Virus record (IMG/VR): IMGVR_UViG_3300031857_000014
Strand: one strand, 5' to 3'
Length of the DNA stretch: 64,000 nt
DNA from: a virus
Lineage: Duplodnaviria > Caudoviricetes
Position numbers and translations under genes: made by a program. This document shows positions 1 through 64,000 of this stretch, piece by piece. Numbering within the stretch: position 1 is the first letter of the stretch; the number at the start of each line of letters is the position of its first letter. Under the pieces are notes generated by a model. The model was given only the letters and a program-made list of their open reading frames with translations, was not told the origin of the DNA and made no database searches.

Positions 1-236
1 TCTCAACTTGTTTGTCCGATAATTTGTAAGTCCCTCTTATTCTTCCTTTGAAAGAAAGTTCGTAGTCAGTTAGTTTAAAATAAGTGTCATAAACTTTATT
101 ATACTTTTTGACAACATACCCACCTAAATCAGAGAATTGACAATAATCTTTTCTAATCACATGTCCTTTTAGAGTAACTCCTTGTGAAAAAGAATTTGAT
201 GTTATTGATATAAAAAGAAAAAGTAATTTAATCATT

Positions 237-563
237 TTATTCGTCATCATCATTGTCTTCTTCTTCATTAACTTCTGTGTTATTATCGCTAGAAGAAACT
301 TCAGCCCATACCTCGGAATCAACATGTGGAATTTTTTCTCTAATAATGTCTTGATCACTAAGTTCTTCACCAAGAGAATCATAAACATCCGGATTAGTTG
401 GATTCATTTCCCAAGCATTTTCTTTAATGTATTCAATAACCTCATCATCTGTTTTCCCTTCTAATTCAGGATAATTTGATGCGTCGATTTCAACTGAATC
501 GTAAATCAATGTAGTGTTTGGGTATTCAATGTAACCCACATTAAAAATTCTTTTTTCTGACAT
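237..563 (-). CDS. hypothetical acidic protein
   Basis: 108 aa ORF, D/E-rich C-terminus, no recognised motif. Confidence 0.6.
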   Translation of the reverse strand: MSEKRIFNVGYIEYPNTTLIYDSVEIDASNYPELEGKTDDEVIEYIKENAWEMNPTNPDVYDSLGEELSDQDIIREKIPHVDSEVWAEVSSSDNNTEVNEEEDNDDDE

Positions 564-568
564 ATTTT

Positions 569-1081
569 TTAGTTTTTAAAATTTAAATAATAATATAAAT
601 CTTCATAACCATAGTGTTCCAAGTAGTTATGAATTTGGTTTATTAATCTTAACTCTTTTTTTCCTGATTTACCTCTTAAAATATCAAACCAGTATTTCAT
701 ATACTTTTCCAAATTCACATCATCTACAAGTCCCATATCACTTAATATCAATAACTCAGTTAAATCATCAAAGTAGTTATCGAACAATGTTCTTAAATCA
801 GATTCTAACGTGGTAAATTTATGTTTTACATTGTGAGGATATAATGCTTCGTATAATGTTTCATCATCTACTTTTACATCGTTACCGTTTATGTTAACTG
901 TCACATTATTCCAATCTAATAATTTGTGAGTAATCTTTACATGTTCTTTACTCTTAAATAAATCTAATCTGTCAACTAGGTATTTATTTTTTTCCCATTG
1001 AAGTTGTTTAGTATACTCGTATACCCATTTTATGCCGGTAATGATGGCAATTAAAATTGATATTTTTAATTCGATATTCAT
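569..1081 (-). CDS. hypothetical protein with N-terminal hydrophobic segment
   Basis: 170 aa ORF; N-terminal LKISILIAIITGIKWVY. Confidence 0.6.
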   Translation of the reverse strand: MNIELKISILIAIITGIKWVYEYTKQLQWEKNKYLVDRLDLFKSKEHVKITHKLLDWNNVTVNINGNDVKVDDETLYEALYPHNVKHKFTTLESDLRTLFDNYFDDLTELLILSDMGLVDDVNLEKYMKYWFDILRGKSGKKELRLINQIHNYLEHYGYEDLYYYLNFKN

Positions 1082-1084
1082 TTG

Positions 1085-1378
1085 TTATTCTGTTTCGTGA
1101 TTATAAATCTCGTTGTACCTATCTTCTATTTCAGGATTTTCTTCTAACAATATATCAATTGCGATTCCCATTCTCATGTGTTGTAGTTGCATAACATAAA
1201 TGGAATCCTGTAATAAAAATATTATCTCCTCTTTTTGTTTTAATTGTTTATGACATCTATCAATATTGTCTTTACCATTAAAATAAAAAAGACTCATTGA
1301 AATTGAGAATAATGTTAAAGTAACAATTAAAAATTCTCTTTTGAATTCAATAAGGTAGTTGTAAAATTTTTTAAACAT
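1085..1378 (-). CDS. membrane-anchored coiled-coil protein (i-spanin-like candidate)
   Basis: Probable start at MFKKFY (1378), because the upstream small ORF ends at 1389; one TM helix followed by a heptad-like segment; lies downstream of the endolysin. Confidence 0.5.
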   Translation of the reverse strand: MFKKFYNYLIEFKREFLIVTLTLFSISMSLFYFNGKDNIDRCHKQLKQKEEIIFLLQDSIYVMQLQHMRMGIAIDILLEENPEIEDRYNEIYNHETE

Positions 1379-1388
1379 GTTAATTTTT

Positions 1389-1550
1389 TTAAAGTTCTTC
1401 AACAATACCTAAAATTTCTGCAACACCTAATAATATTGCAGCACCGACAAAATCATGATATGCCAGTACAAAACAACCGACTATACGTAAAAATGATTTA
1501 ATCATACTAAACCAAAAATGTTTAGATGTTTTTGATTCTTTCTTTTCCAT
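1389..1550 (-). CDS. small 53 aa membrane protein (holin candidate), not in the ORF track
   Basis: Hand translation MEKKESKTSKHFWFSMIKSFLRIVGCFVLAYHDFVGAAILLGVAEILGIVEEL*; fills the gap between endolysin and the next gene. Confidence 0.55.
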   Translation of the reverse strand: MEKKESKTSKHFWFSMIKSFLRIVGCFVLAYHDFVGAAILLGVAEILGIVEEL

Positions 1551-1556
1551 GTGTTA

Positions 1557-1973
1557 TTAAATTGATGATAATTGAAAATGCATTCCGTCCTTCCTTTTCC
1601 ATGTTCCACCCCATTCAAAACCAGCATCGGTAAAACATTTCACAAACCCAGCACTTAATACCGGTTCTTTATTAAGACCATTCCACGCAGCGTTCACGTC
1701 AATTGCAATTCCCCATGAGTGTAACGACATACTTGATAAACCTCTCTTCTTTCGAATGTTAAAACATCCGTCCCAAGTTTTTAGTTCTTTAACTTTACCG
1801 GTATCAATTAGATTTTTGAATGCGGTACTCAATGGTTTAACCATATCTTTATTACAATAGATTTTCTTCGGAATCATACCGATTTCCAATTCTGTAGGTA
1901 CATCCCAAACAACCATACTTTTTTCCAATTCAGGATTACCATACTTTTTTAAACATTGTGCTGAAGTTACCAT
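1557..1973 (-). CDS. endolysin, peptidase M15 family (L-Ala-D-Glu/D-Ala-D-Ala peptidase-like)
   Basis: GCFNIR..R, SLHSWGIAIDVN (SxHxxGxAxD) and WGGTW..KDGMHFQL zinc-peptidase motifs. Confidence 0.85.
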   Translation of the reverse strand: MVTSAQCLKKYGNPELEKSMVVWDVPTELEIGMIPKKIYCNKDMVKPLSTAFKNLIDTGKVKELKTWDGCFNIRKKRGLSSMSLHSWGIAIDVNAAWNGLNKEPVLSAGFVKCFTDAGFEWGGTWKRKDGMHFQLSSI

Positions 1974-1980
1974 AATTAAA

Positions 1981-2106
1981 TTAATTTACAAATTCGTTTA
2001 TTCTATAGATTATGTAGGTCAACGCCATCAATCCAACAGATACTTTTAATAAAAACCACATCACTTGAAGTGAAATACTTAATTTTTTTCCTAATTTAAA
2101 TTGCAT
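1981..2106 (-). CDS. possible 41 aa single-TM peptide upstream of endolysin
   Basis: Hand translation MQFKLGKKLSISLQVMWFLLKVSVGLMALTYIIYRINEFVN*; its ATG directly follows a terminator-like hairpin, so it is uncertain. Confidence 0.3.
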   Translation of the reverse strand: MQFKLGKKLSISLQVMWFLLKVSVGLMALTYIIYRINEFVN

Positions 2107-2143
2107 AAAAAAAGTGTTATGTATAAATTATAACACTTTTTTT
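2107..2143 (-). terminator. inverted repeat, likely intrinsic terminator
   Basis: AAAAAAAGTGTTAT-N9-ATAACACTTTTTTT just downstream of the 2168-3409 gene; T-tract on both strands. Confidence 0.55.
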
Positions 2144-2167
2144 TTGTAAAAAAAACTATTTCATTTT

Positions 2168-3409
2168 TTATTTTGTTGCAATCATATTTTGATTTGATTT
2201 TAAATTTTTAGTTATATTTTCAATTTCTTTCATTTGTTTATCACTTATTTCCCATAAATCAACTAAATATTGCCAAGGTTTATTATTAAATGCATTTATT
2301 TGTTGGGAATATTTCTGAATAGAATCTTTTGGAATTCTGATAATTCCATCAATAACTAAAGCAAAAATTATTGCCAAACTTTCAGATGTGTACATTTCAC
2401 CTTTTTTATCACTTGACACCAATTTTATTTTTTCTTTTGATTTTTTATAATCTGATAAAAACTTTTCATCAGGGTTTTGTATTTCAGCATTAGACGCTTC
2501 ATTATATGATATTGGAACACCACATGAATCAGTTACCATAAGATTTAACCACTGACCAAATTTCATTCTTTTACCTATAGTAATAAATGTTGGGTTTAAT
2601 AAAATTTTACCTTTATTATTTTTTATAGTTATGTGTAACGGATCACTATGACAACCACCTTCAGTATCCGTGAAACATTGTAACGTAAAATTAATTTTAT
2701 CCTTTTGTGTTTTTAGTATTTGTGAAACATCATCACCACTTATTTTTAAATTAACAATTCTTGGACCTCCATCAGATTGATTATTTAAATTTATGACATC
2801 CCCACCACCACCATCAAGTTTTACTGGTACTCCGTTCGCGAACATTTTAAACAACGCTTCATCACATTGATGATATGGATATGTAACACCTTGCGAACCT
2901 TTGTAATCAACAATAATTTGTAAATCAACTAAACAAGGGTTATCTTTCGGACTACTACCCAATAACTTCAATCTGACATACTGATTATCAGTATAACCTT
3001 GAAAAAACGCACCTTTTGAAGGTTCCCACTCAGGTCCTTGGGCTCCTAATGACGTTACTTTTGTCTGAATATTGTTTAACCCTTTTGAATCTATATAACG
3101 TTTAATTTCTTCGGCTCTTTTAAGTGATAATTCACCAGGTTTTAATCCTCCACGATTAGGTACTTTTGATTCAGATGAAATTATCTCAATTACATAACTA
3201 CCAGTTGGAGACATTCTTTTTTGAAAATCTAAAATTGCGTTATCAATCTCGTTACTGTCTTTAATTTTATATTGTCCCGAAGAAAATGATTTATTTATAT
3301 TATACTCAATTTCGTCTCTTTCTTCTTTTGGTGAACCGTATGTCGCCTCGTTTATAAATTTATCAATTACTGTTTTAAACTGACTTTCAGTGATAATTAT
3401 CTTTCTCAT
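2168..3409 (-). CDS. putative virion-associated protein with degenerate OmpA-C-like domain
   Basis: Leader MRKIIITESQFKTVIDKFINE; then FSSGQYKI...IEIISSES...LSLKRAEEIKRYI..KG, which follows the OmpA-C pattern. Confidence 0.55.
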   Translation of the reverse strand: MRKIIITESQFKTVIDKFINEATYGSPKEERDEIEYNINKSFSSGQYKIKDSNEIDNAILDFQKRMSPTGSYVIEIISSESKVPNRGGLKPGELSLKRAEEIKRYIDSKGLNNIQTKVTSLGAQGPEWEPSKGAFFQGYTDNQYVRLKLLGSSPKDNPCLVDLQIIVDYKGSQGVTYPYHQCDEALFKMFANGVPVKLDGGGGDVINLNNQSDGGPRIVNLKISGDDVSQILKTQKDKINFTLQCFTDTEGGCHSDPLHITIKNNKGKILLNPTFITIGKRMKFGQWLNLMVTDSCGVPISYNEASNAEIQNPDEKFLSDYKKSKEKIKLVSSDKKGEMYTSESLAIIFALVIDGIIRIPKDSIQKYSQQINAFNNKPWQYLVDLWEISDKQMKEIENITKNLKSNQNMIATK

Positions 3410-3425
3410 TAACTATAAATATCGT

Positions 3426-3971
3426 CTAAGAAAGATATAATCTCTTGTTATTGTACTGTGCAACAGGATTGTTTTCGGCAATAAGTCCATATTCCTTTTT
3501 TACGTTTTCGTATATTAATTTACAATCATCATTTATATAATTTGAAATGATATTACAAAAACCATAATTAGATTCATCAACTACTGTCTGTTTTGTTCCG
3601 GGTAACCCACAATACATCGCTTCACCTACCTCCGATATAAACATACCCGAATAAAATCCTTTAAGTTGGTAACGGTTAACGAATTGATCTGCATTACACC
3701 AAATAAAGACACTATTATCTTTTTGTTCTAATAACGAGACAGTTTCTCTATCTATAATAAATCCATGTGTTTTTGAGAATTGTCCCACGGAAAATAAACC
3801 ACTCGGAGAACCGTGACCCATCATCATAACTCTATCGTGTGACTCAATAAGTTCATGTAATTCTTGTTTACTAATTCCACCAGTGATTACAGTTTTATCT
3901 GGTATTGGGTTATAAACAATATCCAAAAAACTTGTTGATTCATCCTTAGGATGTACAATTAATGTCTTCAT
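3426..3971 (-). CDS. hypothetical protein, possible clan CD (gingipain/caspase-like) cysteine peptidase
   Basis: VMMMGHGS and downstream FIWCNAD resemble the His-Gly...Cys dyad. Confidence 0.4.
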   Translation of the reverse strand: MKTLIVHPKDESTSFLDIVYNPIPDKTVITGGISKQELHELIESHDRVMMMGHGSPSGLFSVGQFSKTHGFIIDRETVSLLEQKDNSVFIWCNADQFVNRYQLKGFYSGMFISEVGEAMYCGLPGTKQTVVDESNYGFCNIISNYINDDCKLIYENVKKEYGLIAENNPVAQYNNKRLYLS

Positions 3972-3986
3972 AAAAATTTATTTTCA

Positions 3987-4016
3987 CAAAGTTAATAAAA
4001 AAATATTATAAACAAA
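3987..4016 (-). promoter_or_regulatory. Bacteroidetes-type promoter (-33 TTTG / -7 TAnnTTTG)
   Basis: Minus strand TTTG(4016-4013)-18 nt-TAACTTTG(3994-3987), 15 nt before the ATG at 3971. Confidence 0.5.
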
Positions 4017-4044
4017 AAAAATCCCCAAACATTTTGTTGGGGAT
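4014..4044 (-). terminator. intrinsic terminator
   Basis: ATCCCCAA...TTGGGGAT stem followed by a T7 tract on the minus strand, downstream of the 4069 gene. Confidence 0.7.
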
Positions 4045-4068
4045 ATAATAATATATTAATAACTTTAA

Positions 4069-4362
4069 TTAGTTACCACAAAGATTAGCGAAAAACAGAT
4101 TGATTACCAATGTAATAAAGAAAACCATCCATGTTTGATTGATGTCAGGTTTTATGTTGTCTTTATCGAAATTACCAATGTGTTTAGGTCTTGTTCTAAA
4201 ATTAGTAAACCCAAACATTAATCCTGTACCGATAAATGCGGAAAGAATTGCGATTGGTGCTAATATTACTCTGTGTTCACTATCGAAAAAACTTACAGAA
4301 ACAATTGGTGCGGGTGCCCCAACCATTAAAAATAATGCTATTATAGTTTTTATCGGATTCAT
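4069..4362 (-). CDS. membrane protein (3 TM)
   Basis: 97 aa with three hydrophobic segments. Confidence 0.6.
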   Translation of the reverse strand: MNPIKTIIALFLMVGAPAPIVSVSFFDSEHRVILAPIAILSAFIGTGLMFGFTNFRTRPKHIGNFDKDNIKPDINQTWMVFFITLVINLFFANLCGN

Positions 4363-4363
4363 A

Positions 4364-4594
4364 TTAATCTGTTTTTAAAACTATATCAGGATTTGGTTCA
4401 TCCGCATTTATAAAAACATAAAAATTACCTTCTTTGTCCTGACCTAAAGTTAATTCTTCATCATTAGCTCCAGGTAGTTCTTCCGGTTGAATTTTTGTAT
4501 CAAAGTCATCAAACTCTGTTGGTTGTTCTTCTTCGAGAATAGTTTTTACGATATTTTCAATATCTTGTTGTTTTAATTTAATTACTCTTGACAT
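4364..4594 (-). CDS. small acidic protein with shared leader
   Basis: MSRVIKLKQQDIENIVKTILEE leader. Confidence 0.6.
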   Translation of the reverse strand: MSRVIKLKQQDIENIVKTILEEEQPTEFDDFDTKIQPEELPGANDEELTLGQDKEGNFYVFINADEPNPDIVLKTD

Positions 4595-4596
4595 AA

Positions 4597-5895
4597 TTAC
4601 TTTTTAAATTTTTTCATTAATTTATTAAATAAAAAATTTGTTTTTGATTCATCCAAACCTTTTTTGACATCATATTGTCTGATGTTTGCAATTCTTAATG
4701 CTGAGTTTGGACTTATTGATTCAATCAAATTTTTAAAATCTTTAATTGCTTCTTTTAATCCTAATTGTACAGGTAATTGAGACATAATTGTTTTTTGTTC
4801 ATTTACCGGTTCTTCAGGATCAAGTTGTACAGTTTTAGTTACACCAACACTTCTATCGTCTAAAATACCACCTTCTTTCAATTGTACTGAGTAGTCAACA
4901 TCTTTTAGTCTTGTGTTAATTGAATATTCTTCAGGTGATTTTCTACCAAATTTATTTCTCATACTAATTTTCCATATAAAAGTGTCACCGCGTTTTTCAC
5001 CAGTAATTTCAAAAACCATTTTTAATGAAACATCAAGTTTAATTTGTGAAAGACCTAATGCATCAAGTTCATATTTCGGTGTTTTACCTAAATATCTTTC
5101 TTGATTTTTTTTATCTTCTTCCCAATTTCTATAAACTTTATTAAATTGTCTAGCAAGATAATATGTACTCATTTCAGGTGTTTCAACACCTTTAATTCTA
5201 GCCAATACTGACTTTAAAAAATCTTCTGCTGATTTATATGAATTATATGTATGTGCTCTAAATTCTATTCTATCATTTGTCCATGTTGGGGTGTATTTAT
5301 CCAAATACGGTCTGTCAACCGCTTTTATTTCAGGTATACTTCTTTTAGCTAATACTTGAGTAAATCTTTTACCTTCAGAAGTATCACCAAATTCCGCTTC
5401 TATAATTGGGTTGAATATTCTTTTAATTGTTTCTTGTTCACTTTGTTTTGCACCCGTTGGGACATACGCAACATTAAAACTTTTCTCCTCTCCACCCTCA
5501 ACATCAGGTACAGGTTGTGTCTTAATTGGTTCTGTTGGTCTTGGTTGATAGTTAGTTGCTTTTTTATTGGTCCATCTTAAATTTGCTCCGTATTTTTCTT
5601 TTAATGCTTGATATTCTTCAGGATTTTCTCTTATAAACTCAGCAATTTCGTTACCATTAGTAAACAAAACAGGTTCTTCATTAATCATCCAACCAATTAC
5701 TACTGCCCCCTCTATTGGTTTTTGTTTAACACTCACCTCATCTTTCCAACCAATGTATACTTTATTCTGATATTTTATTATTACTCTTTTACCAATTGGC
5801 TTACCCTTTCTAGTTTGTAACTGAGCCATTTCGTCAACTTCCATTGATTGACTTTCTCTGATTAATCTAAATAATTCTTTTTTATTCATTTCCAT
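4597..5895 (-). CDS. hypothetical protein, putative internal virion protein
   Basis: 432 aa; leader MNKKELFRLIRE|SQSMEVDE|MA; TATTTATA upstream (5930-5937). Confidence 0.6.
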   Translation of the reverse strand: MEMNKKELFRLIRESQSMEVDEMAQLQTRKGKPIGKRVIIKYQNKVYIGWKDEVSVKQKPIEGAVVIGWMINEEPVLFTNGNEIAEFIRENPEEYQALKEKYGANLRWTNKKATNYQPRPTEPIKTQPVPDVEGGEEKSFNVAYVPTGAKQSEQETIKRIFNPIIEAEFGDTSEGKRFTQVLAKRSIPEIKAVDRPYLDKYTPTWTNDRIEFRAHTYNSYKSAEDFLKSVLARIKGVETPEMSTYYLARQFNKVYRNWEEDKKNQERYLGKTPKYELDALGLSQIKLDVSLKMVFEITGEKRGDTFIWKISMRNKFGRKSPEEYSINTRLKDVDYSVQLKEGGILDDRSVGVTKTVQLDPEEPVNEQKTIMSQLPVQLGLKEAIKDFKNLIESISPNSALRIANIRQYDVKKGLDESKTNFLFNKLMKKFKK

Positions 5896-5966
5896 AATAT
5901 TATGTCTCTTTTTTTAAATGTTCATTGTATATAAATAGATAAAAGTTTGGAATAAATTATTTAAAA

Positions 5967-7454
5967 TTAAACCATTCCGGTATCTCCTGTACTAGTTGTT
6001 GATGGTAAAACAGTCTTAGCAACTCTATTTGCTTCTCCAGCGAGTTTATTTAAACTACTTTCATAACCTGTTGCTGACGCGTATCTATTTCCACTATGAT
6101 TTACAAAATTCTGTATCAAATCACTTGCGGTTTTACCTTTCCCTAAATAATTTCTTGCGATAAGATTATAATACGCGTTTATCCCTGATTGAACTTGACC
6201 ATGTTCAATGTTGGCTCCACTATCAGTGTTTCCAACATTAAAAGGATTTTTAGTTCTAATTGGTCTGCTATTTGGGTCTTTGTTACCTATTCCTCCCTCA
6301 GCGGCTAACTGAGCCAAAGCCAATTCAGCGGGAACAAATCTTTTGTATTTATCAAACGCTTCTCTCGCACCTTTAGCCATCATTTCACCAGTGATTCCCA
6401 ATAAATTAGGTTGACGATTATTTATAAATTTTTGACATATTTCTGCATATGTTTTAAACCCTTCGTCAGTTGTTAAATCTAAATCACTAAACGCCGCTCC
6501 ACCACCTGTGGTTATACTATCAATATACTTTTTTAAATCTTCTGAAGTAACTCCCTTTTGTTTTAATAATTCCAAAAGTTTAGTTAACATTTCAGGTGTC
6601 GCTTTAATATTTCGTACACTTACTGAACCACTTCCACCTGACGATTTTCCACCACCTTCAGGTTTACCTTTACGATATGAAACATGAAAATGTCCTCCGG
6701 TAGCCAATTTTGTTGGGTTTGTATATTCATCTATAAAACTGAAACCATTGTACTTACTTTTATATTGTTTTAATAATTCAATAAATGAACTATGACAGCT
6801 TGAAGGTAAGGTAAGGTCAACAGCAAGTCCTTTTGTGTGTAAACTAGTATAACTTGTTATGTTTTGGTGAAATTGATCATTACCTGAAGTGAATGTACCT
6901 ACACATTCAGGATACTTTTCATTAAATTCGGCAATAAGCTCATTAACTATTTTTGAAAGATCACTACTGATTTCACCTCCACCAGATAACTGTCCTGACT
7001 TCTCTTTCCAACCATATTGACCAATTGCAATTTGTCTTATTGCTTCTGCACTTTCATTTACATTGTCTTTGATATTGTTATCGGATTTGAATTTTTCAAC
7101 CGCTGACGCTGTCTCAGGTCCAAATAGTCCATCGACACCATGTTTAGGTAATTCATAACCCAGCATCATTAAACCAATTTGCATTGATTCAACCTCTTTT
7201 TGGTAAGTCATTGAACCTTGTCCTTGTTGAGATAATCCACCACCATCTGCTGCATTTTTGATGTTATCAAAGAATTGTTGTACATCGGTAGTAACTAAAT
7301 CCGCCTTCTTAGGGTCATCCACTTTTTTGATATCATCTTTACCTGATAACCCGACCTTATTTAAGATATTATCTATAAACGATTCGTTTAGAACCTTTTT
7401 ACCATAGGTTAACCCATGGATTCTTTCTAAGTCTTCTTTAAGAGTCTTTTTCAT
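5967..7454 (-). CDS. multidomain peptidoglycan hydrolase (PG-binding + M15-like peptidase + lysozyme/glucosaminidase-like)
   Basis: LGYELPKHGVDGLFGPETASAVEKF (PG_binding_1); SLHTKGLAVDL...GGHFHVS (M15-like); LAQLAAEGG...NPFNVG...YA (lysozyme-like fold). Confidence 0.7.
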   Translation of the reverse strand: MKKTLKEDLERIHGLTYGKKVLNESFIDNILNKVGLSGKDDIKKVDDPKKADLVTTDVQQFFDNIKNAADGGGLSQQGQGSMTYQKEVESMQIGLMMLGYELPKHGVDGLFGPETASAVEKFKSDNNIKDNVNESAEAIRQIAIGQYGWKEKSGQLSGGGEISSDLSKIVNELIAEFNEKYPECVGTFTSGNDQFHQNITSYTSLHTKGLAVDLTLPSSCHSSFIELLKQYKSKYNGFSFIDEYTNPTKLATGGHFHVSYRKGKPEGGGKSSGGSGSVSVRNIKATPEMLTKLLELLKQKGVTSEDLKKYIDSITTGGGAAFSDLDLTTDEGFKTYAEICQKFINNRQPNLLGITGEMMAKGAREAFDKYKRFVPAELALAQLAAEGGIGNKDPNSRPIRTKNPFNVGNTDSGANIEHGQVQSGINAYYNLIARNYLGKGKTASDLIQNFVNHSGNRYASATGYESSLNKLAGEANRVAKTVLPSTTSTGDTGMV

Positions 7455-7497
7455 ATTATTATAAATATCCTTAAATTTCTATTTAAATCCGAACATT

Positions 7498-7929
7498 TTA
7501 CATTTTTACCCTACCCCCACCAATTATGTTTTTTCTGTAATTGTTTTCGTCCAAAGAACTTATTTTAACTCTATCACCTCTTCTTGGGGCATGTAAAAAT
7601 TGGTCGTTTCCTAAATAAATTCCACAATGCCACCCACTAGGACTTAATTTACTTTTAAAAAAAATTATATCACCCTCTGTCATATTTTTTAAACGAACCT
7701 TGCCCATAAATCTGTATTGTTTTGGTGCAGTTCCAGGTATAATAACATGAAAAACGTCTTTATAAAATCTTTGGGTTAATTTAGAACAATCAATACCCTT
7801 GATAGTACTTCCCCCAAATTTATACGGGACACCAATCCATTTATTCATAAAAGAAGAAAACTTAGGATTATATTGTCCATAACTAACAGTGGAAAATAAT
7901 ATGCACAGCAAAAAGATGAATCTTTTCAT
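7498..7929 (-). CDS. NlpC/P60 (C40) endopeptidase with signal peptide
   Basis: GVPYKFGG...GIDCS, GDIIFF, HCGIYLG, FLHA; signal peptide ending VSYGQ. Confidence 0.88.
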   Translation of the reverse strand: MKRFIFLLCILFSTVSYGQYNPKFSSFMNKWIGVPYKFGGSTIKGIDCSKLTQRFYKDVFHVIIPGTAPKQYRFMGKVRLKNMTEGDIIFFKSKLSPSGWHCGIYLGNDQFLHAPRRGDRVKISSLDENNYRKNIIGGGRVKM

Positions 7930-7953
7930 AAAGTTTTTAATATAAATATCTTT

Positions 7954-8082
7954 TTACTTTATAAAAGTGTCCAAAAATTCACGGTATTCCTTCTTGTTGT
8001 TGATTGTGTTCTGTATAATACTAACCCATACCCAACAGAAAATGGATAAGAAAATAAACATAGAAATAAAAAACATAATCAT
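7954..8082 (-). CDS. 42 aa single-TM peptide, not in the ORF track
   Basis: Hand translation MIMFFISMFIFLSIFCWVWVSIIQNTINNKKEYREFLDTFIK*; ATGA overlap with the stop of the methyltransferase. Confidence 0.45.
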   Translation of the reverse strand: MIMFFISMFIFLSIFCWVWVSIIQNTINNKKEYREFLDTFIK

Positions 8083-8696
8083 AATAGACAACTTTTAAGT
8101 ACTTCTATACATAATTCGTCAGGTATCTTACTTCTTTCATATGCGTTTGACCTACCTTGTGTACCTGTCTTTGATCCCCTTGGTGCTGCAACGTGACACG
8201 GTGAGCCATTTTTACACATTTTCCGAGGAACCCATAATTCACTATTAGTCCAAATATCTGTTGGTTTCATCCTTTCATCACCATATTGACAGTAAGTGAC
8301 AGTGTTCCTTTTGTACTTACCCATAAACGGCATTTTACGGAGAACACCTCTTGGATTTTCTATAAACCAAAACTCCGGTTCAAAATGTTCAATAAGTTCT
8401 AATGTCTTCTTAACTAATTCAATACCCAATCTAGCGGTTTCAGTTTTAGGTATGTACGCACCTTTTCCTCCACCCCAATGGTGACCAATAGCGGCAACAC
8501 TAAAACCAGTACATGGTGGTGATGCCCATATTATATTAGGTTTAAATGGTACTTTAGTAACATCAAAATCTAAAATACTTACAGGATAATGTATTCCCTC
8601 AAATTGAATCAAATCTGAAGAGAATACCTCCATACCTAGTTTTTCTGCTGCTTTGCCAACAGACCGACTACCCGCGAATAATTCAAGAACTTTCAT
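8079..8696 (-). CDS. compact DNA cytosine-C5 methyltransferase
   Basis: LELFAGS (motif I), WASPPC (catalytic PC), FIENP (motif VI), YCQYG..RMKPTDIW. Confidence 0.8.
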   Translation of the reverse strand: MKVLELFAGSRSVGKAAEKLGMEVFSSDLIQFEGIHYPVSILDFDVTKVPFKPNIIWASPPCTGFSVAAIGHHWGGGKGAYIPKTETARLGIELVKKTLELIEHFEPEFWFIENPRGVLRKMPFMGKYKRNTVTYCQYGDERMKPTDIWTNSELWVPRKMCKNGSPCHVAAPRGSKTGTQGRSNAYERSKIPDELCIEVLKSCLL

Positions 8697-8953
8697 TAAA
8701 ATTTATCTGCGATTTTAACGATTGTTTCTTCGTCTTCTTTTGAAAGACGATTCCACATACCGTGTAGTTTACTTAATTTGTGTTCAAAAATTTGTTCCCC
8801 CGCACTCATCTTTTCGTTGGATTTCTCACGTGGTTTTTCAATGTGACCATCATGAATTAGTGCTTCAATCAATTCTTGAATTTCTCCGCTATTACATGAA
8901 CTTAAAAATTCGTTTACATCAATATTGATGTCTTCAGCATAAAATGTTGGCAT
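8696..8953 (-). CDS. hypothetical protein
   Basis: 85 aa ORF coupled to neighbours. Confidence 0.55.
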   Translation of the reverse strand: MPTFYAEDINIDVNEFLSSCNSGEIQELIEALIHDGHIEKPREKSNEKMSAGEQIFEHKLSKLHGMWNRLSKEDEETIVKIADKF

Positions 8954-8964
8954 AAATTATTGTT

Positions 8965-9258
8965 TTATTTAGTAAAATATTGTGATTTCCAAAATTGCCA
9001 CCATTTTCTTTTAATTAACGGTTTACACTCAGAAAATGGATTTTCACCAAAATTAACTTTATTCATGTATTTTGATGTTAATACATTTATAAAAATTTCG
9101 TGATACTTTTTAGGTATGTTTTCAAAATCAGCGGTGATTAATGTCCTCAAGACCACCGGTCCATCTTCACTATAAACAACAAATTCCTCGTTCATTTGAA
9201 CGATTGTACTTGACTTTACACTAAAATAATCGGAACCTATGTTTATATCATTACCCAT
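8965..9258 (-). CDS. hypothetical protein
   Basis: 97 aa ORF, C-terminal KRKWWQFWK. Confidence 0.55.
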   Translation of the reverse strand: MGNDINIGSDYFSVKSSTIVQMNEEFVVYSEDGPVVLRTLITADFENIPKKYHEIFINVLTSKYMNKVNFGENPFSECKPLIKRKWWQFWKSQYFTK

Positions 9259-9298
9259 TTATGTAAAAAATATAACAAAAAATATTCGGAAAAAAAAA

Positions 9299-10711
9299 TT
9301 ACTTAATAATATCGTACTTTTCTCGTTTCCATTGAATTTCAGGGTTTTTCAGAAACCTGTCTGTTAATACTTTTATTGGTTCCTGAAAAATATTGTCAAC
9401 TGCGGTATTCGCTTTACCATAGGATTGAATTAATAATCCTTTTCTATATTGTAAATTAATCCTTTTCCTTTTGTGTTCTAAAGAGACGTATAAATAAATT
9501 GCACCATGAACAAATTGATTTGACATACAATTTTTCATTTTAATTCCTTCTAATGCGAATTCTTCTTCAGAGATAATTAGTTTTGGTTTAAATGATAAAT
9601 TATTAACTATTATCTCTTCTTCAATCATTTTAACAAAATCAATTGGTAAATCATATCGAACTTTATATCCTCTGTTATAATGTCTTCTTACTGAAGACCA
9701 TTGTGACAATAAATTTTCAAACTCTAAATCATTTTTAGCGATAAACCTTAAGTTTATTCCTTTAGTTTCCAAAAACAATCTTGTATTCAAAATTTTATTT
9801 ATTGAGTATATAAGAGTCTCATTCATCATCGATATCTTTTCCCAATTGTTTATTAGTCTAACCATGTTGTTTTTCTCAAATTCATTTTTTAAAACATGGC
9901 CCTTTTTATTTGGTGATACCTCAAAACAATTTTTTTTCCAATCAATTTTTTTTAAGTAATCCATATAATTGTCACCAAAAAGATTACATAAAAATTTTAA
10001 TGAACTTATCTGTACTTGTTGTTTTGTTGTGTTTAATTCTGAAATTATATATTTTGATTTTATTCCTAATTCATCAAGAACTGCGGGTAAAAATTTATAA
10101 TCATTTTTTTTCAACCATTTTGTTTTGGGATAACTATTTTGTATATCAAAATAAACCCCGTCATGAGGTTTAATATTTTTGCAATCTAAGTGGTAATCAA
10201 TTATTAAATCGTAAAAAGGATTAACAGAATATTTTTCTTTGTATATTTTGTTTTTGTAGAAATCTGATTTGAAATTTTCTTTTAGTTTATTATAAATTAT
10301 TTCAAAAATTTTATCAGTGGCCTTTTCATATTTTACACCCCAATACTTGTGTTTTCTTTCACCTTTTAATAAACCTGATTCAGTTAAATCTTCTAACTGT
10401 CTGAAATTATTTTTTTTGTTTTTTATTAAATCTCTAAATAATTTTTCATCAGTCAAATTGTGATTGTTTATTTTATAAGATAAATGAATATCTCCGGTAA
10501 CAATATCTAAAATAAACCCGTGATGAAACGTGATTGACTTTTTTTTATTAAACGCATTAAATTCAGTGTAAAAATATCCGTTGTACTCTAAAAACTTCTT
10601 ATCTCCTCGAATTTCAATATCACACGTTGATTTATTTTTATTAGATTTCTTTTCTCTTTTTTCTTGCCTATGTTTAAATAAAATATCCATATATAAAATA
10701 TATATGGACAT
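9299..10711 (-). CDS. PcfJ-like domain protein
   Basis: C-terminal EEEFALEGIKMKNCMS...IYLYVSL motif. Confidence 0.55.
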   Translation of the reverse strand: MSIYILYMDILFKHRQEKREKKSNKNKSTCDIEIRGDKKFLEYNGYFYTEFNAFNKKKSITFHHGFILDIVTGDIHLSYKINNHNLTDEKLFRDLIKNKKNNFRQLEDLTESGLLKGERKHKYWGVKYEKATDKIFEIIYNKLKENFKSDFYKNKIYKEKYSVNPFYDLIIDYHLDCKNIKPHDGVYFDIQNSYPKTKWLKKNDYKFLPAVLDELGIKSKYIISELNTTKQQVQISSLKFLCNLFGDNYMDYLKKIDWKKNCFEVSPNKKGHVLKNEFEKNNMVRLINNWEKISMMNETLIYSINKILNTRLFLETKGINLRFIAKNDLEFENLLSQWSSVRRHYNRGYKVRYDLPIDFVKMIEEEIIVNNLSFKPKLIISEEEFALEGIKMKNCMSNQFVHGAIYLYVSLEHKRKRINLQYRKGLLIQSYGKANTAVDNIFQEPIKVLTDRFLKNPEIQWKREKYDIIK

Positions 10712-10728
10712 TATGACTTTTTGTAGTT

Positions 10729-12591
10729 TTAAATCGGTAAAATATCAAATAGATGTTCTTGAAGTGTTGGTTCAATTTCTCTATATATTTCAACACCATT
10801 AATGATGATTGGTACTTTTCTTTTTTCAATATTATGTAACATCCCCAATCTAGCATATTTTTTTGTCTTTACTAATATTTCATTTAACGCTAGTTCCATA
10901 TCACCTGGTGCTGGTTTGTTACAAAAGTGTCTTGCTTGAATACATTGTCCTGTTTGACAATCAATTTCACAAGTTATTCTATCAGATTTATCTTCAGTTC
11001 TTATAGATATTATGATTGATTTATCTTTATCCGCATAAGTTGCAACACAATGATGCATAAAATTACCTTCCTCAATATATTCTTCTTCTCTCTTTAATAT
11101 TACTGGATAAAAAGTTATTTCACCATAACTACAATTATCAAGTTCTATTTTTAAATCTACAGGTTTTTGAACATCATCTAACATTTGTTGATTAAACTTA
11201 TATTCGGTAACCCAACCCTTATTAATTGCTGCAACCATTTTCGCTAATTCCTGATGTTCATTATGGAAGGTAGTATAATCCGTTGCTCTCATTTTTATTT
11301 GAGGGTCATATTCTCTTATTTTTTGTAACATATTGAAATGGTCTGATAAAAGATTTACAAACTCTTCATCAATATGAAGATGGTTATCCCTATTTACAAA
11401 CTTCTTTCTACCACCAATTATTATTTTCAATATATTATCTTTTTCTTCTTCACTTATTTTATAGTTGTGATTTTTAAACTGAAAGAAATTTGCTTTGAAC
11501 ATACTTGCATTCATAATCCAAGTGTCCGGATTATTTAAACTAATAAATGCGTCAGGGTTTATATTACCAACATATTTCTGAAAATTGTCACCAAACAAAT
11601 AACACAACCTAGCAAGTGCAGGTATATTGATTTGGGTATACTTGTGTAAAAATTTATTAAGAACTTTTGATTTTATTCCATAAAAATCTAAAATAGACGT
11701 GATTAATTTTCTATCATTCTTTTTCAAATATTTCTCCGTAGGGTAATGATAAATTAATAGGTCTTTATAGTTATCTGGTGTTTTAATTTTTTTGGTTTCA
11801 ATGAAAAACTTTAGTAAATTATCAAAAATGTTTTTTTCATTTATATTAGGTACATTGAAAACATCCGATACGACCTTATAGAATATTTTGTTATCAAATA
11901 TTTTTTTTATGTCTAATTTCTCTTGTACTATCCCTCTATCTGTATAATTGGAAATATTGAAAGGAGTGTTATTCGTTTTTACCATTTGTTCTAACTCTAA
12001 AAATGAATTAACCCTAAATCTTTTTTGTTTTATATTTCTACCATCTTGAATGTTACTTATTGTAAAATTACCTGTCACCATATTCACTGTTAATGAAATA
12101 ACTCGATAACTCTTTTTAAAATAAATTTCGTTAACATCCCGCATTTTATTGTGAACATATAATTTGAATGTTACCTTATCCCCATGTCTTCTTATTGACC
12201 TTTCTATTGTTGTAAAATGAACAGACGAAAAGGGGTTACCAAAATGTCTTTTTATTTGTCTTTCTTTATCGGTTATGAAAGTAGTATCATCATAGACATG
12301 TATGTTATCGGTTGAACGGAGTTTTTTTGAACACACAAAAAGATTTATGTTTTCACCATTTGGATTATCAGAGTAAAAATATTTTGTTCTTTTTTTATTT
12401 TTGGGATAATGTAAGTAAGTGGATTTAACTTTATTAGTATTAATATTCCGTACTATTGCTGGTTGTATAAAAAAATCATCCATTCCACTGATAGGGTCAG
12501 AAATATATTCTTTTCTGTTCTCTAATGGACAGTAATTCTTAAATACGTTTATACTGGCGTAATTGATTCGTTGGGTTAGTAAATCTTCCAT
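10729..12591 (-). CDS. PcfJ-like domain protein (paralogue of 9299-10711)
   Basis: EEEYIEEGNFMHHCVATY...IISIR...TCE...Q. Confidence 0.65.
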   Translation of the reverse strand: MEDLLTQRINYASINVFKNYCPLENRKEYISDPISGMDDFFIQPAIVRNINTNKVKSTYLHYPKNKKRTKYFYSDNPNGENINLFVCSKKLRSTDNIHVYDDTTFITDKERQIKRHFGNPFSSVHFTTIERSIRRHGDKVTFKLYVHNKMRDVNEIYFKKSYRVISLTVNMVTGNFTISNIQDGRNIKQKRFRVNSFLELEQMVKTNNTPFNISNYTDRGIVQEKLDIKKIFDNKIFYKVVSDVFNVPNINEKNIFDNLLKFFIETKKIKTPDNYKDLLIYHYPTEKYLKKNDRKLITSILDFYGIKSKVLNKFLHKYTQINIPALARLCYLFGDNFQKYVGNINPDAFISLNNPDTWIMNASMFKANFFQFKNHNYKISEEEKDNILKIIIGGRKKFVNRDNHLHIDEEFVNLLSDHFNMLQKIREYDPQIKMRATDYTTFHNEHQELAKMVAAINKGWVTEYKFNQQMLDDVQKPVDLKIELDNCSYGEITFYPVILKREEEYIEEGNFMHHCVATYADKDKSIIISIRTEDKSDRITCEIDCQTGQCIQARHFCNKPAPGDMELALNEILVKTKKYARLGMLHNIEKRKVPIIINGVEIYREIEPTLQEHLFDILPI

Positions 12592-12616
12592 ATTGTGATA
12601 TTTTAATTGATTTTCA

Positions 12617-12624
12617 CAAAAATA
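12617..12624 (-). promoter_or_regulatory. Bacteroidetes -7 element TATTTTTG
   Basis: Minus strand TATTTTTGTGAAAAT; the same TTTGTGAAAAT context occurs at 3987; 25 nt before the ATG at 12591. Confidence 0.45.
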
Positions 12625-12666
12625 AGGAAAAAAGTTGGGAATACCATATTTATTTTAAAAATAATT

Positions 12667-12798
12667 ATGGCTAAAGGTAAAAATACAGGTTCAGGTTCTG
12701 TAAAAATCAGTTTCGGTAAGAGAAAGTCCGGTAAAGCGGCTAAATCTAGAAACAGACACGATAGAGGAGCGAAAAAATATAGAGGACAGGGTAGATAA
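12667..12798 (+). CDS. 43 aa highly basic protein ending KKYRGQGR
   Basis: MAKGKNTGSGSVKISFGKRKSGKAAKSRNRHDRGAKKYRGQGR*; TATTTATT at 12647-12654; the C-terminal K-Y-R-G-Q-G pattern resembles small basic proteins I recall from large myophages. Confidence 0.6.
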   Translation: MAKGKNTGSGSVKISFGKRKSGKAAKSRNRHDRGAKKYRGQGR

Positions 12799-12806
12799 TA
12801 TAAAAA

Positions 12807-13709
12807 TTATTTTCTTACATTCTCATAGTTTTCAATAAACCATTTTACCGTTTCTTTTATTCCAATTTCTATTGGTGTAAATTGAAATTCGGGTAGATAT
12901 GATTTTAATTTACTATTATCTGACGGTTTTCTAAATTGTCCATCAGGTTTAGTTGAATCAAATTTTACTTTACCTTTAAAGTTAAACTCTTTAACTAATA
13001 AATCAACTAAATCTGAAATACTTATCTCTTCTGAATTAGAAAATATTATTGGTTCAGGTTCACTATAATTTTCAACAGCCCATTCTGAAAGTTCAGCAAT
13101 ATCTTTTGAATAAATAAACTCTCTTAGTGGTTTACCACTACCCCATACGACTAAATCTTCATTGTTTCTTTGTGCTAAATAAATCTTATGCATTAACATA
13201 GGTACAACATGACCATTCGTTAATGAAAAATTATCATTAGGACCATAAATGTTAGTTGGTATAACTGATGAATAATTTAGACCATATTGTTCTTTATACG
13301 CCCTGATTTGTACCTCAGACATACGTTTAGCGTGAGCATACGCGTCATTTGATGTATGAGGTGGACCTAAATGAATTTTTTTCTCAGTCAGAGGGTATTC
13401 GATATTATCAGGAAAAATACATGTTGACAAGAACGCAATTAAGTTTTTAACACCACTTTTTCTTGCTGATTCTATTACGTTTGTGTTTATCATGATATTA
13501 TCATAAAAAAATTCACCTTTCAAACTCATATTACCACCAATCCCACCAACTTTACCTGCACAATGAATTACGTGTGTAGGTTTGTAAATATCAAACATAT
13601 TTTCACATTCTTCCCTGTTAATTAGATTGTATTCCCTTCCTATCTTTATTTCAGCATTTATTGCGGAACCCACTAACCCTTTTCCACCAGTTACTAATAA
13701 TTTTCTCAT
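12807..13709 (-). CDS. fcl: GDP-L-fucose synthase / ColC-like GDP-4-keto-6-deoxy-sugar epimerase-reductase
   Basis: VTGGKGLVG, AGKVGGI, STCIFP (catalytic Cys), YAHAK, NIYGPNDNF, HVVP, WGSGKPLREF. Confidence 0.88.
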   Translation of the reverse strand: MRKLLVTGGKGLVGSAINAEIKIGREYNLINREECENMFDIYKPTHVIHCAGKVGGIGGNMSLKGEFFYDNIMINTNVIESARKSGVKNLIAFLSTCIFPDNIEYPLTEKKIHLGPPHTSNDAYAHAKRMSEVQIRAYKEQYGLNYSSVIPTNIYGPNDNFSLTNGHVVPMLMHKIYLAQRNNEDLVVWGSGKPLREFIYSKDIAELSEWAVENYSEPEPIIFSNSEEISISDLVDLLVKEFNFKGKVKFDSTKPDGQFRKPSDNSKLKSYLPEFQFTPIEIGIKETVKWFIENYENVRK

Positions 13710-13721
13710 TATTTAAATTCA

Positions 13722-14690
13722 TCAACTTAATTTATCTAACCAATAGGTTATCATTTCATCTAACATAGATTCAAAAGTATATTCCGGTTTCCAACCAGTT
13801 AAAGTTTTTAATTTAGTTGAATCTCCTTTAAGGTCGTTCAACTCCTCAGGTCTTAAGAATTTTTCATCTAAACTAACATAGTCTTCCCAGTTTAAACCTA
13901 ATTTGGAAAACACATATTCACATAAATCACGTACCGAATGAGAAATTCCTGTCGCACATACAAAATCATTAGGTTTATCGAGTTGTAATATTAACCACAT
14001 AGCCTCAACGTAGTCTTTAGCGTGACCCCAATCTCTCGTCGCATTTAAATTCCCTAGTTTTAATTCTTTACTAAGACCTAATTTTATCTTTACCGCTTCT
14101 TTACAAACTTTATTTGTCACAAAATTTGTCCCTCTCTTAGGTGATTCATGATTAAATAATATTCCATTCGAAATAAACATATTATATGAGTTCCTATAAT
14201 TTCTACTTATGTTATAACTAAAAACTTTTGCACATCCGTAAGGTGATACTGGGCACATAGGCGTTGTTTCTCTTTGAAAACCATCGTCATCAATATTATT
14301 TCCAAACATTTCCGATGAAGATGCTTGATAAATTTTTATATCAGGTTTTACAAGTTTTACCGCCTCAAGTAGATTCAATGTTCCAAGTCCTGTCACGTTT
14401 GCTGTATAAATTGGTTGGTCAAAAGATATTCTTACATGAGACTGTGCAGCTAAGTTATAAATTTCATCAGGCATCACTTTTTGTATAGTACGAATCAGAG
14501 ATGACAAATCAGTCATATCTGCGTAGTGTAAAATAATTCTATCGTATACAGAATCAAGTCTAGCCGTTTGATTTTCAGATACAGAATTTCTTTTAAGTGT
14601 ACCATGAACTTCGTATCCCTTATCAAGTAAAAACTCTGATAAGTATGAACCGTCTTGTCCATTTATACCTGTTATAATAGCTTTTTTCAT
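13722..14690 (-). CDS. gmd: GDP-mannose 4,6-dehydratase
   Basis: ITGINGQDGSYL, EIYNLAAQSHV, YQASSSEMFG, SPYGCAK, ILFNHESP, GNLNATRDWG. Confidence 0.95.
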   Translation of the reverse strand: MKKAIITGINGQDGSYLSEFLLDKGYEVHGTLKRNSVSENQTARLDSVYDRIILHYADMTDLSSLIRTIQKVMPDEIYNLAAQSHVRISFDQPIYTANVTGLGTLNLLEAVKLVKPDIKIYQASSSEMFGNNIDDDGFQRETTPMCPVSPYGCAKVFSYNISRNYRNSYNMFISNGILFNHESPKRGTNFVTNKVCKEAVKIKLGLSKELKLGNLNATRDWGHAKDYVEAMWLILQLDKPNDFVCATGISHSVRDLCEYVFSKLGLNWEDYVSLDEKFLRPEELNDLKGDSTKLKTLTGWKPEYTFESMLDEMITYWLDKLS

Positions 14691-14710
14691 ATTTTTGTTT
14701 TTTTTATTTT

Positions 14711-15871
14711 TTAAAGTGTTTTGTTAACGATATCTGAAATAAATTCAATTTCATTTTGAGTTAGTTCACTATGATTAGGTAGATATAATCCCAAATTATG
14801 AACTCTAGTTGCATTTGGTAAAATTGTTTTTCCATAACTTTCGTACCAAAATGGTTGTTCCGACATTGATCCACAAATTAGTGGTCTACATTCTACATTT
14901 TTTTCTTGTAGTTCTTTAACTAATTCCTTTATATTTTCTGTAATTATGGGATATGCGAAGTTTGAAACAAATGACTCAATTGGTGGTTTAATTTTCCAAA
15001 TACCATTTTTAATTAAACTATTATAAAGGTCAAAATTATTTTTTCTTTTTGTTACAATTTCATCAATAGTTTCCATTTGTTTCAAACCAATGAATGCTTG
15101 TAAATCTGTACTTCTAAGATTAAATCCGGGATAATAAAAAGTATATAACGCCCTGAAATCATCTACTTCGTAATTTAATCTCAGATTGTTTTTCTTATTT
15201 TCGGGTAAGTCCCTATCCCATCCATGACTTCTAATTGATAACAAAAGGTGATAAAAATCTTCATCATTTGTTGACACCATTCCACCTTCTATAGTTGAAA
15301 TGTGGTGACCAAAATAGAATGAAAATGATGACATTGTACCAAAAGTACCTAGTTTTTTTTCTTTGTATTTTGAACCAACGGATTCACAAGTGTCTTCAAG
15401 TAAATAAATGTCATTTTCATCACATAATGAAAGAATCTCATCCATGTGATTTGGTATTCCTAAAACATGAACTAATATTATACAAGAAGGGTTATGTTCA
15501 ATTATCAATTTTTTTAAGTGTTCAATGTCTAAACCTAAATTATCTTTATCACAATCACACATTATTGGTTCAAGTCCAAGTTGTATTGCGGGAGCAACCG
15601 TAGTAACCCAAGAAACAGATGGTACAATTATTTTTTTATTCTTCAACTTCTTAGATAAAATTAAAGAATATATCATCGCAAGATTAGCAGAAGAACCTGA
15701 GTTAAGATATACTGAGTATTTACAACCTAACCATTGAGACCATTTTTTTTCAAATTCAACATTTAGTTCACCTTTGGTTAATTTTGGGTTCGTTTTCAAC
15801 CAATCTATCAAATCTGATAGATGTTTTTCATTAATGGTGTCCTTGACCAAGGATATATTTTTGTAAATCAT
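14711..15871 (-). CDS. PLP-dependent DegT-family enzyme, ColD/E1-like 3-dehydratase (His at the catalytic Lys position)
   Basis: NSGSSANL, EDTCES, SFYFGHHISTIEGG, RSHGWDR, PGFNLR. Confidence 0.75.
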   Translation of the reverse strand: MIYKNISLVKDTINEKHLSDLIDWLKTNPKLTKGELNVEFEKKWSQWLGCKYSVYLNSGSSANLAMIYSLILSKKLKNKKIIVPSVSWVTTVAPAIQLGLEPIMCDCDKDNLGLDIEHLKKLIIEHNPSCIILVHVLGIPNHMDEILSLCDENDIYLLEDTCESVGSKYKEKKLGTFGTMSSFSFYFGHHISTIEGGMVSTNDEDFYHLLLSIRSHGWDRDLPENKKNNLRLNYEVDDFRALYTFYYPGFNLRSTDLQAFIGLKQMETIDEIVTKRKNNFDLYNSLIKNGIWKIKPPIESFVSNFAYPIITENIKELVKELQEKNVECRPLICGSMSEQPFWYESYGKTILPNATRVHNLGLYLPNHSELTQNEIEFISDIVNKTL

Positions 15872-16625
15872 TACTTGTTAAATCGATTAATTCTTTATAA
15901 GAAGAATATATTATTTTGGAATAGTAATTCTCCCTTTTATTTTTAAGATTATTGACGTTATCCATTAAAATATAATCATTTAATTTGAGATTATAAAGGG
16001 CATATAAATCATTTATGAAATCATATAAATTTATTAGTTCTCCACCTCCAATCAATAAATCTTGATTTGTCTCTATTGAATTATTGACAATAACCGAAGG
16101 GTGAATTAAATCCCTATAAAAATTCAAATCACCAACACTTATCTTTTTTCTATTTATGATAGAATCGAATATTTTCCCAAAAAGAAAGTTTTTATTTCTA
16201 TATGGTGTATTGAAATTAAAAGGATAAATTATAATTACATTTTTATACTCGCATTTTTTTTCATTTATGTAGTTACATAGTACTTCTTTAGATTTTATAT
16301 ATGGCGAATAGTTATAGTCATATTTCATATCGACTGATACTGCGGAATCATAATTATTCCATAATTCAGACGTAGAAAAAATTATAATATTATCACAATA
16401 ATTTTTTAGTTCGTCTATAACAAAAATTGTATAATCAAAATTAGTTTTAAGAAAAAAAGATTCATCTTCATTTAAAAATGTTCTTTGTTCTGCGAACGTA
16501 AGATAAATTCTCTTATATTTCTTGTTCTTAATAGACTTGAAATCAATATTCCTTGAAGAAATTTTTTCGTAAGAATTTGGAAAGTAATGACTGATTTGTG
16601 AAGTATTCCCTATTACTAAATTCAT
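15831..16625 (-). CDS. divergent NAD-dependent epimerase/SDR
   Basis: Degenerate Rossmann start VIGNTSQ, FSTS, YIKSK (YxxxK), YPFN. Confidence 0.55.
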   Translation of the reverse strand: MNLVIGNTSQISHYFPNSYEKISSRNIDFKSIKNKKYKRIYLTFAEQRTFLNEDESFFLKTNFDYTIFVIDELKNYCDNIIIFSTSELWNNYDSAVSVDMKYDYNYSPYIKSKEVLCNYINEKKCEYKNVIIIYPFNFNTPYRNKNFLFGKIFDSIINRKKISVGDLNFYRDLIHPSVIVNNSIETNQDLLIGGGELINLYDFINDLYALYNLKLNDYILMDNVNNLKNKRENYYSKIIYSSYKELIDLTSNDLQKYILGQGHH

Positions 16626-16627
16626 TT

Positions 16628-16990
16628 TTAATTAAAACCTTTGTAGTGCTTAACCGAATCTTCCAAGAGAGACTTTCCGGTTATTATTGAATTCTCTACC
16701 ATTCTATTTATTGCCTGAACATATTTTGGTCTTTTTACTTTAAAACATATGTCTATTTTGCGTTTTAATTCTGCGATTTCGGAGTCATCAGTCGCATCAC
16801 TTATTGCGTCCTCTAAATACCACATTCTACAATGTAGAATAGATAATTTTTCAATTACCTCACCTAAATTATCTGTTTCAATGATATCTTCAGGTAAGTC
16901 AACATTTTTATTTTTATTTAAGATATTATGTGTTGTGTTTTTAATAATATCTTCGATTTTTTCACCAAGATTCATTTTAATTAATTTCAT
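16628..16990 (-). CDS. small helical protein, DUF4254-like
   Basis: ETDNLGEVIEKLSILHCRMWYLED...IDICFKVKR. Confidence 0.45.
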   Translation of the reverse strand: MKLIKMNLGEKIEDIIKNTTHNILNKNKNVDLPEDIIETDNLGEVIEKLSILHCRMWYLEDAISDATDDSEIAELKRKIDICFKVKRPKYVQAINRMVENSIITGKSLLEDSVKHYKGFN

Positions 16991-17663
16991 ATATTTTATT
17001 CAATCCTATTGAGTTTAAATCCTCTGCATAGTTTCTAACGTAGTTATGTAAGAATATTTTTGGTTTATCCATTTTGTATGAATTTATTAAATCTTTAATT
17101 GAAGACTGCATTAAGTGTATTTCATGTGCATTTTCAAAAACAGTTAATAAATCGAAAATATTATATTTTATATTATTTTCAATAATTTTTATATTACTTG
17201 GTATTTTACTACGATTAATATGTAACCCTCTTGTTTGGTCTTCGTGTAAAAAAATGTAAGGTTCGTCATTAGGGTTTAACTCTTTATAAACTTCTAACTC
17301 TTTTTTTCTGTTTCTTGGAATATAAAATTCATTAAACCTTGACTCAAAATCTATTCCTGCGATTTTATAAAATGCCTCGTCAAATTTTATTGATGGTAAG
17401 TATTTACTTAATTCAGAAAACCCAATTTTATATAAATTATTTGTATTTAAATTATTTACTCGAATAAAGGTTTTACACTCATAATCACTGTTGACTGGAA
17501 TTAACTTAATATTTTCGTTATCAGAATACATAAAAGAAACATTTTCAATATTATGTTGATAACAAAATAAAGATACTTGATTATGTTTTTTTTGTAAAAA
17601 TCTAACCAATCCATTACAAATGATATGATCCCCTAAACCTAAATGATGATAGATATAAATCAT
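16977..17663 (-). CDS. putative glycosyltransferase (GT-B/GT9-like)
   Basis: YHHLGLGDHIICNGLVR; probable start at MIYIYHH (17663). Confidence 0.5.
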   Translation of the reverse strand: MIYIYHHLGLGDHIICNGLVRFLQKKHNQVSLFCYQHNIENVSFMYSDNENIKLIPVNSDYECKTFIRVNNLNTNNLYKIGFSELSKYLPSIKFDEAFYKIAGIDFESRFNEFYIPRNRKKELEVYKELNPNDEPYIFLHEDQTRGLHINRSKIPSNIKIIENNIKYNIFDLLTVFENAHEIHLMQSSIKDLINSYKMDKPKIFLHNYVRNYAEDLNSIGLNKIYEIN

Positions 17664-17800
17664 GAATTTATAATTATCTATAGTGTTTATTATGGATTTG
17701 TAAACCATCATCACTATAAATTTTTGAACTATTATAAATAATAGTGTTTTTATCGTATAATGTCAATAGTGTGTTTAAAAATTTATCAATAAGATTTATT

Positions 17801-18496
17801 TTACCCAACATACCTTGCGATAATCGGACTTCTTTGGTCTCCTCTTGGGTTGTCGTTTTCATCCACAGATTCACCAATAAATGCAAAATCATCAAGTTTC
17901 CTATCTCTTTTTATATTTGTCCCGTGTCCTTCGTAATTAAAATATTCATCATGTACCATAACATCACTAACAGCAAAAGGATATATAATATCTCTTAAAA
18001 AACATTGGTCTATACTTTTATCTGATTGTCTATTATTTGTGTTTAAATAAGATTCCATACTTTCGTAAAAATTTGGAAACGCTAAATTTCTAGACCCCCA
18101 CATTCCGGCGTTCATTCGCCAATTATGACCAATTGGATGATCCCGTATTATATGAAATTTTTTTCCTGAATTTATCCACTCTTGTACTCCAACCTCATCT
18201 CTTTCGCTTATTCTTGAATCACAATCACGACTTATAAAATATTCCACATTTTCATCACATATTGGTAAAAACCTCCACAATGAATTCATTAAATTCCTGT
18301 CTTGATTTGTATTTATTAATTTACAACCTAATTCGTTTAAACAATCAATAACATTTTGTGAAACAGTATTATTATAATAGACCCACATTTCCCAATCCAC
18401 AAAATGTTTTTTATGTAATTCAGCATTTTTTATACACCCATGTGTGTATATTGGATTATTTCCGTAAAGTGAAAAACTTAAAACTTTTATTTTCAT
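17801..18496 (-). CDS. putative GT-A fold glycosyltransferase
   Basis: SFSLYG, LWRFLP, ISRDCDSR (DxD), IRDHP..H, AGMWG; probable start at MKIKV (18496). Confidence 0.55.
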   Translation of the reverse strand: MKIKVLSFSLYGNNPIYTHGCIKNAELHKKHFVDWEMWVYYNNTVSQNVIDCLNELGCKLINTNQDRNLMNSLWRFLPICDENVEYFISRDCDSRISERDEVGVQEWINSGKKFHIIRDHPIGHNWRMNAGMWGSRNLAFPNFYESMESYLNTNNRQSDKSIDQCFLRDIIYPFAVSDVMVHDEYFNYEGHGTNIKRDRKLDDFAFIGESVDENDNPRGDQRSPIIARYVG

Positions 18497-18503
18497 CGTA
18501 ATA

Positions 18504-19118
18504 TTATTTATTTTCATGTATTTTATTGAAAAGTAACGCCCAGAAATATTCAAAAGACCAACCATAAAGATTTTTAGGGTTGTTGTCTTTAAAATAAGTC
18601 AAACATTTTTTATATGTATCTATATTATGAAACATTAATGTGTTCCTATCACATTTAATATACCCGTGAGGTACGATTTCAGTTATATTTGGTGGTTCAT
18701 AACTAAATAGATTATCCCATATACCTCTTGTGTCCGGATACCCATCATCTTTCATATGCGGTACATTAAAACCATTTATTGATTCAAAATTTCTATAAAA
18801 ATTGGTGTACTGTTTATATTCAGGAATATTATCACTATTAACTAAATTAACAACATCGTACTCTAACGGATACCCTTGTGAGAAAAATTCAATATCACAA
18901 TAATTATCGTGATAATTAATCATATGCATTAAGTATGTGTGAGATTCTCTACCTACATTTGATAATAAATATTCGTTATCATTTATCTTTAAACAATCAT
19001 TGTACGTTAATTTTTTATCATGATTTTTATGATAAATTACAATTTCAACATCACTGTTAATATTTTTTAACCAATCTAAATCTTCATTATAATGTGCAAC
19101 AACTAATCTTTTTTTCAT
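18504..19118 (-). CDS. DUF3431-like protein
   Basis: LVVAHYNEDLDWL, NVGRESHTYL, FFSQG.P. Confidence 0.65.
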   Translation of the reverse strand: MKKRLVVAHYNEDLDWLKNINSDVEIVIYHKNHDKKLTYNDCLKINDNEYLLSNVGRESHTYLMHMINYHDNYCDIEFFSQGYPLEYDVVNLVNSDNIPEYKQYTNFYRNFESINGFNVPHMKDDGYPDTRGIWDNLFSYEPPNITEIVPHGYIKCDRNTLMFHNIDTYKKCLTYFKDNNPKNLYGWSFEYFWALLFNKIHENK

Positions 19119-19132
19119 GTCAAATATTTTTA

Positions 19133-19978
19133 TTAAAATTTTAAATTACTATCAATTGTATCATATATGGATTCTAAAATAAAATTGTTAGACCATATTT
19201 TTTTACAAGTTGACTCCTCTAAAAAATTACCTTCAAATTCATTGTGGGTAAAAGATATAAATATTTTTTCTTTATTAAATAAATTTTCAGAGGTCTGAGT
19301 ATAACAAAAAGGTCCTGATGCTCGACCAATGATTACATCACAAAATTTTGAAATGTAACTTATGTCTAACAAATCAGGTAATTTGGATGTTAAATTCGGA
19401 TGTGTCGATATTACATTATCAAGATTAAAATTATTATTAGTGGATAAAAATAAATAATTTTTATATTTGTTTGCTAACTTTATGATGATACTACTAAAAT
19501 CAAAATTTTCAGATTGACCCGATTTTATGTTTCCGTCACATATTAAAATGGTTTTATCATATTTTATTTTATAATAATTCATTTTATCTTCAAGATGATT
19601 TATATTTGATAAGTTTTGGTAATTTACATATGGAAGATATTCTAAGGGATTTTTTAAATTAATTTCTAATTCATTGCATATATTTTTAACTAGTTTAAAA
19701 TGATTACTAAAACTACATCTTTGTTCATTTTCAACATACGACATATAATTTTGACCTATCCATGCATTTACTATTCCATTTTTAACGTAGTTAAGATTCA
19801 TGTCAAAAGTTTTTGGTATATAAGTAAATTCTAAAACATTAGGAAGGTCATTTAAAATTAAACCTAATTGACTGTGATAATATTCTATATTAAAATGTGG
19901 AGTCAGTGCATTAATTAATATTCGAGAATAAAAAATATCCCCATAATGTGCATGATTGTATATTTTTATAGTTTTCAT
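19133..19978 (-). CDS. putative glycosyltransferase (GT-B-like)
   Basis: HYGDIFYSR at the N-terminus; CDVIIGRASGP at the C-terminus. Confidence 0.45.
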   Translation of the reverse strand: MKTIKIYNHAHYGDIFYSRILINALTPHFNIEYYHSQLGLILNDLPNVLEFTYIPKTFDMNLNYVKNGIVNAWIGQNYMSYVENEQRCSFSNHFKLVKNICNELEINLKNPLEYLPYVNYQNLSNINHLEDKMNYYKIKYDKTILICDGNIKSGQSENFDFSSIIIKLANKYKNYLFLSTNNNFNLDNVISTHPNLTSKLPDLLDISYISKFCDVIIGRASGPFCYTQTSENLFNKEKIFISFTHNEFEGNFLEESTCKKIWSNNFILESIYDTIDSNLKF

Positions 19979-20940
19979 GTGATAAGTGATTCTATTTTTT
20001 TAATAAAATTGTTCAAAATCTCTTCAATTTTATTTTTATTGAAGACAGTTCCATTTAAATATGAAAAATATTTTTCTTTATCATTATCTATTTCTATTAT
20101 TTTTTCAATCATCAATTCGTCATTTTTATAATCGTGCCAATTAATAAACATATCGTTATTAAAATCATTTTTTATTAAAGGGTTACCCCAATATAATGGT
20201 ATTGTGTTAGAACAAAAAGGTTCTATTATTTTTTCTGTGGTGTAACCAATATCGACGTAATTAGAATTTTTAATGTTAGGGTAATAATTAATATCCTGAC
20301 TATTATTTTCCATACCAAAACAAAATTTATAATTTTTCTTAACGAATTCTGTTTTTTCATATGAATGGCCTGGAATGTTTTCTATGATATCTACTTTTTT
20401 ATATTTAGATAATTTTTCTAAAAATTTAACCCTAAACATATCTTGTCTATTATTTCTATGTATGTAACAACAAAACTTTCTATCAAATAAACTTTCATCA
20501 GTAATTTTTCTATCATTGAAAAAAAAATCAAAACAGGGTATTCTCCCATCTAAAATCATTTGGTAGTAGTATAATAAAAAGGATGGGAATCTAAAATTAT
20601 TTTCATTATCTATGTAATAAGACGACAATACTAAATTTGCATCTTGTGCGGATAAACCAAACCTATCATGTGATGAGTAATATTCAAAATAATTTGATTT
20701 ATTCCAAAAACCGGGTTCTTCTGTGTGAAATATTTTTACGCAATTATTAAAATTCAAGTGGTTATTATTAACCAAGGTATAGATTAGAATATCCGGATTA
20801 TCTTTAACCAAAGACACATCGTACTTTTTTTTTAATAAAAATAAAAAAATGTTATCAGTATACCAGTTAGATAAATTAGGATTCAAATATGATTGTTCAT
20901 TGTCTCCATACCCCAAAAAATTTATGTTTAATTTTTTCAC
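19975..20940 (-). CDS. GT10 alpha-1,3/4-fucosyltransferase-like
   Basis: YKFCFGMENNS...GYTTEKIIEPF...IPLYWG. Confidence 0.8.
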   Translation of the reverse strand: MKKLNINFLGYGDNEQSYLNPNLSNWYTDNIFLFLLKKKYDVSLVKDNPDILIYTLVNNNHLNFNNCVKIFHTEEPGFWNKSNYFEYYSSHDRFGLSAQDANLVLSSYYIDNENNFRFPSFLLYYYQMILDGRIPCFDFFFNDRKITDESLFDRKFCCYIHRNNRQDMFRVKFLEKLSKYKKVDIIENIPGHSYEKTEFVKKNYKFCFGMENNSQDINYYPNIKNSNYVDIGYTTEKIIEPFCSNTIPLYWGNPLIKNDFNNDMFINWHDYKNDELMIEKIIEIDNDKEKYFSYLNGTVFNKNKIEEILNNFIKKIESLIT

Positions 20941-21731
20941 AATTCTTTTAAATAATTTTTTATAATGTAGTCTTCAGCAATTAAATAATTTTTAGAAATT
21001 TCGAAATTATTTCTTACCGATTCAATTTTAAATTCATATAAGTCATTAGATAACGATTTTAAAATTGAATATAATTCCTCTATTGTATTAAACATTATAA
21101 TACCATTAGAATCAAAAAAATTATGTATAGACGGGCAACCCCAATAAATTGGTATCACCCCAGTTTGAAAACAATCAATTAATTTTTCAGTAAAATAAAA
21201 ATCTGATTTGTTATTCTCTACAACAATTTGAAACCTGTAATCCTTTAAAGATTCTATTTTGAATTCTATAGGTTTATGTGCCTTACCATATAAATCTATT
21301 ATATTTGAAAATTTATCTACTATCTGATTTCTAAATTTATGGCCACTAGTTTGGTTTTTACCGGATGAAATTATAGATACTAATTTATTTTTTTCATGAA
21401 TTTTCCTATCAGATTCATTTATCCAACATCCACCAATTGGAGTAAACCTACTACTTGATATGGATTCTAATATTTCCCTATTAAAAGTAAAAATTTTGTC
21501 AAATTTATTTGCATTATCTTTTACATATTGGTAATCATTTGTGGTAATTTCCGGAGATTCTATTAACCACATATAAATTTTTTTGTCTTTAAAATCGACA
21601 TTAGGATTTGTAGTGAATATATAATTCAAATTTAGATTCCTGTCCCATTCCATAATAGAAGATTTATTATACCAACTACTAGTATGTGTATGTGAAAACA
21701 TATTGTCAAATATGGGTAATTTTATACTCAT
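20937..21731 (-). CDS. GT10-like fucosyltransferase
   Basis: YRFQIVVEN..DFYFTEKLIDCFQTGVIPIYWGCP. Confidence 0.75.
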   Translation of the reverse strand: MSIKLPIFDNMFSHTHTSSWYNKSSIMEWDRNLNLNYIFTTNPNVDFKDKKIYMWLIESPEITTNDYQYVKDNANKFDKIFTFNREILESISSSRFTPIGGCWINESDRKIHEKNKLVSIISSGKNQTSGHKFRNQIVDKFSNIIDLYGKAHKPIEFKIESLKDYRFQIVVENNKSDFYFTEKLIDCFQTGVIPIYWGCPSIHNFFDSNGIIMFNTIEELYSILKSLSNDLYEFKIESVRNNFEISKNYLIAEDYIIKNYLKEL

Positions 21732-22336
21732 TTTTTTACATAAAAAGCGTCACCCCAAGTTATTCCGTCCCAAGTAGTTTCGACTCTCTCGAAACCATAA
21801 GTAGATAAAAATCTATCCAAATCCTCAACCATAGGGCAATTTTTATATACCTCGTCTCTATTAACTTCTGTTATTATATAATCAATAGTCTTCAAGTATT
21901 CAGAACCGCCTTTAAAAACTTCTAATTCGTATCCTTGGACATCAATGTTGATAAAATTATATTCATTTGGTAATCCAATATCATCTAACCTTTTCATCGA
22001 AACAGTTTCTTTATTATGGAACACAATGTGAGGATATTGTTTTTTGTGTAATTCTGGTTCCAGTACTGAAGACGATTGACCTCGATTTGCAGTCTCAACA
22101 AACATTTCAACTTCCCCTTCCGTATCACCTAATGCGCAATTATATAAAATTGCGTCTTCACCAACATTACTTTTAAGTATATTAAAATTAGACGATAGTG
22201 GTTCAAAATAAACAATATTTTTTACATTATTATCTTTATATAATGAATGTTCTTGACCATGATGTGCCCCAATATGAATTACACCTTTTATATCCATATT
22301 GTATTTTTTGATTAATGAATTAAAATCTAGTAACAT
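21728..22336 (-). CDS. FkbM-family methyltransferase
   Basis: IHIGAHHGQE, FEP, INIDVQGYELEVFKG. Confidence 0.85.
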   Translation of the reverse strand: MLLDFNSLIKKYNMDIKGVIHIGAHHGQEHSLYKDNNVKNIVYFEPLSSNFNILKSNVGEDAILYNCALGDTEGEVEMFVETANRGQSSSVLEPELHKKQYPHIVFHNKETVSMKRLDDIGLPNEYNFINIDVQGYELEVFKGGSEYLKTIDYIITEVNRDEVYKNCPMVEDLDRFLSTYGFERVETTWDGITWGDAFYVKK

Positions 22337-23103
22337 ATTTTTATCATTTTGTTTGTGTATATATCATCTGTTATCCATGTTCTATATGCAGGACCAAACC
22401 ATACTGAAGGTGCTATTATTTTTTTGTTTTCATTTCTGTTTAACCAACTTCCCCACCAACTAAAACTACTATTGGCGATTATATTATTTTTACACATACT
22501 TATCAAGTATAAATCGATATAATCTTCTTCTCCTTCAATAAAAATAAAGTCACTGCCGACAAACACAGATTTACACCAGTTAATGTTATCTGAAAAAATT
22601 AAAAAAGTAGTGTCACTAAAATGACTGATTGCTTTTTTATAATATTCTATAGAACAAACCGGGTGATGATTTGGTAATCTTAGGTAATCACCATGTCTAA
22701 TATTAATTGAACAAGTATTTTTATTTAAAATCTCACCATATTTTCCATTTATATATTGTACTATTTCTTCTGTTGGTTCAAATAGTTTTAAAATATATTC
22801 TTTATAGTCCTCAAAGTATTTTTCAGATTGAAAATAACCAATAAGTTTCAAATTTTCTTGATATGATATTTCTTCATAATGATGTCCGTTCTGATTAAAA
22901 ATAATATCAGTATCAAATTTATAGTTAAATAAATTTCTATAAAGATTTGGTTTATAATTGGACGCATTTCTACCTTGCAACCCTATTTTATGTCCGTCAA
23001 TGTCAAAACAAGCGACATCATTATTTCTTAACGCCAACGCAGTTGTTGTTGCAATTTGAAATAATTGATTACCTAAACCTCCTTGTAATAAACTTGTTAT
23101 CAT
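22327..23103 (-). CDS. GT11 alpha-1,2-fucosyltransferase-like
   Basis: GGLGNQLFQ, GYFQSEKYF, IRHGDY, FSDNINW, IANSSFSWWG. Confidence 0.88.
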   Translation of the reverse strand: MITSLLQGGLGNQLFQIATTTALALRNNDVACFDIDGHKIGLQGRNASNYKPNLYRNLFNYKFDTDIIFNQNGHHYEEISYQENLKLIGYFQSEKYFEDYKEYILKLFEPTEEIVQYINGKYGEILNKNTCSINIRHGDYLRLPNHHPVCSIEYYKKAISHFSDTTFLIFSDNINWCKSVFVGSDFIFIEGEEDYIDLYLISMCKNNIIANSSFSWWGSWLNRNENKKIIAPSVWFGPAYRTWITDDIYTNKMIKICY

Positions 23104-23753
23104 TATCTTAAAAAATTATAATTAACATTTTTTCTTTGTATATCTGAATAATCGTCTTTTTGCCACGCAATATGTGGAACAAAACAATAAAAATTAAGTA
23201 TTCTATGTAAATCAGCAATAAAATAATCAGCTGCAACAGATTCTTTAATAACTGATTTACCATTTTGAATTACATCGTTTATTTTCTTAGTCAAGTATTC
23301 AATCAAAATGTCAAACGAATTATTGTTTAACGCATATGCGTGAATTGCGTATGATCTATTCATTTTTACAATATTTGGTTGAGTTGTTCTTTGTAACCCA
23401 TAAACATGATTACCACCAAAATGTAATCCATACCAGTCTTCAGGTAATTGTTTTACATATTCATCAAATAAATCATTAGCGTTTTCGACAAATTCAACAT
23501 CATCTTCCAATATCAACACATTTTTAAGGTTTAAATCTTTAACCTTTTTAATTAAATTTAAATGACTAATAGAACCGGCCAATTCGTTGTCGTGTGGGTA
23601 CCCCAAATTATAATTTTCTGTGTTACCATCGATTGCTGAAAATCTTTCAACATTAAGGCCATGTTTTTCAAATTCTATTAAACATTTTTCCCACCTATCC
23701 GTTCTCCTATCTATATTGATACAATATATTTTATCAAAAAAATCGTTAATCAT
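23103..23753 (-). CDS. GT25 glycosyltransferase
   Basis: YCINIDRRTDRW, SHLNL, LILEDD, HAY. Confidence 0.8.
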   Translation of the reverse strand: MINDFFDKIYCINIDRRTDRWEKCLIEFEKHGLNVERFSAIDGNTENYNLGYPHDNELAGSISHLNLIKKVKDLNLKNVLILEDDVEFVENANDLFDEYVKQLPEDWYGLHFGGNHVYGLQRTTQPNIVKMNRSYAIHAYALNNNSFDILIEYLTKKINDVIQNGKSVIKESVAADYFIADLHRILNFYCFVPHIAWQKDDYSDIQRKNVNYNFLR

Positions 23754-23755
23754 AA

Positions 23756-24529
23756 TTAAAATAATTTTTTAACTTTTTCTGTTTTATAAAATTTATCTGT
23801 GACCCCTGCCATTAAAGCTTCACTTGGGTAAGTCCAATTTTCGTGATATTTAACTAATAAATCTATTCTATTTTTAAAAACATTGATTGATGATGAATTT
23901 TCTAATTTTCTTCTAATATTATTTCTAACATAACTTAAATGATGCATTTGAACTTCGTCTCTGTTAAAGATTTTAAATTTACCCGGATTCATTCTTCTAG
24001 TTGGGTCTACCAAAACAGGTGATGGTCTTGACATAATAAAACTATCATTATCACTTATTTTATAAATTAAGGAAACATAATAGTCTTCCGGAGGAGTAAT
24101 AACAACATCTTTGTCTTTGTAATAGGTTTTCATTTGACAAAATGATGAATCATAGTTATTTTCTAACATTACTTTTTTTAACAACTTAAATTGTTGTGGT
24201 TTGTAATATTCATCAGAGTCCATTGACATATGATGTGTACAATTATTCTTTAATGATAACGATAAACCTATATTTCTTTTTGTTATTTCATTCAAATGAC
24301 CATGACCGTCACCTTGTATTATAGGTTTATACTCAAACAATTCGTCTATCAAATTTTTTTTAATTAAATCATTTAATAAATCAATTAAATTATCATCGCA
24401 TTTATTTCCAAAATTTGAAACTTTTTGATAAACAACACTTATATAGTCAACTTCATTTCTTATTTGATTTATAGATCCTTCAAGTAATTCTTCCCCATCG
24501 AAAAGATTATAACTCACTCCTAATCTCAT
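23756..24529 (-). CDS. putative GT-A glycosyltransferase
   Basis: MDSDEYY DxD motif; island context. Confidence 0.5.
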   Translation of the reverse strand: MRLGVSYNLFDGEELLEGSINQIRNEVDYISVVYQKVSNFGNKCDDNLIDLLNDLIKKNLIDELFEYKPIIQGDGHGHLNEITKRNIGLSLSLKNNCTHHMSMDSDEYYKPQQFKLLKKVMLENNYDSSFCQMKTYYKDKDVVITPPEDYYVSLIYKISDNDSFIMSRPSPVLVDPTRRMNPGKFKIFNRDEVQMHHLSYVRNNIRRKLENSSSINVFKNRIDLLVKYHENWTYPSEALMAGVTDKFYKTEKVKKLF

Positions 24530-26031
24530 ACTCTGATTTTTTTTATTTTATTTAATATTGTTTTATTTTCAATAACATATTTTGTTGCTCTTTCCCAATC
24601 TTCTTGTTTAATTGATCCATTAACCAATCTAGTTAAACTCTCAAAATGATATGCTACCGCATTGTGTGCAAAACAATTTACTTTATTCCATAAAATAGTT
24701 TTTAAATTAAATTCAACGTCGGATAAAGAGTCTAAATAATATTCGGGAAAACACCCCATATCAAAAAATAGTTTTTTTGATATCATTTGTAATGCCGCAG
24801 TATTACCTATAGTATCAACTAAATCCATTGTAGGGTAATTGTATTCTGATTTATAACCAAGATGACCAATTCTTAACCCAAATTGATTTTGTGAATTAAT
24901 TGTACCTAATAAATCTATCCCTGCGTGTTGTATTGTATTGTCTTCAAAATATAGTCTAGCACCAATTGTTCCGCAATTTTTTTTATTTTTTAGATATAAG
25001 TTAACCATTTCGGAAACACAGTCATTAATCAATTCTATATCATTATTTGTAAACAATAATAATTCAGTGTCTTCGTCTAAGTGATTTCTTACGACATCAT
25101 TATTAATTTTTTCAAAATGATAATAGTCGTATTCAATTAATTTTATATTGTTATCTGTGCAATACTTTTTTATTTTTTCTAAGTTCGTATCATTACTACC
25201 TGTGTCTGCAACAGTTATTCTTAAATTTGGGTAATTAGATTTATTTAAAAAAGAGTTTATACATCCAGTTAATAAATCGTAATTATTAATGTTTGGAATT
25301 ATTACCTCAACTTTTGGTGTTGATTTAAAATTGAATTCTCTATTAGTATATGAAATTTTAGTTTTAATTTTTAACGGTAAGATTTTTTCTATTGTATTAT
25401 ATTTTTCAACAAATTTAATTCTATTTTTTTCCCATTCATCGTTAGTCATTCCAATTGATTTGTGCGTTAACTCAACTGAAAATGTAACCCCAACTTTAAC
25501 ACCACTTACATGGTTACCAAAACTAAAATCAATATCATAAAAATGAAAACCTTTTACGTTTTCATCAAACTTATTTTTAATTAAGTTTTTATTTACAGCA
25601 AAAAACACACCATCAACACAACAAGTTTCAATAACATCATTAAACTTAGAGGAATATTTACTAACCCACGTTTTACCGTCTTTAGAGTGTTTTACAATTC
25701 CAACCATTTTACTAAAATCTTCCCACCATTTACCAGTATCTGACATAAAAGTACTACCGGCAACGCCTAATATACCATATCCGGAAACATTAAAATCATT
25801 GATTAGTTTTTTACCCCAGTTTTGATTATTAAAAATAATATCATCATGGCAAAAAACAACAATATTGTTAGTTGACTCATTTAATCCTTTATTATATATC
25901 TCAGTTAATGATACACCATTTGGATTTTCGTACATTAAAATCTCAACCTCATTAATTCCGCAAGTTTCCCTTACGTGTTTTTTGTAAGTTTCGTCAATTT
26001 TTTTGGTGCTTATGACTATTGTAAGACTCAT
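24526..26031 (-). CDS. two-domain GT2-like glycosyltransferase
   Basis: N-domain YNKGL...FCHDD...FHFYD; C-domain VIIP...DTGS...NNDIEL...GARL. Confidence 0.75.
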   Translation of the reverse strand: MSLTIVISTKKIDETYKKHVRETCGINEVEILMYENPNGVSLTEIYNKGLNESTNNIVVFCHDDIIFNNQNWGKKLINDFNVSGYGILGVAGSTFMSDTGKWWEDFSKMVGIVKHSKDGKTWVSKYSSKFNDVIETCCVDGVFFAVNKNLIKNKFDENVKGFHFYDIDFSFGNHVSGVKVGVTFSVELTHKSIGMTNDEWEKNRIKFVEKYNTIEKILPLKIKTKISYTNREFNFKSTPKVEVIIPNINNYDLLTGCINSFLNKSNYPNLRITVADTGSNDTNLEKIKKYCTDNNIKLIEYDYYHFEKINNDVVRNHLDEDTELLLFTNNDIELINDCVSEMVNLYLKNKKNCGTIGARLYFEDNTIQHAGIDLLGTINSQNQFGLRIGHLGYKSEYNYPTMDLVDTIGNTAALQMISKKLFFDMGCFPEYYLDSLSDVEFNLKTILWNKVNCFAHNAVAYHFESLTRLVNGSIKQEDWERATKYVIENKTILNKIKKIRV

Positions 26032-26046
26032 CTATAAATTATTTTA

Positions 26047-26640
26047 TTATTTTTTTATTCCCCAAAAATATAAATCACAATGATTTGGTTCGACCTCAAA
26101 TTGATATGATGAAAAAATTTCGTCGATATTAATACAGTCACGGATATCTTGTTCTGTCACATTTTTGTAGTATTCAGAATCCCAATTCTCTCTAAAAACA
26201 TTTGGCATCGTTATCCAATTTTCAGATGAATTTCCTTGTGATGTAAAACGTTTTTCTCTATCTATTCTGTCTTGTGTTTTTGTACCATGTACGGGTCTTC
26301 CTGTTGTTGCACAGGTGAAAATAAAACATCCACCACTTTTCAACATTCTAACCGCATTCTGTATACTCTCCTTATAAAATGGGTTGTGTTCCCAACATTC
26401 ACAAGAAATTATAGTGTCAAATGTCTCATCTGGCGCATCATATTCATTTGCAGGACAAACAACATCTACACCTTTACCAGGTCCAATATCTAACCCAATG
26501 AATTCACAATTATCGAACCATGGTTTTTCATTACCATTTACATCAAAAGATCCAATATCTAAAACTTTTCTGTCTTTAAACCAATCTGGAAACGTTTCTT
26601 TTAATTTATTTAAATAATTTTTTTGTTCTTTGTGTGCCAT
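26047..26640 (-). CDS. class I SAM-dependent methyltransferase
   Basis: VLDIGSFDVNG, GLDIGPGKGVDVV, ISCECWEH. Confidence 0.75.
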   Translation of the reverse strand: MAHKEQKNYLNKLKETFPDWFKDRKVLDIGSFDVNGNEKPWFDNCEFIGLDIGPGKGVDVVCPANEYDAPDETFDTIISCECWEHNPFYKESIQNAVRMLKSGGCFIFTCATTGRPVHGTKTQDRIDREKRFTSQGNSSENWITMPNVFRENWDSEYYKNVTEQDIRDCINIDEIFSSYQFEVEPNHCDLYFWGIKK

Positions 26641-26690
26641 ATCTTTTTATAAATTATAAGATTTTTATTTTGAAAATAAAAATTATGTAA

Positions 26691-26888
26691 CTAAAATTTT
26701 GAACCTTTTGATGATAAGTCATCATAGTTATCTATTTTATTTCTAAATGACTCATCTTTGTTGTATAAATCTAAACACCTATTTACCAATTTTTGTAAAT
26801 TGATTGGATTTTCAACCGTTTTTAATTTAAATTTTTTATACACTTCTTCCAGTACATTAACACTTGTTAACTTTGTTTGAAATTTCAT
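26691..26888 (-). CDS. hypothetical protein
   Basis: 65 aa ORF. Confidence 0.55.
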   Translation of the reverse strand: MKFQTKLTSVNVLEEVYKKFKLKTVENPINLQKLVNRCLDLYNKDESFRNKIDNYDDLSSKGSKF

Positions 26889-26922
26889 ATTTATATATTT
26901 ATATATTGTTAAAATAAAAAGA

Positions 26923-26940
26923 ACGACACAATTGTGTCGT
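26923..26940. terminator. perfect 18 bp palindrome, probable terminator
   Basis: ACGACACAATTGTGTCGT, with a T-rich tail on the minus strand, immediately after the 26947-27123 ORF. Confidence 0.55.
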
Positions 26941-26946
26941 ATAGTT

Positions 26947-27123
26947 TTAAGATTTAATTTGATTTAACTTATCAACAATCGCATCAACTTGTTTTTGTTG
27001 TTCTTCAGTTAAAGTAACATTTGAAGTTTGATTAGTTTGACTTTCTGTCATTGTTACATTTACACTAGTTGGTGTAACTTGTACTGGCTGATTTTGGTTC
27101 TTTTTTTTACATCCACAACCCAT
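26947..27123 (-). CDS. 58 aa protein starting MGCGCKKK, not in the ORF track
   Basis: Hand translation MGCGCKKKNQNQPVQVTPTSVNVTMTESQTNQTSNVTLTEEQQKQVDAIVDKLNQIKS*; has an upstream TATTTATT (27138-27145) and a downstream hairpin. Confidence 0.7.
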   Translation of the reverse strand: MGCGCKKKNQNQPVQVTPTSVNVTMTESQTNQTSNVTLTEEQQKQVDAIVDKLNQIKS

Positions 27124-27209
27124 AGTAATTGTTTTTTAATAAATATTTGGTTTATTGATTTTTATTAAGTATATTTTTATAAACATAAAAAATTAAAATA
27201 AAAAAGTAA

Positions 27210-27953
27210 ATGGATAAATCATTTAAACCCGTAAAAAGTGTTTACAATACTAATTATGAGGTTATTAGGAATATAATGAATTTGTATAATATTGAACAAT
27301 TTGATTTGGATTGTACGTACTCTAAAGGTAATTTTTGGAAGAATTTACCTTCACCAAAATTTAAATCAGATATCACACCTATAAATGATTCTGTTATCTG
27401 TGCTAATTCGGAAAATCTACCATTTGATGGTGGTTCTATGTCAAGTATTATGTACGACCCTCCGTTTTTAATTGCAGGAAAAACATATAAAGACAATAAG
27501 GAAGGTAGTTCTATTATCGCTAAAAGATTTGTCTGTTATACCACTTACAATGATTTAAAAGAGAATTATTATAAATCATTAAAAGAATTATATCGTGTTT
27601 GTAAAGATGATGGTTTTGTGATATTCAAATGTCAAGATACCGTATCCGGAGGTAGAAATCATTTCACTCACGTTATGGTAATGCAAATGGCTGCTGAATT
27701 AGGATTTTACCCAAAAGATATGTTTGTGTTATTAGCTAAAATGAGAATTAATAGTTTTGGTGGTAGATGGACAAGACAAATACACGCAAGAAAATACCAT
27801 TCTTATTTTTGGGTTTTTCAAAAAACAAAACCAAAAGTGAATTATAAATTTGATAAAATAATTACCGAACAGGATTTTGTGGTGTCCCAAGATACATTTT
27901 TACCCGATCACCAACCTTCCATTCTTTTGCGACACCCGCAGGAAATTCAATAA
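27210..27953 (+). CDS. DNA amino-methyltransferase (N6A/N4C)
   Basis: DLDCTYSKG, MYDPPF catalytic motif, VIFKCQD. Confidence 0.7.
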   Translation: MDKSFKPVKSVYNTNYEVIRNIMNLYNIEQFDLDCTYSKGNFWKNLPSPKFKSDITPINDSVICANSENLPFDGGSMSSIMYDPPFLIAGKTYKDNKEGSSIIAKRFVCYTTYNDLKENYYKSLKELYRVCKDDGFVIFKCQDTVSGGRNHFTHVMVMQMAAELGFYPKDMFVLLAKMRINSFGGRWTRQIHARKYHSYFWVFQKTKPKVNYKFDKIITEQDFVVSQDTFLPDHQPSILLRHPQEIQ

Positions 27954-28221
27954 TGTGGTCACCAATACCACTATATCTTTTATTACAGTCTTCATCACAA
28001 GGTTCACAATTTGAATGTATTCTACTTATCCTATCGTTAAGTACAAACACAATATCAAGGGGAATTAGACAGTTTTTCATCCAAAATGAATGATACCCCT
28101 TACCTTTATTAAAAACCATACAACCGTCTAATTCTTCTCTACCCATCATCCCTTTTTCCATCTCCTCAGGTTTATGGAGATATTCTGCATTATATACTTT
28201 GTTGTTAATTAGTATTGACAT
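27862..28221 (-). CDS. DUF192-family protein
   Basis: KGMMGRE...MVF...FWMKNCLIPLDIVF...IIEFPAG. Confidence 0.8.
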   Translation of the reverse strand: MSILINNKVYNAEYLHKPEEMEKGMMGREELDGCMVFNKGKGYHSFWMKNCLIPLDIVFVLNDRISRIHSNCEPCDEDCNKRYSGIGDHIIEFPAGVAKEWKVGDRVKMYLGTPQNPVR

Positions 28222-28233
28222 ACTAATAATTAT

Positions 28234-28262
28234 TTGACTTTATTGAATATTTTACTTATTCT
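28234..28262 (+). promoter_or_regulatory. sigma70-like promoter candidate
   Basis: TTGACT-17 nt-TATTCT upstream of the ATG at 28281. Confidence 0.3.
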
Positions 28263-28280
28263 TTATAAAAATAAGGTATA

Positions 28281-28493
28281 ATGGAAAATCTTTTCAATGG
28301 TTTATTTCAATTTGAATCACAAAAACAATTTGATGATTTTATGAAAAATATAGATAAAAAATCCGCAATAAAAATATTAGAACTTTCAATAATTAACAAT
28401 CAACAAAATGGTTTGTATTCTTTAGAAGAATCTTATTGTTTATATAAATGTATATCAAAATTAAAAGAAGATGAAAATGAGACTAATAACTAA
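28281..28493 (+). CDS. hypothetical protein
   Basis: 70 aa ORF. Confidence 0.5.
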   Translation: MENLFNGLFQFESQKQFDDFMKNIDKKSAIKILELSIINNQQNGLYSLEESYCLYKCISKLKEDENETNN

Positions 28494-28656
28494 TATACTC
28501 TTAATAATTTTAGGTGTATTAATAAAAAATTTTGGTTTGGGTACTAGTGGGTCAATAGAAAAATATTTTTCAACTACAATTATAATACTTGGTATTTTAA
28601 ACTTATGTTATGATTTAGTGACTTTAAAAAAGAAAAAATCAACCAACTCCCAATAA
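28471..28656 (+). CDS. small 2-TM membrane protein
   Basis: 61 aa, two hydrophobic helices. Confidence 0.45.
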   Translation: MKMRLITNILLIILGVLIKNFGLGTSGSIEKYFSTTIIILGILNLCYDLVTLKKKKSTNSQ

Positions 28657-31600
28657 ACCTAGATTTTTACCATCAACGTAGTAAGACCAATTTGTTGTGT
28701 CTGCGCTTATTGTACTATTCTTAATATTTGCGAAAAATTTACCTGTTTCTTCCGCATATGAACGAGTAACATTTACATTATTCAGTTTTATTCTCCCGGG
28801 ATTTGTAGATTTAAAAATATATTGTCCTGAACCATTCCTATCTAATGTTAATCTTTTACTATTTGAAAACCCGTTTGTTCTAAATTGATTAAATACAGTT
28901 ACACCTGTAACACCTACACCGTTGTCACTTGTAAAATATAATGTATGTGGTTCGGTACAATTAAAAATAAACTCATCAAAACTATTTCCTGTCAATCTAG
29001 TTGATGAACCATAATACATAACTGTATAACCGGAACTTGAACCTCTTTCAAACCTAACTTTATTGTATGTAAAGGCCCCACCGTTAAAACCAATTTCATT
29101 ATTTGTTGAATCAGTAATTACTATTTCACTTGTACCACAATCAAATATAAGCGCTTCATTAGATAAATCCCAAACGGATAATGACGCTTGTGGATTTCCA
29201 GGACCAGTTAACGTTATAATACTATTATTCAAATAAAGTTCAGAGGGAAATAAATTAGTTATAAATGATGGGGCAGTTATATTTTTTGAATTAGTGTCAA
29301 AATTATGATGACGATGAACTATATAATTTGTGGAATTATAATCATCACCTAGTCTAACAGTGTGTCTAACTGGCGGTGTTATATTATCATATATGTCTAA
29401 AAGAAAATTATTTTGAACACCATTACTAAAAATATTTATATCATTGTTTCTCGGTTGTGCTTGTAATCTATTTGTAAAACCTGTTATACTATTACCTAAA
29501 TTTATATCACCATAAACAGTTAAATTTTGTGTTGTATATGCACTAATTGTTCCATTAAATGTACTAATATCAAAGTCAAAACAAGTTGCTGTACCTGTTA
29601 TTATAACAACTTCATTACCGGAATTAGTATCAAATATTGCTGAAATCGTACTACTTGGTACTGTAGAACCAGATGGTCCTCCCGAAGAAACAGACCAGTT
29701 TGATGTTGAATTCCATGATTTTGTACCACCTGAAACCCAATATCTTTCATCTGTTATGGTCCAACCTGAATTACTGCTAGAAACACCTTCAATACTACCT
29801 CTAGCATACCAAATATTTTCAACCGGTATTACTTGTGACCTTCTTATGTCTAAATAAAAACATTTTGTTATTTCTGATTGTGTTGACGTACTTTTTTGTA
29901 TTGTGTATTGTGGTGTACTGCCAGAATTACCAATATTGTTTAAAATTATTCTTGCGGTTGGAATACCATTTACATTAAAAATGTCAACTGTTTGAGTAGA
30001 CCCATCTTGAAACAATAATGAATGTGCCGGTATTGTGAAATTTGTTAATTTCTGACCAGATAAACTATATTCGTTTCCGTCTTTAAGTTCTCTAAATGTA
30101 TTGTTACCAAGGATATGATTCGATGAAGTACTACCAGTTCTGTTAATCCAAAAAGTATCATACGTTTTATTTCCGCCGTTAAATGTGGCAATTGCCGCAC
30201 TACTTGAATTTGTTAATTTTATTGTACTTCCAGTGGCGTTCAATGTAAATGTGCTGGGGTTATCAATTGACCAAACTGCAGTGTCCGAACCATTTGATTG
30301 AGTTATTTCCCATGTTGTGCCACTAGCAATTGTTAATGTTCTATTTGGTGTTGAATTATTAGTTAAAAATTTACCTATTGTTGCTCCACCATTACTAATT
30401 AGTGTTCCTGATCTTAAAGATAAAGTTCTAGGTGAACCATTTATAAATCCATCTACTTGTACTGTAGTCCCGGTTATATCAATATATGTTGGGGAATTAC
30501 CTGAAATTGAAATCTTACCACTAAAATATCCTGAAGATTGTCCATTAAATTCAAAGTTATCAATTATAAATTGGTAATCATTAGAATTAATACCACTTAT
30601 TGAAGAATTATCAAACAAAGATACTTTACCATCAGACCTAAATAATCCACCATTATTTAATAAAACACCATTGTTATAGATTAACGTATTAGAGGTGGGG
30701 GTTACAGTACAGTTGTGTGTAAATGTTCCTGCAGATATCGTTATTGCATTACAATTATAGTTTGCTAATGGGTTTGATATAGTTAAAATGGGGTCAACTG
30801 ATAATGGTGTTTCTCTTTTTAAAATTGTATTTGTAACTGTCGATGTGCCTGACTGAGTTAGATATAATTCACCTCCGGTAATGTTCAAATTCCTTAAATC
30901 AACAGTACCATTTACAGAATTTAAGTATGTTATACCACTTGTAAAAATTTCTAAAAACCCACCAGTATTTTGATAAACGTCACTTAAATTTAAAAATTTA
31001 CCTCCACTTAGAATATCTAAATTAACAAAATTTAAATTAGGGCAACTAAAATAGTCTGATCTGTTATAGATAGACATTATTTGTGTGCTTATTAATGGAT
31101 TTGGATTACTTGTAAAATCTATATATCCACCGTTATATACATTTATTGTTCTACCCGAAAATACATTATCTGTTTTAAAAGTTACTCCACTCAAATTAAG
31201 TACACCTATATTTGTGTCACCACTAATAATTAATTTAGTATTATTTTTAGACGCGGTTATTGCAGAAGCTGATGAGAAGGTTGTTGTATTTCCATTTACA
31301 TAAAAATATTGGTCGTTATTTCCAATAAAATTTAATTCACCAAATGTTGAATTTGTTGGGTCAAATGTTAAACCACTAAACAATGTTAAATTACCATATA
31401 AGTAAAGATTTGCTGCGGTGTATAACCATCTACCTGTGGATGTTGTAAAATCTATATTTCCTCTAACAATAAGACCATCACTAAAAATAAACCCAGTACC
31501 TGAAGGAATAGTTACATATAAATTATTAATGTTTGGTGGAGGTGTATCAAATCCAACTCTTTCAGCTATACAATTTATGTAAAAATCGTTTAATTGAAAA

Positions 31601-32325
31601 TTATTAGCAGATCGAACAAGTTTTCTACCTAAAGATTCTCCAGTAATATAAATTGAATTTATACTTACAGTTAAACCAGTTGTGGTTGAAGTATTCCAAA
31701 CAAATACCGATGTACCTGTCGTACTTCCACCACCAATTAAATTTAATTTACTTATACCAGTACATGTAACAGTTCTACCACTTGATGTTGTTGACACAAA
31801 ACTACCAAGTGTTGCATTATATGTTCCGTTATCTCCATTAAAATTTACCCTACCTGTTGATAATGTAAACGTTACACCTGAATTTGTTTCAAAATAATCA
31901 TCAAAATCATAAGTTGCGCCAGTTACTGTTGGGTTAACACTAAACACATTATTTATTGTCATTCCATTTCTAATCACTTTACGTGATAATGCGGAAGTTG
32001 CGTTTAATCTTATTTGTGCAGATGATGAGATTGATGGTGAACCAACTAATGAATAATTATTTGCACTACCATCCCCACCATTTATTGTTAAAATAATTCC
32101 AGATGTACTTGTAGAAAATCCTCCTGTGTATCCCGAAAAATTTACACTTTTGATTGTTGTTGACGCATTAATATTTAATGTTCCTGGCCCTGAGTTTTGA
32201 TTTATAATAGCGTCATCTGCTGTAGTAATACTTACAGGTGTACCTGTAAGTTGTGCATTTGTATACCAACGAGAGGTGTTCCAATTCGCCGTTCCACCAG
32301 ATAAATACCAATATCTTATTGCCAT
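28639..32325 (-). CDS. large virion fibre/spike-like protein with internal duplication
   Basis: 1228 aa, T/S/G/N-rich; RYWYLSGGTANWN repeated as RYWVSGGTKSWN; FNGGNKTY repeated as FNGGAFTY. Confidence 0.6.
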   Translation of the reverse strand: MAIRYWYLSGGTANWNTSRWYTNAQLTGTPVSITTADDAIINQNSGPGTLNINASTTIKSVNFSGYTGGFSTSTSGIILTINGGDGSANNYSLVGSPSISSSAQIRLNATSALSRKVIRNGMTINNVFSVNPTVTGATYDFDDYFETNSGVTFTLSTGRVNFNGDNGTYNATLGSFVSTTSSGRTVTCTGISKLNLIGGGSTTGTSVFVWNTSTTTGLTVSINSIYITGESLGRKLVRSANNFQLNDFYINCIAERVGFDTPPPNINNLYVTIPSGTGFIFSDGLIVRGNIDFTTSTGRWLYTAANLYLYGNLTLFSGLTFDPTNSTFGELNFIGNNDQYFYVNGNTTTFSSASAITASKNNTKLIISGDTNIGVLNLSGVTFKTDNVFSGRTINVYNGGYIDFTSNPNPLISTQIMSIYNRSDYFSCPNLNFVNLDILSGGKFLNLSDVYQNTGGFLEIFTSGITYLNSVNGTVDLRNLNITGGELYLTQSGTSTVTNTILKRETPLSVDPILTISNPLANYNCNAITISAGTFTHNCTVTPTSNTLIYNNGVLLNNGGLFRSDGKVSLFDNSSISGINSNDYQFIIDNFEFNGQSSGYFSGKISISGNSPTYIDITGTTVQVDGFINGSPRTLSLRSGTLISNGGATIGKFLTNNSTPNRTLTIASGTTWEITQSNGSDTAVWSIDNPSTFTLNATGSTIKLTNSSSAAIATFNGGNKTYDTFWINRTGSTSSNHILGNNTFRELKDGNEYSLSGQKLTNFTIPAHSLLFQDGSTQTVDIFNVNGIPTARIILNNIGNSGSTPQYTIQKSTSTQSEITKCFYLDIRRSQVIPVENIWYARGSIEGVSSSNSGWTITDERYWVSGGTKSWNSTSNWSVSSGGPSGSTVPSSTISAIFDTNSGNEVVIITGTATCFDFDISTFNGTISAYTTQNLTVYGDINLGNSITGFTNRLQAQPRNNDINIFSNGVQNNFLLDIYDNITPPVRHTVRLGDDYNSTNYIVHRHHNFDTNSKNITAPSFITNLFPSELYLNNSIITLTGPGNPQASLSVWDLSNEALIFDCGTSEIVITDSTNNEIGFNGGAFTYNKVRFERGSSSGYTVMYYGSSTRLTGNSFDEFIFNCTEPHTLYFTSDNGVGVTGVTVFNQFRTNGFSNSKRLTLDRNGSGQYIFKSTNPGRIKLNNVNVTRSYAEETGKFFANIKNSTISADTTNWSYYVDGKNLGLLGVG

Positions 32326-32332
32326 ATATTAA

Positions 32333-32794
32333 TTAGTCCTTATAAAAAATGTTAATACTTAATTCATTATCTACAGTTGGTGATGTTGTTCCAGTACTAC
32401 TTACTGTTGTACCTACATTGTAAGTAATACCCGTATTAAAACTTATTCCTCCGGGAAAAGAACAGTTAGCGCCAGCACTTGATGGAATTACAACAGAAAA
32501 TTTAAATCCCCCTGATATAGAACCAACAGACTGTACAGAAGTGTTGTCATAAAAACTAATTCTTCTTACATTCAATGAATCGTTATAAATGTACCATCCA
32601 GTTATTCTGGCCGGTGAAGACGTTATTACTTGTTGATTCACACCCGAAAGAGATACATAATGATGAATGTTCGCACCACCAGTTGATGTTTCTTGTATTG
32701 ATGTTTTTATTGTCGATTGATTTGAAGCAACTACTACAGGTGTTGAACCTGTCATTAATGCTTGACCATTTGGATTTTGTGGATTATATGCCAT
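32333..32794 (-). CDS. putative virion structural protein
   Basis: 153 aa, beta-rich, co-transcribed with fibre genes. Confidence 0.5.
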   Translation of the reverse strand: MAYNPQNPNGQALMTGSTPVVVASNQSTIKTSIQETSTGGANIHHYVSLSGVNQQVITSSPARITGWYIYNDSLNVRRISFYDNTSVQSVGSISGGFKFSVVIPSSAGANCSFPGGISFNTGITYNVGTTVSSTGTTSPTVDNELSINIFYKD

Positions 32795-32798
32795 GTTA

Positions 32799-35700
32799 TT
32801 AAATTATATACCATTCTGTATTATCTGTTATCAACGTTATTGATGCATATTGTACTTTAATTTCTGCAGTTGTACCATCATCAATTGTTTCTGAAGTGTC
32901 AGCGTCAACTGTCACAATGTTACTAGTGTTATCTGTTTTTTTAATTGTGTATTTCGCTGTGTTACCGACTACTGTAGGTAGATTAATTGTAATTGCATTT
33001 GATGCCGCGTCAGCCAATATAATTAATTCACCTGTAGTTGCCGATACGGTATGTGTTGAACCAGTTACCTTAACTACACTATACCCACCTGTAGGTATTG
33101 TTTGTGTACTAAGTTGTCCAGTACTATCCGCAACAACCATTCTTGTTGTTGCACCTGAGAGATTTTCAAAAATATTTACACCTGTGGTTTTAACTGAACC
33201 ACTAACAACTAATTTATTATTAGGGTCAGTATTTCCTATACCAATATTACCGTTTGACTTTATATAAATTGCATCATTGAAACCGCCATTTTCTTTAATT
33301 TGAAAAACAAAATCACCAGACCCATTACTACTTGTAGATGTAAGTTTACTACCTATTCTAGCAATACCAATGTTTGATGTGGTATGTTGAAATGACATCA
33401 AAGAATAAGAATTGGTTGTCGATGATTTATTTAAAATTGCTAGTGACGCGGTATAATCATCAATACCTAATGAACTATTTGTTTGAGTTGCTCTTATAGC
33501 ATTAATGGTACTGCCACTATCTGTTGTTACTTCTAGTCTACATGATGGTGATGGTGTATTAATACCTAGTCTTTTATCCGTATTATTCCAAACAATATCT
33601 TGATCACTCGATAACGAAGAGGTTCCATTCCAAAATGCAACTCTTCCGGAAGTTCCTGAGCCTGCAATTGTACCTCCGGATATCGCTTGTGTACTTAAAA
33701 CACCATTTGTGTCAGCAACAACCATTCTTGTTCCTGAACCAACTAAATTATCTACGGTTATTTTTCCGTCTTGACCACCTATTTTTAATCTTTGTGATAA
33801 TGTCTGTATGCTTGTACCTGTTGAACCTGATGTTGATGTTCTAAAAATAATGTCACCTCCTTTACCACCACCAGTACCTCTACCAGCATTAATTTCAAAA
33901 TTAGAACCAACAACATTTGAACCAATTGCCGATGGTGCATATAAATTCAAATTAGCACTTGAAGTACCACTAACATATGGTCCCGCACCTAAATAAAAAT
34001 TATTTACATATGATGAACTATTAAATCCACCACCAATAAATGCGTATTGTGATGTTAGTCCTGTTAGTACTTGTGACGCATCGTTATTTTCGTATCCACC
34101 ACCAGCAATGATATGTATTGAATCACTTGTTGAAGAAGGAATATTAGTTTGATCTCCACTACCAATAAATGTATTTTGTGTTCCTGTGGTGTTTCCTCTT
34201 CCACTATTTCTTCCAAGATGAACTGAGTACCTACCACCAGATGTTGTTGATGACGAGGAATTGACACCAATGGAAATTAATGAGGTTGCTCCAGTCAAAA
34301 TAGATGTTGCAGCCCCTCTACCTATAAAAACACCGTCTTGTGGATTGTTGTCGTCATTACCAACATCATCAACACCCGAACCAATTCTAATTGCAGTTTT
34401 AAGAGGTATGTTGATTGTGTCAAAGAATTTTAATTTACCTTGTATATCAACATTACCAACAACATCCAATATATTACCACTAGTTATCCCTGTTGTTCCA
34501 ATACCTACACCTCCAGATGTTGTATTAAATAAAACATCACCTCTGGTATTTTCAAACGCTATCTGTCTACCATTAAATGTAGCACTTACATTTGGATTAT
34601 AATAAAATGCTCTAACTGTACCACTATATGGACTACCAACCGTTTGATAAATTGGTTCAACAGTTAAAAAATTAAATGTGGTGTCACCAGATTGACTTAA
34701 TACCCTACCTGTTAATTTTGTATTATTAAATGTTCCTCCATTTTGTGACAAATCACCAAAACCTACTTCAAGTTCTGTAAACCCACTTGTTATTATATTA
34801 CCACCAACAGTACCAATAAAAGTTCTAGTTCCAGACTTATTTGGAACACCGATTTGAATTTTCTCACTACCACCGGAAATTTTAGGTGCACCATCACCAA
34901 AACTAAAAACTATTCCATTACCAAATGTTGTAGTGTCACCAGTACCAATACCAATTCTTGTATCACCACTAACATCTAAAATATACAACGCACTTGGAGT
35001 TGTTGTACCAATACCAACTGATGTGTCATTATCGGTTATTAATGAACTTGCTTTTTGTTTTTTGGTGGAACCAGCACCATCCCAAACAACCACTCTATTG
35101 TCTGTGCCTGAACCATGTGTTAATCCTGTTATTGTAAATGCGTTAGAACCCGTATTTGTAGTTGTTGTTACTTCACCATTAGTATCGTTAAATGTTGTTG
35201 TTGTTATATATGTATCAGTAAATCCTGAGGTTAATCCAGAAACATTAAAAGGAGGTGCACCGTTACTTGTAAATGTTATTACTCCATTACCTGGATTGTA
35301 TGTTCCTCCCGTAATAGTTACGTCTGCAGCCAATGACGATAAATCCACACTAAATCCTGTATTGTAGTTTGTGTAAATAAATAAACTGTGTGAGGGTTGT
35401 CCTGGTGGTTGATATGTAAATCCTGTTATTTTAGGTAAGTTTGTTAAATACTGACCATCACCATAAAATGTGGTACCAGATATTGTTGTTGCAGATATTG
35501 TTGGTACATTTAGTTGCCCTGTTAATGTACCTCCGGTCGTGGATAAAAAAGAAGGTAAATTTTGATAGTATGTTGCATATATTGTTGTTGCTGTTATCCC
35601 ACTTTGAAATATCGTATCTCCTGATACTGTACCACCAGTTAAAGATAAAAAATTATTTCCTGAGCTACCTATTGTGAATGGTGTCCAATCGGATGCTGCT

Positions 35701-35930
35701 CCTGTCCATGTATTTCCTGTTAATGTATAATACGTTACCGGTGTTCCTGAAACACCAACCACCATACCGATTCTTCTCCTCGCATTAGGGATTGCATACA
35801 TGTCCGCTAAAGAACCAACGTTTCTCCATCCATCTATACCATATATTGGGTCAATAACTGCATATTGATCTGAAGTGTTTGTCGGTGATATGAAACCTAA
35901 AACTTGTACTCCTCCTGATATTTCACCCAT
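32799..35930 (-). CDS. tail fibre-like protein
   Basis: 1043 aa G/T/S-rich; repeated GNIGIG/VGIGTT and RMVVADxxGxLSTQ fibre-type repeats. Confidence 0.7.
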   Translation of the reverse strand: MGEISGGVQVLGFISPTNTSDQYAVIDPIYGIDGWRNVGSLADMYAIPNARRRIGMVVGVSGTPVTYYTLTGNTWTGAASDWTPFTIGSSGNNFLSLTGGTVSGDTIFQSGITATTIYATYYQNLPSFLSTTGGTLTGQLNVPTISATTISGTTFYGDGQYLTNLPKITGFTYQPPGQPSHSLFIYTNYNTGFSVDLSSLAADVTITGGTYNPGNGVITFTSNGAPPFNVSGLTSGFTDTYITTTTFNDTNGEVTTTTNTGSNAFTITGLTHGSGTDNRVVVWDGAGSTKKQKASSLITDNDTSVGIGTTTPSALYILDVSGDTRIGIGTGDTTTFGNGIVFSFGDGAPKISGGSEKIQIGVPNKSGTRTFIGTVGGNIITSGFTELEVGFGDLSQNGGTFNNTKLTGRVLSQSGDTTFNFLTVEPIYQTVGSPYSGTVRAFYYNPNVSATFNGRQIAFENTRGDVLFNTTSGGVGIGTTGITSGNILDVVGNVDIQGKLKFFDTINIPLKTAIRIGSGVDDVGNDDNNPQDGVFIGRGAATSILTGATSLISIGVNSSSSTTSGGRYSVHLGRNSGRGNTTGTQNTFIGSGDQTNIPSSTSDSIHIIAGGGYENNDASQVLTGLTSQYAFIGGGFNSSSYVNNFYLGAGPYVSGTSSANLNLYAPSAIGSNVVGSNFEINAGRGTGGGKGGDIIFRTSTSGSTGTSIQTLSQRLKIGGQDGKITVDNLVGSGTRMVVADTNGVLSTQAISGGTIAGSGTSGRVAFWNGTSSLSSDQDIVWNNTDKRLGINTPSPSCRLEVTTDSGSTINAIRATQTNSSLGIDDYTASLAILNKSSTTNSYSLMSFQHTTSNIGIARIGSKLTSTSSNGSGDFVFQIKENGGFNDAIYIKSNGNIGIGNTDPNNKLVVSGSVKTTGVNIFENLSGATTRMVVADSTGQLSTQTIPTGGYSVVKVTGSTHTVSATTGELIILADAASNAITINLPTVVGNTAKYTIKKTDNTSNIVTVDADTSETIDDGTTAEIKVQYASITLITDNTEWYII

Positions 35931-35955
35931 AATTAATTAATGTTTTTATTTTTTA

Positions 35956-37173
35956 TCATTGACATAACCAAGCATTATATTGACCTGCGAATTGATTATC
36001 TGTTTTATATATCATATACGCTGTCGAAACACCGTATGTGTTTGTAAACGACACTGTTCCACCAGTTGTGTACGGTATATTAGAACCTTGACAACCTGAT
36101 GTAGAATTTCTTAAATTTGTTGGTTGTGTTAATCCAGTTGGAATTATTAAGTATCCGTATTCTGGATTTACAGTTGGGTCCCAAGTAATATAATTGTTAA
36201 CGACACTTGTCACTAATGCAGTATCAGTTAAACCCGTAATTTCTAATGGTGTTATGGTGGTACCGGAATATTTTCCATAATACCATCTATATCTCCAGTT
36301 ACCATTTATTGAACGAGTAAATAAATTACTTCGAGTATCGTACGCACTAATTGTATAAATAAGTTGAGTTGTTGGTGTTGTACTTGAAAATGTTGGAGAT
36401 GTGGTTGTTATTGATTTTGAAGTACCTGTTAGACCATTTGATATTGTTCTGAATTGTGATGTTCCAGTGTACTCTATAATTGATATTGTGCCCGCACTTA
36501 AATTTTGACTATCTTGTATTCCCCAACTATATGTTTTTGTTCCTGCTGTTACAGATTGACCTAATTCAAATGTCGGTAACGTAGGACTAACACTAAATGA
36601 CGAAAATGCCGGTTCTTCATATGGATACAATAATAAATCCCAAACTTCTTGAAATGTTTTTCCAGTTAATATTGTATTTTCAGCAATACCCCCTACTTGT
36701 ATTGTTGTTGCACCTGTATTTGTAAATGATAATGAACCACCATTACCAAAAAACGTACCACCACTAATTGTTGTTGCGGTTAAACCTGCTTGAAATGTCG
36801 TTTGACCAGCAACGGTACCACCTGTAAATGTTCCTCCACCGGAACCAGTTGTTCCTGTAAAATTTACACCAAAATTTGGGTATGTACCTGTTATTTGAAT
36901 ATTTGTACCACCGGATATTGTTACAGTTTGGTCTGGATTAGAATTACTTATCGTTATACCTGTGTTACCACCAGTAACAGATATACCTGTACCACCACTT
37001 ATTTTGGTTAGTATGTCACTACTATTGACATTTATAGTACCTGCGGTTATACCCGATACGAATAAATTTTCCGCAAATACATTTTTTAGATAATTTTCCT
37101 GAGTTCCTAAATCAACATCACCAAAGTATGGGTCAGTATCAATTTGTGACCAATTTATTTTCTGTAACGACAT
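35956..37173 (-). CDS. putative virion structural/fibre protein
   Basis: 405 aa G/T-rich (ISGGT repeats); TATTTATT upstream at 37192-37199. Confidence 0.6.
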   Translation of the reverse strand: MSLQKINWSQIDTDPYFGDVDLGTQENYLKNVFAENLFVSGITAGTINVNSSDILTKISGGTGISVTGGNTGITISNSNPDQTVTISGGTNIQITGTYPNFGVNFTGTTGSGGGTFTGGTVAGQTTFQAGLTATTISGGTFFGNGGSLSFTNTGATTIQVGGIAENTILTGKTFQEVWDLLLYPYEEPAFSSFSVSPTLPTFELGQSVTAGTKTYSWGIQDSQNLSAGTISIIEYTGTSQFRTISNGLTGTSKSITTTSPTFSSTTPTTQLIYTISAYDTRSNLFTRSINGNWRYRWYYGKYSGTTITPLEITGLTDTALVTSVVNNYITWDPTVNPEYGYLIIPTGLTQPTNLRNSTSGCQGSNIPYTTGGTVSFTNTYGVSTAYMIYKTDNQFAGQYNAWLCQ

Positions 37174-37223
37174 ATAAAAGTTTATCTTTTAAATAAATAC
37201 TTTTATTTGACGTTTAATAAATT

Positions 37224-37245
37224 AAAAAAGGGGGTTAAACCCCCT
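37224..37245 (-). terminator. intrinsic terminator
   Basis: AGGGGGT-TAA-ACCCCCT stem plus T-tract on the minus strand, overlapping the glutaredoxin stop. Confidence 0.65.
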
Positions 37246-37519
37246 CATTATAATGATTTTTTATTTTTTCTACTATTTCGTCTTCACTTTCGAAATCTTT
37301 TCCCGGAATATATATGAATCCGTCATCAGAATTTTCTTGTTTAATAAAAACTGTCGGTATTAAATCCTCACCAGTTTGTTCTACTACTTGTTCCCAAATT
37401 TTTTCATTTTGTGTTATTTCAACATCTAAATATGGGATATTAATTTCATCAAGTCTATCTTTCAAACTTGAACAATGTGAACAACCATTTAGTGTAAAAA
37501 TAACAATAGTATTCTTCAT
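37235..37519 (-). CDS. glutaredoxin-like protein
   Basis: FTLNGCSHC, LIPTVFI. Confidence 0.8.
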   Translation of the reverse strand: MKNTIVIFTLNGCSHCSSLKDRLDEINIPYLDVEITQNEKIWEQVVEQTGEDLIPTVFIKQENSDDGFIYIPGKDFESEDEIVEKIKNHYNEGV

Positions 37520-37824
37520 TACATATTTTTTAGAATTTCTCTATAAAACGACTCCAATTGTACTCCTGTTGAACGACTTATAAGTTTATTACCATCAAAA
37601 AACATAACGGTAGGTACTGAACTAATACCAGAATTAATTAAATAATCTCTATTTGTGTCAGCATTTAATTTTACAAATTTGATATCAGGGTAATCTGATT
37701 CAATTTTTTCTAATCTTGGTACTAAGGTTTTACATGGACCACACCAAGACGCGGTTATGTCCACTAACATTTTTGTATTATTACTTTGTAATTCTTCTAA
37801 TTTTTTTGTGTCAATAAATTCCAT
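37519..37824 (-). CDS. thioredoxin
   Basis: ASWCGPCK, SVPTVMFF. Confidence 0.9.
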   Translation of the reverse strand: MEFIDTKKLEELQSNNTKMLVDITASWCGPCKTLVPRLEKIESDYPDIKFVKLNADTNRDYLINSGISSVPTVMFFDGNKLISRSTGVQLESFYREILKNM

Positions 37825-37825
37825 T

Positions 37826-38992
37826 TTAAAATCCTATTTTACTTTTATTATTTGTTTTATAAAATTCAACGTCTACATTATAGATATCCGCTAAAGCCAT
37901 TTCTTCTGTAGAAGTATAATCTTTTTCAAGGTGTTTTAGTAGTTTATTTGTATTTTCAACAGAAAGTTTTTCAAATTTATGTTCCGCAATTAATCTTCCT
38001 TTACGAAGTAATGCTGGATCAATCTTTTCTCTTTTCATATTGAATGTTGCAATTATCTGAATATTCAAACAATCACCCAAAATACCGTCAGTTATGTTTA
38101 ATATGTTTGAAACACCAACCGCCGAACCATTTCCTTCTCTATCCGCAATTACTCTTTCAGCATCTTCTATAATTAATATAGAATTTTTGTGTGACATAAG
38201 AAATGGTATAATTGATGGTTCAGATAACATTTCCGCCATTGATGGAGGAATAAACAAGATATTTTTTTCTTCAATTAAACTAGTTAAATGTTTTATGTAA
38301 GAAGTTTTTCCTGTACCTGGTTCACCATGTAGTAAAATAATACCTTTACCGTTTGGTTTATTTAATCTACTAACTATTAAATCATGTATTTTAATAAATT
38401 CTTCACCATAATTTAAACCTAAATCCATAGGTGGAATTGTTAGGTCATAATCTTCAACATCTAAATGACCCATATCACTTTTAACCAAACTGATACTTGA
38501 TTTTTTCTTGTCTCTCTTAAATTCAGATATTTTCTTTAGATTAATTTGTTTATCTAAACTACCTAATTTTATATCATATAAAAATGTAACTTGAACTAAA
38601 TCATCATTTTTTTTATTTGTTTCAATTTTTTTGGGAGAAAAGAATGAATTGAAACTCCAAACGCTATCACCCATTTGGTTATCAATTTTTATCATCATCC
38701 TTAACTTTTCGTTTACAAACAATGCGTTTGAAACTTTATCTTCTCTTCTATTAACGGTGGATATTAACGAGTGTTTTTCAAACCCAATTGATTCAAAATA
38801 TTTTATAATGCTCTGACAATAGTGTGTACTATCTGAATATTTTGATACTATTGAATCAAAATTCACAACAAAATATTGTTCCGCAGGAATTTCACTACCA
38901 TACGAGGTATCGTAAACCTGTATGAATGACGGACGTGTTTTTTCCGTTAACTTTAATGATGACATGTAATTTTTTATTATTAATTTAAACAA
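37826..38992 (-). CDS. AAA+ ATPase
   Basis: LHGEPGTGKT (Walker A), LIIEDAE (Walker B), IATFN, DPALLRKGRL. Confidence 0.85.
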   Translation of the reverse strand: MFKLIIKNYMSSLKLTEKTRPSFIQVYDTSYGSEIPAEQYFVVNFDSIVSKYSDSTHYCQSIIKYFESIGFEKHSLISTVNRREDKVSNALFVNEKLRMMIKIDNQMGDSVWSFNSFFSPKKIETNKKNDDLVQVTFLYDIKLGSLDKQINLKKISEFKRDKKKSSISLVKSDMGHLDVEDYDLTIPPMDLGLNYGEEFIKIHDLIVSRLNKPNGKGIILLHGEPGTGKTSYIKHLTSLIEEKNILFIPPSMAEMLSEPSIIPFLMSHKNSILIIEDAERVIADREGNGSAVGVSNILNITDGILGDCLNIQIIATFNMKREKIDPALLRKGRLIAEHKFEKLSVENTNKLLKHLEKDYTSTEEMALADIYNVDVEFYKTNNKSKIGF

Positions 38993-39279
38993 ATAGAACC
39001 ATAACCATTAACCTCAAAAAATAGATTACTATCTTTTTCTTTTTCAAAATTTGAACCATTTACCATTTCTCTTAATAATTCAAATTGTTCTCTAGAAAGT
39101 TCGGGTTGATTAGCGTCTTCAAAATTTTTTTGTGCGAATTCGGTTAAAAATTCAAAAAATGTGTCTTCATCTTTTTTTCCAATAAAGTAATCTCGAGTCT
39201 CTTTACTTTTTTTAAAGTAATCTTTCACATTCTGAATATAAATTAAAACTTCTGGTGACATATTATCGTGTTTTTTCAA
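38980..39279 (-). CDS. hypothetical protein
   Basis: 99 aa ORF. Confidence 0.55.
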   Translation of the reverse strand: MKKHDNMSPEVLIYIQNVKDYFKKSKETRDYFIGKKDEDTFFEFLTEFAQKNFEDANQPELSREQFELLREMVNGSNFEKEKDSNLFFEVNGYGSICLN

Positions 39280-39790
39280 TTTGGTCCAAAGTTAACGAAA
39301 CTGATGTATCTCTTCCAAATATTTTTACATTAATTTCTACTTTGTTATCCCTAATCTCATTAACTATACCGTGAAATGTTTGAAAAGGACCTTCTAAAAC
39401 CAAAACCTCATCCCCTTTCATTAGTCTTATCCTTTTTGATTCTAAGTGATTCTCCAACGCATCGTCTTTTAGTATTTTTTCAACTTCTTCATTTCTAACC
39501 AAAAGAGGTGTTTTGTCTCCCATCATACCCATGATACCTTCGAACCCTGAAATATACTTTAATTCACTATCATTTAATCTTTTAAATGATTCAAAATATA
39601 AGTAACCACTATAAAGTACTTTCTCTTTAACTATTTTTTTCTCCTTAACTGAAACTGATGTGTGTTCTGTTGGACAAATAAATCTACTAATATTTTCTAT
39701 TTTACCGGTCTGTATTTGTTGATTAAACTGTTCGTTTAATTTTCTTTCTCTACCCGGCATAACTTTTATAACATACCAAAATGATTCCAT
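39263..39790 (-). CDS. nusG: transcription antitermination factor NusG
   Basis: NGN domain (WYVIKVMPGRERK, YSGYLYF) plus KOW (GDEVLVLEGPFQTFHGIV...VKIFGRDTSVSL). Confidence 0.88.
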   Translation of the reverse strand: MESFWYVIKVMPGRERKLNEQFNQQIQTGKIENISRFICPTEHTSVSVKEKKIVKEKVLYSGYLYFESFKRLNDSELKYISGFEGIMGMMGDKTPLLVRNEEVEKILKDDALENHLESKRIRLMKGDEVLVLEGPFQTFHGIVNEIRDNKVEINVKIFGRDTSVSLTLDQIEKTR

Positions 39791-39805
39791 GTAAATAAAT
39801 ATGTT

Positions 39806-40648
39806 TTAATAATTCATTATCAACAATTCAGTACCTTCGTTCTGTGTACCGTCTTTTTTAGCTGCTGCCGCTTTTTTGAAATTCTTATTTTCCCACCTAT
39901 AATTAGTTTGTGGGAACCAAACATTAAGTAGAGGAAAATCATAGTATGATAAACTAAATTTTCCTTTAATGTCTTTTAAACAATTTGCCAATCTTTCATG
40001 GTCATTTCTGTCAAAATCATGATTTGAATAATAATTTTCCGTCTTCCAATATGGTGGATCCATATAAAAATACGTGGTTTCAGAATCGTACTTTTTAACA
40101 ACCAATTCAAAATCCATATTTTCAATAAATGTTATTTTATCAAAATGTTCTCTATATTTTGGATGTTTCAATTTATCCATGAAAATAAGAACCTTACAAC
40201 GATATTTTCCTTTATAGTCGGTATATGATGATGTTTCAGGTTTTGAACCAGAAAAAACTTGCGTTAATACATAGACATATTTACACGCAATCTCAAATTT
40301 GTTTTCTTCTGTTATCACCAAATTATCAACAAATATTTCGGATTGATATTGTTTAAACATTTGTGCGTACTCGGGTGGTGTATCAACTACACCAAGTTGT
40401 TGACAAGGGTATTTAGATAATTCTTCCCAAAGTCTATCATATTCCTTAGTACAACTAAATAAGTTTGCATTAAGACCATTAAAGTCATTATAAACCACAG
40501 TTTTAAGATTTGGGTACTTAGACAGGTCCATATTAAAAAAGACCCAAAACATACCGGAAAACCCCTCTACATAGGTTTCTATATCATTTGGAATGAAAGG
40601 GACAATCCATTTACCAATTCTTGCTTTACCACCAATATAAGATATCAT
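39806..40648 (-). CDS. Dam/D12-class DNA adenine methyltransferase
   Basis: Start MISYIGGK (40648; the track over-extends it); YVEGFSG, VYND, YMDPPY, ELLIMNY. Confidence 0.82.
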   Translation of the reverse strand: MISYIGGKARIGKWIVPFIPNDIETYVEGFSGMFWVFFNMDLSKYPNLKTVVYNDFNGLNANLFSCTKEYDRLWEELSKYPCQQLGVVDTPPEYAQMFKQYQSEIFVDNLVITEENKFEIACKYVYVLTQVFSGSKPETSSYTDYKGKYRCKVLIFMDKLKHPKYREHFDKITFIENMDFELVVKKYDSETTYFYMDPPYWKTENYYSNHDFDRNDHERLANCLKDIKGKFSLSYYDFPLLNVWFPQTNYRWENKNFKKAAAAKKDGTQNEGTELLIMNY

Positions 40649-40731
40649 TGTTCTGTTTTTAAAAATTATAAACAAAAAAAACGATAAAAAAAAATGCTTT
40701 GAAAATTGAATAAAATAGTATATATTATGAT

Positions 40732-40893
40732 ATGGCATGTTCAAATTGTAAACAAAAAAACAAAGAAGTTATTGGTGAAGAAAAATTTCAAAGAAGAGCC
40801 GACTTTGTTGATAAATGGGGTGGTTGGTTTATCTTAGTTTGGTTTCTTTTGGGTTTATATGGTCTTTTCTCATTGATATCTAAATTTTTATGA
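40732..40893 (+). CDS. 53 aa CxxC + TM peptide, not in the ORF track
   Basis: Hand translation MACSNCKQKNKEVIGEEKFQRRADFVDKWGGWFILVWFLLGLYGLFSLISKFL*; ATGA overlap with the 40890 gene. Confidence 0.65.
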   Translation: MACSNCKQKNKEVIGEEKFQRRADFVDKWGGWFILVWFLLGLYGLFSLISKFL

Positions 40894-41528
40894 AAAACGG
40901 AAAATATTTCATAGTTCTTTTCTGTAATAAGAAAAGAATAAAAATTTTATTCCGGTGTATGAAAAGAACCACTGTTTATGAGTATTGGAGAGAATTCAAG
41001 ACTCAGAAAAAACCTGCATTTGTTCAAGAACAAGGTGGTAAAAGACAACAAAAACTTCACTTTGAATTAGGACTTATTTTCCCAAATAATAGATGGGCCA
41101 CAAAAACTTATGTCAGAGATAGTTTAGGTAGAAACGTAGAAGCAAAAATTGAAGATAATAAGTTCAGAATTAAAGAAATTATTCCATATTGGAAAGAAGA
41201 ACTTATTTATGATTTTAACACTAAAAAAAGAATTCGATACCATCAAATGATGGAATATATTAATTCAGTAACAGAAATTGCTCAGATATTCACACTTAAT
41301 AATAAATTGTTTGTTCAGATAGAAAACGATGTGAGATTATTTGGTAACAAAAATATTGAAGACGCTAACAGATTATTTGAAATTGTAAAAAATGATTTAC
41401 TAAGTAAAAAGAAAACAAATTTTATATTTGTAAAAGATATTACAACACACCAAAGAAGTTTACTCTATAAAATGTTGGAAGATAAAGGGTATAAAAGAAC
41501 AGAATTATTTAGACACTACTCGTATTAA
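40890..41528 (+). CDS. hypothetical protein
   Basis: 212 aa basic ORF. Confidence 0.6.
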   Translation: MKNGKYFIVLFCNKKRIKILFRCMKRTTVYEYWREFKTQKKPAFVQEQGGKRQQKLHFELGLIFPNNRWATKTYVRDSLGRNVEAKIEDNKFRIKEIIPYWKEELIYDFNTKKRIRYHQMMEYINSVTEIAQIFTLNNKLFVQIENDVRLFGNKNIEDANRLFEIVKNDLLSKKKTNFIFVKDITTHQRSLLYKMLEDKGYKRTELFRHYSY

Positions 41529-41748
41529 AAAGAATATCAACCGTTCCAATAGTTATATTAAAACTTGATTTAGGTTTTTCTAATTTTTTTGCATATTTCT
41601 GTTCGACTAAATTGAAAACTCTGTCAAATTCATTTTCACTTACTTCTACAATTATTGTTCTCGATTTAGATTCAATATTCATTTTTTCCAATAAATCTGA
41701 TACTATAGCCAATTGATTTAATAAATCACCTTTTTTTTCCATATCCAA
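41509..41748 (-). CDS. hypothetical protein
   Basis: 79 aa ORF. Confidence 0.5.
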   Translation of the reverse strand: MDMEKKGDLLNQLAIVSDLLEKMNIESKSRTIIVEVSENEFDRVFNLVEQKYAKKLEKPKSSFNITIGTVDILFNTSSV

Positions 41749-41923
41749 ATATTAACAATATTTTTTGTAACATTGTTTTTTTAGGTTCGGGTGCGAACAT
41801 TTTTGTTTTGTCTAATTTTTTTATATCCTCAATCATTTTCTCCTTGTGGCTCTGTATCTCCAAATTGTCCTTCGACATCTCCTTGTTCAACCATTCCAAT
41901 CCTTGGTGTAATCTCTTGTCCAT
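41726..41923 (-). CDS. hypothetical protein
   Basis: 65 aa ORF overlapping its neighbours. Confidence 0.45.
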   Translation of the reverse strand: MDKRLHQGLEWLNKEMSKDNLEIQSHKEKMIEDIKKLDKTKMFAPEPKKTMLQKILLIFGYGKKR

Positions 41924-42284
41924 AATCGTTCAATAAATTTATATCTTTTAATTTACTTAATGATTCTTTTTGAAATAACTCTTGCAATTCTTTTACTTTC
42001 TGCTGAAACAATCTTTGTTTTTCTTCTTCCTCTTTATTAATCGTGATAATTTCATTCGCACAACTTATTACAACATCGTATCCTTCCTGATTGGCATTAG
42101 AAATTAATGACAACAAACTAAATTTATCGTTTTTGTCTTGAACTTTAGTTTTTACTGACCTATAAGGTGCAACTATTACATCATATTTCCAATTTAGAGG
42201 TAATTTAATATCTAAACTTACATTGTTATCAATTTCCCGTAATGAGAAAAAATATGGTTTTAGTGATTTTATTGTTTCGAACAT
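41829..42284 (-). CDS. hypothetical protein
   Basis: 151 aa ORF. Confidence 0.55.
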   Translation of the reverse strand: MFETIKSLKPYFFSLREIDNNVSLDIKLPLNWKYDVIVAPYRSVKTKVQDKNDKFSLLSLISNANQEGYDVVISCANEIITINKEEEEKQRLFQQKVKELQELFQKESLSKLKDINLLNDYGQEITPRIGMVEQGDVEGQFGDTEPQGEND

Positions 42285-42291
42285 AAATGTG

Positions 42292-42471
42292 TTAAATGAG
42301 AAAATAAGTTATAAAATAAGATATTGCAAAATATAAGAAAACTTGATTAGTATTAGAAACTTTTAACACTGATGGATTGTTATCCATTAATTTTAAAACG
42401 AACTCCACAACAAATCTTAAAATATATACAATACTTAAAATAAATAAAAATGTTTTAATTTCCTGTGTCAT
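42292..42471 (-). CDS. 59 aa 2-TM protein, not in the ORF track
   Basis: Hand translation MTQEIKTFLFILSIVYILRFVVEFVLKLMDNNPSVLKVSNTNQVFLYFAISYFITYFLI*; fills the gap exactly. Confidence 0.55.
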   Translation of the reverse strand: MTQEIKTFLFILSIVYILRFVVEFVLKLMDNNPSVLKVSNTNQVFLYFAISYFITYFLI

Positions 42472-42643
42472 GTTTTTTAATTTCGTCTAAAATTTCCTTC
42501 CTATATTTAGGAATTAATGTTTTTATTTCTTGTGCGTATTTTCTTGCCCTAATAGATGCACTGTGATTACCTTTATCAAAAACTTTTCGGGTTTCAACAG
42601 ACATTTTTTCAACAAGTTCTTTTATTTCTTTTAACGTATCCAT
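42455..42643 (-). CDS. histone H1-like Hc1-family nucleoid protein (short Bacteroidetes type)
   Basis: KVFDKGNHSASIRARKYAQEIK...RKEI matches the short Hc1 pattern KFxxKGNxAAxxRARK. Confidence 0.7.
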   Translation of the reverse strand: MDTLKEIKELVEKMSVETRKVFDKGNHSASIRARKYAQEIKTLIPKYRKEILDEIKKHDTGN

Positions 42644-42683
42644 AATAATATCCTGTTTTAAATATTAATATACGGATTTTTTT

Positions 42684-43139
42684 CTACTTTTTCAAGTTAT
42701 TTTCAAACATTTTATAAACTTCTATCACCACATCAAGTTCGGATCTGGTTTTTTGATATTTTAAATCAAATAACTTGAACAAATACTCAGATATTTTTAC
42801 TTTTTCACCATCAAGTTGAACAAAATAATATGCTTCTAAGAAGAAATTCCAAAAATACTCATAATGATTACCCCGGGATTTAAAATGTATTTTTTCCTTA
42901 TTAAATGAATTTATAATTCTGTCCCAACACCATGTAAAATGACCTCTTTGATCCTTTTCATATATCAATACGTCAGGACCTAAATAAGTTTCTTCAACTA
43001 AATCGTATAAGGAAATTAGAAAGTCGTAAAAAAGTTCTGTTTTTTCACGACTTATATTGTACGCTTTACACCAAATATCAATTTGATGTTTATAACTTTC
43101 TGATGTAATATACTCCATAAAATCCTCATTATTTTCCAT
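42684..43139 (-). CDS. hypothetical protein
   Basis: 151 aa aromatic-rich ORF. Confidence 0.6.
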   Translation of the reverse strand: MENNEDFMEYITSESYKHQIDIWCKAYNISREKTELFYDFLISLYDLVEETYLGPDVLIYEKDQRGHFTWCWDRIINSFNKEKIHFKSRGNHYEYFWNFFLEAYYFVQLDGEKVKISEYLFKLFDLKYQKTRSELDVVIEVYKMFENNLKK

Positions 43140-43188
43140 AACCTATATTAAATTTAATATAAGGATAAAAGAAAATAAAAAGAAGATA

Positions 43189-44634
43189 TTACTGAGTTTT
43201 TTTGTTATAAGATAACAAGTGTTTCATTTTATTCATTTCTTCTAATAAAACACCTGGCACTTTTTTTTCTGATTCTTTAACAATTTTTACAGGTTGAGCA
43301 TCTTTGTTGTACATCGGTGCTTCTTTTCTCTTCTTCTCTTTTCTTTCTGCATTTTTAGCGACATTCTTACCTAAATCACTTTTAACAACATTTGCAGCAT
43401 CCTGTGAATTACCCATAGTTGAATGACCTTCTAACGCCTTTTTTAATCTATCCTTAAATTTATCTGATGGTTCAAATTCATATCTTAAATCTTGTAATCC
43501 ACCTCCTCTATTATCACTTATAAATTCTTCTTCTTCACTTGTTCTTTTTACAGTTGCTTTTTCACCTTTACCAATTTGTTTAGGGAATTCTGGATTGTCA
43601 TTATTGTTAAAAGAAGCTGCTTTTTTCATCTTATCACCAACACTCTTAATATATTCGTCATTGTCTTTTTTACTTCCTTTTTGTGCTTTTTTGGTAACTT
43701 CTAATCCACGAACAGATTCTTTTACCATACCCTTAATAATATCAACTAATTCAGACTCAGTTACACGAATTTTTTTCTTTGATTCCATCATTGAACCACA
43801 TTCCATACACATTCCTTCTTTCATTTCACTTCCACACTCATTACATGTTTGTTTTTCTTCATACATGTCTGTTTCATTCACTTCATCTTCAAAATCATAA
43901 TCATCATCTCCCATATCTTCAATGTGAGGTGTTTCCATACCTGTACCACCACAACCTTTACATTCATGACCCATAGAGTCCACACCAGCACCTTGACATT
44001 TCATACACTCAAGGTCACTAAAGTCATCACCTTCAACATGTGAAGGGTGTAATTCCATTAAATGACGATGTAAAGACTCTTTTAAACTCTTTTCTGAAGT
44101 TTTATTTGTTATTCCAAAATACTCTTCTTCACTTATTTCTTCTTCTTCCATTTGACCACATTCCATACAATCTTCTCCTTCACCCATTTCTTCTTCATAA
44201 TTCATCATTTCTTCTTCTTCCAAACTTTGCCATGATTCTTTTACGTCATATTCTTCACCGTCAACGGTAAATGTATCTTCTCCAGCTTCTTTAGCTTTAT
44301 TTAATGCGGCAACAAATGCATTACCTTCCATTGGTTCTTGATGTTTCATATCTGTATTTTCTTTTTCTTGTAGTTTTTCACCCATTTCATCTAATTTATC
44401 AATCATTTCTTCGTATGATTCGTACATACCTTTTTCGATTATAAATTGTTTACCTGGATGGTCTTTTTTATAAATATCTAAATGACTTTCAGCTTCTTCT
44501 TTTGTTTTAAATGTATCAACTAATTGTCCTTCACATTTTATGTGAAACACATCTTTTCCTTCGTTGAGAATATTCTTCTTAACCTCATCGTAAAGAAAAC
44601 TTTCCACAATGTTCATTAATTCATTTGCTTTCAT
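43189..44634 (-). CDS. acidic putative prohead core/scaffold-like protein with zinc-finger motifs
   Basis: E/M-rich; CMKCQGAG...CKGCGGTG; CMECG twice plus CNECG; internal KKIRVTESELVDIIKGMVKE. Confidence 0.5.
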   Translation of the reverse strand: MKANELMNIVESFLYDEVKKNILNEGKDVFHIKCEGQLVDTFKTKEEAESHLDIYKKDHPGKQFIIEKGMYESYEEMIDKLDEMGEKLQEKENTDMKHQEPMEGNAFVAALNKAKEAGEDTFTVDGEEYDVKESWQSLEEEEMMNYEEEMGEGEDCMECGQMEEEEISEEEYFGITNKTSEKSLKESLHRHLMELHPSHVEGDDFSDLECMKCQGAGVDSMGHECKGCGGTGMETPHIEDMGDDDYDFEDEVNETDMYEEKQTCNECGSEMKEGMCMECGSMMESKKKIRVTESELVDIIKGMVKESVRGLEVTKKAQKGSKKDNDEYIKSVGDKMKKAASFNNNDNPEFPKQIGKGEKATVKRTSEEEEFISDNRGGGLQDLRYEFEPSDKFKDRLKKALEGHSTMGNSQDAANVVKSDLGKNVAKNAERKEKKRKEAPMYNKDAQPVKIVKESEKKVPGVLLEEMNKMKHLLSYNKKTQ

Positions 44635-44635
44635 A

Positions 44636-45592
44636 TCAAATAAATATCTGTTTTATTTCATTTAATACTAAATTTTCGATTTCAGTCTTAGGAATTCCTG
44701 TTTTTTTAGATATTTCATCGATAGATTCCCTTAAAACTTCCAATGCGTTAATATCACCCTGATTACAATAAGGAAATTTCTTACATTTATCCTTAATTTT
44801 TATAAAAACTCCACCGGGACCACCCCATTTAGGGAAATTCTTATCTTTAACCGCTCTACTGTTCTTAATTGAGTCTGGTCCTTTAATTTCTAACGGATTT
44901 TTACGACCTTTTGTTGTTGAACCTAAAAAAGGTACATCGTAAGAACCTGAAGAACTTGCATCTGTTGCTTCATCCAATTCAGTATCGAAATTTGGTATAT
45001 TAGTGATTTTTCTCTTAATTACTTTCCCACCAAAAGCACCAGCTTCAAATGAACCAGATGAATCTGCACCCATCGATTCTTTTGCCTCCACTTTTTTTAA
45101 TTTAGTATAATAATTTGGGTCTTCCGATAGGTGATCAAGTGCAATTTCTTTTGCTTTTTCTTTACTTTTGGTATGTTCCATTTCAACCTTCATTCCCATA
45201 CTCAATTGCTTTTTCAATAAAGTAATCATATTGTCAGTATCATGGTACTTTTTTTTACTATGTTTCTTAGCAATATCTTCAAGTGTTTTATTATCACTTA
45301 AACCACCTTTTAATTTTTCTCCTTCATTAACTTTTTTCTTTCTACCTTGACAATGTGCTCTTTGACTAAACCCTTTAGGGTTATTGCAATCAATTGAACG
45401 TTTGTATTTTTGTGACCATTTTTCTTCTACTTCTGTCTTTTCTTCACTTCCTTTAGAAATATATTCATCAATCCAAGATTGTAATTCATTTACGTTTGGA
45501 CTATGGTCTTTACCTTTTTTTCTTGTAATATCCTTATGTGCTAAACTCACTAATTTTAATATATCTTCTTTAGAATAATTTTTCTTTTTCAT
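44636..45592 (-). CDS. putative head protein with DUF5661-like module
   Basis: MGMKVEMEHT...AKEIALDHLSEDPNYYTKL; KWSQKYKRSIDCNNPKGFSQRAHC. Confidence 0.6.
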   Translation of the reverse strand: MKKKNYSKEDILKLVSLAHKDITRKKGKDHSPNVNELQSWIDEYISKGSEEKTEVEEKWSQKYKRSIDCNNPKGFSQRAHCQGRKKKVNEGEKLKGGLSDNKTLEDIAKKHSKKKYHDTDNMITLLKKQLSMGMKVEMEHTKSKEKAKEIALDHLSEDPNYYTKLKKVEAKESMGADSSGSFEAGAFGGKVIKRKITNIPNFDTELDEATDASSSGSYDVPFLGSTTKGRKNPLEIKGPDSIKNSRAVKDKNFPKWGGPGGVFIKIKDKCKKFPYCNQGDINALEVLRESIDEISKKTGIPKTEIENLVLNEIKQIFI

Positions 45593-45831
45593 TATCTTAC
45601 ACTTTTAAGGGATTGTTCCCAAAATGACTTTTTTTGCCATAATGTTTTGAACAATTCGACAACAACTTTAGTAGATAAGTCTACGATTTTATCGTCTATC
45701 TTTTTCGTTCCCAATTCGTCTTGAATTACTTTAACAACGATTTTATGTGCTTGTGTTGAGTCCATAAAATCTTTAATCTCTTTCTTAACTATTTTTTCAA
45801 TTTCTCTCTTATCTTCGTTTGTTAGTGCCAT
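45592..45831 (-). CDS. hypothetical protein
   Basis: 79 aa helical ORF. Confidence 0.6.
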   Translation of the reverse strand: MALTNEDKREIEKIVKKEIKDFMDSTQAHKIVVKVIQDELGTKKIDDKIVDLSTKVVVELFKTLWQKKSFWEQSLKSVR

Positions 45832-46358
45832 TATACATTTGTTTGTCTTTGTATTATCAGTGGTTCCATACCATCTTTAAACACCTTCTCAAATTTTACT
45901 AACTTATCTAATAGTATCATAACTTCTTCAGATAACTCTAACATGTCACTATTCATATACAAACCTCCATCCTCTCCAGCGATAAATACAAAATTTATCT
46001 CTTCATCGGTTAATGTACCATCTAATCTTATTTGTTTTTCAGTAATCGTAAAACCAGGTTCAAAATCAACTATTTGAGAAACTTGTGTTCTAAAATTATC
46101 AATCATAGATGAAATACCTGTTTTTTGTTTTTCATCAAGTTTCATATCAGATTTATCACTGGATATTAATTTGGTCTCGACATCATTTATTACAATTACG
46201 TCACTTTTTTCATCAGTTCCGTCTGTACTAAAATCTGTTTTTTCTTCCTCCTCTTTTATAATGTTTTGAGGATTCTTAGATTCTTTAATTGTTCTGATGG
46301 TTTTAAGCATACCTCTTATCTCATCGTAACTATTATTTGTTTTCTTCTGTATTGACAT
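45831..46358 (-). CDS. hypothetical protein with leader
   Basis: SYDEIRGMLKTIRTIKE|S...IIKE|E. Confidence 0.6.
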   Translation of the reverse strand: MSIQKKTNNSYDEIRGMLKTIRTIKESKNPQNIIKEEEEKTDFSTDGTDEKSDVIVINDVETKLISSDKSDMKLDEKQKTGISSMIDNFRTQVSQIVDFEPGFTITEKQIRLDGTLTDEEINFVFIAGEDGGLYMNSDMLELSEEVMILLDKLVKFEKVFKDGMEPLIIQRQTNV

Positions 46359-46947
46359 AAAATTTTTTAAAATTAAAAGAAGGGTTTATATCTGTATAAA
46401 TATTTGAAAAATTGGATTTACATACAATTCCACGGAAATTATGAATGTTTTTATCATATTCTTGTGAGGGTACTATATTATATGGTATATTATGTTCATT
46501 ACAAATACTTTCGCATAATTCAACCAGTGAATCTATTTGATTATCTTCATATTTGTCCCAAAAAAAATGATTTCTCCAATTTGAAGTGGCGGGTACTGAC
46601 CTGTATGGGTCTTCTATCCAATTGTGTAAAATTCCGGTTATGGTGTTTTTATTTAACCAACCTAAATTTTCTATAGCAATTTTGATAAATCTCTTATCTA
46701 ATTTATTATCATTAAAAGTTCTTGAATAATAATTAGTGTCAAATACTTTGTAAACTAATCCTAACTTAGAAACAATAAAATGTGGGATATCTTCGTATTT
46801 TCCGTTCTTACGATACTTTAATTTACTAATAAAATCGTCAATTCTTCTATTAGTGTCGTATAAAAAAATTTGATTTTTTTTTACTCTTCTTTTGACTACG
46901 TTTAGTTTTTTGTTATCTAACGTGTCTACGTTGTGAATTACCAACAT
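46333..46947 (-). CDS. Amidase_2-like fold protein, probably catalytically degenerate
   Basis: [37 protein letters not shown]; first and last zinc-ligand His positions not evident. Confidence 0.55.
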
Positions 46948-48133
46948 TTCTCAAAACTGTTTTTTTATTTCCTTTTATTAATATCGGTTTTGGTGAATTT
47001 GTTGGTTTGTTAACGTCATTTCCAACTAAATGGATTGAATCCAAAAGTTTTGTTGGTTCCTCTGATAATATTTCGAAGTTTTTTTTTTCTTCCATAGTTT
47101 GGTCGTCACTATCAGTTGGAATTGGTGTTGGAGTATGGGTAGGTTCTGGTGTGGGGGTTGGTGTTGGAGTATCCGTTGGTTCAGGTGTGGGTGTATGGGT
47201 AGGTTCTGGTGTTGGAGTATCCGTTGGTGTGGGGGTAGGTGTTGGTGTATCTGTTGGTACGGGGGTGGATGTTAATTCAGGTGTTGATATGGGTGTTTCA
47301 GTAGGATTAAAAAGATTATTAAACCAAACAGGTGTTGCTGTAGGTTCAGGAATTAAGTTTTTTTTTTCTTCGTCCTCTATTACTTCTTTTTCTGATTCAT
47401 TCTCAGGTTTAATATCCAAATCGGAAACTTCATCATCCGGTGGTATTGAATTAATAATGTCTTCATTTTTTGTCAACATCATTTCAGATGCGGTTTTTGG
47501 TGCCTGAGATGGTTTTATCAAAACTTCTTCCAATTTTTTCAACTCTTCGTTAGTAGGTGTATATTTTTGTTTTTCTTTTTCTGCTTCAATTTTACCTGCT
47601 TGTTTACTAATTTCTTCAATATCAACTACGGGTTGTACATTTGGTTCTACGGTTTGTTGTTTTTTCTTTTCCTCTTCAGTAAACTTAACTAACATATGAA
47701 GGAAAGACAATGAAATAATTGGTAACATACCTCCAGCAAATAATGCTAAAAATCTTTTGTGTCCAACAAAATCATTATTATCAACACCCATAAATTCTAC
47801 AATAGGTGAAACCATACCTACCCAATCTTGAAACGATTTACTTTCGATGTCGATAAAACTATATGCAAAAAATATATTTCCAATAAATTGAATTATGGTT
47901 ACAATAGCAAAAGGGAAATACACTTTTTTTCCCATATTTGCAGATAACGCGGCTAATGTTGATAATGCAGCAATTTCAATACCTACTGAAAGATAAATTG
48001 ACCACGTTACCGGATTTGATATTCCATACCATTTTGTTACGTGTGAAATAGATACTATTGCAACTGTAAAGATTGGTATTAAAAATGCAGCAATTATTAA
48101 TGTTTTATAATTTTTCTGTAACCAAGTTTTCAT
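46913..48133 (-). CDS. multi-TM membrane protein with Pro/Thr-rich linker
   Basis: Four N-terminal TM helices; (PT)n/PEPTHT repeats. Confidence 0.7.
47110..47290 (-). repeat. Pro-Thr coding tandem repeat
   Basis: [45 protein letters not shown]; boundaries approximate. Confidence 0.85.
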
Positions 48134-48134
48134 A

Positions 48135-48422
48135 TTACTTTAATTTCCCTTCAAGTGTAGTTATTTCTTGGTCAATTTGTGTTTGTCTATTAACATCAAG
48201 AATTTTACGATCGGTAGACTGAATCATTCTTTTCTCTGATTTCAAACCTTCAATTTGTAGTCTGATATCCAATTCTTTTTTATTGTAAGTAGAATCATTT
48301 AAATCCTTTAATTCTTTTCTAATTTTAGAAATTTCTCTACTATCACCACATGATTTAAAAAATGATAATAGTATAATCACTAAAACAATAATTGTGAATT
48401 TTTCTTCAATAAATTTTTTCAT
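48135..48422 (-). CDS. putative lipoprotein/membrane-anchored coiled-coil
   Basis: Hydrophobic segment ending FFKSCG, then coiled coil. Confidence 0.5.
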
Positions 48423-48434
48423 AATTTTTTTATT

Positions 48435-49247
48435 TTATAAATAGTTTAATAGCATAAAACTTTCGTTTCTAAGTTTTTTTATTGCTTTATCTCTTAATTG
48501 TCTAATTCTTTCTTTTGTACATCCAAACTCTTCTCCTAAGTCTTCTAAATTAGATTCAGTACCGGTCAATCCATAATATCTTTCAATTATTGTTTTTTCT
48601 CTTTCATCGAGAACACTTAACATATAATTGACTTTCTTTTTTATTTCATCAGGGGTATTTAAAATCGCATCCGGTGATTCAATATTTTTATTTGGGAGTA
48701 AATCAATAAGTTGGTCACCATCTTCATTAATTTCTTTACTTAAACCAATACAATATGGTAAATTAGTTGGATTGTATGGGTCATCACTATATCTTTCATA
48801 CAAATTATCTTCTTCTTTTACTTCTTCTTTTTTTATTTTTTGTGACTCTTGAACAAGATTTGATGGGATTCTTATTGTTCTAGAATTCTCATTTAATGAT
48901 GCCATTATTGATTGTCTTACCCACCATACAGCATATGAAATAAATTTTAACCCTGATGTTGGGTCAAACTTTTCCGCTGCTTTGATTAAACCATAATTGC
49001 CTTCAGATATTAAATCAAGTAAATCCATCCCTTGATTTTGATACATTTTCGCAACCGAAATTACAAACCTGAGATTACCTATAACTAATTCATTGTATAG
49101 TTCTCTTTTTTCATTTTTTGTTAAATTATTGTCGATTAATTTTTGGAAAATTTGCTCTTGTCTTTCATGACTTATGACAGGGATTTTACGAATATCTTTT
49201 ATGTATTGATTTATTTCTTCTGTGTTGATTATAATTGATTTTTTCAT
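48435..49247 (-). CDS. sigma-70 family RNA polymerase sigma factor, Bacteroidetes primary-sigma type
   Basis: NLRFVISVAKMYQNQG..LLDLISEGNYGLIKAAEKFD..GLKFISYAVWWVRQSI; region 4 LEDLGEEFGCTKERIRQ; probable start MKKSII (49247). Confidence 0.92.
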   Translation of the reverse strand: MKKSIIINTEEINQYIKDIRKIPVISHERQEQIFQKLIDNNLTKNEKRELYNELVIGNLRFVISVAKMYQNQGMDLLDLISEGNYGLIKAAEKFDPTSGLKFISYAVWWVRQSIMASLNENSRTIRIPSNLVQESQKIKKEEVKEEDNLYERYSDDPYNPTNLPYCIGLSKEINEDGDQLIDLLPNKNIESPDAILNTPDEIKKKVNYMLSVLDEREKTIIERYYGLTGTESNLEDLGEEFGCTKERIRQLRDKAIKKLRNESFMLLNYL

Positions 49248-49294
49248 TTGTAATGATTGATGGGGGTGCGTAAAAAGAATATAACTAAAAAAAT

Positions 49295-49723
49295 TCAATT
49301 TTCAAAATTATCAAGGAAATTTTTTTCATCTTTAGTAAGACTACCTATACCCTCCTTTTTAATTTTGTCAAGTATTAAATCCAAATCCATCTTCGCTTCC
49401 TCATTCGTATTTGGTAACTCGTCCACCTTAAATTTGAAAATATGTTCATTAATTGAACTTGGAATGTGTGCAGATACCATTCCGCTTTTTTGAAAAAGAA
49501 AGTAATAATTGATATTTTCGTTATCCAAAAGATTGAAAATTTCAATCGAAAGTTTAGTTTGGTCAGTAGAGGATTCAAAGATTAAAATGATGTTTTGAAG
49601 GTTTTCTATAATATACTTTACGGATTCAATTGTTTCTGATTGTGAAAAAATTTCGTTACAAAAATATTCTACATCCTCATGGTCTTCAAATTGTCCATAA
49701 ACAAACAAAATGTATTGATTCAT
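49295..49723 (-). CDS. hypothetical protein with C-terminal DUF6576-like helix pair
   Basis: DLILDKIKKEGIGSLTKDEKNFL. Confidence 0.55.
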   Translation of the reverse strand: MNQYILFVYGQFEDHEDVEYFCNEIFSQSETIESVKYIIENLQNIILIFESSTDQTKLSIEIFNLLDNENINYYFLFQKSGMVSAHIPSSINEHIFKFKVDELPNTNEEAKMDLDLILDKIKKEGIGSLTKDEKNFLDNFEN

Positions 49724-49732
49724 TCATGTATT

Positions 49733-50149
49733 CTATTTTACAATGCTAAGTACCCCAAGAACTAAAACTAATATACCACCGGAAACAAAAGTCCATTTGT
49801 TTTTCAACTTTTGAACTTTTAATGATGTCTCAAGTTTTTTTGTGTGATCTTCTAAAATACCGTATTTCGTTCTTTCATCACTAATAATTCCGCTGAGGTT
49901 ATCGATTTTAATCAGTTGCTTGTTGATGATGCTGTCTTTGTATACAGACTTGATTTCACATTCATTCAAATGTTCTTCCGTTAGTTTTAATACGGCTTTA
50001 GCGGAATCTCCACTCAATAAATCCTTCATTATCAACCTAATAGTTGATATCTTGAAGCATTTTTCATCATTGTCTATTCCCGTATCTGTTTGAGAAAAAC
50101 TCGTCAATCTGAGTCCTGTTAAAAGTATCAATACTAATAATTTTTTCAT
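49733..50149 (-). CDS. exported coiled-coil protein with C-terminal TM (spanin-like candidate)
   Basis: Signal peptide ending SFSQ; coiled coil; C-terminal WTFVSGGILVLVLGVLSIVK. Confidence 0.5.
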   Translation of the reverse strand: MKKLLVLILLTGLRLTSFSQTDTGIDNDEKCFKISTIRLIMKDLLSGDSAKAVLKLTEEHLNECEIKSVYKDSIINKQLIKIDNLSGIISDERTKYGILEDHTKKLETSLKVQKLKNKWTFVSGGILVLVLGVLSIVK

Positions 50150-50423
50150 GATATATTTCTTTTACTATTGTTTTTTCTTGTTTTATTCTTGTTATATTGT
50201 TATTGACTTTTTCTATTTCATTATGATACTGAGTAATCACTGAATCAATTTTTTTATTTTCTTCTTCGTATTTTTTAATGTTATTATTCAAAGAATCAAT
50301 TTTCGCTTTAGATTCTGCAGACATTTCTACATTTGGTGATAAAACAAAAAATAACCAATATACTATTACACAGCCTATTACTAAGAGTAATATTGTGTTT
50401 ATGTGTTTTCCTATCGAAGTCAT
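50067..50423 (-). CDS. N-anchored coiled-coil protein (i-spanin-like candidate)
   Basis: One TM then a long coiled coil; overlaps the next gene by 83 nt; TATTTATA upstream at 50438-50445. Confidence 0.5.
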   Translation of the reverse strand: MTSIGKHINTILLLVIGCVIVYWLFFVLSPNVEMSAESKAKIDSLNNNIKKYEEENKKIDSVITQYHNEIEKVNNNITRIKQEKTIVKEIYHEKIISIDTFNRTQIDEFFSNRYGNRQ

Positions 50424-50449
50424 ATACTCTTTTTATATATAAATATGAT

Positions 50450-51127
50450 TTATTTATTTTTTCTAACAACAATTTCATCTATAATTCCATATTCCAACGC
50501 TTCTTCTGATGATAACCATAAATCTCTTGTTGCGTCTTTTTTAATTGTGTCAGATGATTTCCCACAATATCCTCCAAGTAAATCAAAAAGAATATCATTC
50601 ATTTTTTTCCATTCAATCATGTCTATTTCTGCATCTTGAATATTTCCTCTAAATCCTCCACTAGATTGATGTAACATCGTTCTTGAAAATCTTAAAGAAC
50701 CTCTTTTACCTTTTGTCCCTGCTCCAAGTAAAATTGAACCCATAGACGCCGCCATTCCTGTGTTTATAGTTTTAATATCTGAACGAATGTAATCCATAAC
50801 ATCAACCATAGATAAACCAGATTTTACACTTCCACCCGGACTATCAATATGCATAGTAATGTCATTATTATCTAATGAATCCAAAAACATCAATTGAGCT
50901 TGAACAATTGTTGACATATGGTCGTCAACAACTCCCGCAACCCAAATAATCCTTTCCATCATCAATCTTGAAAATACATCCATGATGGTGACATTCATTT
51001 GTCTTTCTTCCAAAATATATGGTGTGAGACTGTTTTCAATTCTTTTGTTGTAATAATCTAGTTTTAAGGAACTAATGTTTTGGTCCTTAGCAAATAGTTT
51101 AAAATCCTTGTGGTTTTTTTCTGTCAT
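50450..51127 (-). CDS. clpP: ATP-dependent Clp protease proteolytic subunit
   Basis: EERQMNVTIMDVFSRLMMERII, DSPGGSV, AASMGS (catalytic Ser), MLHQ (His), RDLWL. Confidence 0.93.
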   Translation of the reverse strand: MTEKNHKDFKLFAKDQNISSLKLDYYNKRIENSLTPYILEERQMNVTIMDVFSRLMMERIIWVAGVVDDHMSTIVQAQLMFLDSLDNNDITMHIDSPGGSVKSGLSMVDVMDYIRSDIKTINTGMAASMGSILLGAGTKGKRGSLRFSRTMLHQSSGGFRGNIQDAEIDMIEWKKMNDILFDLLGGYCGKSSDTIKKDATRDLWLSSEEALEYGIIDEIVVRKNK

Positions 51128-51141
51128 TTCTAAAATTTTAA

Positions 51142-51149
51142 CAAATGTA
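51142..51149 (-). promoter_or_regulatory. Bacteroidetes -7 element TACATTTG
   Basis: Exact TAnnTTTG, 14 nt before the clpP ATG. Confidence 0.45.
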
Positions 51150-51165
51150 AAACAATTTTTTTATG

Positions 51166-53508
51166 TTAAGAAATTTTTGTTGTTACGAACTCAATAGATG
51201 ATATATTATCATTTTTATTAATCATTACCAAATTGTCTGACCAATTCCTAATCAATGTGTTATGCGATATAACGATTATATGTTCAAAATAATTTTTAAT
51301 TTTTTTGAAGAATTCCCCAACCATTTCTAAATTCTCGTCAGCAATTTTACCAAATACTTCATCCATAACTACTATATTTGGTTTAGGTAATGACGATATC
51401 TTGGTAAGAACACTTCTAATTGCCAATGATGAAATTGTTCTCTCGTATCCTGAACCGGAATTTAATGGTTTAACCACTCTTGTCTCATTATCAATCATAA
51501 GAAATTCCACTTCATTTTTGTCATTGATATTCAATTCCAAAATGAAATAACAACTATCTGACAATAATCTGTGTAGTTCTATGTTCAAAAGCGGAATCAT
51601 ATTTTTAAGAATAACTTTCGAAATTCCGTTCTTACCATAAATGGTAAGATATGTTTTAAATACACCCAACAACTCTTCCTCTGATTTGATTTTGTCAATC
51701 AATTCATGGTTCACTTTAATTTTATCTTTTAAACTGTTTATATTCACAGTGTGATTGTTTATTGATGTGTTTGTTTGTCTGATGTCTCCATTTGTTGAAT
51801 CTATTTGGGTTCTTAGAGTAACAATTTCCGCATCTATCTTTTTATTGTCGTCTAATTTTTTCTTGTTTTCTTCATATCTTTTAAGGTTATTCTTTTTTCC
51901 ATCTATCTCAAATTGTTTTTGTTCTATCTCTAATTCAATTCTTGACCTTCTCAATTTATTTCTTTCATAATCATCATATTCTTTCTTGAGGGTGGTAAAT
52001 TTAAGTTCTTTTTTTTCAAGGTTGTTTAAATCTTTTTCACATTTTTCTATTTTTTCTTTAAACTTTATTATCTCTTTTTTTAATTTATTTATTTCAGATG
52101 TATTGTCAACGTCCTCTAAAGGTCTACTACAAGTAGGGCAAACGGTACCTTTTTCAAGTTTTTCTATTAATTTTTCATTTCCGGTTATAGATGTGGATGA
52201 AACTCTTTTTTCCACAGTCAAGTTGTTAATTTCCTCCTTTATCTTATTATGTTCCTCTTCCAAATAAAATTCAGATGGTTCGGTAACAACTATTTCGTTT
52301 GCACTTTTTTCTTTTTCATCTCTTTGTTGACCCAAAGATTTAATTTCTTGCTCTAAGATAATAGGATTTATTCTGATTAAATCCTGATCTATGTCATTGT
52401 TTCTTGAACTTAATATTTCATCTCTTCTATCTTCAAGATTTTTTAATTTTTTATTCAAATCATTTAATGAACCATTAAGTTTTTCAATTTCTTTTTCTGA
52501 ATTTACTATTCCATCATTATATTTTGAGTTATCAGTTTCCAACTGAACGATGTTATACGAATTAGATGTCAGTTTTTTGGACCAATCATTATATATTTCT
52601 TTGCACCTTTCTTCTTTAACTTTTAAATTTTCTAATCCTAAAAATCTAGTAAGGATTTGTCCTCTCGCGGTTGCTTTAGATTCAATCATTTGTTCAAGAT
52701 TGTAACCTGTAGTCAAAATAGTTGATAAGAAATCTTCTTCAGTACCAATAGCGGATGATATAAATTCTTCTGTCTCTCTTCTTTGTTCTCCATTTAAGTT
52801 GAGAATAGTGCCGTCTGAATTTATTTTATAAAATTCTAATTTATTAGTTATTGTGTAATCACCTGTCTTTGACTTTTTTCTTATGATTTTTCTCTCAATT
52901 ACATAATCTTCTCCATCAATACTAATTTCGCCACTTACAACTACTTCATCTTTATCGGTAAACTTATTAAAAATTTCTGCGTTAGTTTTTGTTTTTGTAG
53001 TAGAATTAAAAAACAAAAACATGAGTAAATCTACTGTTGATGTGGACTTGCCACCAAAGTTTTTAGGTGTCGATTCTATTACAGTGATACCTTCAAGTTT
53101 TGTGTAATCAATTTCATTATTGTCACCAAAAGATAAGAAGTTAGAAAACTTTATTTTTTTTATAAACCACTTGTTATACTTAACTTTATTTGGATTTAAT
53201 TTATCAATTTCTGCATTTATTTTATTATCTAACCTATCAATTAGTTCCCACTTTACGGCAATAGCATTCTCTCTAATAAAATCTTTCATTAAATTCTTCT
53301 GATATTGTTTATCAGTTATGTTATCAGAAACATCTAATGATTTCAACTTAGTGTTTTGAATGTCAGATAAATTTTTTGTTACAACCTGAACATTTTTTGA
53401 GTTATACTTATTTTGAAAATAAGTTTTTACTCTTCTAATTTTTTCTGGTGTAAAGTTTTCTGCAGTGTCTTCCCACGTTACTCTTATAAATGGATTTTCG
53501 TAATTCAT
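51166..53508 (-). CDS. SbcC/Rad50-like (gp46-type) recombination ATPase
   Basis: NFLSFG, NFGGKST (Walker A), coiled coils with CPTC zinc hook, SGSGYER signature, VMDEVF (Walker B), IISH. Confidence 0.88.
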   Translation of the reverse strand: MNYENPFIRVTWEDTAENFTPEKIRRVKTYFQNKYNSKNVQVVTKNLSDIQNTKLKSLDVSDNITDKQYQKNLMKDFIRENAIAVKWELIDRLDNKINAEIDKLNPNKVKYNKWFIKKIKFSNFLSFGDNNEIDYTKLEGITVIESTPKNFGGKSTSTVDLLMFLFFNSTTKTKTNAEIFNKFTDKDEVVVSGEISIDGEDYVIERKIIRKKSKTGDYTITNKLEFYKINSDGTILNLNGEQRRETEEFISSAIGTEEDFLSTILTTGYNLEQMIESKATARGQILTRFLGLENLKVKEERCKEIYNDWSKKLTSNSYNIVQLETDNSKYNDGIVNSEKEIEKLNGSLNDLNKKLKNLEDRRDEILSSRNNDIDQDLIRINPIILEQEIKSLGQQRDEKEKSANEIVVTEPSEFYLEEEHNKIKEEINNLTVEKRVSSTSITGNEKLIEKLEKGTVCPTCSRPLEDVDNTSEINKLKKEIIKFKEKIEKCEKDLNNLEKKELKFTTLKKEYDDYERNKLRRSRIELEIEQKQFEIDGKKNNLKRYEENKKKLDDNKKIDAEIVTLRTQIDSTNGDIRQTNTSINNHTVNINSLKDKIKVNHELIDKIKSEEELLGVFKTYLTIYGKNGISKVILKNMIPLLNIELHRLLSDSCYFILELNINDKNEVEFLMIDNETRVVKPLNSGSGYERTISSLAIRSVLTKISSLPKPNIVVMDEVFGKIADENLEMVGEFFKKIKNYFEHIIVISHNTLIRNWSDNLVMINKNDNISSIEFVTTKIS

Positions 53509-54014
53509 TAATCTTGTAATATAAATTGTCCTTTAATTAAATTGTATGTTCTTACGTCTTTCTTTTTGAGTGATAACCATTCTTCAACACAATCACTGTT
53601 ATTAGGTTGAAATTTACACTCATAAAGTTTTTTGGGGTCTTTAATCACATGTGGTTCAACAACCAAAAATTGTGTAAAGTCTTTATTTGTCCTTATGTAT
53701 AAGTTTTTATCATGTGATGGATTAAATTTCCCATTATAATATTCTAACCAATATTTGTGTTTTCTTTTAGGAATGTTTAATGTACGAAAACCTAAATTAG
53801 ATATTAACGAATACGCATCATTTTTCCAAAAATCTCCGGACCACTTACCATGTTCAACTTCAACACCCATATTTTTTTCTTTCTTACAAATTAAGTCAAT
53901 CTTGTTATATGCGGGATTGGAATAAAGCTTAAGTCCAAGAGTAATATTTGCAAACTTTATTACTTCATTTCTGACTAATGTATCATCTAAATTATTTTTA
54001 CCAATAAACCCCAT
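53508..54014 (-). CDS. hypothetical protein, possible PD-(D/E)xK nuclease fold
   Basis: KIDLI...GVEVEH. Confidence 0.4.
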   Translation of the reverse strand: MGFIGKNNLDDTLVRNEVIKFANITLGLKLYSNPAYNKIDLICKKEKNMGVEVEHGKWSGDFWKNDAYSLISNLGFRTLNIPKRKHKYWLEYYNGKFNPSHDKNLYIRTNKDFTQFLVVEPHVIKDPKKLYECKFQPNNSDCVEEWLSLKKKDVRTYNLIKGQFILQD

Positions 54015-54033
54015 TTTCTGTTTTTAACCTTTT

Positions 54034-54342
54034 TTATTCGAAATGTTCAACTATAGTATTAACAGCCCAAACAATTCCAGTGGTAAACATTCCATCAAAA
54101 AAAATAGATGGTAACCAATGTATATCAAAAAATTTAGTTGCCAAACCACCCAAACATAGTGACAAGAAAAATCCTACCCACGTAGATGTACACATAATAC
54201 AACCGGTCAAGTCACCTAAAAATTTATTGTTTGTTTTAAACCATTCCCTTAAAGGTTCGAAAATAGTGCCATAAACAATTATTGTACTCATACCATAAGC
54301 CATAAAAGTCCAAAAAAGTAATGTTGTAATTAATGAAATCAT
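54034..54342 (-). CDS. DUF1360-like membrane protein
   Basis: IFEPLREW...LGDLTGCIMCTSTWVG; three hydrophobic helices. Confidence 0.6.
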   Translation of the reverse strand: MISLITTLLFWTFMAYGMSTIIVYGTIFEPLREWFKTNNKFLGDLTGCIMCTSTWVGFFLSLCLGGLATKFFDIHWLPSIFFDGMFTTGIVWAVNTIVEHFE

Positions 54343-54403
54343 AATCTAAAATTTTATATTAAAATATAACTAAAAAATACAAATAAAAAAAGTATTCTAG
54401 TTT

Positions 54404-54976
54404 TTATTCATCATATATAGAATTCATGTTACTATTCTTCATGTATTTTGCTTTGTTTAATGTTTCTAATGACGATGTTATCTTTTCTAATTCCTCTTTT
54501 AATTTAGTGTTCTCTTCTTTTAATTTTTTTATCTCATCATCATTAGTTACCTCTTTGATTACCTCTACAATTTTTTCTTTCTCAATAATCTTTTCTATTG
54601 GAACTTCTTTAATTACTTCTTTTACCACGATTTTTTCATCTCCTTTAATTTCTACCGGTACTTCTTTTATTACCTCAACTATTTTTTCTACTGGAACTTC
54701 TTTTATTACTTCTACAATTTTTTCTTTTTCAACTATTTTTTCCACAGGAACTTCTTTAATCACTTCAACCGGTACCTCTTTAATAATTTCTTTAATGACT
54801 TCTTTTTCTACAATCTTTTCTTTATTACTAAAAGAGAAAGGTGATTCTCCATACTTCAATATATAATACCCTCGATTAAAAGTATCTTTTGCAAGTTTCT
54901 GAACATCATCAACATTGTTTATTTCACAATACCTGATAAATTCATCATCCAATATTAACGAGTTCTTCTGTTTCAT
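54404..54976 (-). CDS. protein with EVIKEVPVEKIV repeats and C-terminal coiled coil
   Basis: About 8 imperfect repeats of (E/K)VIKEVPVEKIVE. Confidence 0.7.
   Translation of the reverse strand: MKQKNSLILDDEFIRYCEINNVDDVQKLAKDTFNRGYYILKYGESPFSFSNKEKIVEKEVIKEIIKEVPVEVIKEVPVEKIVEKEKIVEVIKEVPVEKIVEVIKEVPVEIKGDEKIVVKEVIKEVPIEKIIEKEKIVEVIKEVTNDDEIKKLKEENTKLKEELEKITSSLETLNKAKYMKNSNMNSIYDE
54540..54825 (-). repeat. coding tandem repeat (V/I-K/E-E-V-P)
   Basis: Repeated ACTTCTTT.AT.AC units on the plus strand; boundaries approximate. Confidence 0.8.
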
Positions 54977-55763
54977 TTTCTATGTCTTTTATATCGGAGA
55001 TTGAAAAGTGTAAGAAAGGTTGTTGATTAGGTAAGTCAACAAACTCATACTTGTCTTCTTCAATATCATAAATACCATACCCATGATGCTTTACCGTTTC
55101 ACCAAAATTTTGTTGAATTAAACTACCAATCATTACCGCTCTACCCCCACTTGGTAATGTAAACATTTGTCTTTTATGTATATCACCACATAACAATAAA
55201 TCCAAATCAACAAAATTTAGTTTATCATATGCATCTTCAAATTCAAAACCTAAATCAGTTGATAACCCTTGGATTGGTCCATGAAATAACCCTATCGTTA
55301 ATTGATTATCATCTTTACTAAACTCAGGTCTTTTATTGTGTTGATACAAGGAATAAACAATCCAATCTATGTTATCATCATTATATTGTCCGCTATCTTT
55401 ATAATATGTTATCCATTCATTGTTTAATAAATCTACAACAGGAGAAATACTATCCAATCTTTGTACATTATTTTCCAAAAAATCGTGATTACCCGGTATA
55501 ATAACAACCTTACCAAATTTAGTTAGTTCTTTTAAAAACCAACTTGTCAACATTAATTGTTCGTTTGAAATGTTTATCTTTTGATGTGCAATATCCCCAA
55601 CAATTACAATTCTTATTTGTGATGGACTAATATTTTCATCATACCATTCAACACATTTTTTTCCTATGTCTTCCAATAAAATTTCAAATTGTTTTTTATA
55701 CAAATCGTGCATCTGAAATGTTCTGATATGTATATCTGCAATGTGTACTATTTTTTTTATCAT
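54945..55763 (-). CDS. SbcD/Mre11-like (gp47-type) metallophosphoesterase nuclease
   Basis: HIADIHI, VGDIAH, PGNHD, FHG, CGDIHK, GSLIQQNFGE. Confidence 0.88.
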   Translation of the reverse strand: MIKKIVHIADIHIRTFQMHDLYKKQFEILLEDIGKKCVEWYDENISPSQIRIVIVGDIAHQKINISNEQLMLTSWFLKELTKFGKVVIIPGNHDFLENNVQRLDSISPVVDLLNNEWITYYKDSGQYNDDNIDWIVYSLYQHNKRPEFSKDDNQLTIGLFHGPIQGLSTDLGFEFEDAYDKLNFVDLDLLLCGDIHKRQMFTLPSGGRAVMIGSLIQQNFGETVKHHGYGIYDIEEDKYEFVDLPNQQPFLHFSISDIKDIENETEELVNIG

Positions 55764-56620
55764 CTCTTTAAATATTTTTTAATGTCCATTTTTAAAATTG
55801 TATTATTTACATAACCGGGAACTTTATATTCTTGAAAAGTCCCATCGTCTTTTAGTAATACAATCACACAACCCAACATTTTTATTGATTCATATTTTGT
55901 ACCTTCTAACATTTTAATAAATAATTTACCATACAACGGTAATTGAAGAAAGTAATGTCCTAACGCAGTATCATCATACTCATTGAAAGGATGATACATT
56001 TTTTTAGTATAATATTGAGCCTCAAAATTTTTAGGTTGATTTGTTTTCCAATCTGTAACAACAAAACCAAAATCAGTTTTTTCTTTATTCATCATCAACC
56101 ATATTTTATCTGGTTGACCAGTATAACCTAATTCAGGGTCACCTAAAATACTCTCAGTATCTAATAATATTGCATTTCTTTCTGTCATTAAATCAAGAAA
56201 CTTTTTACCTGCAGATATCATAGAATCACTTTTTGTGATTTGTGTTTCATCACAACTGAATATTGGTTGTCTAACCTCTTTGTAGTTACCAAATCTACTT
56301 ATTGTGTCATTCTCTAAAACATAATGTACTCTACTTCCCATATTAGTTGAGTACTCACCAGCAGCCCTCCATTCCGCCAATAACTTTTGTTGACCTTCGG
56401 GGTCACCATTTGACATTTGTAATGCCTTCCCTTCTGCATCAAAATGTGAGTGAAATTTTTTAACTACTTTAGATACAGATGGAAAATTCTTTTTTATTAC
56501 TCCATCAATATCTCTCATATGATATATATGTTCTTCTTCTATGAAAGTTAATTCCAATTCATTTCTTCTTTTTTCCATTAAATCCCTTATTTCAAGAGAT
56601 ACATCATTTAAATTTATCAT
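55760..56620 (-). CDS. PD-(D/E)xK exonuclease
   Basis: SVSKV, GSRVH..LE, GQPDKIW, TDWKT, LQLPLY. Confidence 0.8.
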   Translation of the reverse strand: MINLNDVSLEIRDLMEKRRNELELTFIEEEHIYHMRDIDGVIKKNFPSVSKVVKKFHSHFDAEGKALQMSNGDPEGQQKLLAEWRAAGEYSTNMGSRVHYVLENDTISRFGNYKEVRQPIFSCDETQITKSDSMISAGKKFLDLMTERNAILLDTESILGDPELGYTGQPDKIWLMMNKEKTDFGFVVTDWKTNQPKNFEAQYYTKKMYHPFNEYDDTALGHYFLQLPLYGKLFIKMLEGTKYESIKMLGCVIVLLKDDGTFQEYKVPGYVNNTILKMDIKKYLKR

Positions 56621-57561
56621 TAATCAATTTGTTTTATGTTGTAGTTATTTAAATCACCTTGTAAATCGGCGATGTCTTTATCTTTTGGTAATTCTACTAT
56701 CCAAACTTTACCCATTAGTTTACCACAATTAATCTTATGATATAACTTAACCGCATCTTCATACGCATCCCCATCTAATACAATAATTATTTTTTTAGCA
56801 TTCTCATATAATTTCTTAAATAACTTATCAGTCATAAATTTACCCAACATAGGAATTGAATTCGGTAAAAATATACTGTCGAAAGCACCCTCAACTAAGT
56901 AAACAGGTTCATCCCAATTTATCAAATACTCATTCCAAATAATTAATTCTTTTTGAACACTGGGATTTTTATATTTTAATTTAGTTCTTGTTAAGTAAGA
57001 TCTGGCAACAAAATAATTTAATTCTTTATCCTCATCATATGATGGTATGATAATTCTATTCTCGTACATACCAGTGTTACAAAATCCAATGTTGAATTTT
57101 TGTAACATTTCATCTGTAATATTTCTTTTCTTAATGTAATTAAGAGCTTGTTTATAAAAAGGCGTCATTTTCATACCAAGTGTCACATTAGTAAACGGTA
57201 TGAATTCTTTTGGTAACTTAATTTTTTTGTAAAATCTTTTGTTTGATGAATCGTCATCGTCCGGTCTTAATAATTGATATTTTTTTAATTGTCTACTGTT
57301 ACCAAACTTTTTAATTAATTTGTATATAGAACCATGTGTTTCATTTGTCTCTGAACAAGACCAACATTTGAAAACGTTATTTTTATAATTTACTTCTAAA
57401 TTCCCTTTACCATCACCATAATCTAATCCTTTAATTTCATATGAACATACTGGACAATCAAAAGATATTTGACCTTTATTCTCATTGTGCATTTTATAAT
57501 CACCCAAAATGTCTTCGAGAATGTCAGTAATTAATGAGTAGTCAACATCTTGTTTTACCAT
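56620..57561 (-). CDS. DNA primase (zinc finger + TOPRIM)
   Basis: CPVC...CWSC, RIIIPSYD, LVEGAFD, VLDGDA. Confidence 0.85.
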   Translation of the reverse strand: MVKQDVDYSLITDILEDILGDYKMHNENKGQISFDCPVCSYEIKGLDYGDGKGNLEVNYKNNVFKCWSCSETNETHGSIYKLIKKFGNSRQLKKYQLLRPDDDDSSNKRFYKKIKLPKEFIPFTNVTLGMKMTPFYKQALNYIKKRNITDEMLQKFNIGFCNTGMYENRIIIPSYDEDKELNYFVARSYLTRTKLKYKNPSVQKELIIWNEYLINWDEPVYLVEGAFDSIFLPNSIPMLGKFMTDKLFKKLYENAKKIIIVLDGDAYEDAVKLYHKINCGKLMGKVWIVELPKDKDIADLQGDLNNYNIKQID

Positions 57562-57589
57562 ATTATCAAATAATAGTGAAAAAAATTGA

Positions 57590-57626
57590 TAAAAAAAAAT
57601 CCCCTGAAGACACCAACTTCAGGGGA
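57590..57626 (-). terminator. intrinsic terminator
   Basis: TCCCCTGAAG-N7-CTTCAGGGGA 10 bp stem followed by a long T-tract on the minus strand. Confidence 0.8.
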
Positions 57627-57685
57627 AACTAACCAACACATATTACTATGTCCCGTCCTAATATAAATTATAAATAATCTTTTTA

Positions 57686-58306
57686 TTAATTGGAAGTTTT
57701 ATTTGCCATATTTTTTGTTGTCATGTTAATATACCCAATTACACATGTCACAGCATCCGATTGATCGTAACATTCTTTCTTTAAATTACCTGTTTTAGTA
57801 TATTGCCACTTAACTTCAGGACAAACAGCATTCACATGTTCCCAAATAACATGTTTTTTATCAATATCTTTTGGATAACCACCAAATAAAACATTTTTAC
57901 CTTTTTCATTTACTCCGACCAAATCAGGAAACGCAAACTTTCTAGCGTTATATGTGGATATAAACGTAGGTAAAACACCTAATATATCGTAACAATTTTT
58001 TAAAATAAGTGTGTTATATCTTAATAAAGTTTGAACTGTATAGATATTATTTGAATTTAATAAAGGTTCTTCAATAACAACCTTTTCAATCGACATATCC
58101 CTATAATTTTCTAAATGTTTTTTAAACGCATCCGCCTTTTTAATTAATTCCTCAATCTTATCTTCAGGTTGTGGTTTAATTTTAGGTGAGAAATGGGTTA
58201 ATTCCAACAATTTGGATGTTGATATATCAAACAATGCAAAGCCGATGGTCTTGGTGCTGATGTCTAAACCGAGAATTTTTGGGTTGTTTTTGATTTTAAT
58301 ACTCAT
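57686..58306 (-). CDS. RuvC-like Holliday junction resolvase
   Basis: LGLDIST, VIEEP, D..DAV acidic residues of the RNase H fold. Confidence 0.75.
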   Translation of the reverse strand: MSIKIKNNPKILGLDISTKTIGFALFDISTSKLLELTHFSPKIKPQPEDKIEELIKKADAFKKHLENYRDMSIEKVVIEEPLLNSNNIYTVQTLLRYNTLILKNCYDILGVLPTFISTYNARKFAFPDLVGVNEKGKNVLFGGYPKDIDKKHVIWEHVNAVCPEVKWQYTKTGNLKKECYDQSDAVTCVIGYINMTTKNMANKTSN

Positions 58307-58344
58307 ATAAAAATATATAACTAATATTTTTTAAATAGTAAATA

Positions 58345-60504
58345 TTAAAAATCAAGTCGAACCGCAAATACTTGTGTACCAATTCTTTTAATTGGTTTAG
58401 CTGTTTTTGCAACAACATAAGGTTCTTTATTTGAGTTTAACAATGCAACTTCGGTAATTCTTTTATCTAAACCACTTGAATACGTTGGGTTTTGTGTTTC
58501 AGTAAACTGTGAAGAAGGTAAGTTTACCAAAAAATTCATTTGTTCAATGTCAGTTGCTCTTATTAATCGTATACTACCAGGGAACGGTTGTTCGTCACCA
58601 AATTGCGGGTCAGTTGATGGTTCATTAGGTATGGGTCCTAAATAAGTTTCTAAATCAAATATTGTTCCGTTATTAAATTTAGTTTTAGTTATGGTATAAG
58701 TCACATCTGTCACTCCAGTTGGATTTAACAAATTACTTCCGTCTCCACCGGCTTCAGTTGTATAATCCATTAAAATCCATTGATCATGTGAAGGTAATTC
58801 ACCAACATTAGTTTCTTGTGCTAGTATATAAAATTTGTTAGCAATGAACCCATCGGTAGAACCACTAAATATTGATTTCATATTTGGCATAGTACTACCA
58901 CTTATTTTAACTGTCACATTAGAACAAACATTGAATGCACATGAATTTAAAGTCGGGTCTAAATTAGAACTATTGTAATAGTTACAAGGTAATCCATTTA
59001 ATTTTGTATCTCCAGTATATTCAAACATATATGTTACCCATATTGTCTGACCTGTACCACCACTTAAAATAGAATTAGATGGGTCAGTGTCACTTGGGAC
59101 AACACTTACTTTTGCTGCGGGTAAAGTATATCTTCTATTGGATTTATAATCTAAAACAGCGACAAGTTCTTGGTCATCAAAAACAATTACTTTATTATTT
59201 ACAAATACTTTACCAACACGATATCCTCGTTCATCAATTAGATATCTGTATTTTAAAGAATGATAAGGATTCTTGGTAGATTTTATATAATAATTAGTAT
59301 CGTCCATATGAAATATTGCACCAAATGTAGAACCGGTATTTCTATGATAGTAAATCCATGGGATATATACCTCAAAATATTCGGTATCACTTAATGGTAT
59401 ACCATTAGGGTCATCGATTATTGAGTTACCAGCAGAATCAGTATCATTGCTAATATAATCATCGTACTTAAAAAATCTTTCAGGGTCATTTACAACATCT
59501 CCGAGTTCAGAATAATGAATAATTGCAACACACCTTTGTGCTTCAGGTTCAACAATTATTTCTTCATTAAATGAATTATAGTACGCCGTTGCATTTGATA
59601 ATGTACCTCCGGTATAATTCGTGAATGTTTGACCTGAAGATTCAGTATAACCATATAATTCTTTTGTAGAGACATAAACATTACTTGTAAAACCAGATAA
59701 ATTTTCGTCAAGACCATTAACATCAAAACCAATTGGTTTATCAGTCCAAACTACTTCCATAGTCCATGGGTCTAATTGTTGTTGAGTATCAATATCATTT
59801 GGATGACAAACTGGTGAAATTTGTGTGTCTATTGGATATTCGTTATTACATTTATTACAAACAACTTGAGTATATCCAGATAACATTGAAAAATCAGGTG
59901 TTTCTCTGTCTAAATAAATTGTATTTGTACTTACTCCTGTTGTAATCCCTGATATTCTATATATTAAACTTGTTGAATTACCTGAAATTACAGGATGATT
60001 CGGATCCATACCAACAAACTGACTAAACACAAGTGTAATAAACCCACAATCATCGTATGTGTTACCCGTACTAACTGAAATTGTATTTGTACCGTTAATT
60101 GAACTTAAATTTATTCTTTCAGTCAAACATTCAACGGTTGTACCTGTACACGCGTTTTCGTCATATTCTAAATAATTTGAAACATGTCCTGCAGGTCCCA
60201 TAATATTTCTAATAGTAACCGTTGATGCATTTTGAACAGGATTACCAAAAGTTGTTGCATCATCAGAAGAATCAAGTTTATATGGGTATTTTACACCCGC
60301 CTCAATATCAAAAGGAGACAATACTTTTTGATGTGGTATGCTACCTAATCCGGTATATCCATTAAAAGGTTGCGTATAATCAAATTCAGAATCACCTATT
60401 TGAAAGTATTCTATAACAAAATTACCTTTTGCAATTGCTTGTCTACCTTTTTTTGTAATTCGAGCTGACAAAAACTCAGAATTGTTACTACTCAAATAAC
60501 TCAT
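58345..60504 (-). CDS. putative virion (baseplate/tail) structural protein
   Basis: ITKKGRQAIAKG...YFQIGDSEFDY N-terminus; ITEVALLN..VAKTAKPIKR C-terminus; TATTTATA at 60509-60516. Confidence 0.55.
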   Translation of the reverse strand: MSYLSSNNSEFLSARITKKGRQAIAKGNFVIEYFQIGDSEFDYTQPFNGYTGLGSIPHQKVLSPFDIEAGVKYPYKLDSSDDATTFGNPVQNASTVTIRNIMGPAGHVSNYLEYDENACTGTTVECLTERINLSSINGTNTISVSTGNTYDDCGFITLVFSQFVGMDPNHPVISGNSTSLIYRISGITTGVSTNTIYLDRETPDFSMLSGYTQVVCNKCNNEYPIDTQISPVCHPNDIDTQQQLDPWTMEVVWTDKPIGFDVNGLDENLSGFTSNVYVSTKELYGYTESSGQTFTNYTGGTLSNATAYYNSFNEEIIVEPEAQRCVAIIHYSELGDVVNDPERFFKYDDYISNDTDSAGNSIIDDPNGIPLSDTEYFEVYIPWIYYHRNTGSTFGAIFHMDDTNYYIKSTKNPYHSLKYRYLIDERGYRVGKVFVNNKVIVFDDQELVAVLDYKSNRRYTLPAAKVSVVPSDTDPSNSILSGGTGQTIWVTYMFEYTGDTKLNGLPCNYYNSSNLDPTLNSCAFNVCSNVTVKISGSTMPNMKSIFSGSTDGFIANKFYILAQETNVGELPSHDQWILMDYTTEAGGDGSNLLNPTGVTDVTYTITKTKFNNGTIFDLETYLGPIPNEPSTDPQFGDEQPFPGSIRLIRATDIEQMNFLVNLPSSQFTETQNPTYSSGLDKRITEVALLNSNKEPYVVAKTAKPIKRIGTQVFAVRLDF

Positions 60505-60540
60505 ATATTATAAATATTCTTTTTTAATTTTATTTTATCA

Positions 60541-63408
60541 TTAACATCCACTATTACTTAAAACAATTTTTAAAGTATTTGGAATTGTAAAAGTGGTAGA
60601 TGGTGCTAAATTAAGTGGGTATGCGTCTGTTGCTAAAACTGGAATACAATCAACCAATACGTTATTTTTATATAATTTTAATGATCCTCCACCAGACGGT
60701 GCTATGACATCAACATACAAAGGAGTATTATAAGTTGTGCCATATGTTCCCGATTCAGTTTGTCCAGGACCAACAGGTACGGTTATAAAACCAAAAGATA
60801 GTCCCATCAGATTCCTTACATTTTCAATACTACCATCATCACTATTATTCTGTAAAAAATAAAAGTCTCCTGATGGAGTATTCGTTGGTGTTGGCGTTGG
60901 TGTTGAGGTAGGGGTCGGAGTTGGTGTGTTAGTTGCTGTTGGTGTTGGTGTACTAGTAGGTGTATTTGTTGGTGTTGATGTCGGTGTACTAGTTGGTGTG
61001 TTAGTCGGTGTTGGTGTTGGAGTCGGTGTTGGTGTTGGAGTCGGTGTGGGTGTAGGTATTGCAATACCACAATATAATATCTTCCAACAATTACCATCAC
61101 ATGGTGCATATTCATATCCACTTGGACATGTGTATCCTGATGATAAATAAGTCCCATCATTATTTTTTATAACAGGAATAATTGAACCATTAAAAGACGC
61201 TGACGTAAATATTATATTTAAATCTCCGGTTGTTGTCGCACCAGTTAATTCTGACAACGTGTTATTATAAATTTCACAACCAAATCCTGCCGGGTTTGGT
61301 GTTCCAGTAATACTAAAATTATAACCATATAAACCAAGAATATGGTCACCTGCAAGAAGATTTATTGGATAAACGTGCCATTTCATGAACTTATTTAGTT
61401 CAGTTATCCCTGTATAGTTAAATGTGTCTAATATAACATTACCATCAAGTTCAAGCCTGAATTCATTATCTGCAGCAATTCCAATATAATATGTTCCTGC
61501 CTCAATTCCTTCAAGACATTTATTAAATCCTAACCAAACATCTAATGGATAATCAATTGGGTCAAATGCTGCCGGATATGCCCATACCGCAGTCCTATTT
61601 AATGGTCCGTTTGATGTTGTTGTGTTTTTCCAAACGTCAGCAGTTGTTAATGCTGTTATTGTTGTACCACTACCATTTAACCCCCAATCATCATCATAAA
61701 TTATTGTTCCAGATGAACTATATACCGAATTAGTTCGTGTATATGCGGTATATGGAGTTACGGGTGGTGTTGCAGATACGGTATCTGTTGCTGTACATAA
61801 ACCACCTCCTATTGGTGTCCATGTATATTTGTTATCACAAGAAGTACAATCATCACAAACCGGAACTTCTTCATAATAACAATAAGCTGCGCCAAGTCCA
61901 CCACATATGTTTAATAATGTCCCATCAACATCACAAAAAATACCATAATTATCACCATAATTACCAAGTATTGTTTGCGTTAATCCTGTTATTTGTCTTG
62001 TTGAAAACGCGGTATATCCAGATAACCCATTATATGTAGTTACACCTGTTAATGTATTTACAGATACACCACTATATATTTCAAAACAACCGTTTGTACA
62101 ACATGTACCACCATAATTAAATGCATCCGAAAAGAAAAATTCAAAAATGTGTGTACCCGCGTCTAATGTTATAGGTAAAACATGACCTACATGAAAAGGT
62201 AAAAATCTAGCGGGTGAAACTGATTTGTCAAATAAACCATCAGCACCTATTGCGTTACCAACCGTTAATGCGGGATAGGCTGCAGAATTTTTATTTAATC
62301 TTTTTACCAACCATTCACCATCTAATTTCAAACCAAACATATCATCTGCAGAAAGAAATAAATGATACGTTTGAGTTGATGGTACATCCAAACATTTATA
62401 AAATCCTACCCATTGATTAAATCCTGTGGCAAATTTTATTCCCGCATTATTCATTATACCGTTCCAAGGTGAAGCAGATACCGTTTCTCTCCATGGTACT
62501 GTTGTTGCGCTCGTAACAACCGTTATTGGTGCTCCTGAAATATTTGAATCGTTTGTTCCATATAAATTTGATATTTGACTGTTTGTGTAATTAGTACCAT
62601 CCACTAATCCTCCAAATTGCCCATTAGGTAAAGAAGAACCTGATAAAACTCCATTTGTTATAAAACTGGCATTATTAGCAAAAGTTAATGGTAATGTTTT
62701 TGTTGTTATATTTTCATAAAAATATGTACCATCTCTTAAATATGACAAATTAGTGTCTCCTGTAGTAAAAATATATGTCGTTCCACTAACGCCACTTAAT
62801 GTACTCGCGGTCAGTGTACAAATTCCACCAACTTCTGTAAATCCATAATCACAACATCTACAATCACCATCACTGTTACATATTTCACCACTTAAAACAT
62901 CACTTAAAACTGTCGCACCTGAAACAACAACATCATCTTGATAATAATATAAATTAATTAACGGAAATCCAGAATATGTTGTACAAAAATAATCAATACC
63001 ATCTTCAGTATATTGTGTGTTTGGACTGTCACCATTACATTTAACACCATCTGTCCCACCTAATCCATCATCTAAAAATAAAACCCCGTTTAAAGATGTA
63101 TTCGTGTTACCTGTCGCAACTAATAAATCACCATTGATAATAGTGACAGTTGCACAAAAACAACTTGGTGCTCCTGACACACTTATATACGCACTATTAG
63201 TACATGTAAAATTATCTGAACGTATTTCAATAGTTGTTGTACCCATAGGAATTGTTGTAACCGTATAACCAGTGGCTAAAAACGATTTTGGTACATTATT
63301 TTCAAAAGGTGTTGTATATCCATCAACATTTGAGTATAAATCAAATGGTCCGGTATTTGGTCCTGATACTGTAATAGTTATACTAGCAGATACTGTTGGT
63401 AATGGCAT
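60541..63408 (-). CDS. virion-associated protein with two PA14-like domains and PT linker
   Basis: [13 protein letters not shown]...TLDAGTH and [13 protein letters not shown]...NLLAGDH; Cys-rich segments. Confidence 0.65.
60880..61055 (-). repeat. Pro-Thr coding tandem repeat
   Basis: [61 protein letters not shown]; boundaries approximate. Confidence 0.85.
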
Positions 63409-63492
63409 TTATATAAAACATTTAATTTCATTTTTATTTATTATAGAATATAGTTTTTTTTTCTTAGTTAGTGAATCAATCATTTTTATAGT

Positions 63493-64000
63493 TTAATAGA
63501 ATACTATGTTTATACCATATCCCGATAATATTGCTTTAGCCGAATCCGACGCGGTTGTTCCACTTCCACGTGTCTCAAGTTTAGCAACACCGAATCTAGA
63601 ACTTGTTGTCCAAGTATAACCTGTAAAGTCAATAAATAAAGAATCCAGATTAGCGTCAGATAATTTATTTGCTGCGTTAGTTGGTATATAAATAAATCTA
63701 TTCATATTATTAACCCAGGTTCTTCCTGCGGTATACCCTGTTAGATTAGAATTACCTTTTAGAACAAAATAATACACATTATTTGGTATATTATTTAGTG
63801 AACCCGTAACAGTAGTTAAACCACCGATTTCAAAAACAGTGATTCCTGTTGGTATGTTAGATGTTAAACCTGAAACAGTGTTTTGCCCACCTAAGAATAA
63901 ATCTGTTAATTTATTCGGTAAATTATCTATATCACCTTGTAACCTATTTTGACCTTTCAAATTGAAGTATGTTACTCCAGTAGGTACGTCAATAGTGTTA
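63493..64000 (-). CDS. partial leucine-rich-repeat-like protein (5' end beyond window)
   Basis: Repeats of about 22 aa (LPNKLTDLFLGGQNTVSG, IPTGITVFEIGGLTTVTG, IPNNVYYFVLKGNSNLTG); the frame stays open to the window edge. Confidence 0.55.
   Translation of the reverse strand, partial: NTIDVPTGVTYFNLKGQNRLQGDIDNLPNKLTDLFLGGQNTVSGLTSNIPTGITVFEIGGLTTVTGSLNNIPNNVYYFVLKGNSNLTGYTAGRTWVNNMNRFIYIPTNAANKLSDANLDSLFIDFTGYTWTTSSRFGVAKLETRGSGTTASDSAKAILSGYGINIVFY

Follow-up and report, generated by a model that had tools for sequence, protein, structure and literature searches.

Candidate capsid-targeting helices ending in hydrophobic-x-Glu on unrelated proteins of a large uncultured lake phage

Introduction

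The source of the DNA considered here is a large uncultured lake phage, represented by a 100-kb record that is only ~30% complete. Its G+C content is 29%, and its composition is rich in Lys, Glu and Ile. In the window (the whole stretch of 64,000 nucleotides that was analysed), several proteins with unrelated bodies begin with a short amphipathic segment ending in a hydrophobic residue, any residue and Glu. The locus raises the question of whether these segments are address tags, by which diverse cargo is brought into the phage head, and propeptides, which are then removed.

The precedent is T4, in which the prohead protease gp21 cleaves after L/I-X-E, propeptides measure 7-65 residues and the C-terminus of Alt is trimmed as well; the first 10 residues of IPIII (MKTYQEFIAE) are enough for packaging, residues 4 and 7 being necessary for targeting and residues 8 and 10 for processing (PMC9026906, PMC8442874, PMC9958956). 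The capsid-targeting sequences (CTS), or propeptides, of IPI, IPII, IPIII and Alt are all removed by gp21 (Mullaney and Black 1996, reviewed in PMC9026906; PMC8442874).

Neither the region nor the 413-, 481- and 495-aa proteins had a match in the phage GenBank collection, and searches of viral contigs gave no close relatives of the 413-, 481- and 175-aa proteins. No cultured close relative of the phage was found among the matches listed; the nearest cultured relative listed is Flavobacterium phage vB_FspM_immuto, whose capsid protein shows 44% identity over the C-terminal 40%.

Results

The leader segments and the frequency of the motif

A preliminary description of this DNA had quoted six N-termini and one internal copy as a single shared leader. 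All were read on the minus strand exactly as quoted and at the positions given for them, and the 432-aa open reading frame begins two codons earlier than quoted. The segments are listed below; here and in the text, an arrow marks the predicted cut.

3347..3409, minus strand: helix MRKIIITESQFKTVIDKFINE↓A, the type A leader that heads the 413-aa OmpA-like protein (gene 2168-3409; profile E = 8e-7)
4529..4594, minus strand: type A leader MSRVIKLKQQDIENIVKTILEE, at the start of the 76-aa acidic protein (gene 4364-4594; profile E = 6e-7, the best in the fragment)
5854..5895, minus strand: leader MEMNKKELFRLIRE↓S, 14 residues long and specific to its family, on the 432-aa protein (gene 4597-5895)
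7383..7454, minus strand: leader MKKTLKEDLERIHGLTYGKKVLNE↓S, 24 residues long and specific to its family, on the 495-aa multidomain lysin (gene 5967-7454)
43717..43776, minus strand: internal type A helix KKIRVTESELVDIIKGMVKE↓S of the 481-aa protein (profile E = 0.01, third best in the fragment)
44560..44634, minus strand: leader MKANELMNIVESFLYDEVKKNILNE↓G at the N-terminus of the acidic zinc-ribbon protein of 481 aa (gene 43189-44634)
46281..46358, minus strand: candidate leader (26 residues)↓S of the 175-aa protein (gene 45831-46358)

All segments but one begin at Met1 and are 14-26 residues long; the exception, the seventh, is internal to the 481-aa protein. All seven end in I/L/V-x-E. By direct inspection, the leader sequences correspond to charged amphipathic helices that lack the hydrophobic core of a signal peptide (~10 residues or more).

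Among the 118 genes of the 100-kb record, which the chance tests cover, [ILV]xE with its Glu at residues 9-29 occurs in 41 genes, compared to 35.9 +/- 4.9 in shuffled N-termini (P = 0.17), and [ILV]xE[SAG] in 8 compared to 5.7 (P = 0.20). A pattern resembling the T4 CTS, hydrophobic-x-x-hydrophobic-hydrophobic-x-E in the first 30 residues, occurs in 11 compared to 7.1 (P = 0.09). Glu-rich amphipathic helices will often end in hydrophobic-x-E through composition. The preliminary description had itself named a motif no more frequent than in shuffled N-termini as the outcome that would speak against it, and chance level is where the loose motif stands in this fragment. In three related partial genomes, the T4-CTS-like pattern is enriched about twofold (37 of 334 genes compared to 17.7 in shuffles), and none of 300 shuffles attained 37.

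Portable helices of types A and B

A sharper signal came from type A, a 20-residue helix with the consensus MKKIKLTESDLKRLVKKVLSEQ, whose profile was made solely from leaders of relatives. The three top-ranking segments among the 118 genes were the N-termini of the 76- and 413-aa proteins and the internal helix of the 481-aa protein. The type A profile does not match the leaders of the 495-, 432- and 175-aa proteins or the N-terminus of the 481-aa protein; since it recognizes just three segments, the seven fall into at least four sequence classes, and the idea of one leader shared by all does not hold. The significance of type A was obtained solely with the broader profile: a seed profile of two sequences and a PSSM made from orthologs alone placed the internal helix of the 481-aa protein second and the 76-aa N-terminus third, within the range of the shuffled maxima.

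In ~1 Mb of related loci, at least nine unrelated body clusters start with type A, with zero decoy hits; a 119-aa PG_binding_1 protein is among this cargo, and many of the other members have no link to the cell wall. The first 27 residues of the 76-aa protein show BLASTP similarity to the leaders of a ~155-aa family in relatives. The gene of that type A family lies in a baseplate-hub row with a gp5-like hub protein (L005, L007), not among head genes. Type A also stands at the C-terminus of a 133-236-aa family in relatives and, because it is internal in the 481-aa family as well, it is not simply an N-terminal leader. An iterated type A profile drifted to a 230-aa endonuclease VII-like cluster, probably bearing an HTH, which was discarded; such helices are thus easily over-collected.

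Type B (MIKQNWNIS.EE..RIL.LHESATK..YLINEQ) heads OmpA-like homologs in place of type A and several different bodies in L031, L045 and L057; it was not found in the 100-kb fragment. On the same OmpA-like body, homologs carry type A, type B, a hybrid (P0031) or the 10-residue MIKLTDLLNE (P0046/47). That leader types can be exchanged on one body points to an address tag more than to a specific structural contact. The portability proposed in the preliminary description is therefore borne out for types A and B, and does not extend to the lysin and 432-aa leaders, the profiles of which revealed no further cargo in ~1.4 Mb of related sequence.

Family-specific leaders and predicted structures

The lysin, which matches PG_binding_1 and, weakly, Glucosaminidase, has [ILVY]xE at a near-fixed offset in all 116 homologs with the RIH anchor, among which the C-terminal catalytic domains vary; conservation extends beyond the Glu. 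In the 432-aa family, hydrophobic-x-E lies ~14 residues in (25/25 homologs having the N-terminal anchor) and is followed by an acidic DEMG/DEMA stretch. The leader of the 175-aa protein gave no profile match and its atlas search no useful hit. The one close ortholog found (L110, 83% identity) keeps TINE↓S and has a different acidic stretch downstream of it.

In AlphaFold models, the leaders appear detached from the folded bodies. The 413-aa model has a helix at residues 8-23 (pLDDT ~50) and a disordered linker at 24-32 before the folded domains, with pLDDT of 35-52 for leader helix and linker vs 75-93 for the bodies; its OmpA Pfam match (residues 42-126) is below the cut-off. The lysin model places E24 in a loop that separates helices 5-17 and 26-33; residues 37-48 form a disordered linker.

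The internal helix of the 481-aa family

The N-terminus of the 481-aa family is conserved as MK.SELNNII..VLSEEVK..ILNE↓S in at least 17 representatives and is weakly type A-like (E = 0.02-1 in relatives). The internal helix, present in 114 of 150 family representatives, has MME↓S upstream of it in the window protein and terminates there in VKE↓S; the corresponding family-wide brackets are M.E↓S and (V/I).E↓(S/A/T). A site of the form h-x-E[STAGN] lies at most 11 residues upstream of 94 of 115 internal helices. All captured helices end in (V/I)-x-E, an ending which the search pattern largely demanded; the informative part is the residue that follows, which is S, A or T in ~95 of the 105 listed helices. 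The 481-aa protein shows no similarity to the scaffold of relatives.

The head module of relatives

The 100-kb record has no match to PF03420 (Peptidase_S77) or PF07068 (Gp23) and contains no head genes; as it is ~30% complete, the protease ascribed to this phage is inferred from relatives. Two loci reached via OmpA-like homologs (L005 and L007) share the gene order terminase, T4 portal, Peptidase_S77, acidic scaffold, Gp23 capsid protein and OmpA-like protein, the OmpA-like gene lying directly 3' of the capsid gene. The protease gene of L005 spans 4983-5699. PF03420 is found in three of four large related records (G001, G003 and G004), so that a gp21-type Peptidase_S77 is present in five cargo-bearing relatives (L005, L007, G001, G003 and G004).

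All 76 full-length capsid proteins (MCPs) recognized in related loci carry YENQAS.LINE↓A(S/A), the predicted end of the propeptide, and LINE↓A lies 11 residues upstream of the block aligned with residue 93 of T4 gp23 (residue 28 of mature gp23*). Its ending is common to the window leaders FINE↓A, VLNE↓S and ILNE↓G, and the end of type B (NQYLINE↓Q) resembles NQASFLINE↓A of the capsid protein. The scaffold of relatives contains repeated DEDEMME↓S units. A complex prediction of this scaffold with a type A leader scored 0.00 and weighs neither for nor against binding.

Gene surroundings

The 413-, 76-, 432- and 495-aa genes adjoin a block of lysis type, with an M15 peptidase (1557-1973), small membrane proteins and an NlpC/P60 protein (7498-7929), the latter with a classical signal peptide. 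A late-promoter-like box precedes three of the leader genes:

3415..3422, minus strand: ATATTTAT box resembling a late promoter, 5 nt upstream of the ATG in the 413-aa gene
7461..7468, minus strand: ATATTTAT box before the lysin gene, at the head of the gene row for the lysin, 432-aa and 76-aa proteins
44640..44647, minus strand: ATATTTAT box before the 481-aa gene

In the 100-kb record, ATATTTAT also stands at -11 to -14 before the gp25-like baseplate, 1439-aa and 719-aa genes. A box at -10 to -15 is present at 3/6 leader genes vs 6/112 other genes (Fisher P = 0.006, post hoc). The octamer is not over-represented across the window (16 copies vs 22 expected), and only its position before genes is notable. 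In relatives, a late-type box of the same sequence is found at the portal, protease and scaffold genes.

Discussion

The leaders most likely serve, with a probability slightly above even, as T4-like propeptides and as helices that target proteins to the prohead core. Capsid targeting provides the best explanation because relatives combine a T4-type head module, a matching LINE↓A in the capsid protein and an OmpA-like gene after the capsid gene. The portability of the tags, the S77 protease of relatives and the detached leaders in the models also favor this interpretation, which the preliminary description had advanced; against it stand a set of seven leaders that is not one motif, a loose motif at chance level, the internal and C-terminal occurrences of type A, and a fragment without a head module.

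According to this reading, the window phage would be a fragment of a ~300-kb T4-type phage of Bacteroidota, which late in infection would produce a set of proteins in each of which a flexible linker connects a short amphipathic helix to the body. These would include an OmpA-like binder of peptidoglycan, a peptidoglycan hydrolase with three domains, the acidic zinc-ribbon protein and small proteins. The helix would dock the cargo into the core of scaffolding on which the capsid shell is built, and a gp21-type serine protease would cut after the Glu of hydrophobic-x-Glu at the helix end and, in the 481-aa family, on both sides of the internal helix. Cleavage would free the cargo within the head, to exit with the DNA at the next infection, when its cell-wall-active members may act on peptidoglycan. 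The N-termini predicted after cleavage are ATYGSPK (413 aa), SFIDNILNK (lysin), SQSMEVDEMAQLQTR (432 aa), GKDVFHIK and SVR (481 aa) and SKNPQNIIK (175 aa). A wider and less likely proposal is that Bacteroidota jumbo T4-type phages possess interchangeable address helices (type A, type B and 10-14-residue tags) which load peptidoglycan binders and cutters into the capsid; the helix of the 481-aa family would then be an internal cassette between two protease sites, and a single precursor, once loaded, would be split to yield two cargo proteins and a helix that is discarded.

The helices might instead be uncleaved docking or oligomerization elements that serve elsewhere in the virion (for instance the baseplate hub, tail lumen or an ejection conduit), or general protein contacts, with no role in head targeting. 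The ~155-aa family in the gp5-like hub gene row, the internal and C-terminal positions of type A, and cargo that binds or cuts peptidoglycan, like many tail-tip proteins, are all in keeping with this; we nevertheless consider it unlikely, as the OmpA-like gene of relatives directly follows the capsid gene, helix ends coincide with conserved hydrophobic-x-Glu sites matching the predicted capsid propeptide site, and leader types swap on one body. For the leaders outside the type A trio, composition offers another account, by which unrelated family-specific N-terminal helices would show hydrophobic-x-Glu owing to their richness in Lys, Glu and Ile and would share no function. The lack of enrichment over shuffles in the fragment agrees with it, as do the failure of the lysin, 432-, 175- and 481-aa N-terminal leaders to match either type A or type B, the absence of other cargo for the lysin and 432-aa profiles, and lysin conservation that runs on past the Glu. 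This account is rather improbable in view of a Glu that is near-invariant across 116 and 25 diverged homologs, the twofold enrichment of the T4-like pattern in related genomes, the late box common to three of the genes and the clustering of the genes with type A genes. The proximity of four of the genes to the lysis-type block, and cell-wall-acting cargo devoid of signal peptides, could further suggest non-classical export or lysis-timing signals that bring such proteins to peptidoglycan at the end of infection. This is very improbable: the leaders are charged and amphipathic, many type A cargos lack a cell-wall link and the genes of relatives lie among head and baseplate genes.

The preferred reading, capsid targeting, invites comparison with known systems. 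As in T4, a short N-terminal tag ending in hydrophobic-x-Glu is borne by unrelated proteins, a gp21-type protease occurs in relatives together with a capsid propeptide of like ending, and the pattern of hydrophobic residues is similar (in T4: Y4, F7, I8 and E10). Changing this Glu to Asp in T4 abolishes processing and leaves targeting intact. In contrast to T4, there is no alignable similarity to MKTYQEFIAE, and only the hydrophobic-x-x-hydrophobic-hydrophobic-x-E spacing is common (e.g., LMSIISE in 432-aa homologs). The candidate tags are 14-33 residues long vs 10-19, comprise several interchangeable types, and carry peptidoglycan binders and the 495-aa hydrolase, whereas T4 cargo consists of small basic proteins; the helix is also found internally, with sites on both sides, and at the C-terminus.

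In phiKZ, 201phi2-1 and SPN3US, the propeptides of inner-body and ejection proteins are cut at S/A-X-E by a gp21-like protease (PMC5694885, PMC7411985; PMC9026906). Those large phages resemble the system predicted here in that many head-internal proteins are processed after Glu, with several cleavage sites per propeptide and cargo ejected into the host. They differ in that P3 is small there and hydrophobic here, in that no common portable tag has been described there, and in phage lineage and host. The cargo-loading peptides of encapsulins and the C-terminal helices of phage scaffolds are likewise short terminal helices that send a protein inside an HK97-fold shell. The predicted tags would share with them a short helix at either end of the cargo and an address in the shell interior, yet the helices of encapsulin cargo and scaffolds bind the shell protein directly and stay uncleaved, and there is no homology.

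Conclusions

The tags and sites are concrete enough for tests by mass spectrometry of virions or metaproteomes. If the proposal is true, the head cargo of T4-type phages would be far broader than the few small internal proteins of T4, and would include large cell-wall enzymes and binders that could breach the Bacteroidota envelope from inside the conduit of infection. A simple sequence rule, based on the exchangeable tags, would then serve to predict the injected proteins in hundreds of uncultured lake phages.

Leader classes and their distribution

Six genes of the window encode proteins with the N-terminal leaders at issue, all on the minus strand (↓ marks a predicted cut site):

2168-3409 (-): 413-aa OmpA-like protein
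4364-4594 (-): 76-aa protein
4597-5895 (-): 432-aa protein
5967-7454 (-): 495-aa lysin
43189-44634 (-): 481-aa protein, with an N-terminal leader and an internal copy
45831-46358 (-): 175-aa protein

The six N-termini and the internal copy quoted in the preliminary description were all confirmed in the window. The loose hydrophobic-x-Glu motif did not exceed chance in shuffle tests of this 118-gene fragment: [ILV]xE lies near the N-terminus of 41 of 118 genes (35.9 +/- 4.9 in shuffles, P = 0.17), [ILV]xE[SAG] of 8 (5.7, P = 0.2), the T4-tag spacing hydrophobic-x-x-hydrophobic-hydrophobic-x-E of 11 (7.1, P = 0.09) and the capsid-like ending hydrophobic-hydrophobic-N-E of 4 (1.8, P = 0.09). Three related partial genomes do show enrichment of the T4-like spacing, which occurs in 37 of 334 genes against 17.7; 0 of 300 shuffles attained 37. 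The leaders do not form the single type first supposed; they fall into several classes (type A, 481-aa, lysin, 432-aa and 175-aa).

Homologs of the 413-aa protein, with bodies identical in kind, form two groups by their start: type A (MKTIILTE.Q.K.VID..INE) and type B (MIKQNWNIS.EE..RIL.LHESATK..YLINEQ). Further starts are a hybrid leader (homolog P0031) and a 10-residue tag, MIKLTDLLNE (P0046/47). An iterated type A profile, run on 1,210 genes from 87 sequences (86 related loci, their genes taken from simple ORF calls made in this analysis, and the window's own record), gave zero decoy matches and found the leader N-terminal in no fewer than nine unrelated body clusters. These include:

the OmpA-like protein
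a 119-aa PG_binding_1 protein
a ~155-aa family (48 members)
the 76-aa protein of the window
bodies of 184, 299, 108, 193 and 84 aa

Among the fragment's 118 genes the profile matched the 76-aa protein (E = 6e-7), the 413-aa protein (E = 8e-7) and the internal copy of the 481-aa protein (E = 0.01), with no other significant match. The same helix is C-terminal in a 133-236-aa family that itself starts M..KKQIKE↓ATGSG. An endonuclease VII-like cluster was rejected as a carrier, as the profile had probably drifted to an HTH helix there. In the structure model of the 413-aa protein the leader forms a helix (residues 8-23, pLDDT ~50), followed by a disordered linker (24-32, pLDDT ~35) and well-folded OmpA-like and beta-rich domains.

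The 481-aa family has 413 members at E < 0.001 in a library of 50%-identity clusters. Its conserved N-terminus, MK.SELNNII..VLSEEVK..ILNE↓S, bears a weak likeness to type A, and an internal helix follows the zinc ribbon in 114 of 150 representatives. Of 115 helices, 94 have M(Y/N/M)E↓SKKK upstream. The (V/I)-x-E ending is common to all helices captured, the search pattern having largely demanded it, and it is followed by S, A or T in ~95 of the 105 shown. Lysin homologs number 960 at E <= 1e-5, and of the 120 listed nearly all begin MKKTL.EEL.RIH.ITYGK..h.E. Every one of the 116 with the RIH anchor has [ILVY]xE at a near-fixed offset, and their C-terminal catalytic domains differ (glucosaminidase, M23, lysozyme). 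E24 of the modelled lysin falls in a loop that separates helices 5-17 and 26-33, and residues 37-48 are disordered. The 432-aa family carries hydrophobic-x-E ~14 residues in, followed by an acidic stretch, in 25 of 25 homologs with the N-terminal anchor (e.g. MEISKEKLMSIISE↓S), and for the 175-aa leader a single close ortholog was found, which retains TINE↓S. Lysin-type and 432-type profiles matched no additional cargo. A further candidate tagged protein, judged from its sequence, is a 111-aa protein of the same record beyond the window (97785-98120; locus L003:8586-8921), starting MKMFDLINE↓SEKSEF; its tag of 9 residues is of T4 length with a capsid-like LINE ending, and a ATATTTAT box stands 11 nt ahead of its ATG.

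Genome context

Positions 25693-89692 of a 100,147-base IMG/VR record (29% G+C), read on the minus strand, make up the window. CheckV puts the record at ~30% completeness, suggesting a genome of about 300 kb. The record encodes gp25-like and gp6-like baseplate wedge proteins, tail-fibre-like giants, DnaB helicase, ribonucleotide reductase, a sigma factor, a ClpP-like protease and a 14-kb glycosylation block. Neither Peptidase_S77 nor Gp23 was matched across this ~30% complete sequence, which places the head module outside it. Other features of the window are:

1085-2106 (-) and 7498-7929 (-): likely lysis block on both sides of the leader-gene cluster, encoding an M15-type peptidase (at 1557-1973), three small membrane proteins and a signal-peptide-bearing NlpC/P60 protein
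9299-10711 (-) and 10729-12591 (-): neighbouring paralog-like 470-aa and 620-aa proteins, sharing stretches that include KKNDxKxL...LDxxGIKSK
44636-45592 (-): 318-aa protein with a DUF5661 segment (residues 128-171), seemingly an insertion by sequence comparison; the 235-aa ortholog in an 83%-related contig (L110:4761-5468) is without it
46913-48133 (-) and 60541-63408 (-): membrane protein and 955-aa putative structural protein with long Pro-Thr linkers (TPTPTPEPT...)
50450-51127 (-): ClpP-like protease (PHROG 'head maturation protease', E = 7e-34), adjoining an SbcC-like gene and remote from head genes; it may be a second protease beside the expected gp21 type
54404-54976 (-): 190-aa protein, mostly repeated EKIVEVIKEVPVE-like units

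The ATATTTAT box lies 5-7 nt upstream of the ATG of the 413-, 495- and 481-aa genes. In the 100-kb record it also precedes the gp25-like, 1439-aa and 719-aa genes, and in relatives it stands at -11 to -37 ahead of portal, protease, scaffold and leader-bearing genes. The octamer shows no over-representation overall; at -10 to -15 it precedes 3 of 6 leader genes against 6 of 112 others (post hoc Fisher P = 0.006).

Head genes and predicted cut sites in relatives

Two contigs found through OmpA-like homologs (L005, L007) share the order terminase, T4-type portal, bS21, Peptidase_S77 protease, DUF4494, acidic scaffold, Gp23 capsid protein and OmpA-like gene, so that a type B leader gene immediately follows the capsid gene. 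The capsid family is large (at least 598 matching contigs), and PF03420 was found in three of four large related records. All 76 full-length major capsid proteins recognised in related loci carry ...YENQAS.LINE↓A(S/A)...; LINE↓A is the likely capsid maturation site, as predicted by alignment, because the conserved block after it, beginning at residue 72, is aligned with residue 93 of T4 gp23 (residue 28 of the mature form, gp23*). The type B ending NQYLINE↓Q is a near copy of the capsid's NQASFLINE↓A, and in the window leaders close with FINE↓A, VLNE↓S and ILNE↓G. Units of DEDEMME↓S recur in the relatives' scaffold, whose ends are conserved; in L007:6447-7955 and a large related record (G001:C1:113506-115074, -) up to nine such units stand in tandem, each one a potential Met-x-Glu↓Ser protease site.

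Discussion

In T4, gp21 cleaves after L/I-X-E, and residues 1-10 of IPIII (MKTYQEFIAE) are enough for packaging, residues 4 and 7 serving targeting and residues 8 and 10 processing; propeptides are 7-65 residues long, and the C-terminus of Alt is processed too (PMC9026906, PMC8442874, PMC9958956). The leaders described here are best read, from sequence comparison, as capsid-targeting tags of this kind, cleaved at the Glu. The helices would dock cargo onto the scaffolding core and then be removed at the conserved Glu, a step for which the support is comparative, and the cargo would reside in the head.

Alternatively, the helices may dock their proteins to the baseplate or tail: the gene of the ~155-aa type A family adjoins a gp5-like hub gene, and the helix is found internally and at C-termini as well. 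The capsid-like type B ending and the place of its gene directly after Gp23 are consistent with the targeting reading. Another possibility is that the N-terminal leaders of the lysin and of the 432-aa, 175-aa and 481-aa proteins are unrelated, family-specific helices whose endings are a composition effect; the shuffle results for the fragment favour this, and the constancy of the Glu in the lysin and 432-aa homologs speaks against it. Least likely of all, the leaders could serve as export or lysis signals.

Reviews of T4 suggest that the capsid targeting sequence (CTS) enables T4-like phages to load varied proteins (PMC9026906, PMC8442874, PMC9958956); no published description of such tags in uncultured Bacteroidota phages was found in the literature searched. 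The putative capsid-targeting tags have no homology to the T4 CTS, yet on present evidence they would work alike. They differ in being longer and interchangeable, in carrying cell-wall-active cargo and in having an internal cassette form.

Follow-up and report, generated by a model that had tools for sequence, protein, structure and literature searches.

A 14-kb island at positions 12807-26640 is confirmed as a real set of soluble enzymes in an uncultured freshwater jumbo phage, where it fills a slot that is a hypervariable glycan locus. As a leading reading, to which we give a probability of roughly 0.45, this self-contained cytoplasmic cassette glycosylates the phage's own virion proteins.

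Extent and integrity of the island

The window, which is the whole stretch of 64,000 nucleotides that was analysed, contains 17 co-oriented, tightly packed ORFs at 12807-26640 on the minus strand, separated by short gaps or overlapping one another. The initial annotation was right about the shared orientation, while its count of 16 genes has to be corrected. These ORFs encode Gmd, a ColD-type PLP 3-dehydratase, an Fcl/ColC-like reductase, a short SDR, two methyltransferases, a DUF4254-like protein and 9-11 glycosyltransferase domains (two GT2, two GT10, GT11, GT25, two GT9-like, two GT-A and possibly DUF3431). Matches in Pfam, the PDB and the ESM Atlas bear out the inventory of Gmd, Fcl/ColC-like enzyme, glycosyltransferases and methyltransferases first proposed; family assignments are Pfam matches above cut-off unless marked as weak below.

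None of the 17 proteins has a membrane segment or signal peptide (maximum Kyte-Doolittle 19-residue mean 1.42, no segment at or above 1.6), and no Pfam family of an initiating phosphoglycosyltransferase, flippase, polymerase or ABC exporter was found in the island, as the initial annotation had stated. The island is therefore without the export and initiating genes of a Wzx/Wzy- or ABC-dependent O-antigen or capsule locus. The 100-kb record also contains no integrase and no Wzx/Wzy-like multi-pass protein adjoining the island.

The phage origin of the DNA is upheld by contractile-tail baseplate wedge genes in the same record and by ∼590 viral relatives. The phage belongs to an abundant freshwater jumbo myophage lineage and is of lytic type; the host is probably a member of the Bacteroidota. 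Mis-assembly had been raised as a concern, and was answered by finding the same island and both junctions, including that with the PcfJ-like gene, in at least four assemblies made independently from different sources (up to 172 kb). The GC content of the island runs on from its flanks without a break, and the DNA is present in freshwater runs from 15 studies, whereas no RNA run turned up.

Sugar-nucleotide enzymes

The GDP-mannose 4,6-dehydratase (Gmd; 13722-14690, minus strand, as are all island genes) matches Pfam GDP_Man_Dehyd with 397 bits and falls just short of TIGR01472 (404 bits, cut-off 415). Beside it lies an Fcl-like protein (12807-13709), a GDP-L-fucose synthase or ColC-like epimerase-reductase that matches human GFUS (313 bits) and E. 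coli Fcl (182 bits) in the PDB, and NF047922 with 239 bits, under that model's cut-off. The third protein (14711-15871) is a predicted ColD-type GDP-4-keto-6-deoxymannose 3-dehydratase of the DegT/ColD family, whose top PDB match is E. coli ColD (2gms; E = 5.5e-68, 233 bits). Its "GHH" motif ("GHHIST") aligns to "SHHIAT" of ColD, and the catalytic His188 that replaces the Schiff-base lysine is kept, its position being marked by the H188N mutant entry 3b8x; this supports a ColD/colitose-type reading of the PLP dehydratase noted earlier. The subfamily has 30 close viral relatives; searched with the same peptide patterns, 185,579 species genomes of bacteria and archaea gave a single distant match (36% identity). 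A short NDP-sugar SDR of 264 aa (15831-16625; weak GDP_Man_Dehyd match) accompanies the nearest ColD relatives, has 812 homologues of ∼261 aa named NDP-sugar epimerase, and is probably a 4-ketoreductase or epimerase.

By family, Gmd would convert host GDP-mannose to GDP-4-keto-6-deoxymannose, from which the Fcl-like enzyme would make GDP-L-fucose. The ColD-type enzyme would strip the 3-OH, and the Fcl/ColC-like enzyme and/or the short SDR would then yield a GDP-3,6-dideoxyhexose, either colitose or an isomer. We infer that the island's sugars are fucose-type together with rarer deoxy sugars, and infer likewise their identities and the order of action.

A close parallel is the GDP-L-colitose pathway known from E. 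coli O55/O111 (Gmd, ColD/WbdK, ColC/WbdJ and a GT11 colitosyltransferase), with Gmd, a ColD-type enzyme carrying His for Lys, an Fcl-family reductase and a GT11 all present here. For the ColC step, sequence cannot tell Fcl from ColC activity, and the short SDR is an alternative reductase. Unlike in E. coli, the island reductase is nearer to eukaryote-type GDP-fucose synthase than to bacterial Fcl, and may make fucose, colitose or both; the additional short SDR hints at a second 3,6-dideoxy product, and O-antigen processing genes are lacking.

Glycosyltransferases, methyltransferases and other proteins

A two-domain glycosyltransferase (24526-26031; Pfam Glyco_tranf_2_5 plus GT2) comes first among the enzymes that follow the small gene s65 in this phage, G002 and several relatives; it occurs in the islands of 21 relatives, and type-B islands conserve it as their "head" enzyme. 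It matches the two-domain chondroitin synthase K4CP weakly (E = 0.003, marginal). The GT25 protein (LPS β-1,4-galactosyltransferase family; 23103-23753, 57 bits), the GT11 protein (α-1,2-fucosyl/colitosyl-transferase family; 22327-23103, 79 bits) and two GT10 fucosyltransferase-family proteins (20937-21731, 40 bits; 19975-20940, GTG start, 42 bits) were assigned by Pfam, and GT11 homologues 36-55% identical lie in other phage islands. The methyltransferases are a class I SAM enzyme (26047-26640; Pfam Methyltransf_11/23) and an FkbM-family protein (21728-22336; Pfam, 73 bits).

Structure comparison extended this set. The 23756-24529 protein belongs to a virus-dominated GT-A fold family; its ESM Atlas cluster comprises 1450 proteins (89% viral), and the neighbours are GT2/GT17/GT92-like. 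Two further proteins are GT9/DUF6165-like by ESM Atlas and belong to viral families: that at 16977-17714, for which TM is 0.84 against DUF6165 proteins from giant viruses and 0.68 against heptosyltransferase II, and a GT-B protein at 19133-19978, homologues of which adjoin the DUF4254-like gene in other phages. The structural look at the unassigned proteins that had been proposed gave a GT-A fold with a DxD motif for 17801-18496 and no fold match for the three-helix DUF4254-like protein (16628-16990). The former has 478 homologues of ∼229 aa, so that a 231-aa start is favoured over the 254-aa ORF, an invariant "RDxDSR" and an AF2 pLDDT of 92; its top Foldseek matches are glycogenin, Skp1 AgtA and PBCV-1 A64R (TM ∼0.5), all of them cytoplasmic enzymes of protein glycosylation. 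The latter matches DUF4254 weakly (29 of 37 family members match it), is 72-82% identical in 10 other phage loci and is co-conserved with the ColD module. The DUF3431 protein (18504-19118; Pfam, 38 bits) had no informative match in a PDB sequence search and is possibly GT-A-like. Of the formerly unassigned island proteins, three fall in virus-dominated families; one of these families also occurs in giant viruses, where there is no LPS to be modified.

The two-domain GT2 at the head would probably start a chain on a conserved acceptor, to be extended and branched by the GT25, GT11, two GT10, two GT9-like and two GT-A enzymes, with the two methyltransferases capping sugars. The product would be Lewis-like in design and fucose- or colitose-capped. 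In Helicobacter pylori, GT25 galactosyltransferase and GT10 and GT11 fucosyltransferases likewise occur together, and by this analogy the set suggests fucose- or colitose-capped Gal-GlcNAc-like branches; the H. pylori enzymes act on lipid-linked O-antigen.

A fixed slot with variable content

The slot runs in the order DUF192, DNA methylase, s65 and island, with a PcfJ-like gene on the other side. The DUF192 gene (27862-28221, minus strand) is a conserved anchor and not a glycan enzyme; in its 142 viral relatives the DNA methylase, s65 and island always come after it, and the N6/N4 DNA methyltransferase (27210-27953, plus strand, opposite to the island) is a slot member in 61 of 80 relatives. 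The conserved 65-aa s65 (26691-26888, minus strand) heads the island unit, has homologues in the corresponding place in 72-73 of the 80 relatives and is possibly a ribbon-helix-helix regulator. Just upstream of s65, on the same strand, lies a hairpin with a T-run (26923-26940) followed by a TATATAnnnATATA motif (26892-26905). Compensatory changes preserve the hairpin in 43 distinct relatives, and the window contains 27 copies of the motif, where 11.6 would be expected. The element (26892-26940) probably comprises an insulating terminator and, after it, a promoter, which would make the island its own transcription unit, separated from the upstream genes.

While the DUF192/methylase/s65 anchor is kept in 72-80 relatives, the content beside it is replaced even among close relatives, with 87 protein clusters across 72 of them, and 47 gene orders. 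Other slots hold Galf mutase, UDP-GlcNAc 2-epimerase, UDP-glucose dehydrogenase and many O-methyltransferases, and the sugar chemistry of three genomes compared in full is wholly different.

Relation to other viral glycan loci

Giant viruses (chlorovirus PBCV-1 and the fibril glycan clusters of Megavirinae) also encode Gmd and fucose synthesis, soluble multi-domain transferases and methyltransferases, in gene clusters that are clade-specific. The A64R fold match and the DUF6165 relatives in Nucleocytoviricota extend the likeness, but the host here is bacterial and there is no sequence-level orthology to characterised PBCV-1 enzymes. Work by Freeman et al. in 2023 is said to have found that mycobacteriophage transferases act on structural proteins made in the cytoplasm. 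Those phages have 1-4 transferases beside the genes for capsid and tail tube, the proteins that carry the glycan at their C-termini, and they lack a sugar-nucleotide pathway, whereas this island has 17 genes that lie away from head and tail-tube genes, the capsid and tube genes being outside the record.

The initial annotation's view that such glycosylation is not well described at this scale for Bacteroidota phages is overstated, since comparable sugar islands are carried by the cyanomyoviruses P-SSM2, S-SCSM1 and ACG-2014f (PMC1079782; PMC9602691; PMC12801897), and jumbo phages predicted to infect Bacteroidota, the "moraphages", are reported to have core glycosyltransferases (PMC12619734). 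The islands of cultured cyanomyoviruses (Gmd, Fcl, ColD-type and GT11) have been called "LPS genes" since 2005 (PMC1079782). These large lytic myoviruses (with S-SCSM2R) hold co-oriented soluble clusters of 13-24 genes with sugar-nucleotide enzymes, GT2, GT10, GT11, GT25 and methyltransferases, and the present phage shows the same co-oriented Gmd, Fcl-like, DegT-type, GT11 and methyltransferase genes. The ACG-2014f row is 50% identical to the island in Gmd, 37% in the Fcl-like enzyme, 34% in the ColD-type His-His enzyme and 38% in GT11. The cyanomyoviruses belong to another phage lineage with hosts in another phylum; the island adds GT9-like, DUF4254-like, DUF3431 and short-SDR genes, and, unlike their clusters, occupies a defined slot that is filled differently in almost all relatives. 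Deposited cyanophage annotations do not read the "aminotransferase" as colitose-type, and a literature search on phage and colitose found no paper describing a phage colitose pathway; similar islands are already known from ocean cyanophages.

PMC12619734 describes moraphages as large phages of aquatic, mostly freshwater habitats, for which Flavobacteriia hosts are predicted and whose widely shared genes include four glycosyltransferase orthogroups. HSP70, which only some moraphages have, was found neither in this phage nor in four relatives.

What carries the glycan

Glycans assembled in the cytoplasm would most likely be placed on virion proteins of the phage itself, especially on the Thr/Pro-repeat, mucin-like stretches of tail-fibre-module proteins. 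The S/T-rich fibres and PT linkers noted earlier do exist: proteins at 28639-37173 have 25-28% S+T, and PT repeats occur in those at 60541-63408 and 46913-48133. As conserved support their nearness fails, because in none of 80 relatives does a large ORF rich in S/T lie 10 kb or less from the anchor of the island, and a predicted terminator lies between. The 28639-37173 fibre cluster is missing from two near-complete relatives, and its adjacency to the island is peculiar to this genome. What is lineage-wide are PT/TP mucin-like repeats in proteins of the tail-fibre module, seen in this phage as well as in the two near-complete relatives; one such protein has 5472 aa and 47% S+T.

Virion glycosylation is favoured by the enzyme families, the ColD catalytic histidine and the absence of membrane segments, by the likeness of 17801-18496 to cytoplasmic protein glycosyltransferases, by three virus-dominated families and a chiefly viral ColD subfamily, by hypervariable sugar genes in a fixed slot, by lineage-wide PT/TP repeats, and by the lack of an integrase or adjoining Wzx/Wzy-like protein. 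Against it stand the unique fibre adjacency and the separate transcription unit, as does another phage clade in which the homologous module sits between dUTPase and PhoH, outside structural genes. PT repeats are also common flexible linkers that do not require glycosylation, and soluble glycosyltransferases also make lipid-linked glycans. A precedent, virion glycosylation in mycobacteriophages, is summarised in PMC12619734.

Remodelling of the host envelope is rather unlikely but the strongest competitor. The soluble enzymes would act on undecaprenyl-linked intermediates at the inner membrane face and borrow the host's initiating enzyme, flippase and ligase, changing LPS, capsule or a Bacteroidota-type protein O-glycan; superinfection exclusion, no re-adsorption of progeny or decorated phage-encoded secreted proteins could follow. 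The earlier step from a missing flippase and initiating enzyme to a cytoplasmic target does not follow, because the peripheral glycosyltransferases of O-antigen and O-glycan pathways are soluble as well and could draw on carriers and exporters of the host. Bacterial GT9, GT10, GT11, GT25 and colitose-pathway relatives all act on LPS or O-antigen, and the island varies alongside variable fibre genes, fitting a link to the host receptor glycan. It is also what published work proposes for homologous cyanophage clusters (PMC1079782; PMC9602691; PMC12801897). However, a 9-11-enzyme pathway exceeds the one-step changes of known seroconverting phages, the 100 kb bear no sign of lysogeny, the families are virus-dominated and not recently host-derived, and neither an initiating transferase nor a flippase was found in the island or adjoining it in the 100-kb record. 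New LPS made late in the lytic cycle would presumably also dilute slowly into the old surface.

It is improbable that the product is a free, capsule-like or otherwise non-covalently used poly- or oligosaccharide, such as a polymer made by the two-domain GT2, or that it decorates non-virion phage proteins. K4CP is a soluble two-domain polymerase, but the match to it is marginal, no export system was found in the island, and many distinct single-addition transferases suggest a defined oligosaccharide.

Glycosylation of modified phage bases to evade restriction is very improbable. The DNA methylase is a fixed slot neighbour and a thymidylate-synthase-family gene lies 2-4 kb from the slot in relatives, but that ThyA homologue retains the Asn that specifies dUMP ("PFNIAS") and, at 258 bits, scores as an ordinary ThyA. 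A hydroxymethyl-pyrimidine enzyme (such as dCMP hydroxymethylase, with Asp for the ThyA Asn) was not found in the record, ∼30% of the genome, or in two relatives 92-93% complete, the only ThyA-family gene matching thymidylate synthases best; there was no Tet/JBP match, the Tet/JBP control likewise matching nowhere. The 9-11 transferase domains, fucosyltransferase families and sugar O-methyltransferases are unlike known DNA glycosylation systems, although diverse DNA glycans are known in phages (Pyle et al. 2024, cited in PMC12619734).

That a host O-antigen fragment was fused to a phage contig is refuted by the four assemblies, however bacterial several families look, and also conflicts with the 15 freshwater studies, the slot conserved across 80 relatives, the continuous GC and the viral enzyme families.

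Implications

Virion glycosylation would give particles a strain-specific sugar coat. Because cassette content is swapped in a fixed slot among relatives, the glycan would be under diversifying selection. We tentatively suggest that members of the lineage each coat their fibre Thr/Pro repeats with a different self-made glycan, here methylated, fucose/colitose-capped and Lewis-like, made by a cassette headed by a conserved priming transferase. If true, there would be "phage serotypes", encoded by a swappable cassette and evolving like bacterial O-antigens.

Gene content of the island

The island (window 12807-26640) comprises 17 ORFs, one more than the sixteen genes counted in the initial annotation, all on the minus strand with minimal spacing. 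Family assignments by Pfam and NCBIfam confirm that annotation's overall observation of a glycan island, with a total of 9-11 transferase domains, two methyltransferases and a four-enzyme GDP-sugar module. The sugar-nucleotide enzymes are an Fcl-like SDR (12807-13709), Gmd (13722-14690; 397 bits), a DegT-family enzyme (14711-15871) and a 264-aa SDR (15831-16625; a weak match). Next to these lie a 120-aa DUF4254 protein (16628-16990; also a weak match), a GT9/DUF6165-like protein (16977-17714), a protein with a predicted GT-A fold (17801-18496), a DUF3431 protein (18504-19118) and a second GT9/DUF6165-like protein (19133-19978). The remaining genes encode two GT10 enzymes (19975-20940 and 20937-21731), an FkbM methyltransferase (21728-22336), a GT11 (22327-23103), a GT25 (23103-23753), a GT-A cluster member (23756-24529), a two-domain protein combining Glyco_tranf_2_5 and GT2 (24526-26031) and a class I methyltransferase (26047-26640). 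A hydropathy check found no hydrophobic stretch fit for a membrane segment or signal peptide in any of the 17 proteins; the enzymes are soluble.

Islands of sugar-nucleotide and glycosyltransferase genes recur in large environmental phages, where for twenty years they have carried the label "LPS genes" without a test of their target. P-SSM2 was described in 2005 with 24 such "LPS genes" (PMC1079782), while S-SCSM1 and S-SCSM2R encode Gmd, Fcl, fucosyltransferases and up to 13 transferases (PMC9602691, PMC12801897). All three papers interpret the cyanophage sugar genes as host-surface modification, without experiments. In deposited cyanomyovirus genomes Gmd adjoins Fcl-like genes, and Synechococcus phage ACG-2014f holds in one block Gmd, an Fcl-like gene, a ColD-type "aminotransferase" with the same His-His motif as the island enzyme, GT11, a methyltransferase and further transferases. 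Jumbo "moraphages" with predicted Bacteroidota hosts widely share four glycosyltransferase orthogroups (PMC12619734). Given the cyanomyovirus and moraphage precedents, this kind of island is already known; what is new is the lineage, the clear variability within a fixed slot, the colitose-type reading, and the extra GT9-like, DUF4254-like, DUF3431 and short SDR genes.

Phage origin and assembly

The window lies in an IMG/VR record of 100 kb (estimated completeness 30%) with genes for a DnaB-like helicase, a ribonucleotide reductase and the baseplate wedge. Relatives of its gp6-like baseplate protein number ∼590 in IMG/VR (76-81% identity; contigs up to 335 kb), and among cultured phages the nearest are Flavobacterium phages (26% identity). 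A Shine-Dalgarno-like motif precedes only 4.5% of genes, which fits a Bacteroidota host. HSP70, a non-diagnostic marker of "moraphages", was absent, and the island had no megablast match among deposited phages.

Mis-assembly, which the initial annotation had named as a concern, is excluded. The island and both junctions are present in four independent assemblies (ENA 172 kb and 70 kb, JGI 160 kb, NCBI 33 kb), there is no break in GC content between it and its flanks, and its DNA was detected in lake and freshwater runs from 15 studies.

A fixed slot with variable content

Window 37235-89432 has syntenic counterparts in two near-complete relatives, G001 (310 kb) and G002 (288 kb), from which Gmd, ColD, Fcl and nearly all of the island transferases are missing. 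Both keep an island behind the same anchor, formed by a DUF192 gene (27862-28221 in the window), an opposite-strand DNA methylase (27210-27953 in the window) and a 65-aa ORF. The G001 island encodes two GT4-like enzymes, several GT2, a methyltransferase and UDP-galactopyranose mutase, and that of G002 a two-domain GT2, several GT2, UDP-GlcNAc 2-epimerase, two FkbM methyltransferases and an SDR.

With DUF192 as the anchor, 80 slot relatives were recovered, and in 72 of them the 65-aa ORF is present with further genes on its strand after it. Counted over at most the first 9 kb, the slot genes of these 72 form 87 protein clusters in 47 gene orders. Two head types recur: a GT4-like pair with a small GT2 (53 loci) and a two-domain GT2 (21 loci, the present phage included). 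A Pfam tally of 74 cluster representatives gave GT2, many methyltransferases, DegT, SDRs, Glf, UDP-GlcNAc 2-epimerase and UDP-glucose dehydrogenase as the commonest families.

Several further features of the neighborhood were observed. The segment from DUF192 to the island is inverted in the present phage relative to G001 and G002, and the junction holds an insertion of four S/T-rich fibre-like genes (28639-37173). An adjacent pair of PcfJ-like paralogues (470 and 620 aa, window 9299-12591) falls in one cluster, found near the slot in 60 of the 80 relatives; a search for relatives with the PcfJ-like neighbour returned none. A thymidylate synthase gene (L034:1570-2667 in G000), ∼900 bp ahead of the window start, encodes a ∼45-residue insertion between two conserved halves; in relatives the enzyme is 430-442 aa and its gene lies 2-4 kb from the island anchor. 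G002 encodes, in its tail-fibre module (107949-124367, L137-L138), a 5472-aa ORF of 47% Ser+Thr with long PTNTPTETPT-type repeats, and G001 a 4057-aa S/T-rich ORF ∼5 kb past its island. A 406-aa protein (window 46913-48133) with four predicted membrane segments and a TPTPTP-rich stretch is conserved in both.

The 65-aa ORF at the island head (window 26691-26888), which from its sequence we would guess to be ribbon-helix-helix-like, is present in 72-73 of the 80 relatives. Upstream of it, as far as 26940, lies a hairpin with a T-run, whose stem is kept through compensatory substitutions, and downstream of the hairpin, 5-15 nt before the ATG, is the motif TATATAnnnATATA. Allowing up to 1 mismatch, this motif occurs 27 times in the window against 11.6 expected, with sites at 4042, 5928, 26892, 27170, 28441, 42659, 54355 and 58306; several copies are intergenic and upstream of minus-strand genes, making it a candidate phage promoter class. 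The hairpin and T-run together with the motif indicate that the island is its own transcription unit. The host-type promoter TAnnTTTG showed no enrichment in the window, at 94 copies against 123 expected, a sigma-70 scan stayed at chance level, and none of the runs listed as containing the island is a metatranscriptome. Between the DNA methylase and the hairpin there is also a small ORF (26947-27123) that starts with MGCGCKKK and is rich in N-x-T/S repeats.

The ColD-type sugar module

The DegT-family protein has E. coli ColD as its best match (2gms, 5.5e-68) and, when aligned to ColD, retains the histidine that stands in for the usual Schiff-base lysine. The Fcl-like protein is closer to human GDP-fucose synthase (313 bits) than to the E. 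coli enzyme (182 bits), and the short SDR has 812 homologues of ∼261 aa, named NDP-sugar epimerases.

A ColD pattern scan returned 30 viral loci (51-78% identity), every one with Gmd and an Fcl-like gene; the closest also have the short SDR (57-61%) and a DUF4254-like gene (72-82%), which a GT9-like gene adjoins. The same patterns gave a single distant match (36% identity) across 185,579 bacterial and archaeal species genomes. Another, unrelated phage clade (L004-L031, IMG/VR contigs up to 272 kb) accounts for 24 of the 30 loci; its glycosyltransferase island, variable there too and with Fcl, ColD and Gmd at its end, lies between exonuclease/dUTPase and PhoH, and after it come a conserved block of unknown proteins and a GT2. 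The ColD-type 3,6-dideoxyhexose module is thus widespread in phages, including cultured cyanophages, where its label is merely "aminotransferase".

Proteins without a clear family

PDB sequence searches with five such proteins gave nothing useful. As leads rather than proof, ESM Atlas assigns both 16977-17714 and 19133-19978 to GT9/DUF6165-like families dominated by viruses, and 23756-24529 to a GT-A cluster of 1450 members, 89% of them viral. ORF 17801-18565 is better read from a start at 18496 (231 aa), the start chosen by independent gene callers. This protein is modelled as a GT-A fold (pLDDT 92) that, among solved structures, comes nearest to glycogenin, Skp1 galactosyltransferase and PBCV-1 A64R (TM about 0.5); an RDxDSR motif is invariant across its 478 homologues. 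The JGI name of these homologues, "protein O-GlcNAc transferase", denotes the wrong family, as this is a 230-aa GT-A and not a GT41.

The 120-aa protein belongs to a small DUF4254-related family, 29 of whose 37 members match DUF4254, and is modelled as three helices. A fold search gave no significant structural match, leaving a MazG-like guess unsupported. The protein recurs at 72-82% identity across different phage lineages (L002, L005, L012), beside a GT9-like gene. It is possibly an accessory subunit of the adjoining GT9-like transferase.

Target of the glycan

The initial annotation's interpretation is supported in part. Virion proteins are our tentative choice of acceptor (probability about 0.45), a reading favored by the soluble enzymes, by several families that are viral, one of them common to giant viruses, and by the resemblance of the GT-A protein (17801-18496) to protein-glycosylating enzymes of the cytoplasm. 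It is also favored by PT/TP mucin-like repeats in tail-fibre-module proteins of the present phage and both full relatives. The argument from nearby fibres, on which the annotation had relied, does not hold as a conserved feature: the S/T-rich cluster that adjoins the island here is missing in G001 and G002, and none of the 80 relatives has a large S/T-rich gene within 10 kb of the anchor.

Host envelope glycans are a less probable target, though the strongest competitor, as soluble transferases serve lipid-linked pathways too, and the island's variation, which accompanies that of the fibre genes, fits this reading and the virion reading alike. That the glycan is destined for another polymer or protein seems improbable. 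DNA modification is very unlikely, as only an ordinary thymidylate synthase was found, with the dUMP-specifying Asn kept; an empty Tet/JBP search was uninformative because its control also gave no match.

The main value of the island is as a comparative system to test what phage glycan islands do, and the lineage offers a clean one, with a fixed slot, conserved head enzymes, swapped downstream chemistry and mucin-like fibre repeats. Should the glycans be located on virions, the particles would bear variable surface antigens, with a bearing on host recognition, adsorption to non-host surfaces or mucus, grazing, and the immunology of phage therapy.
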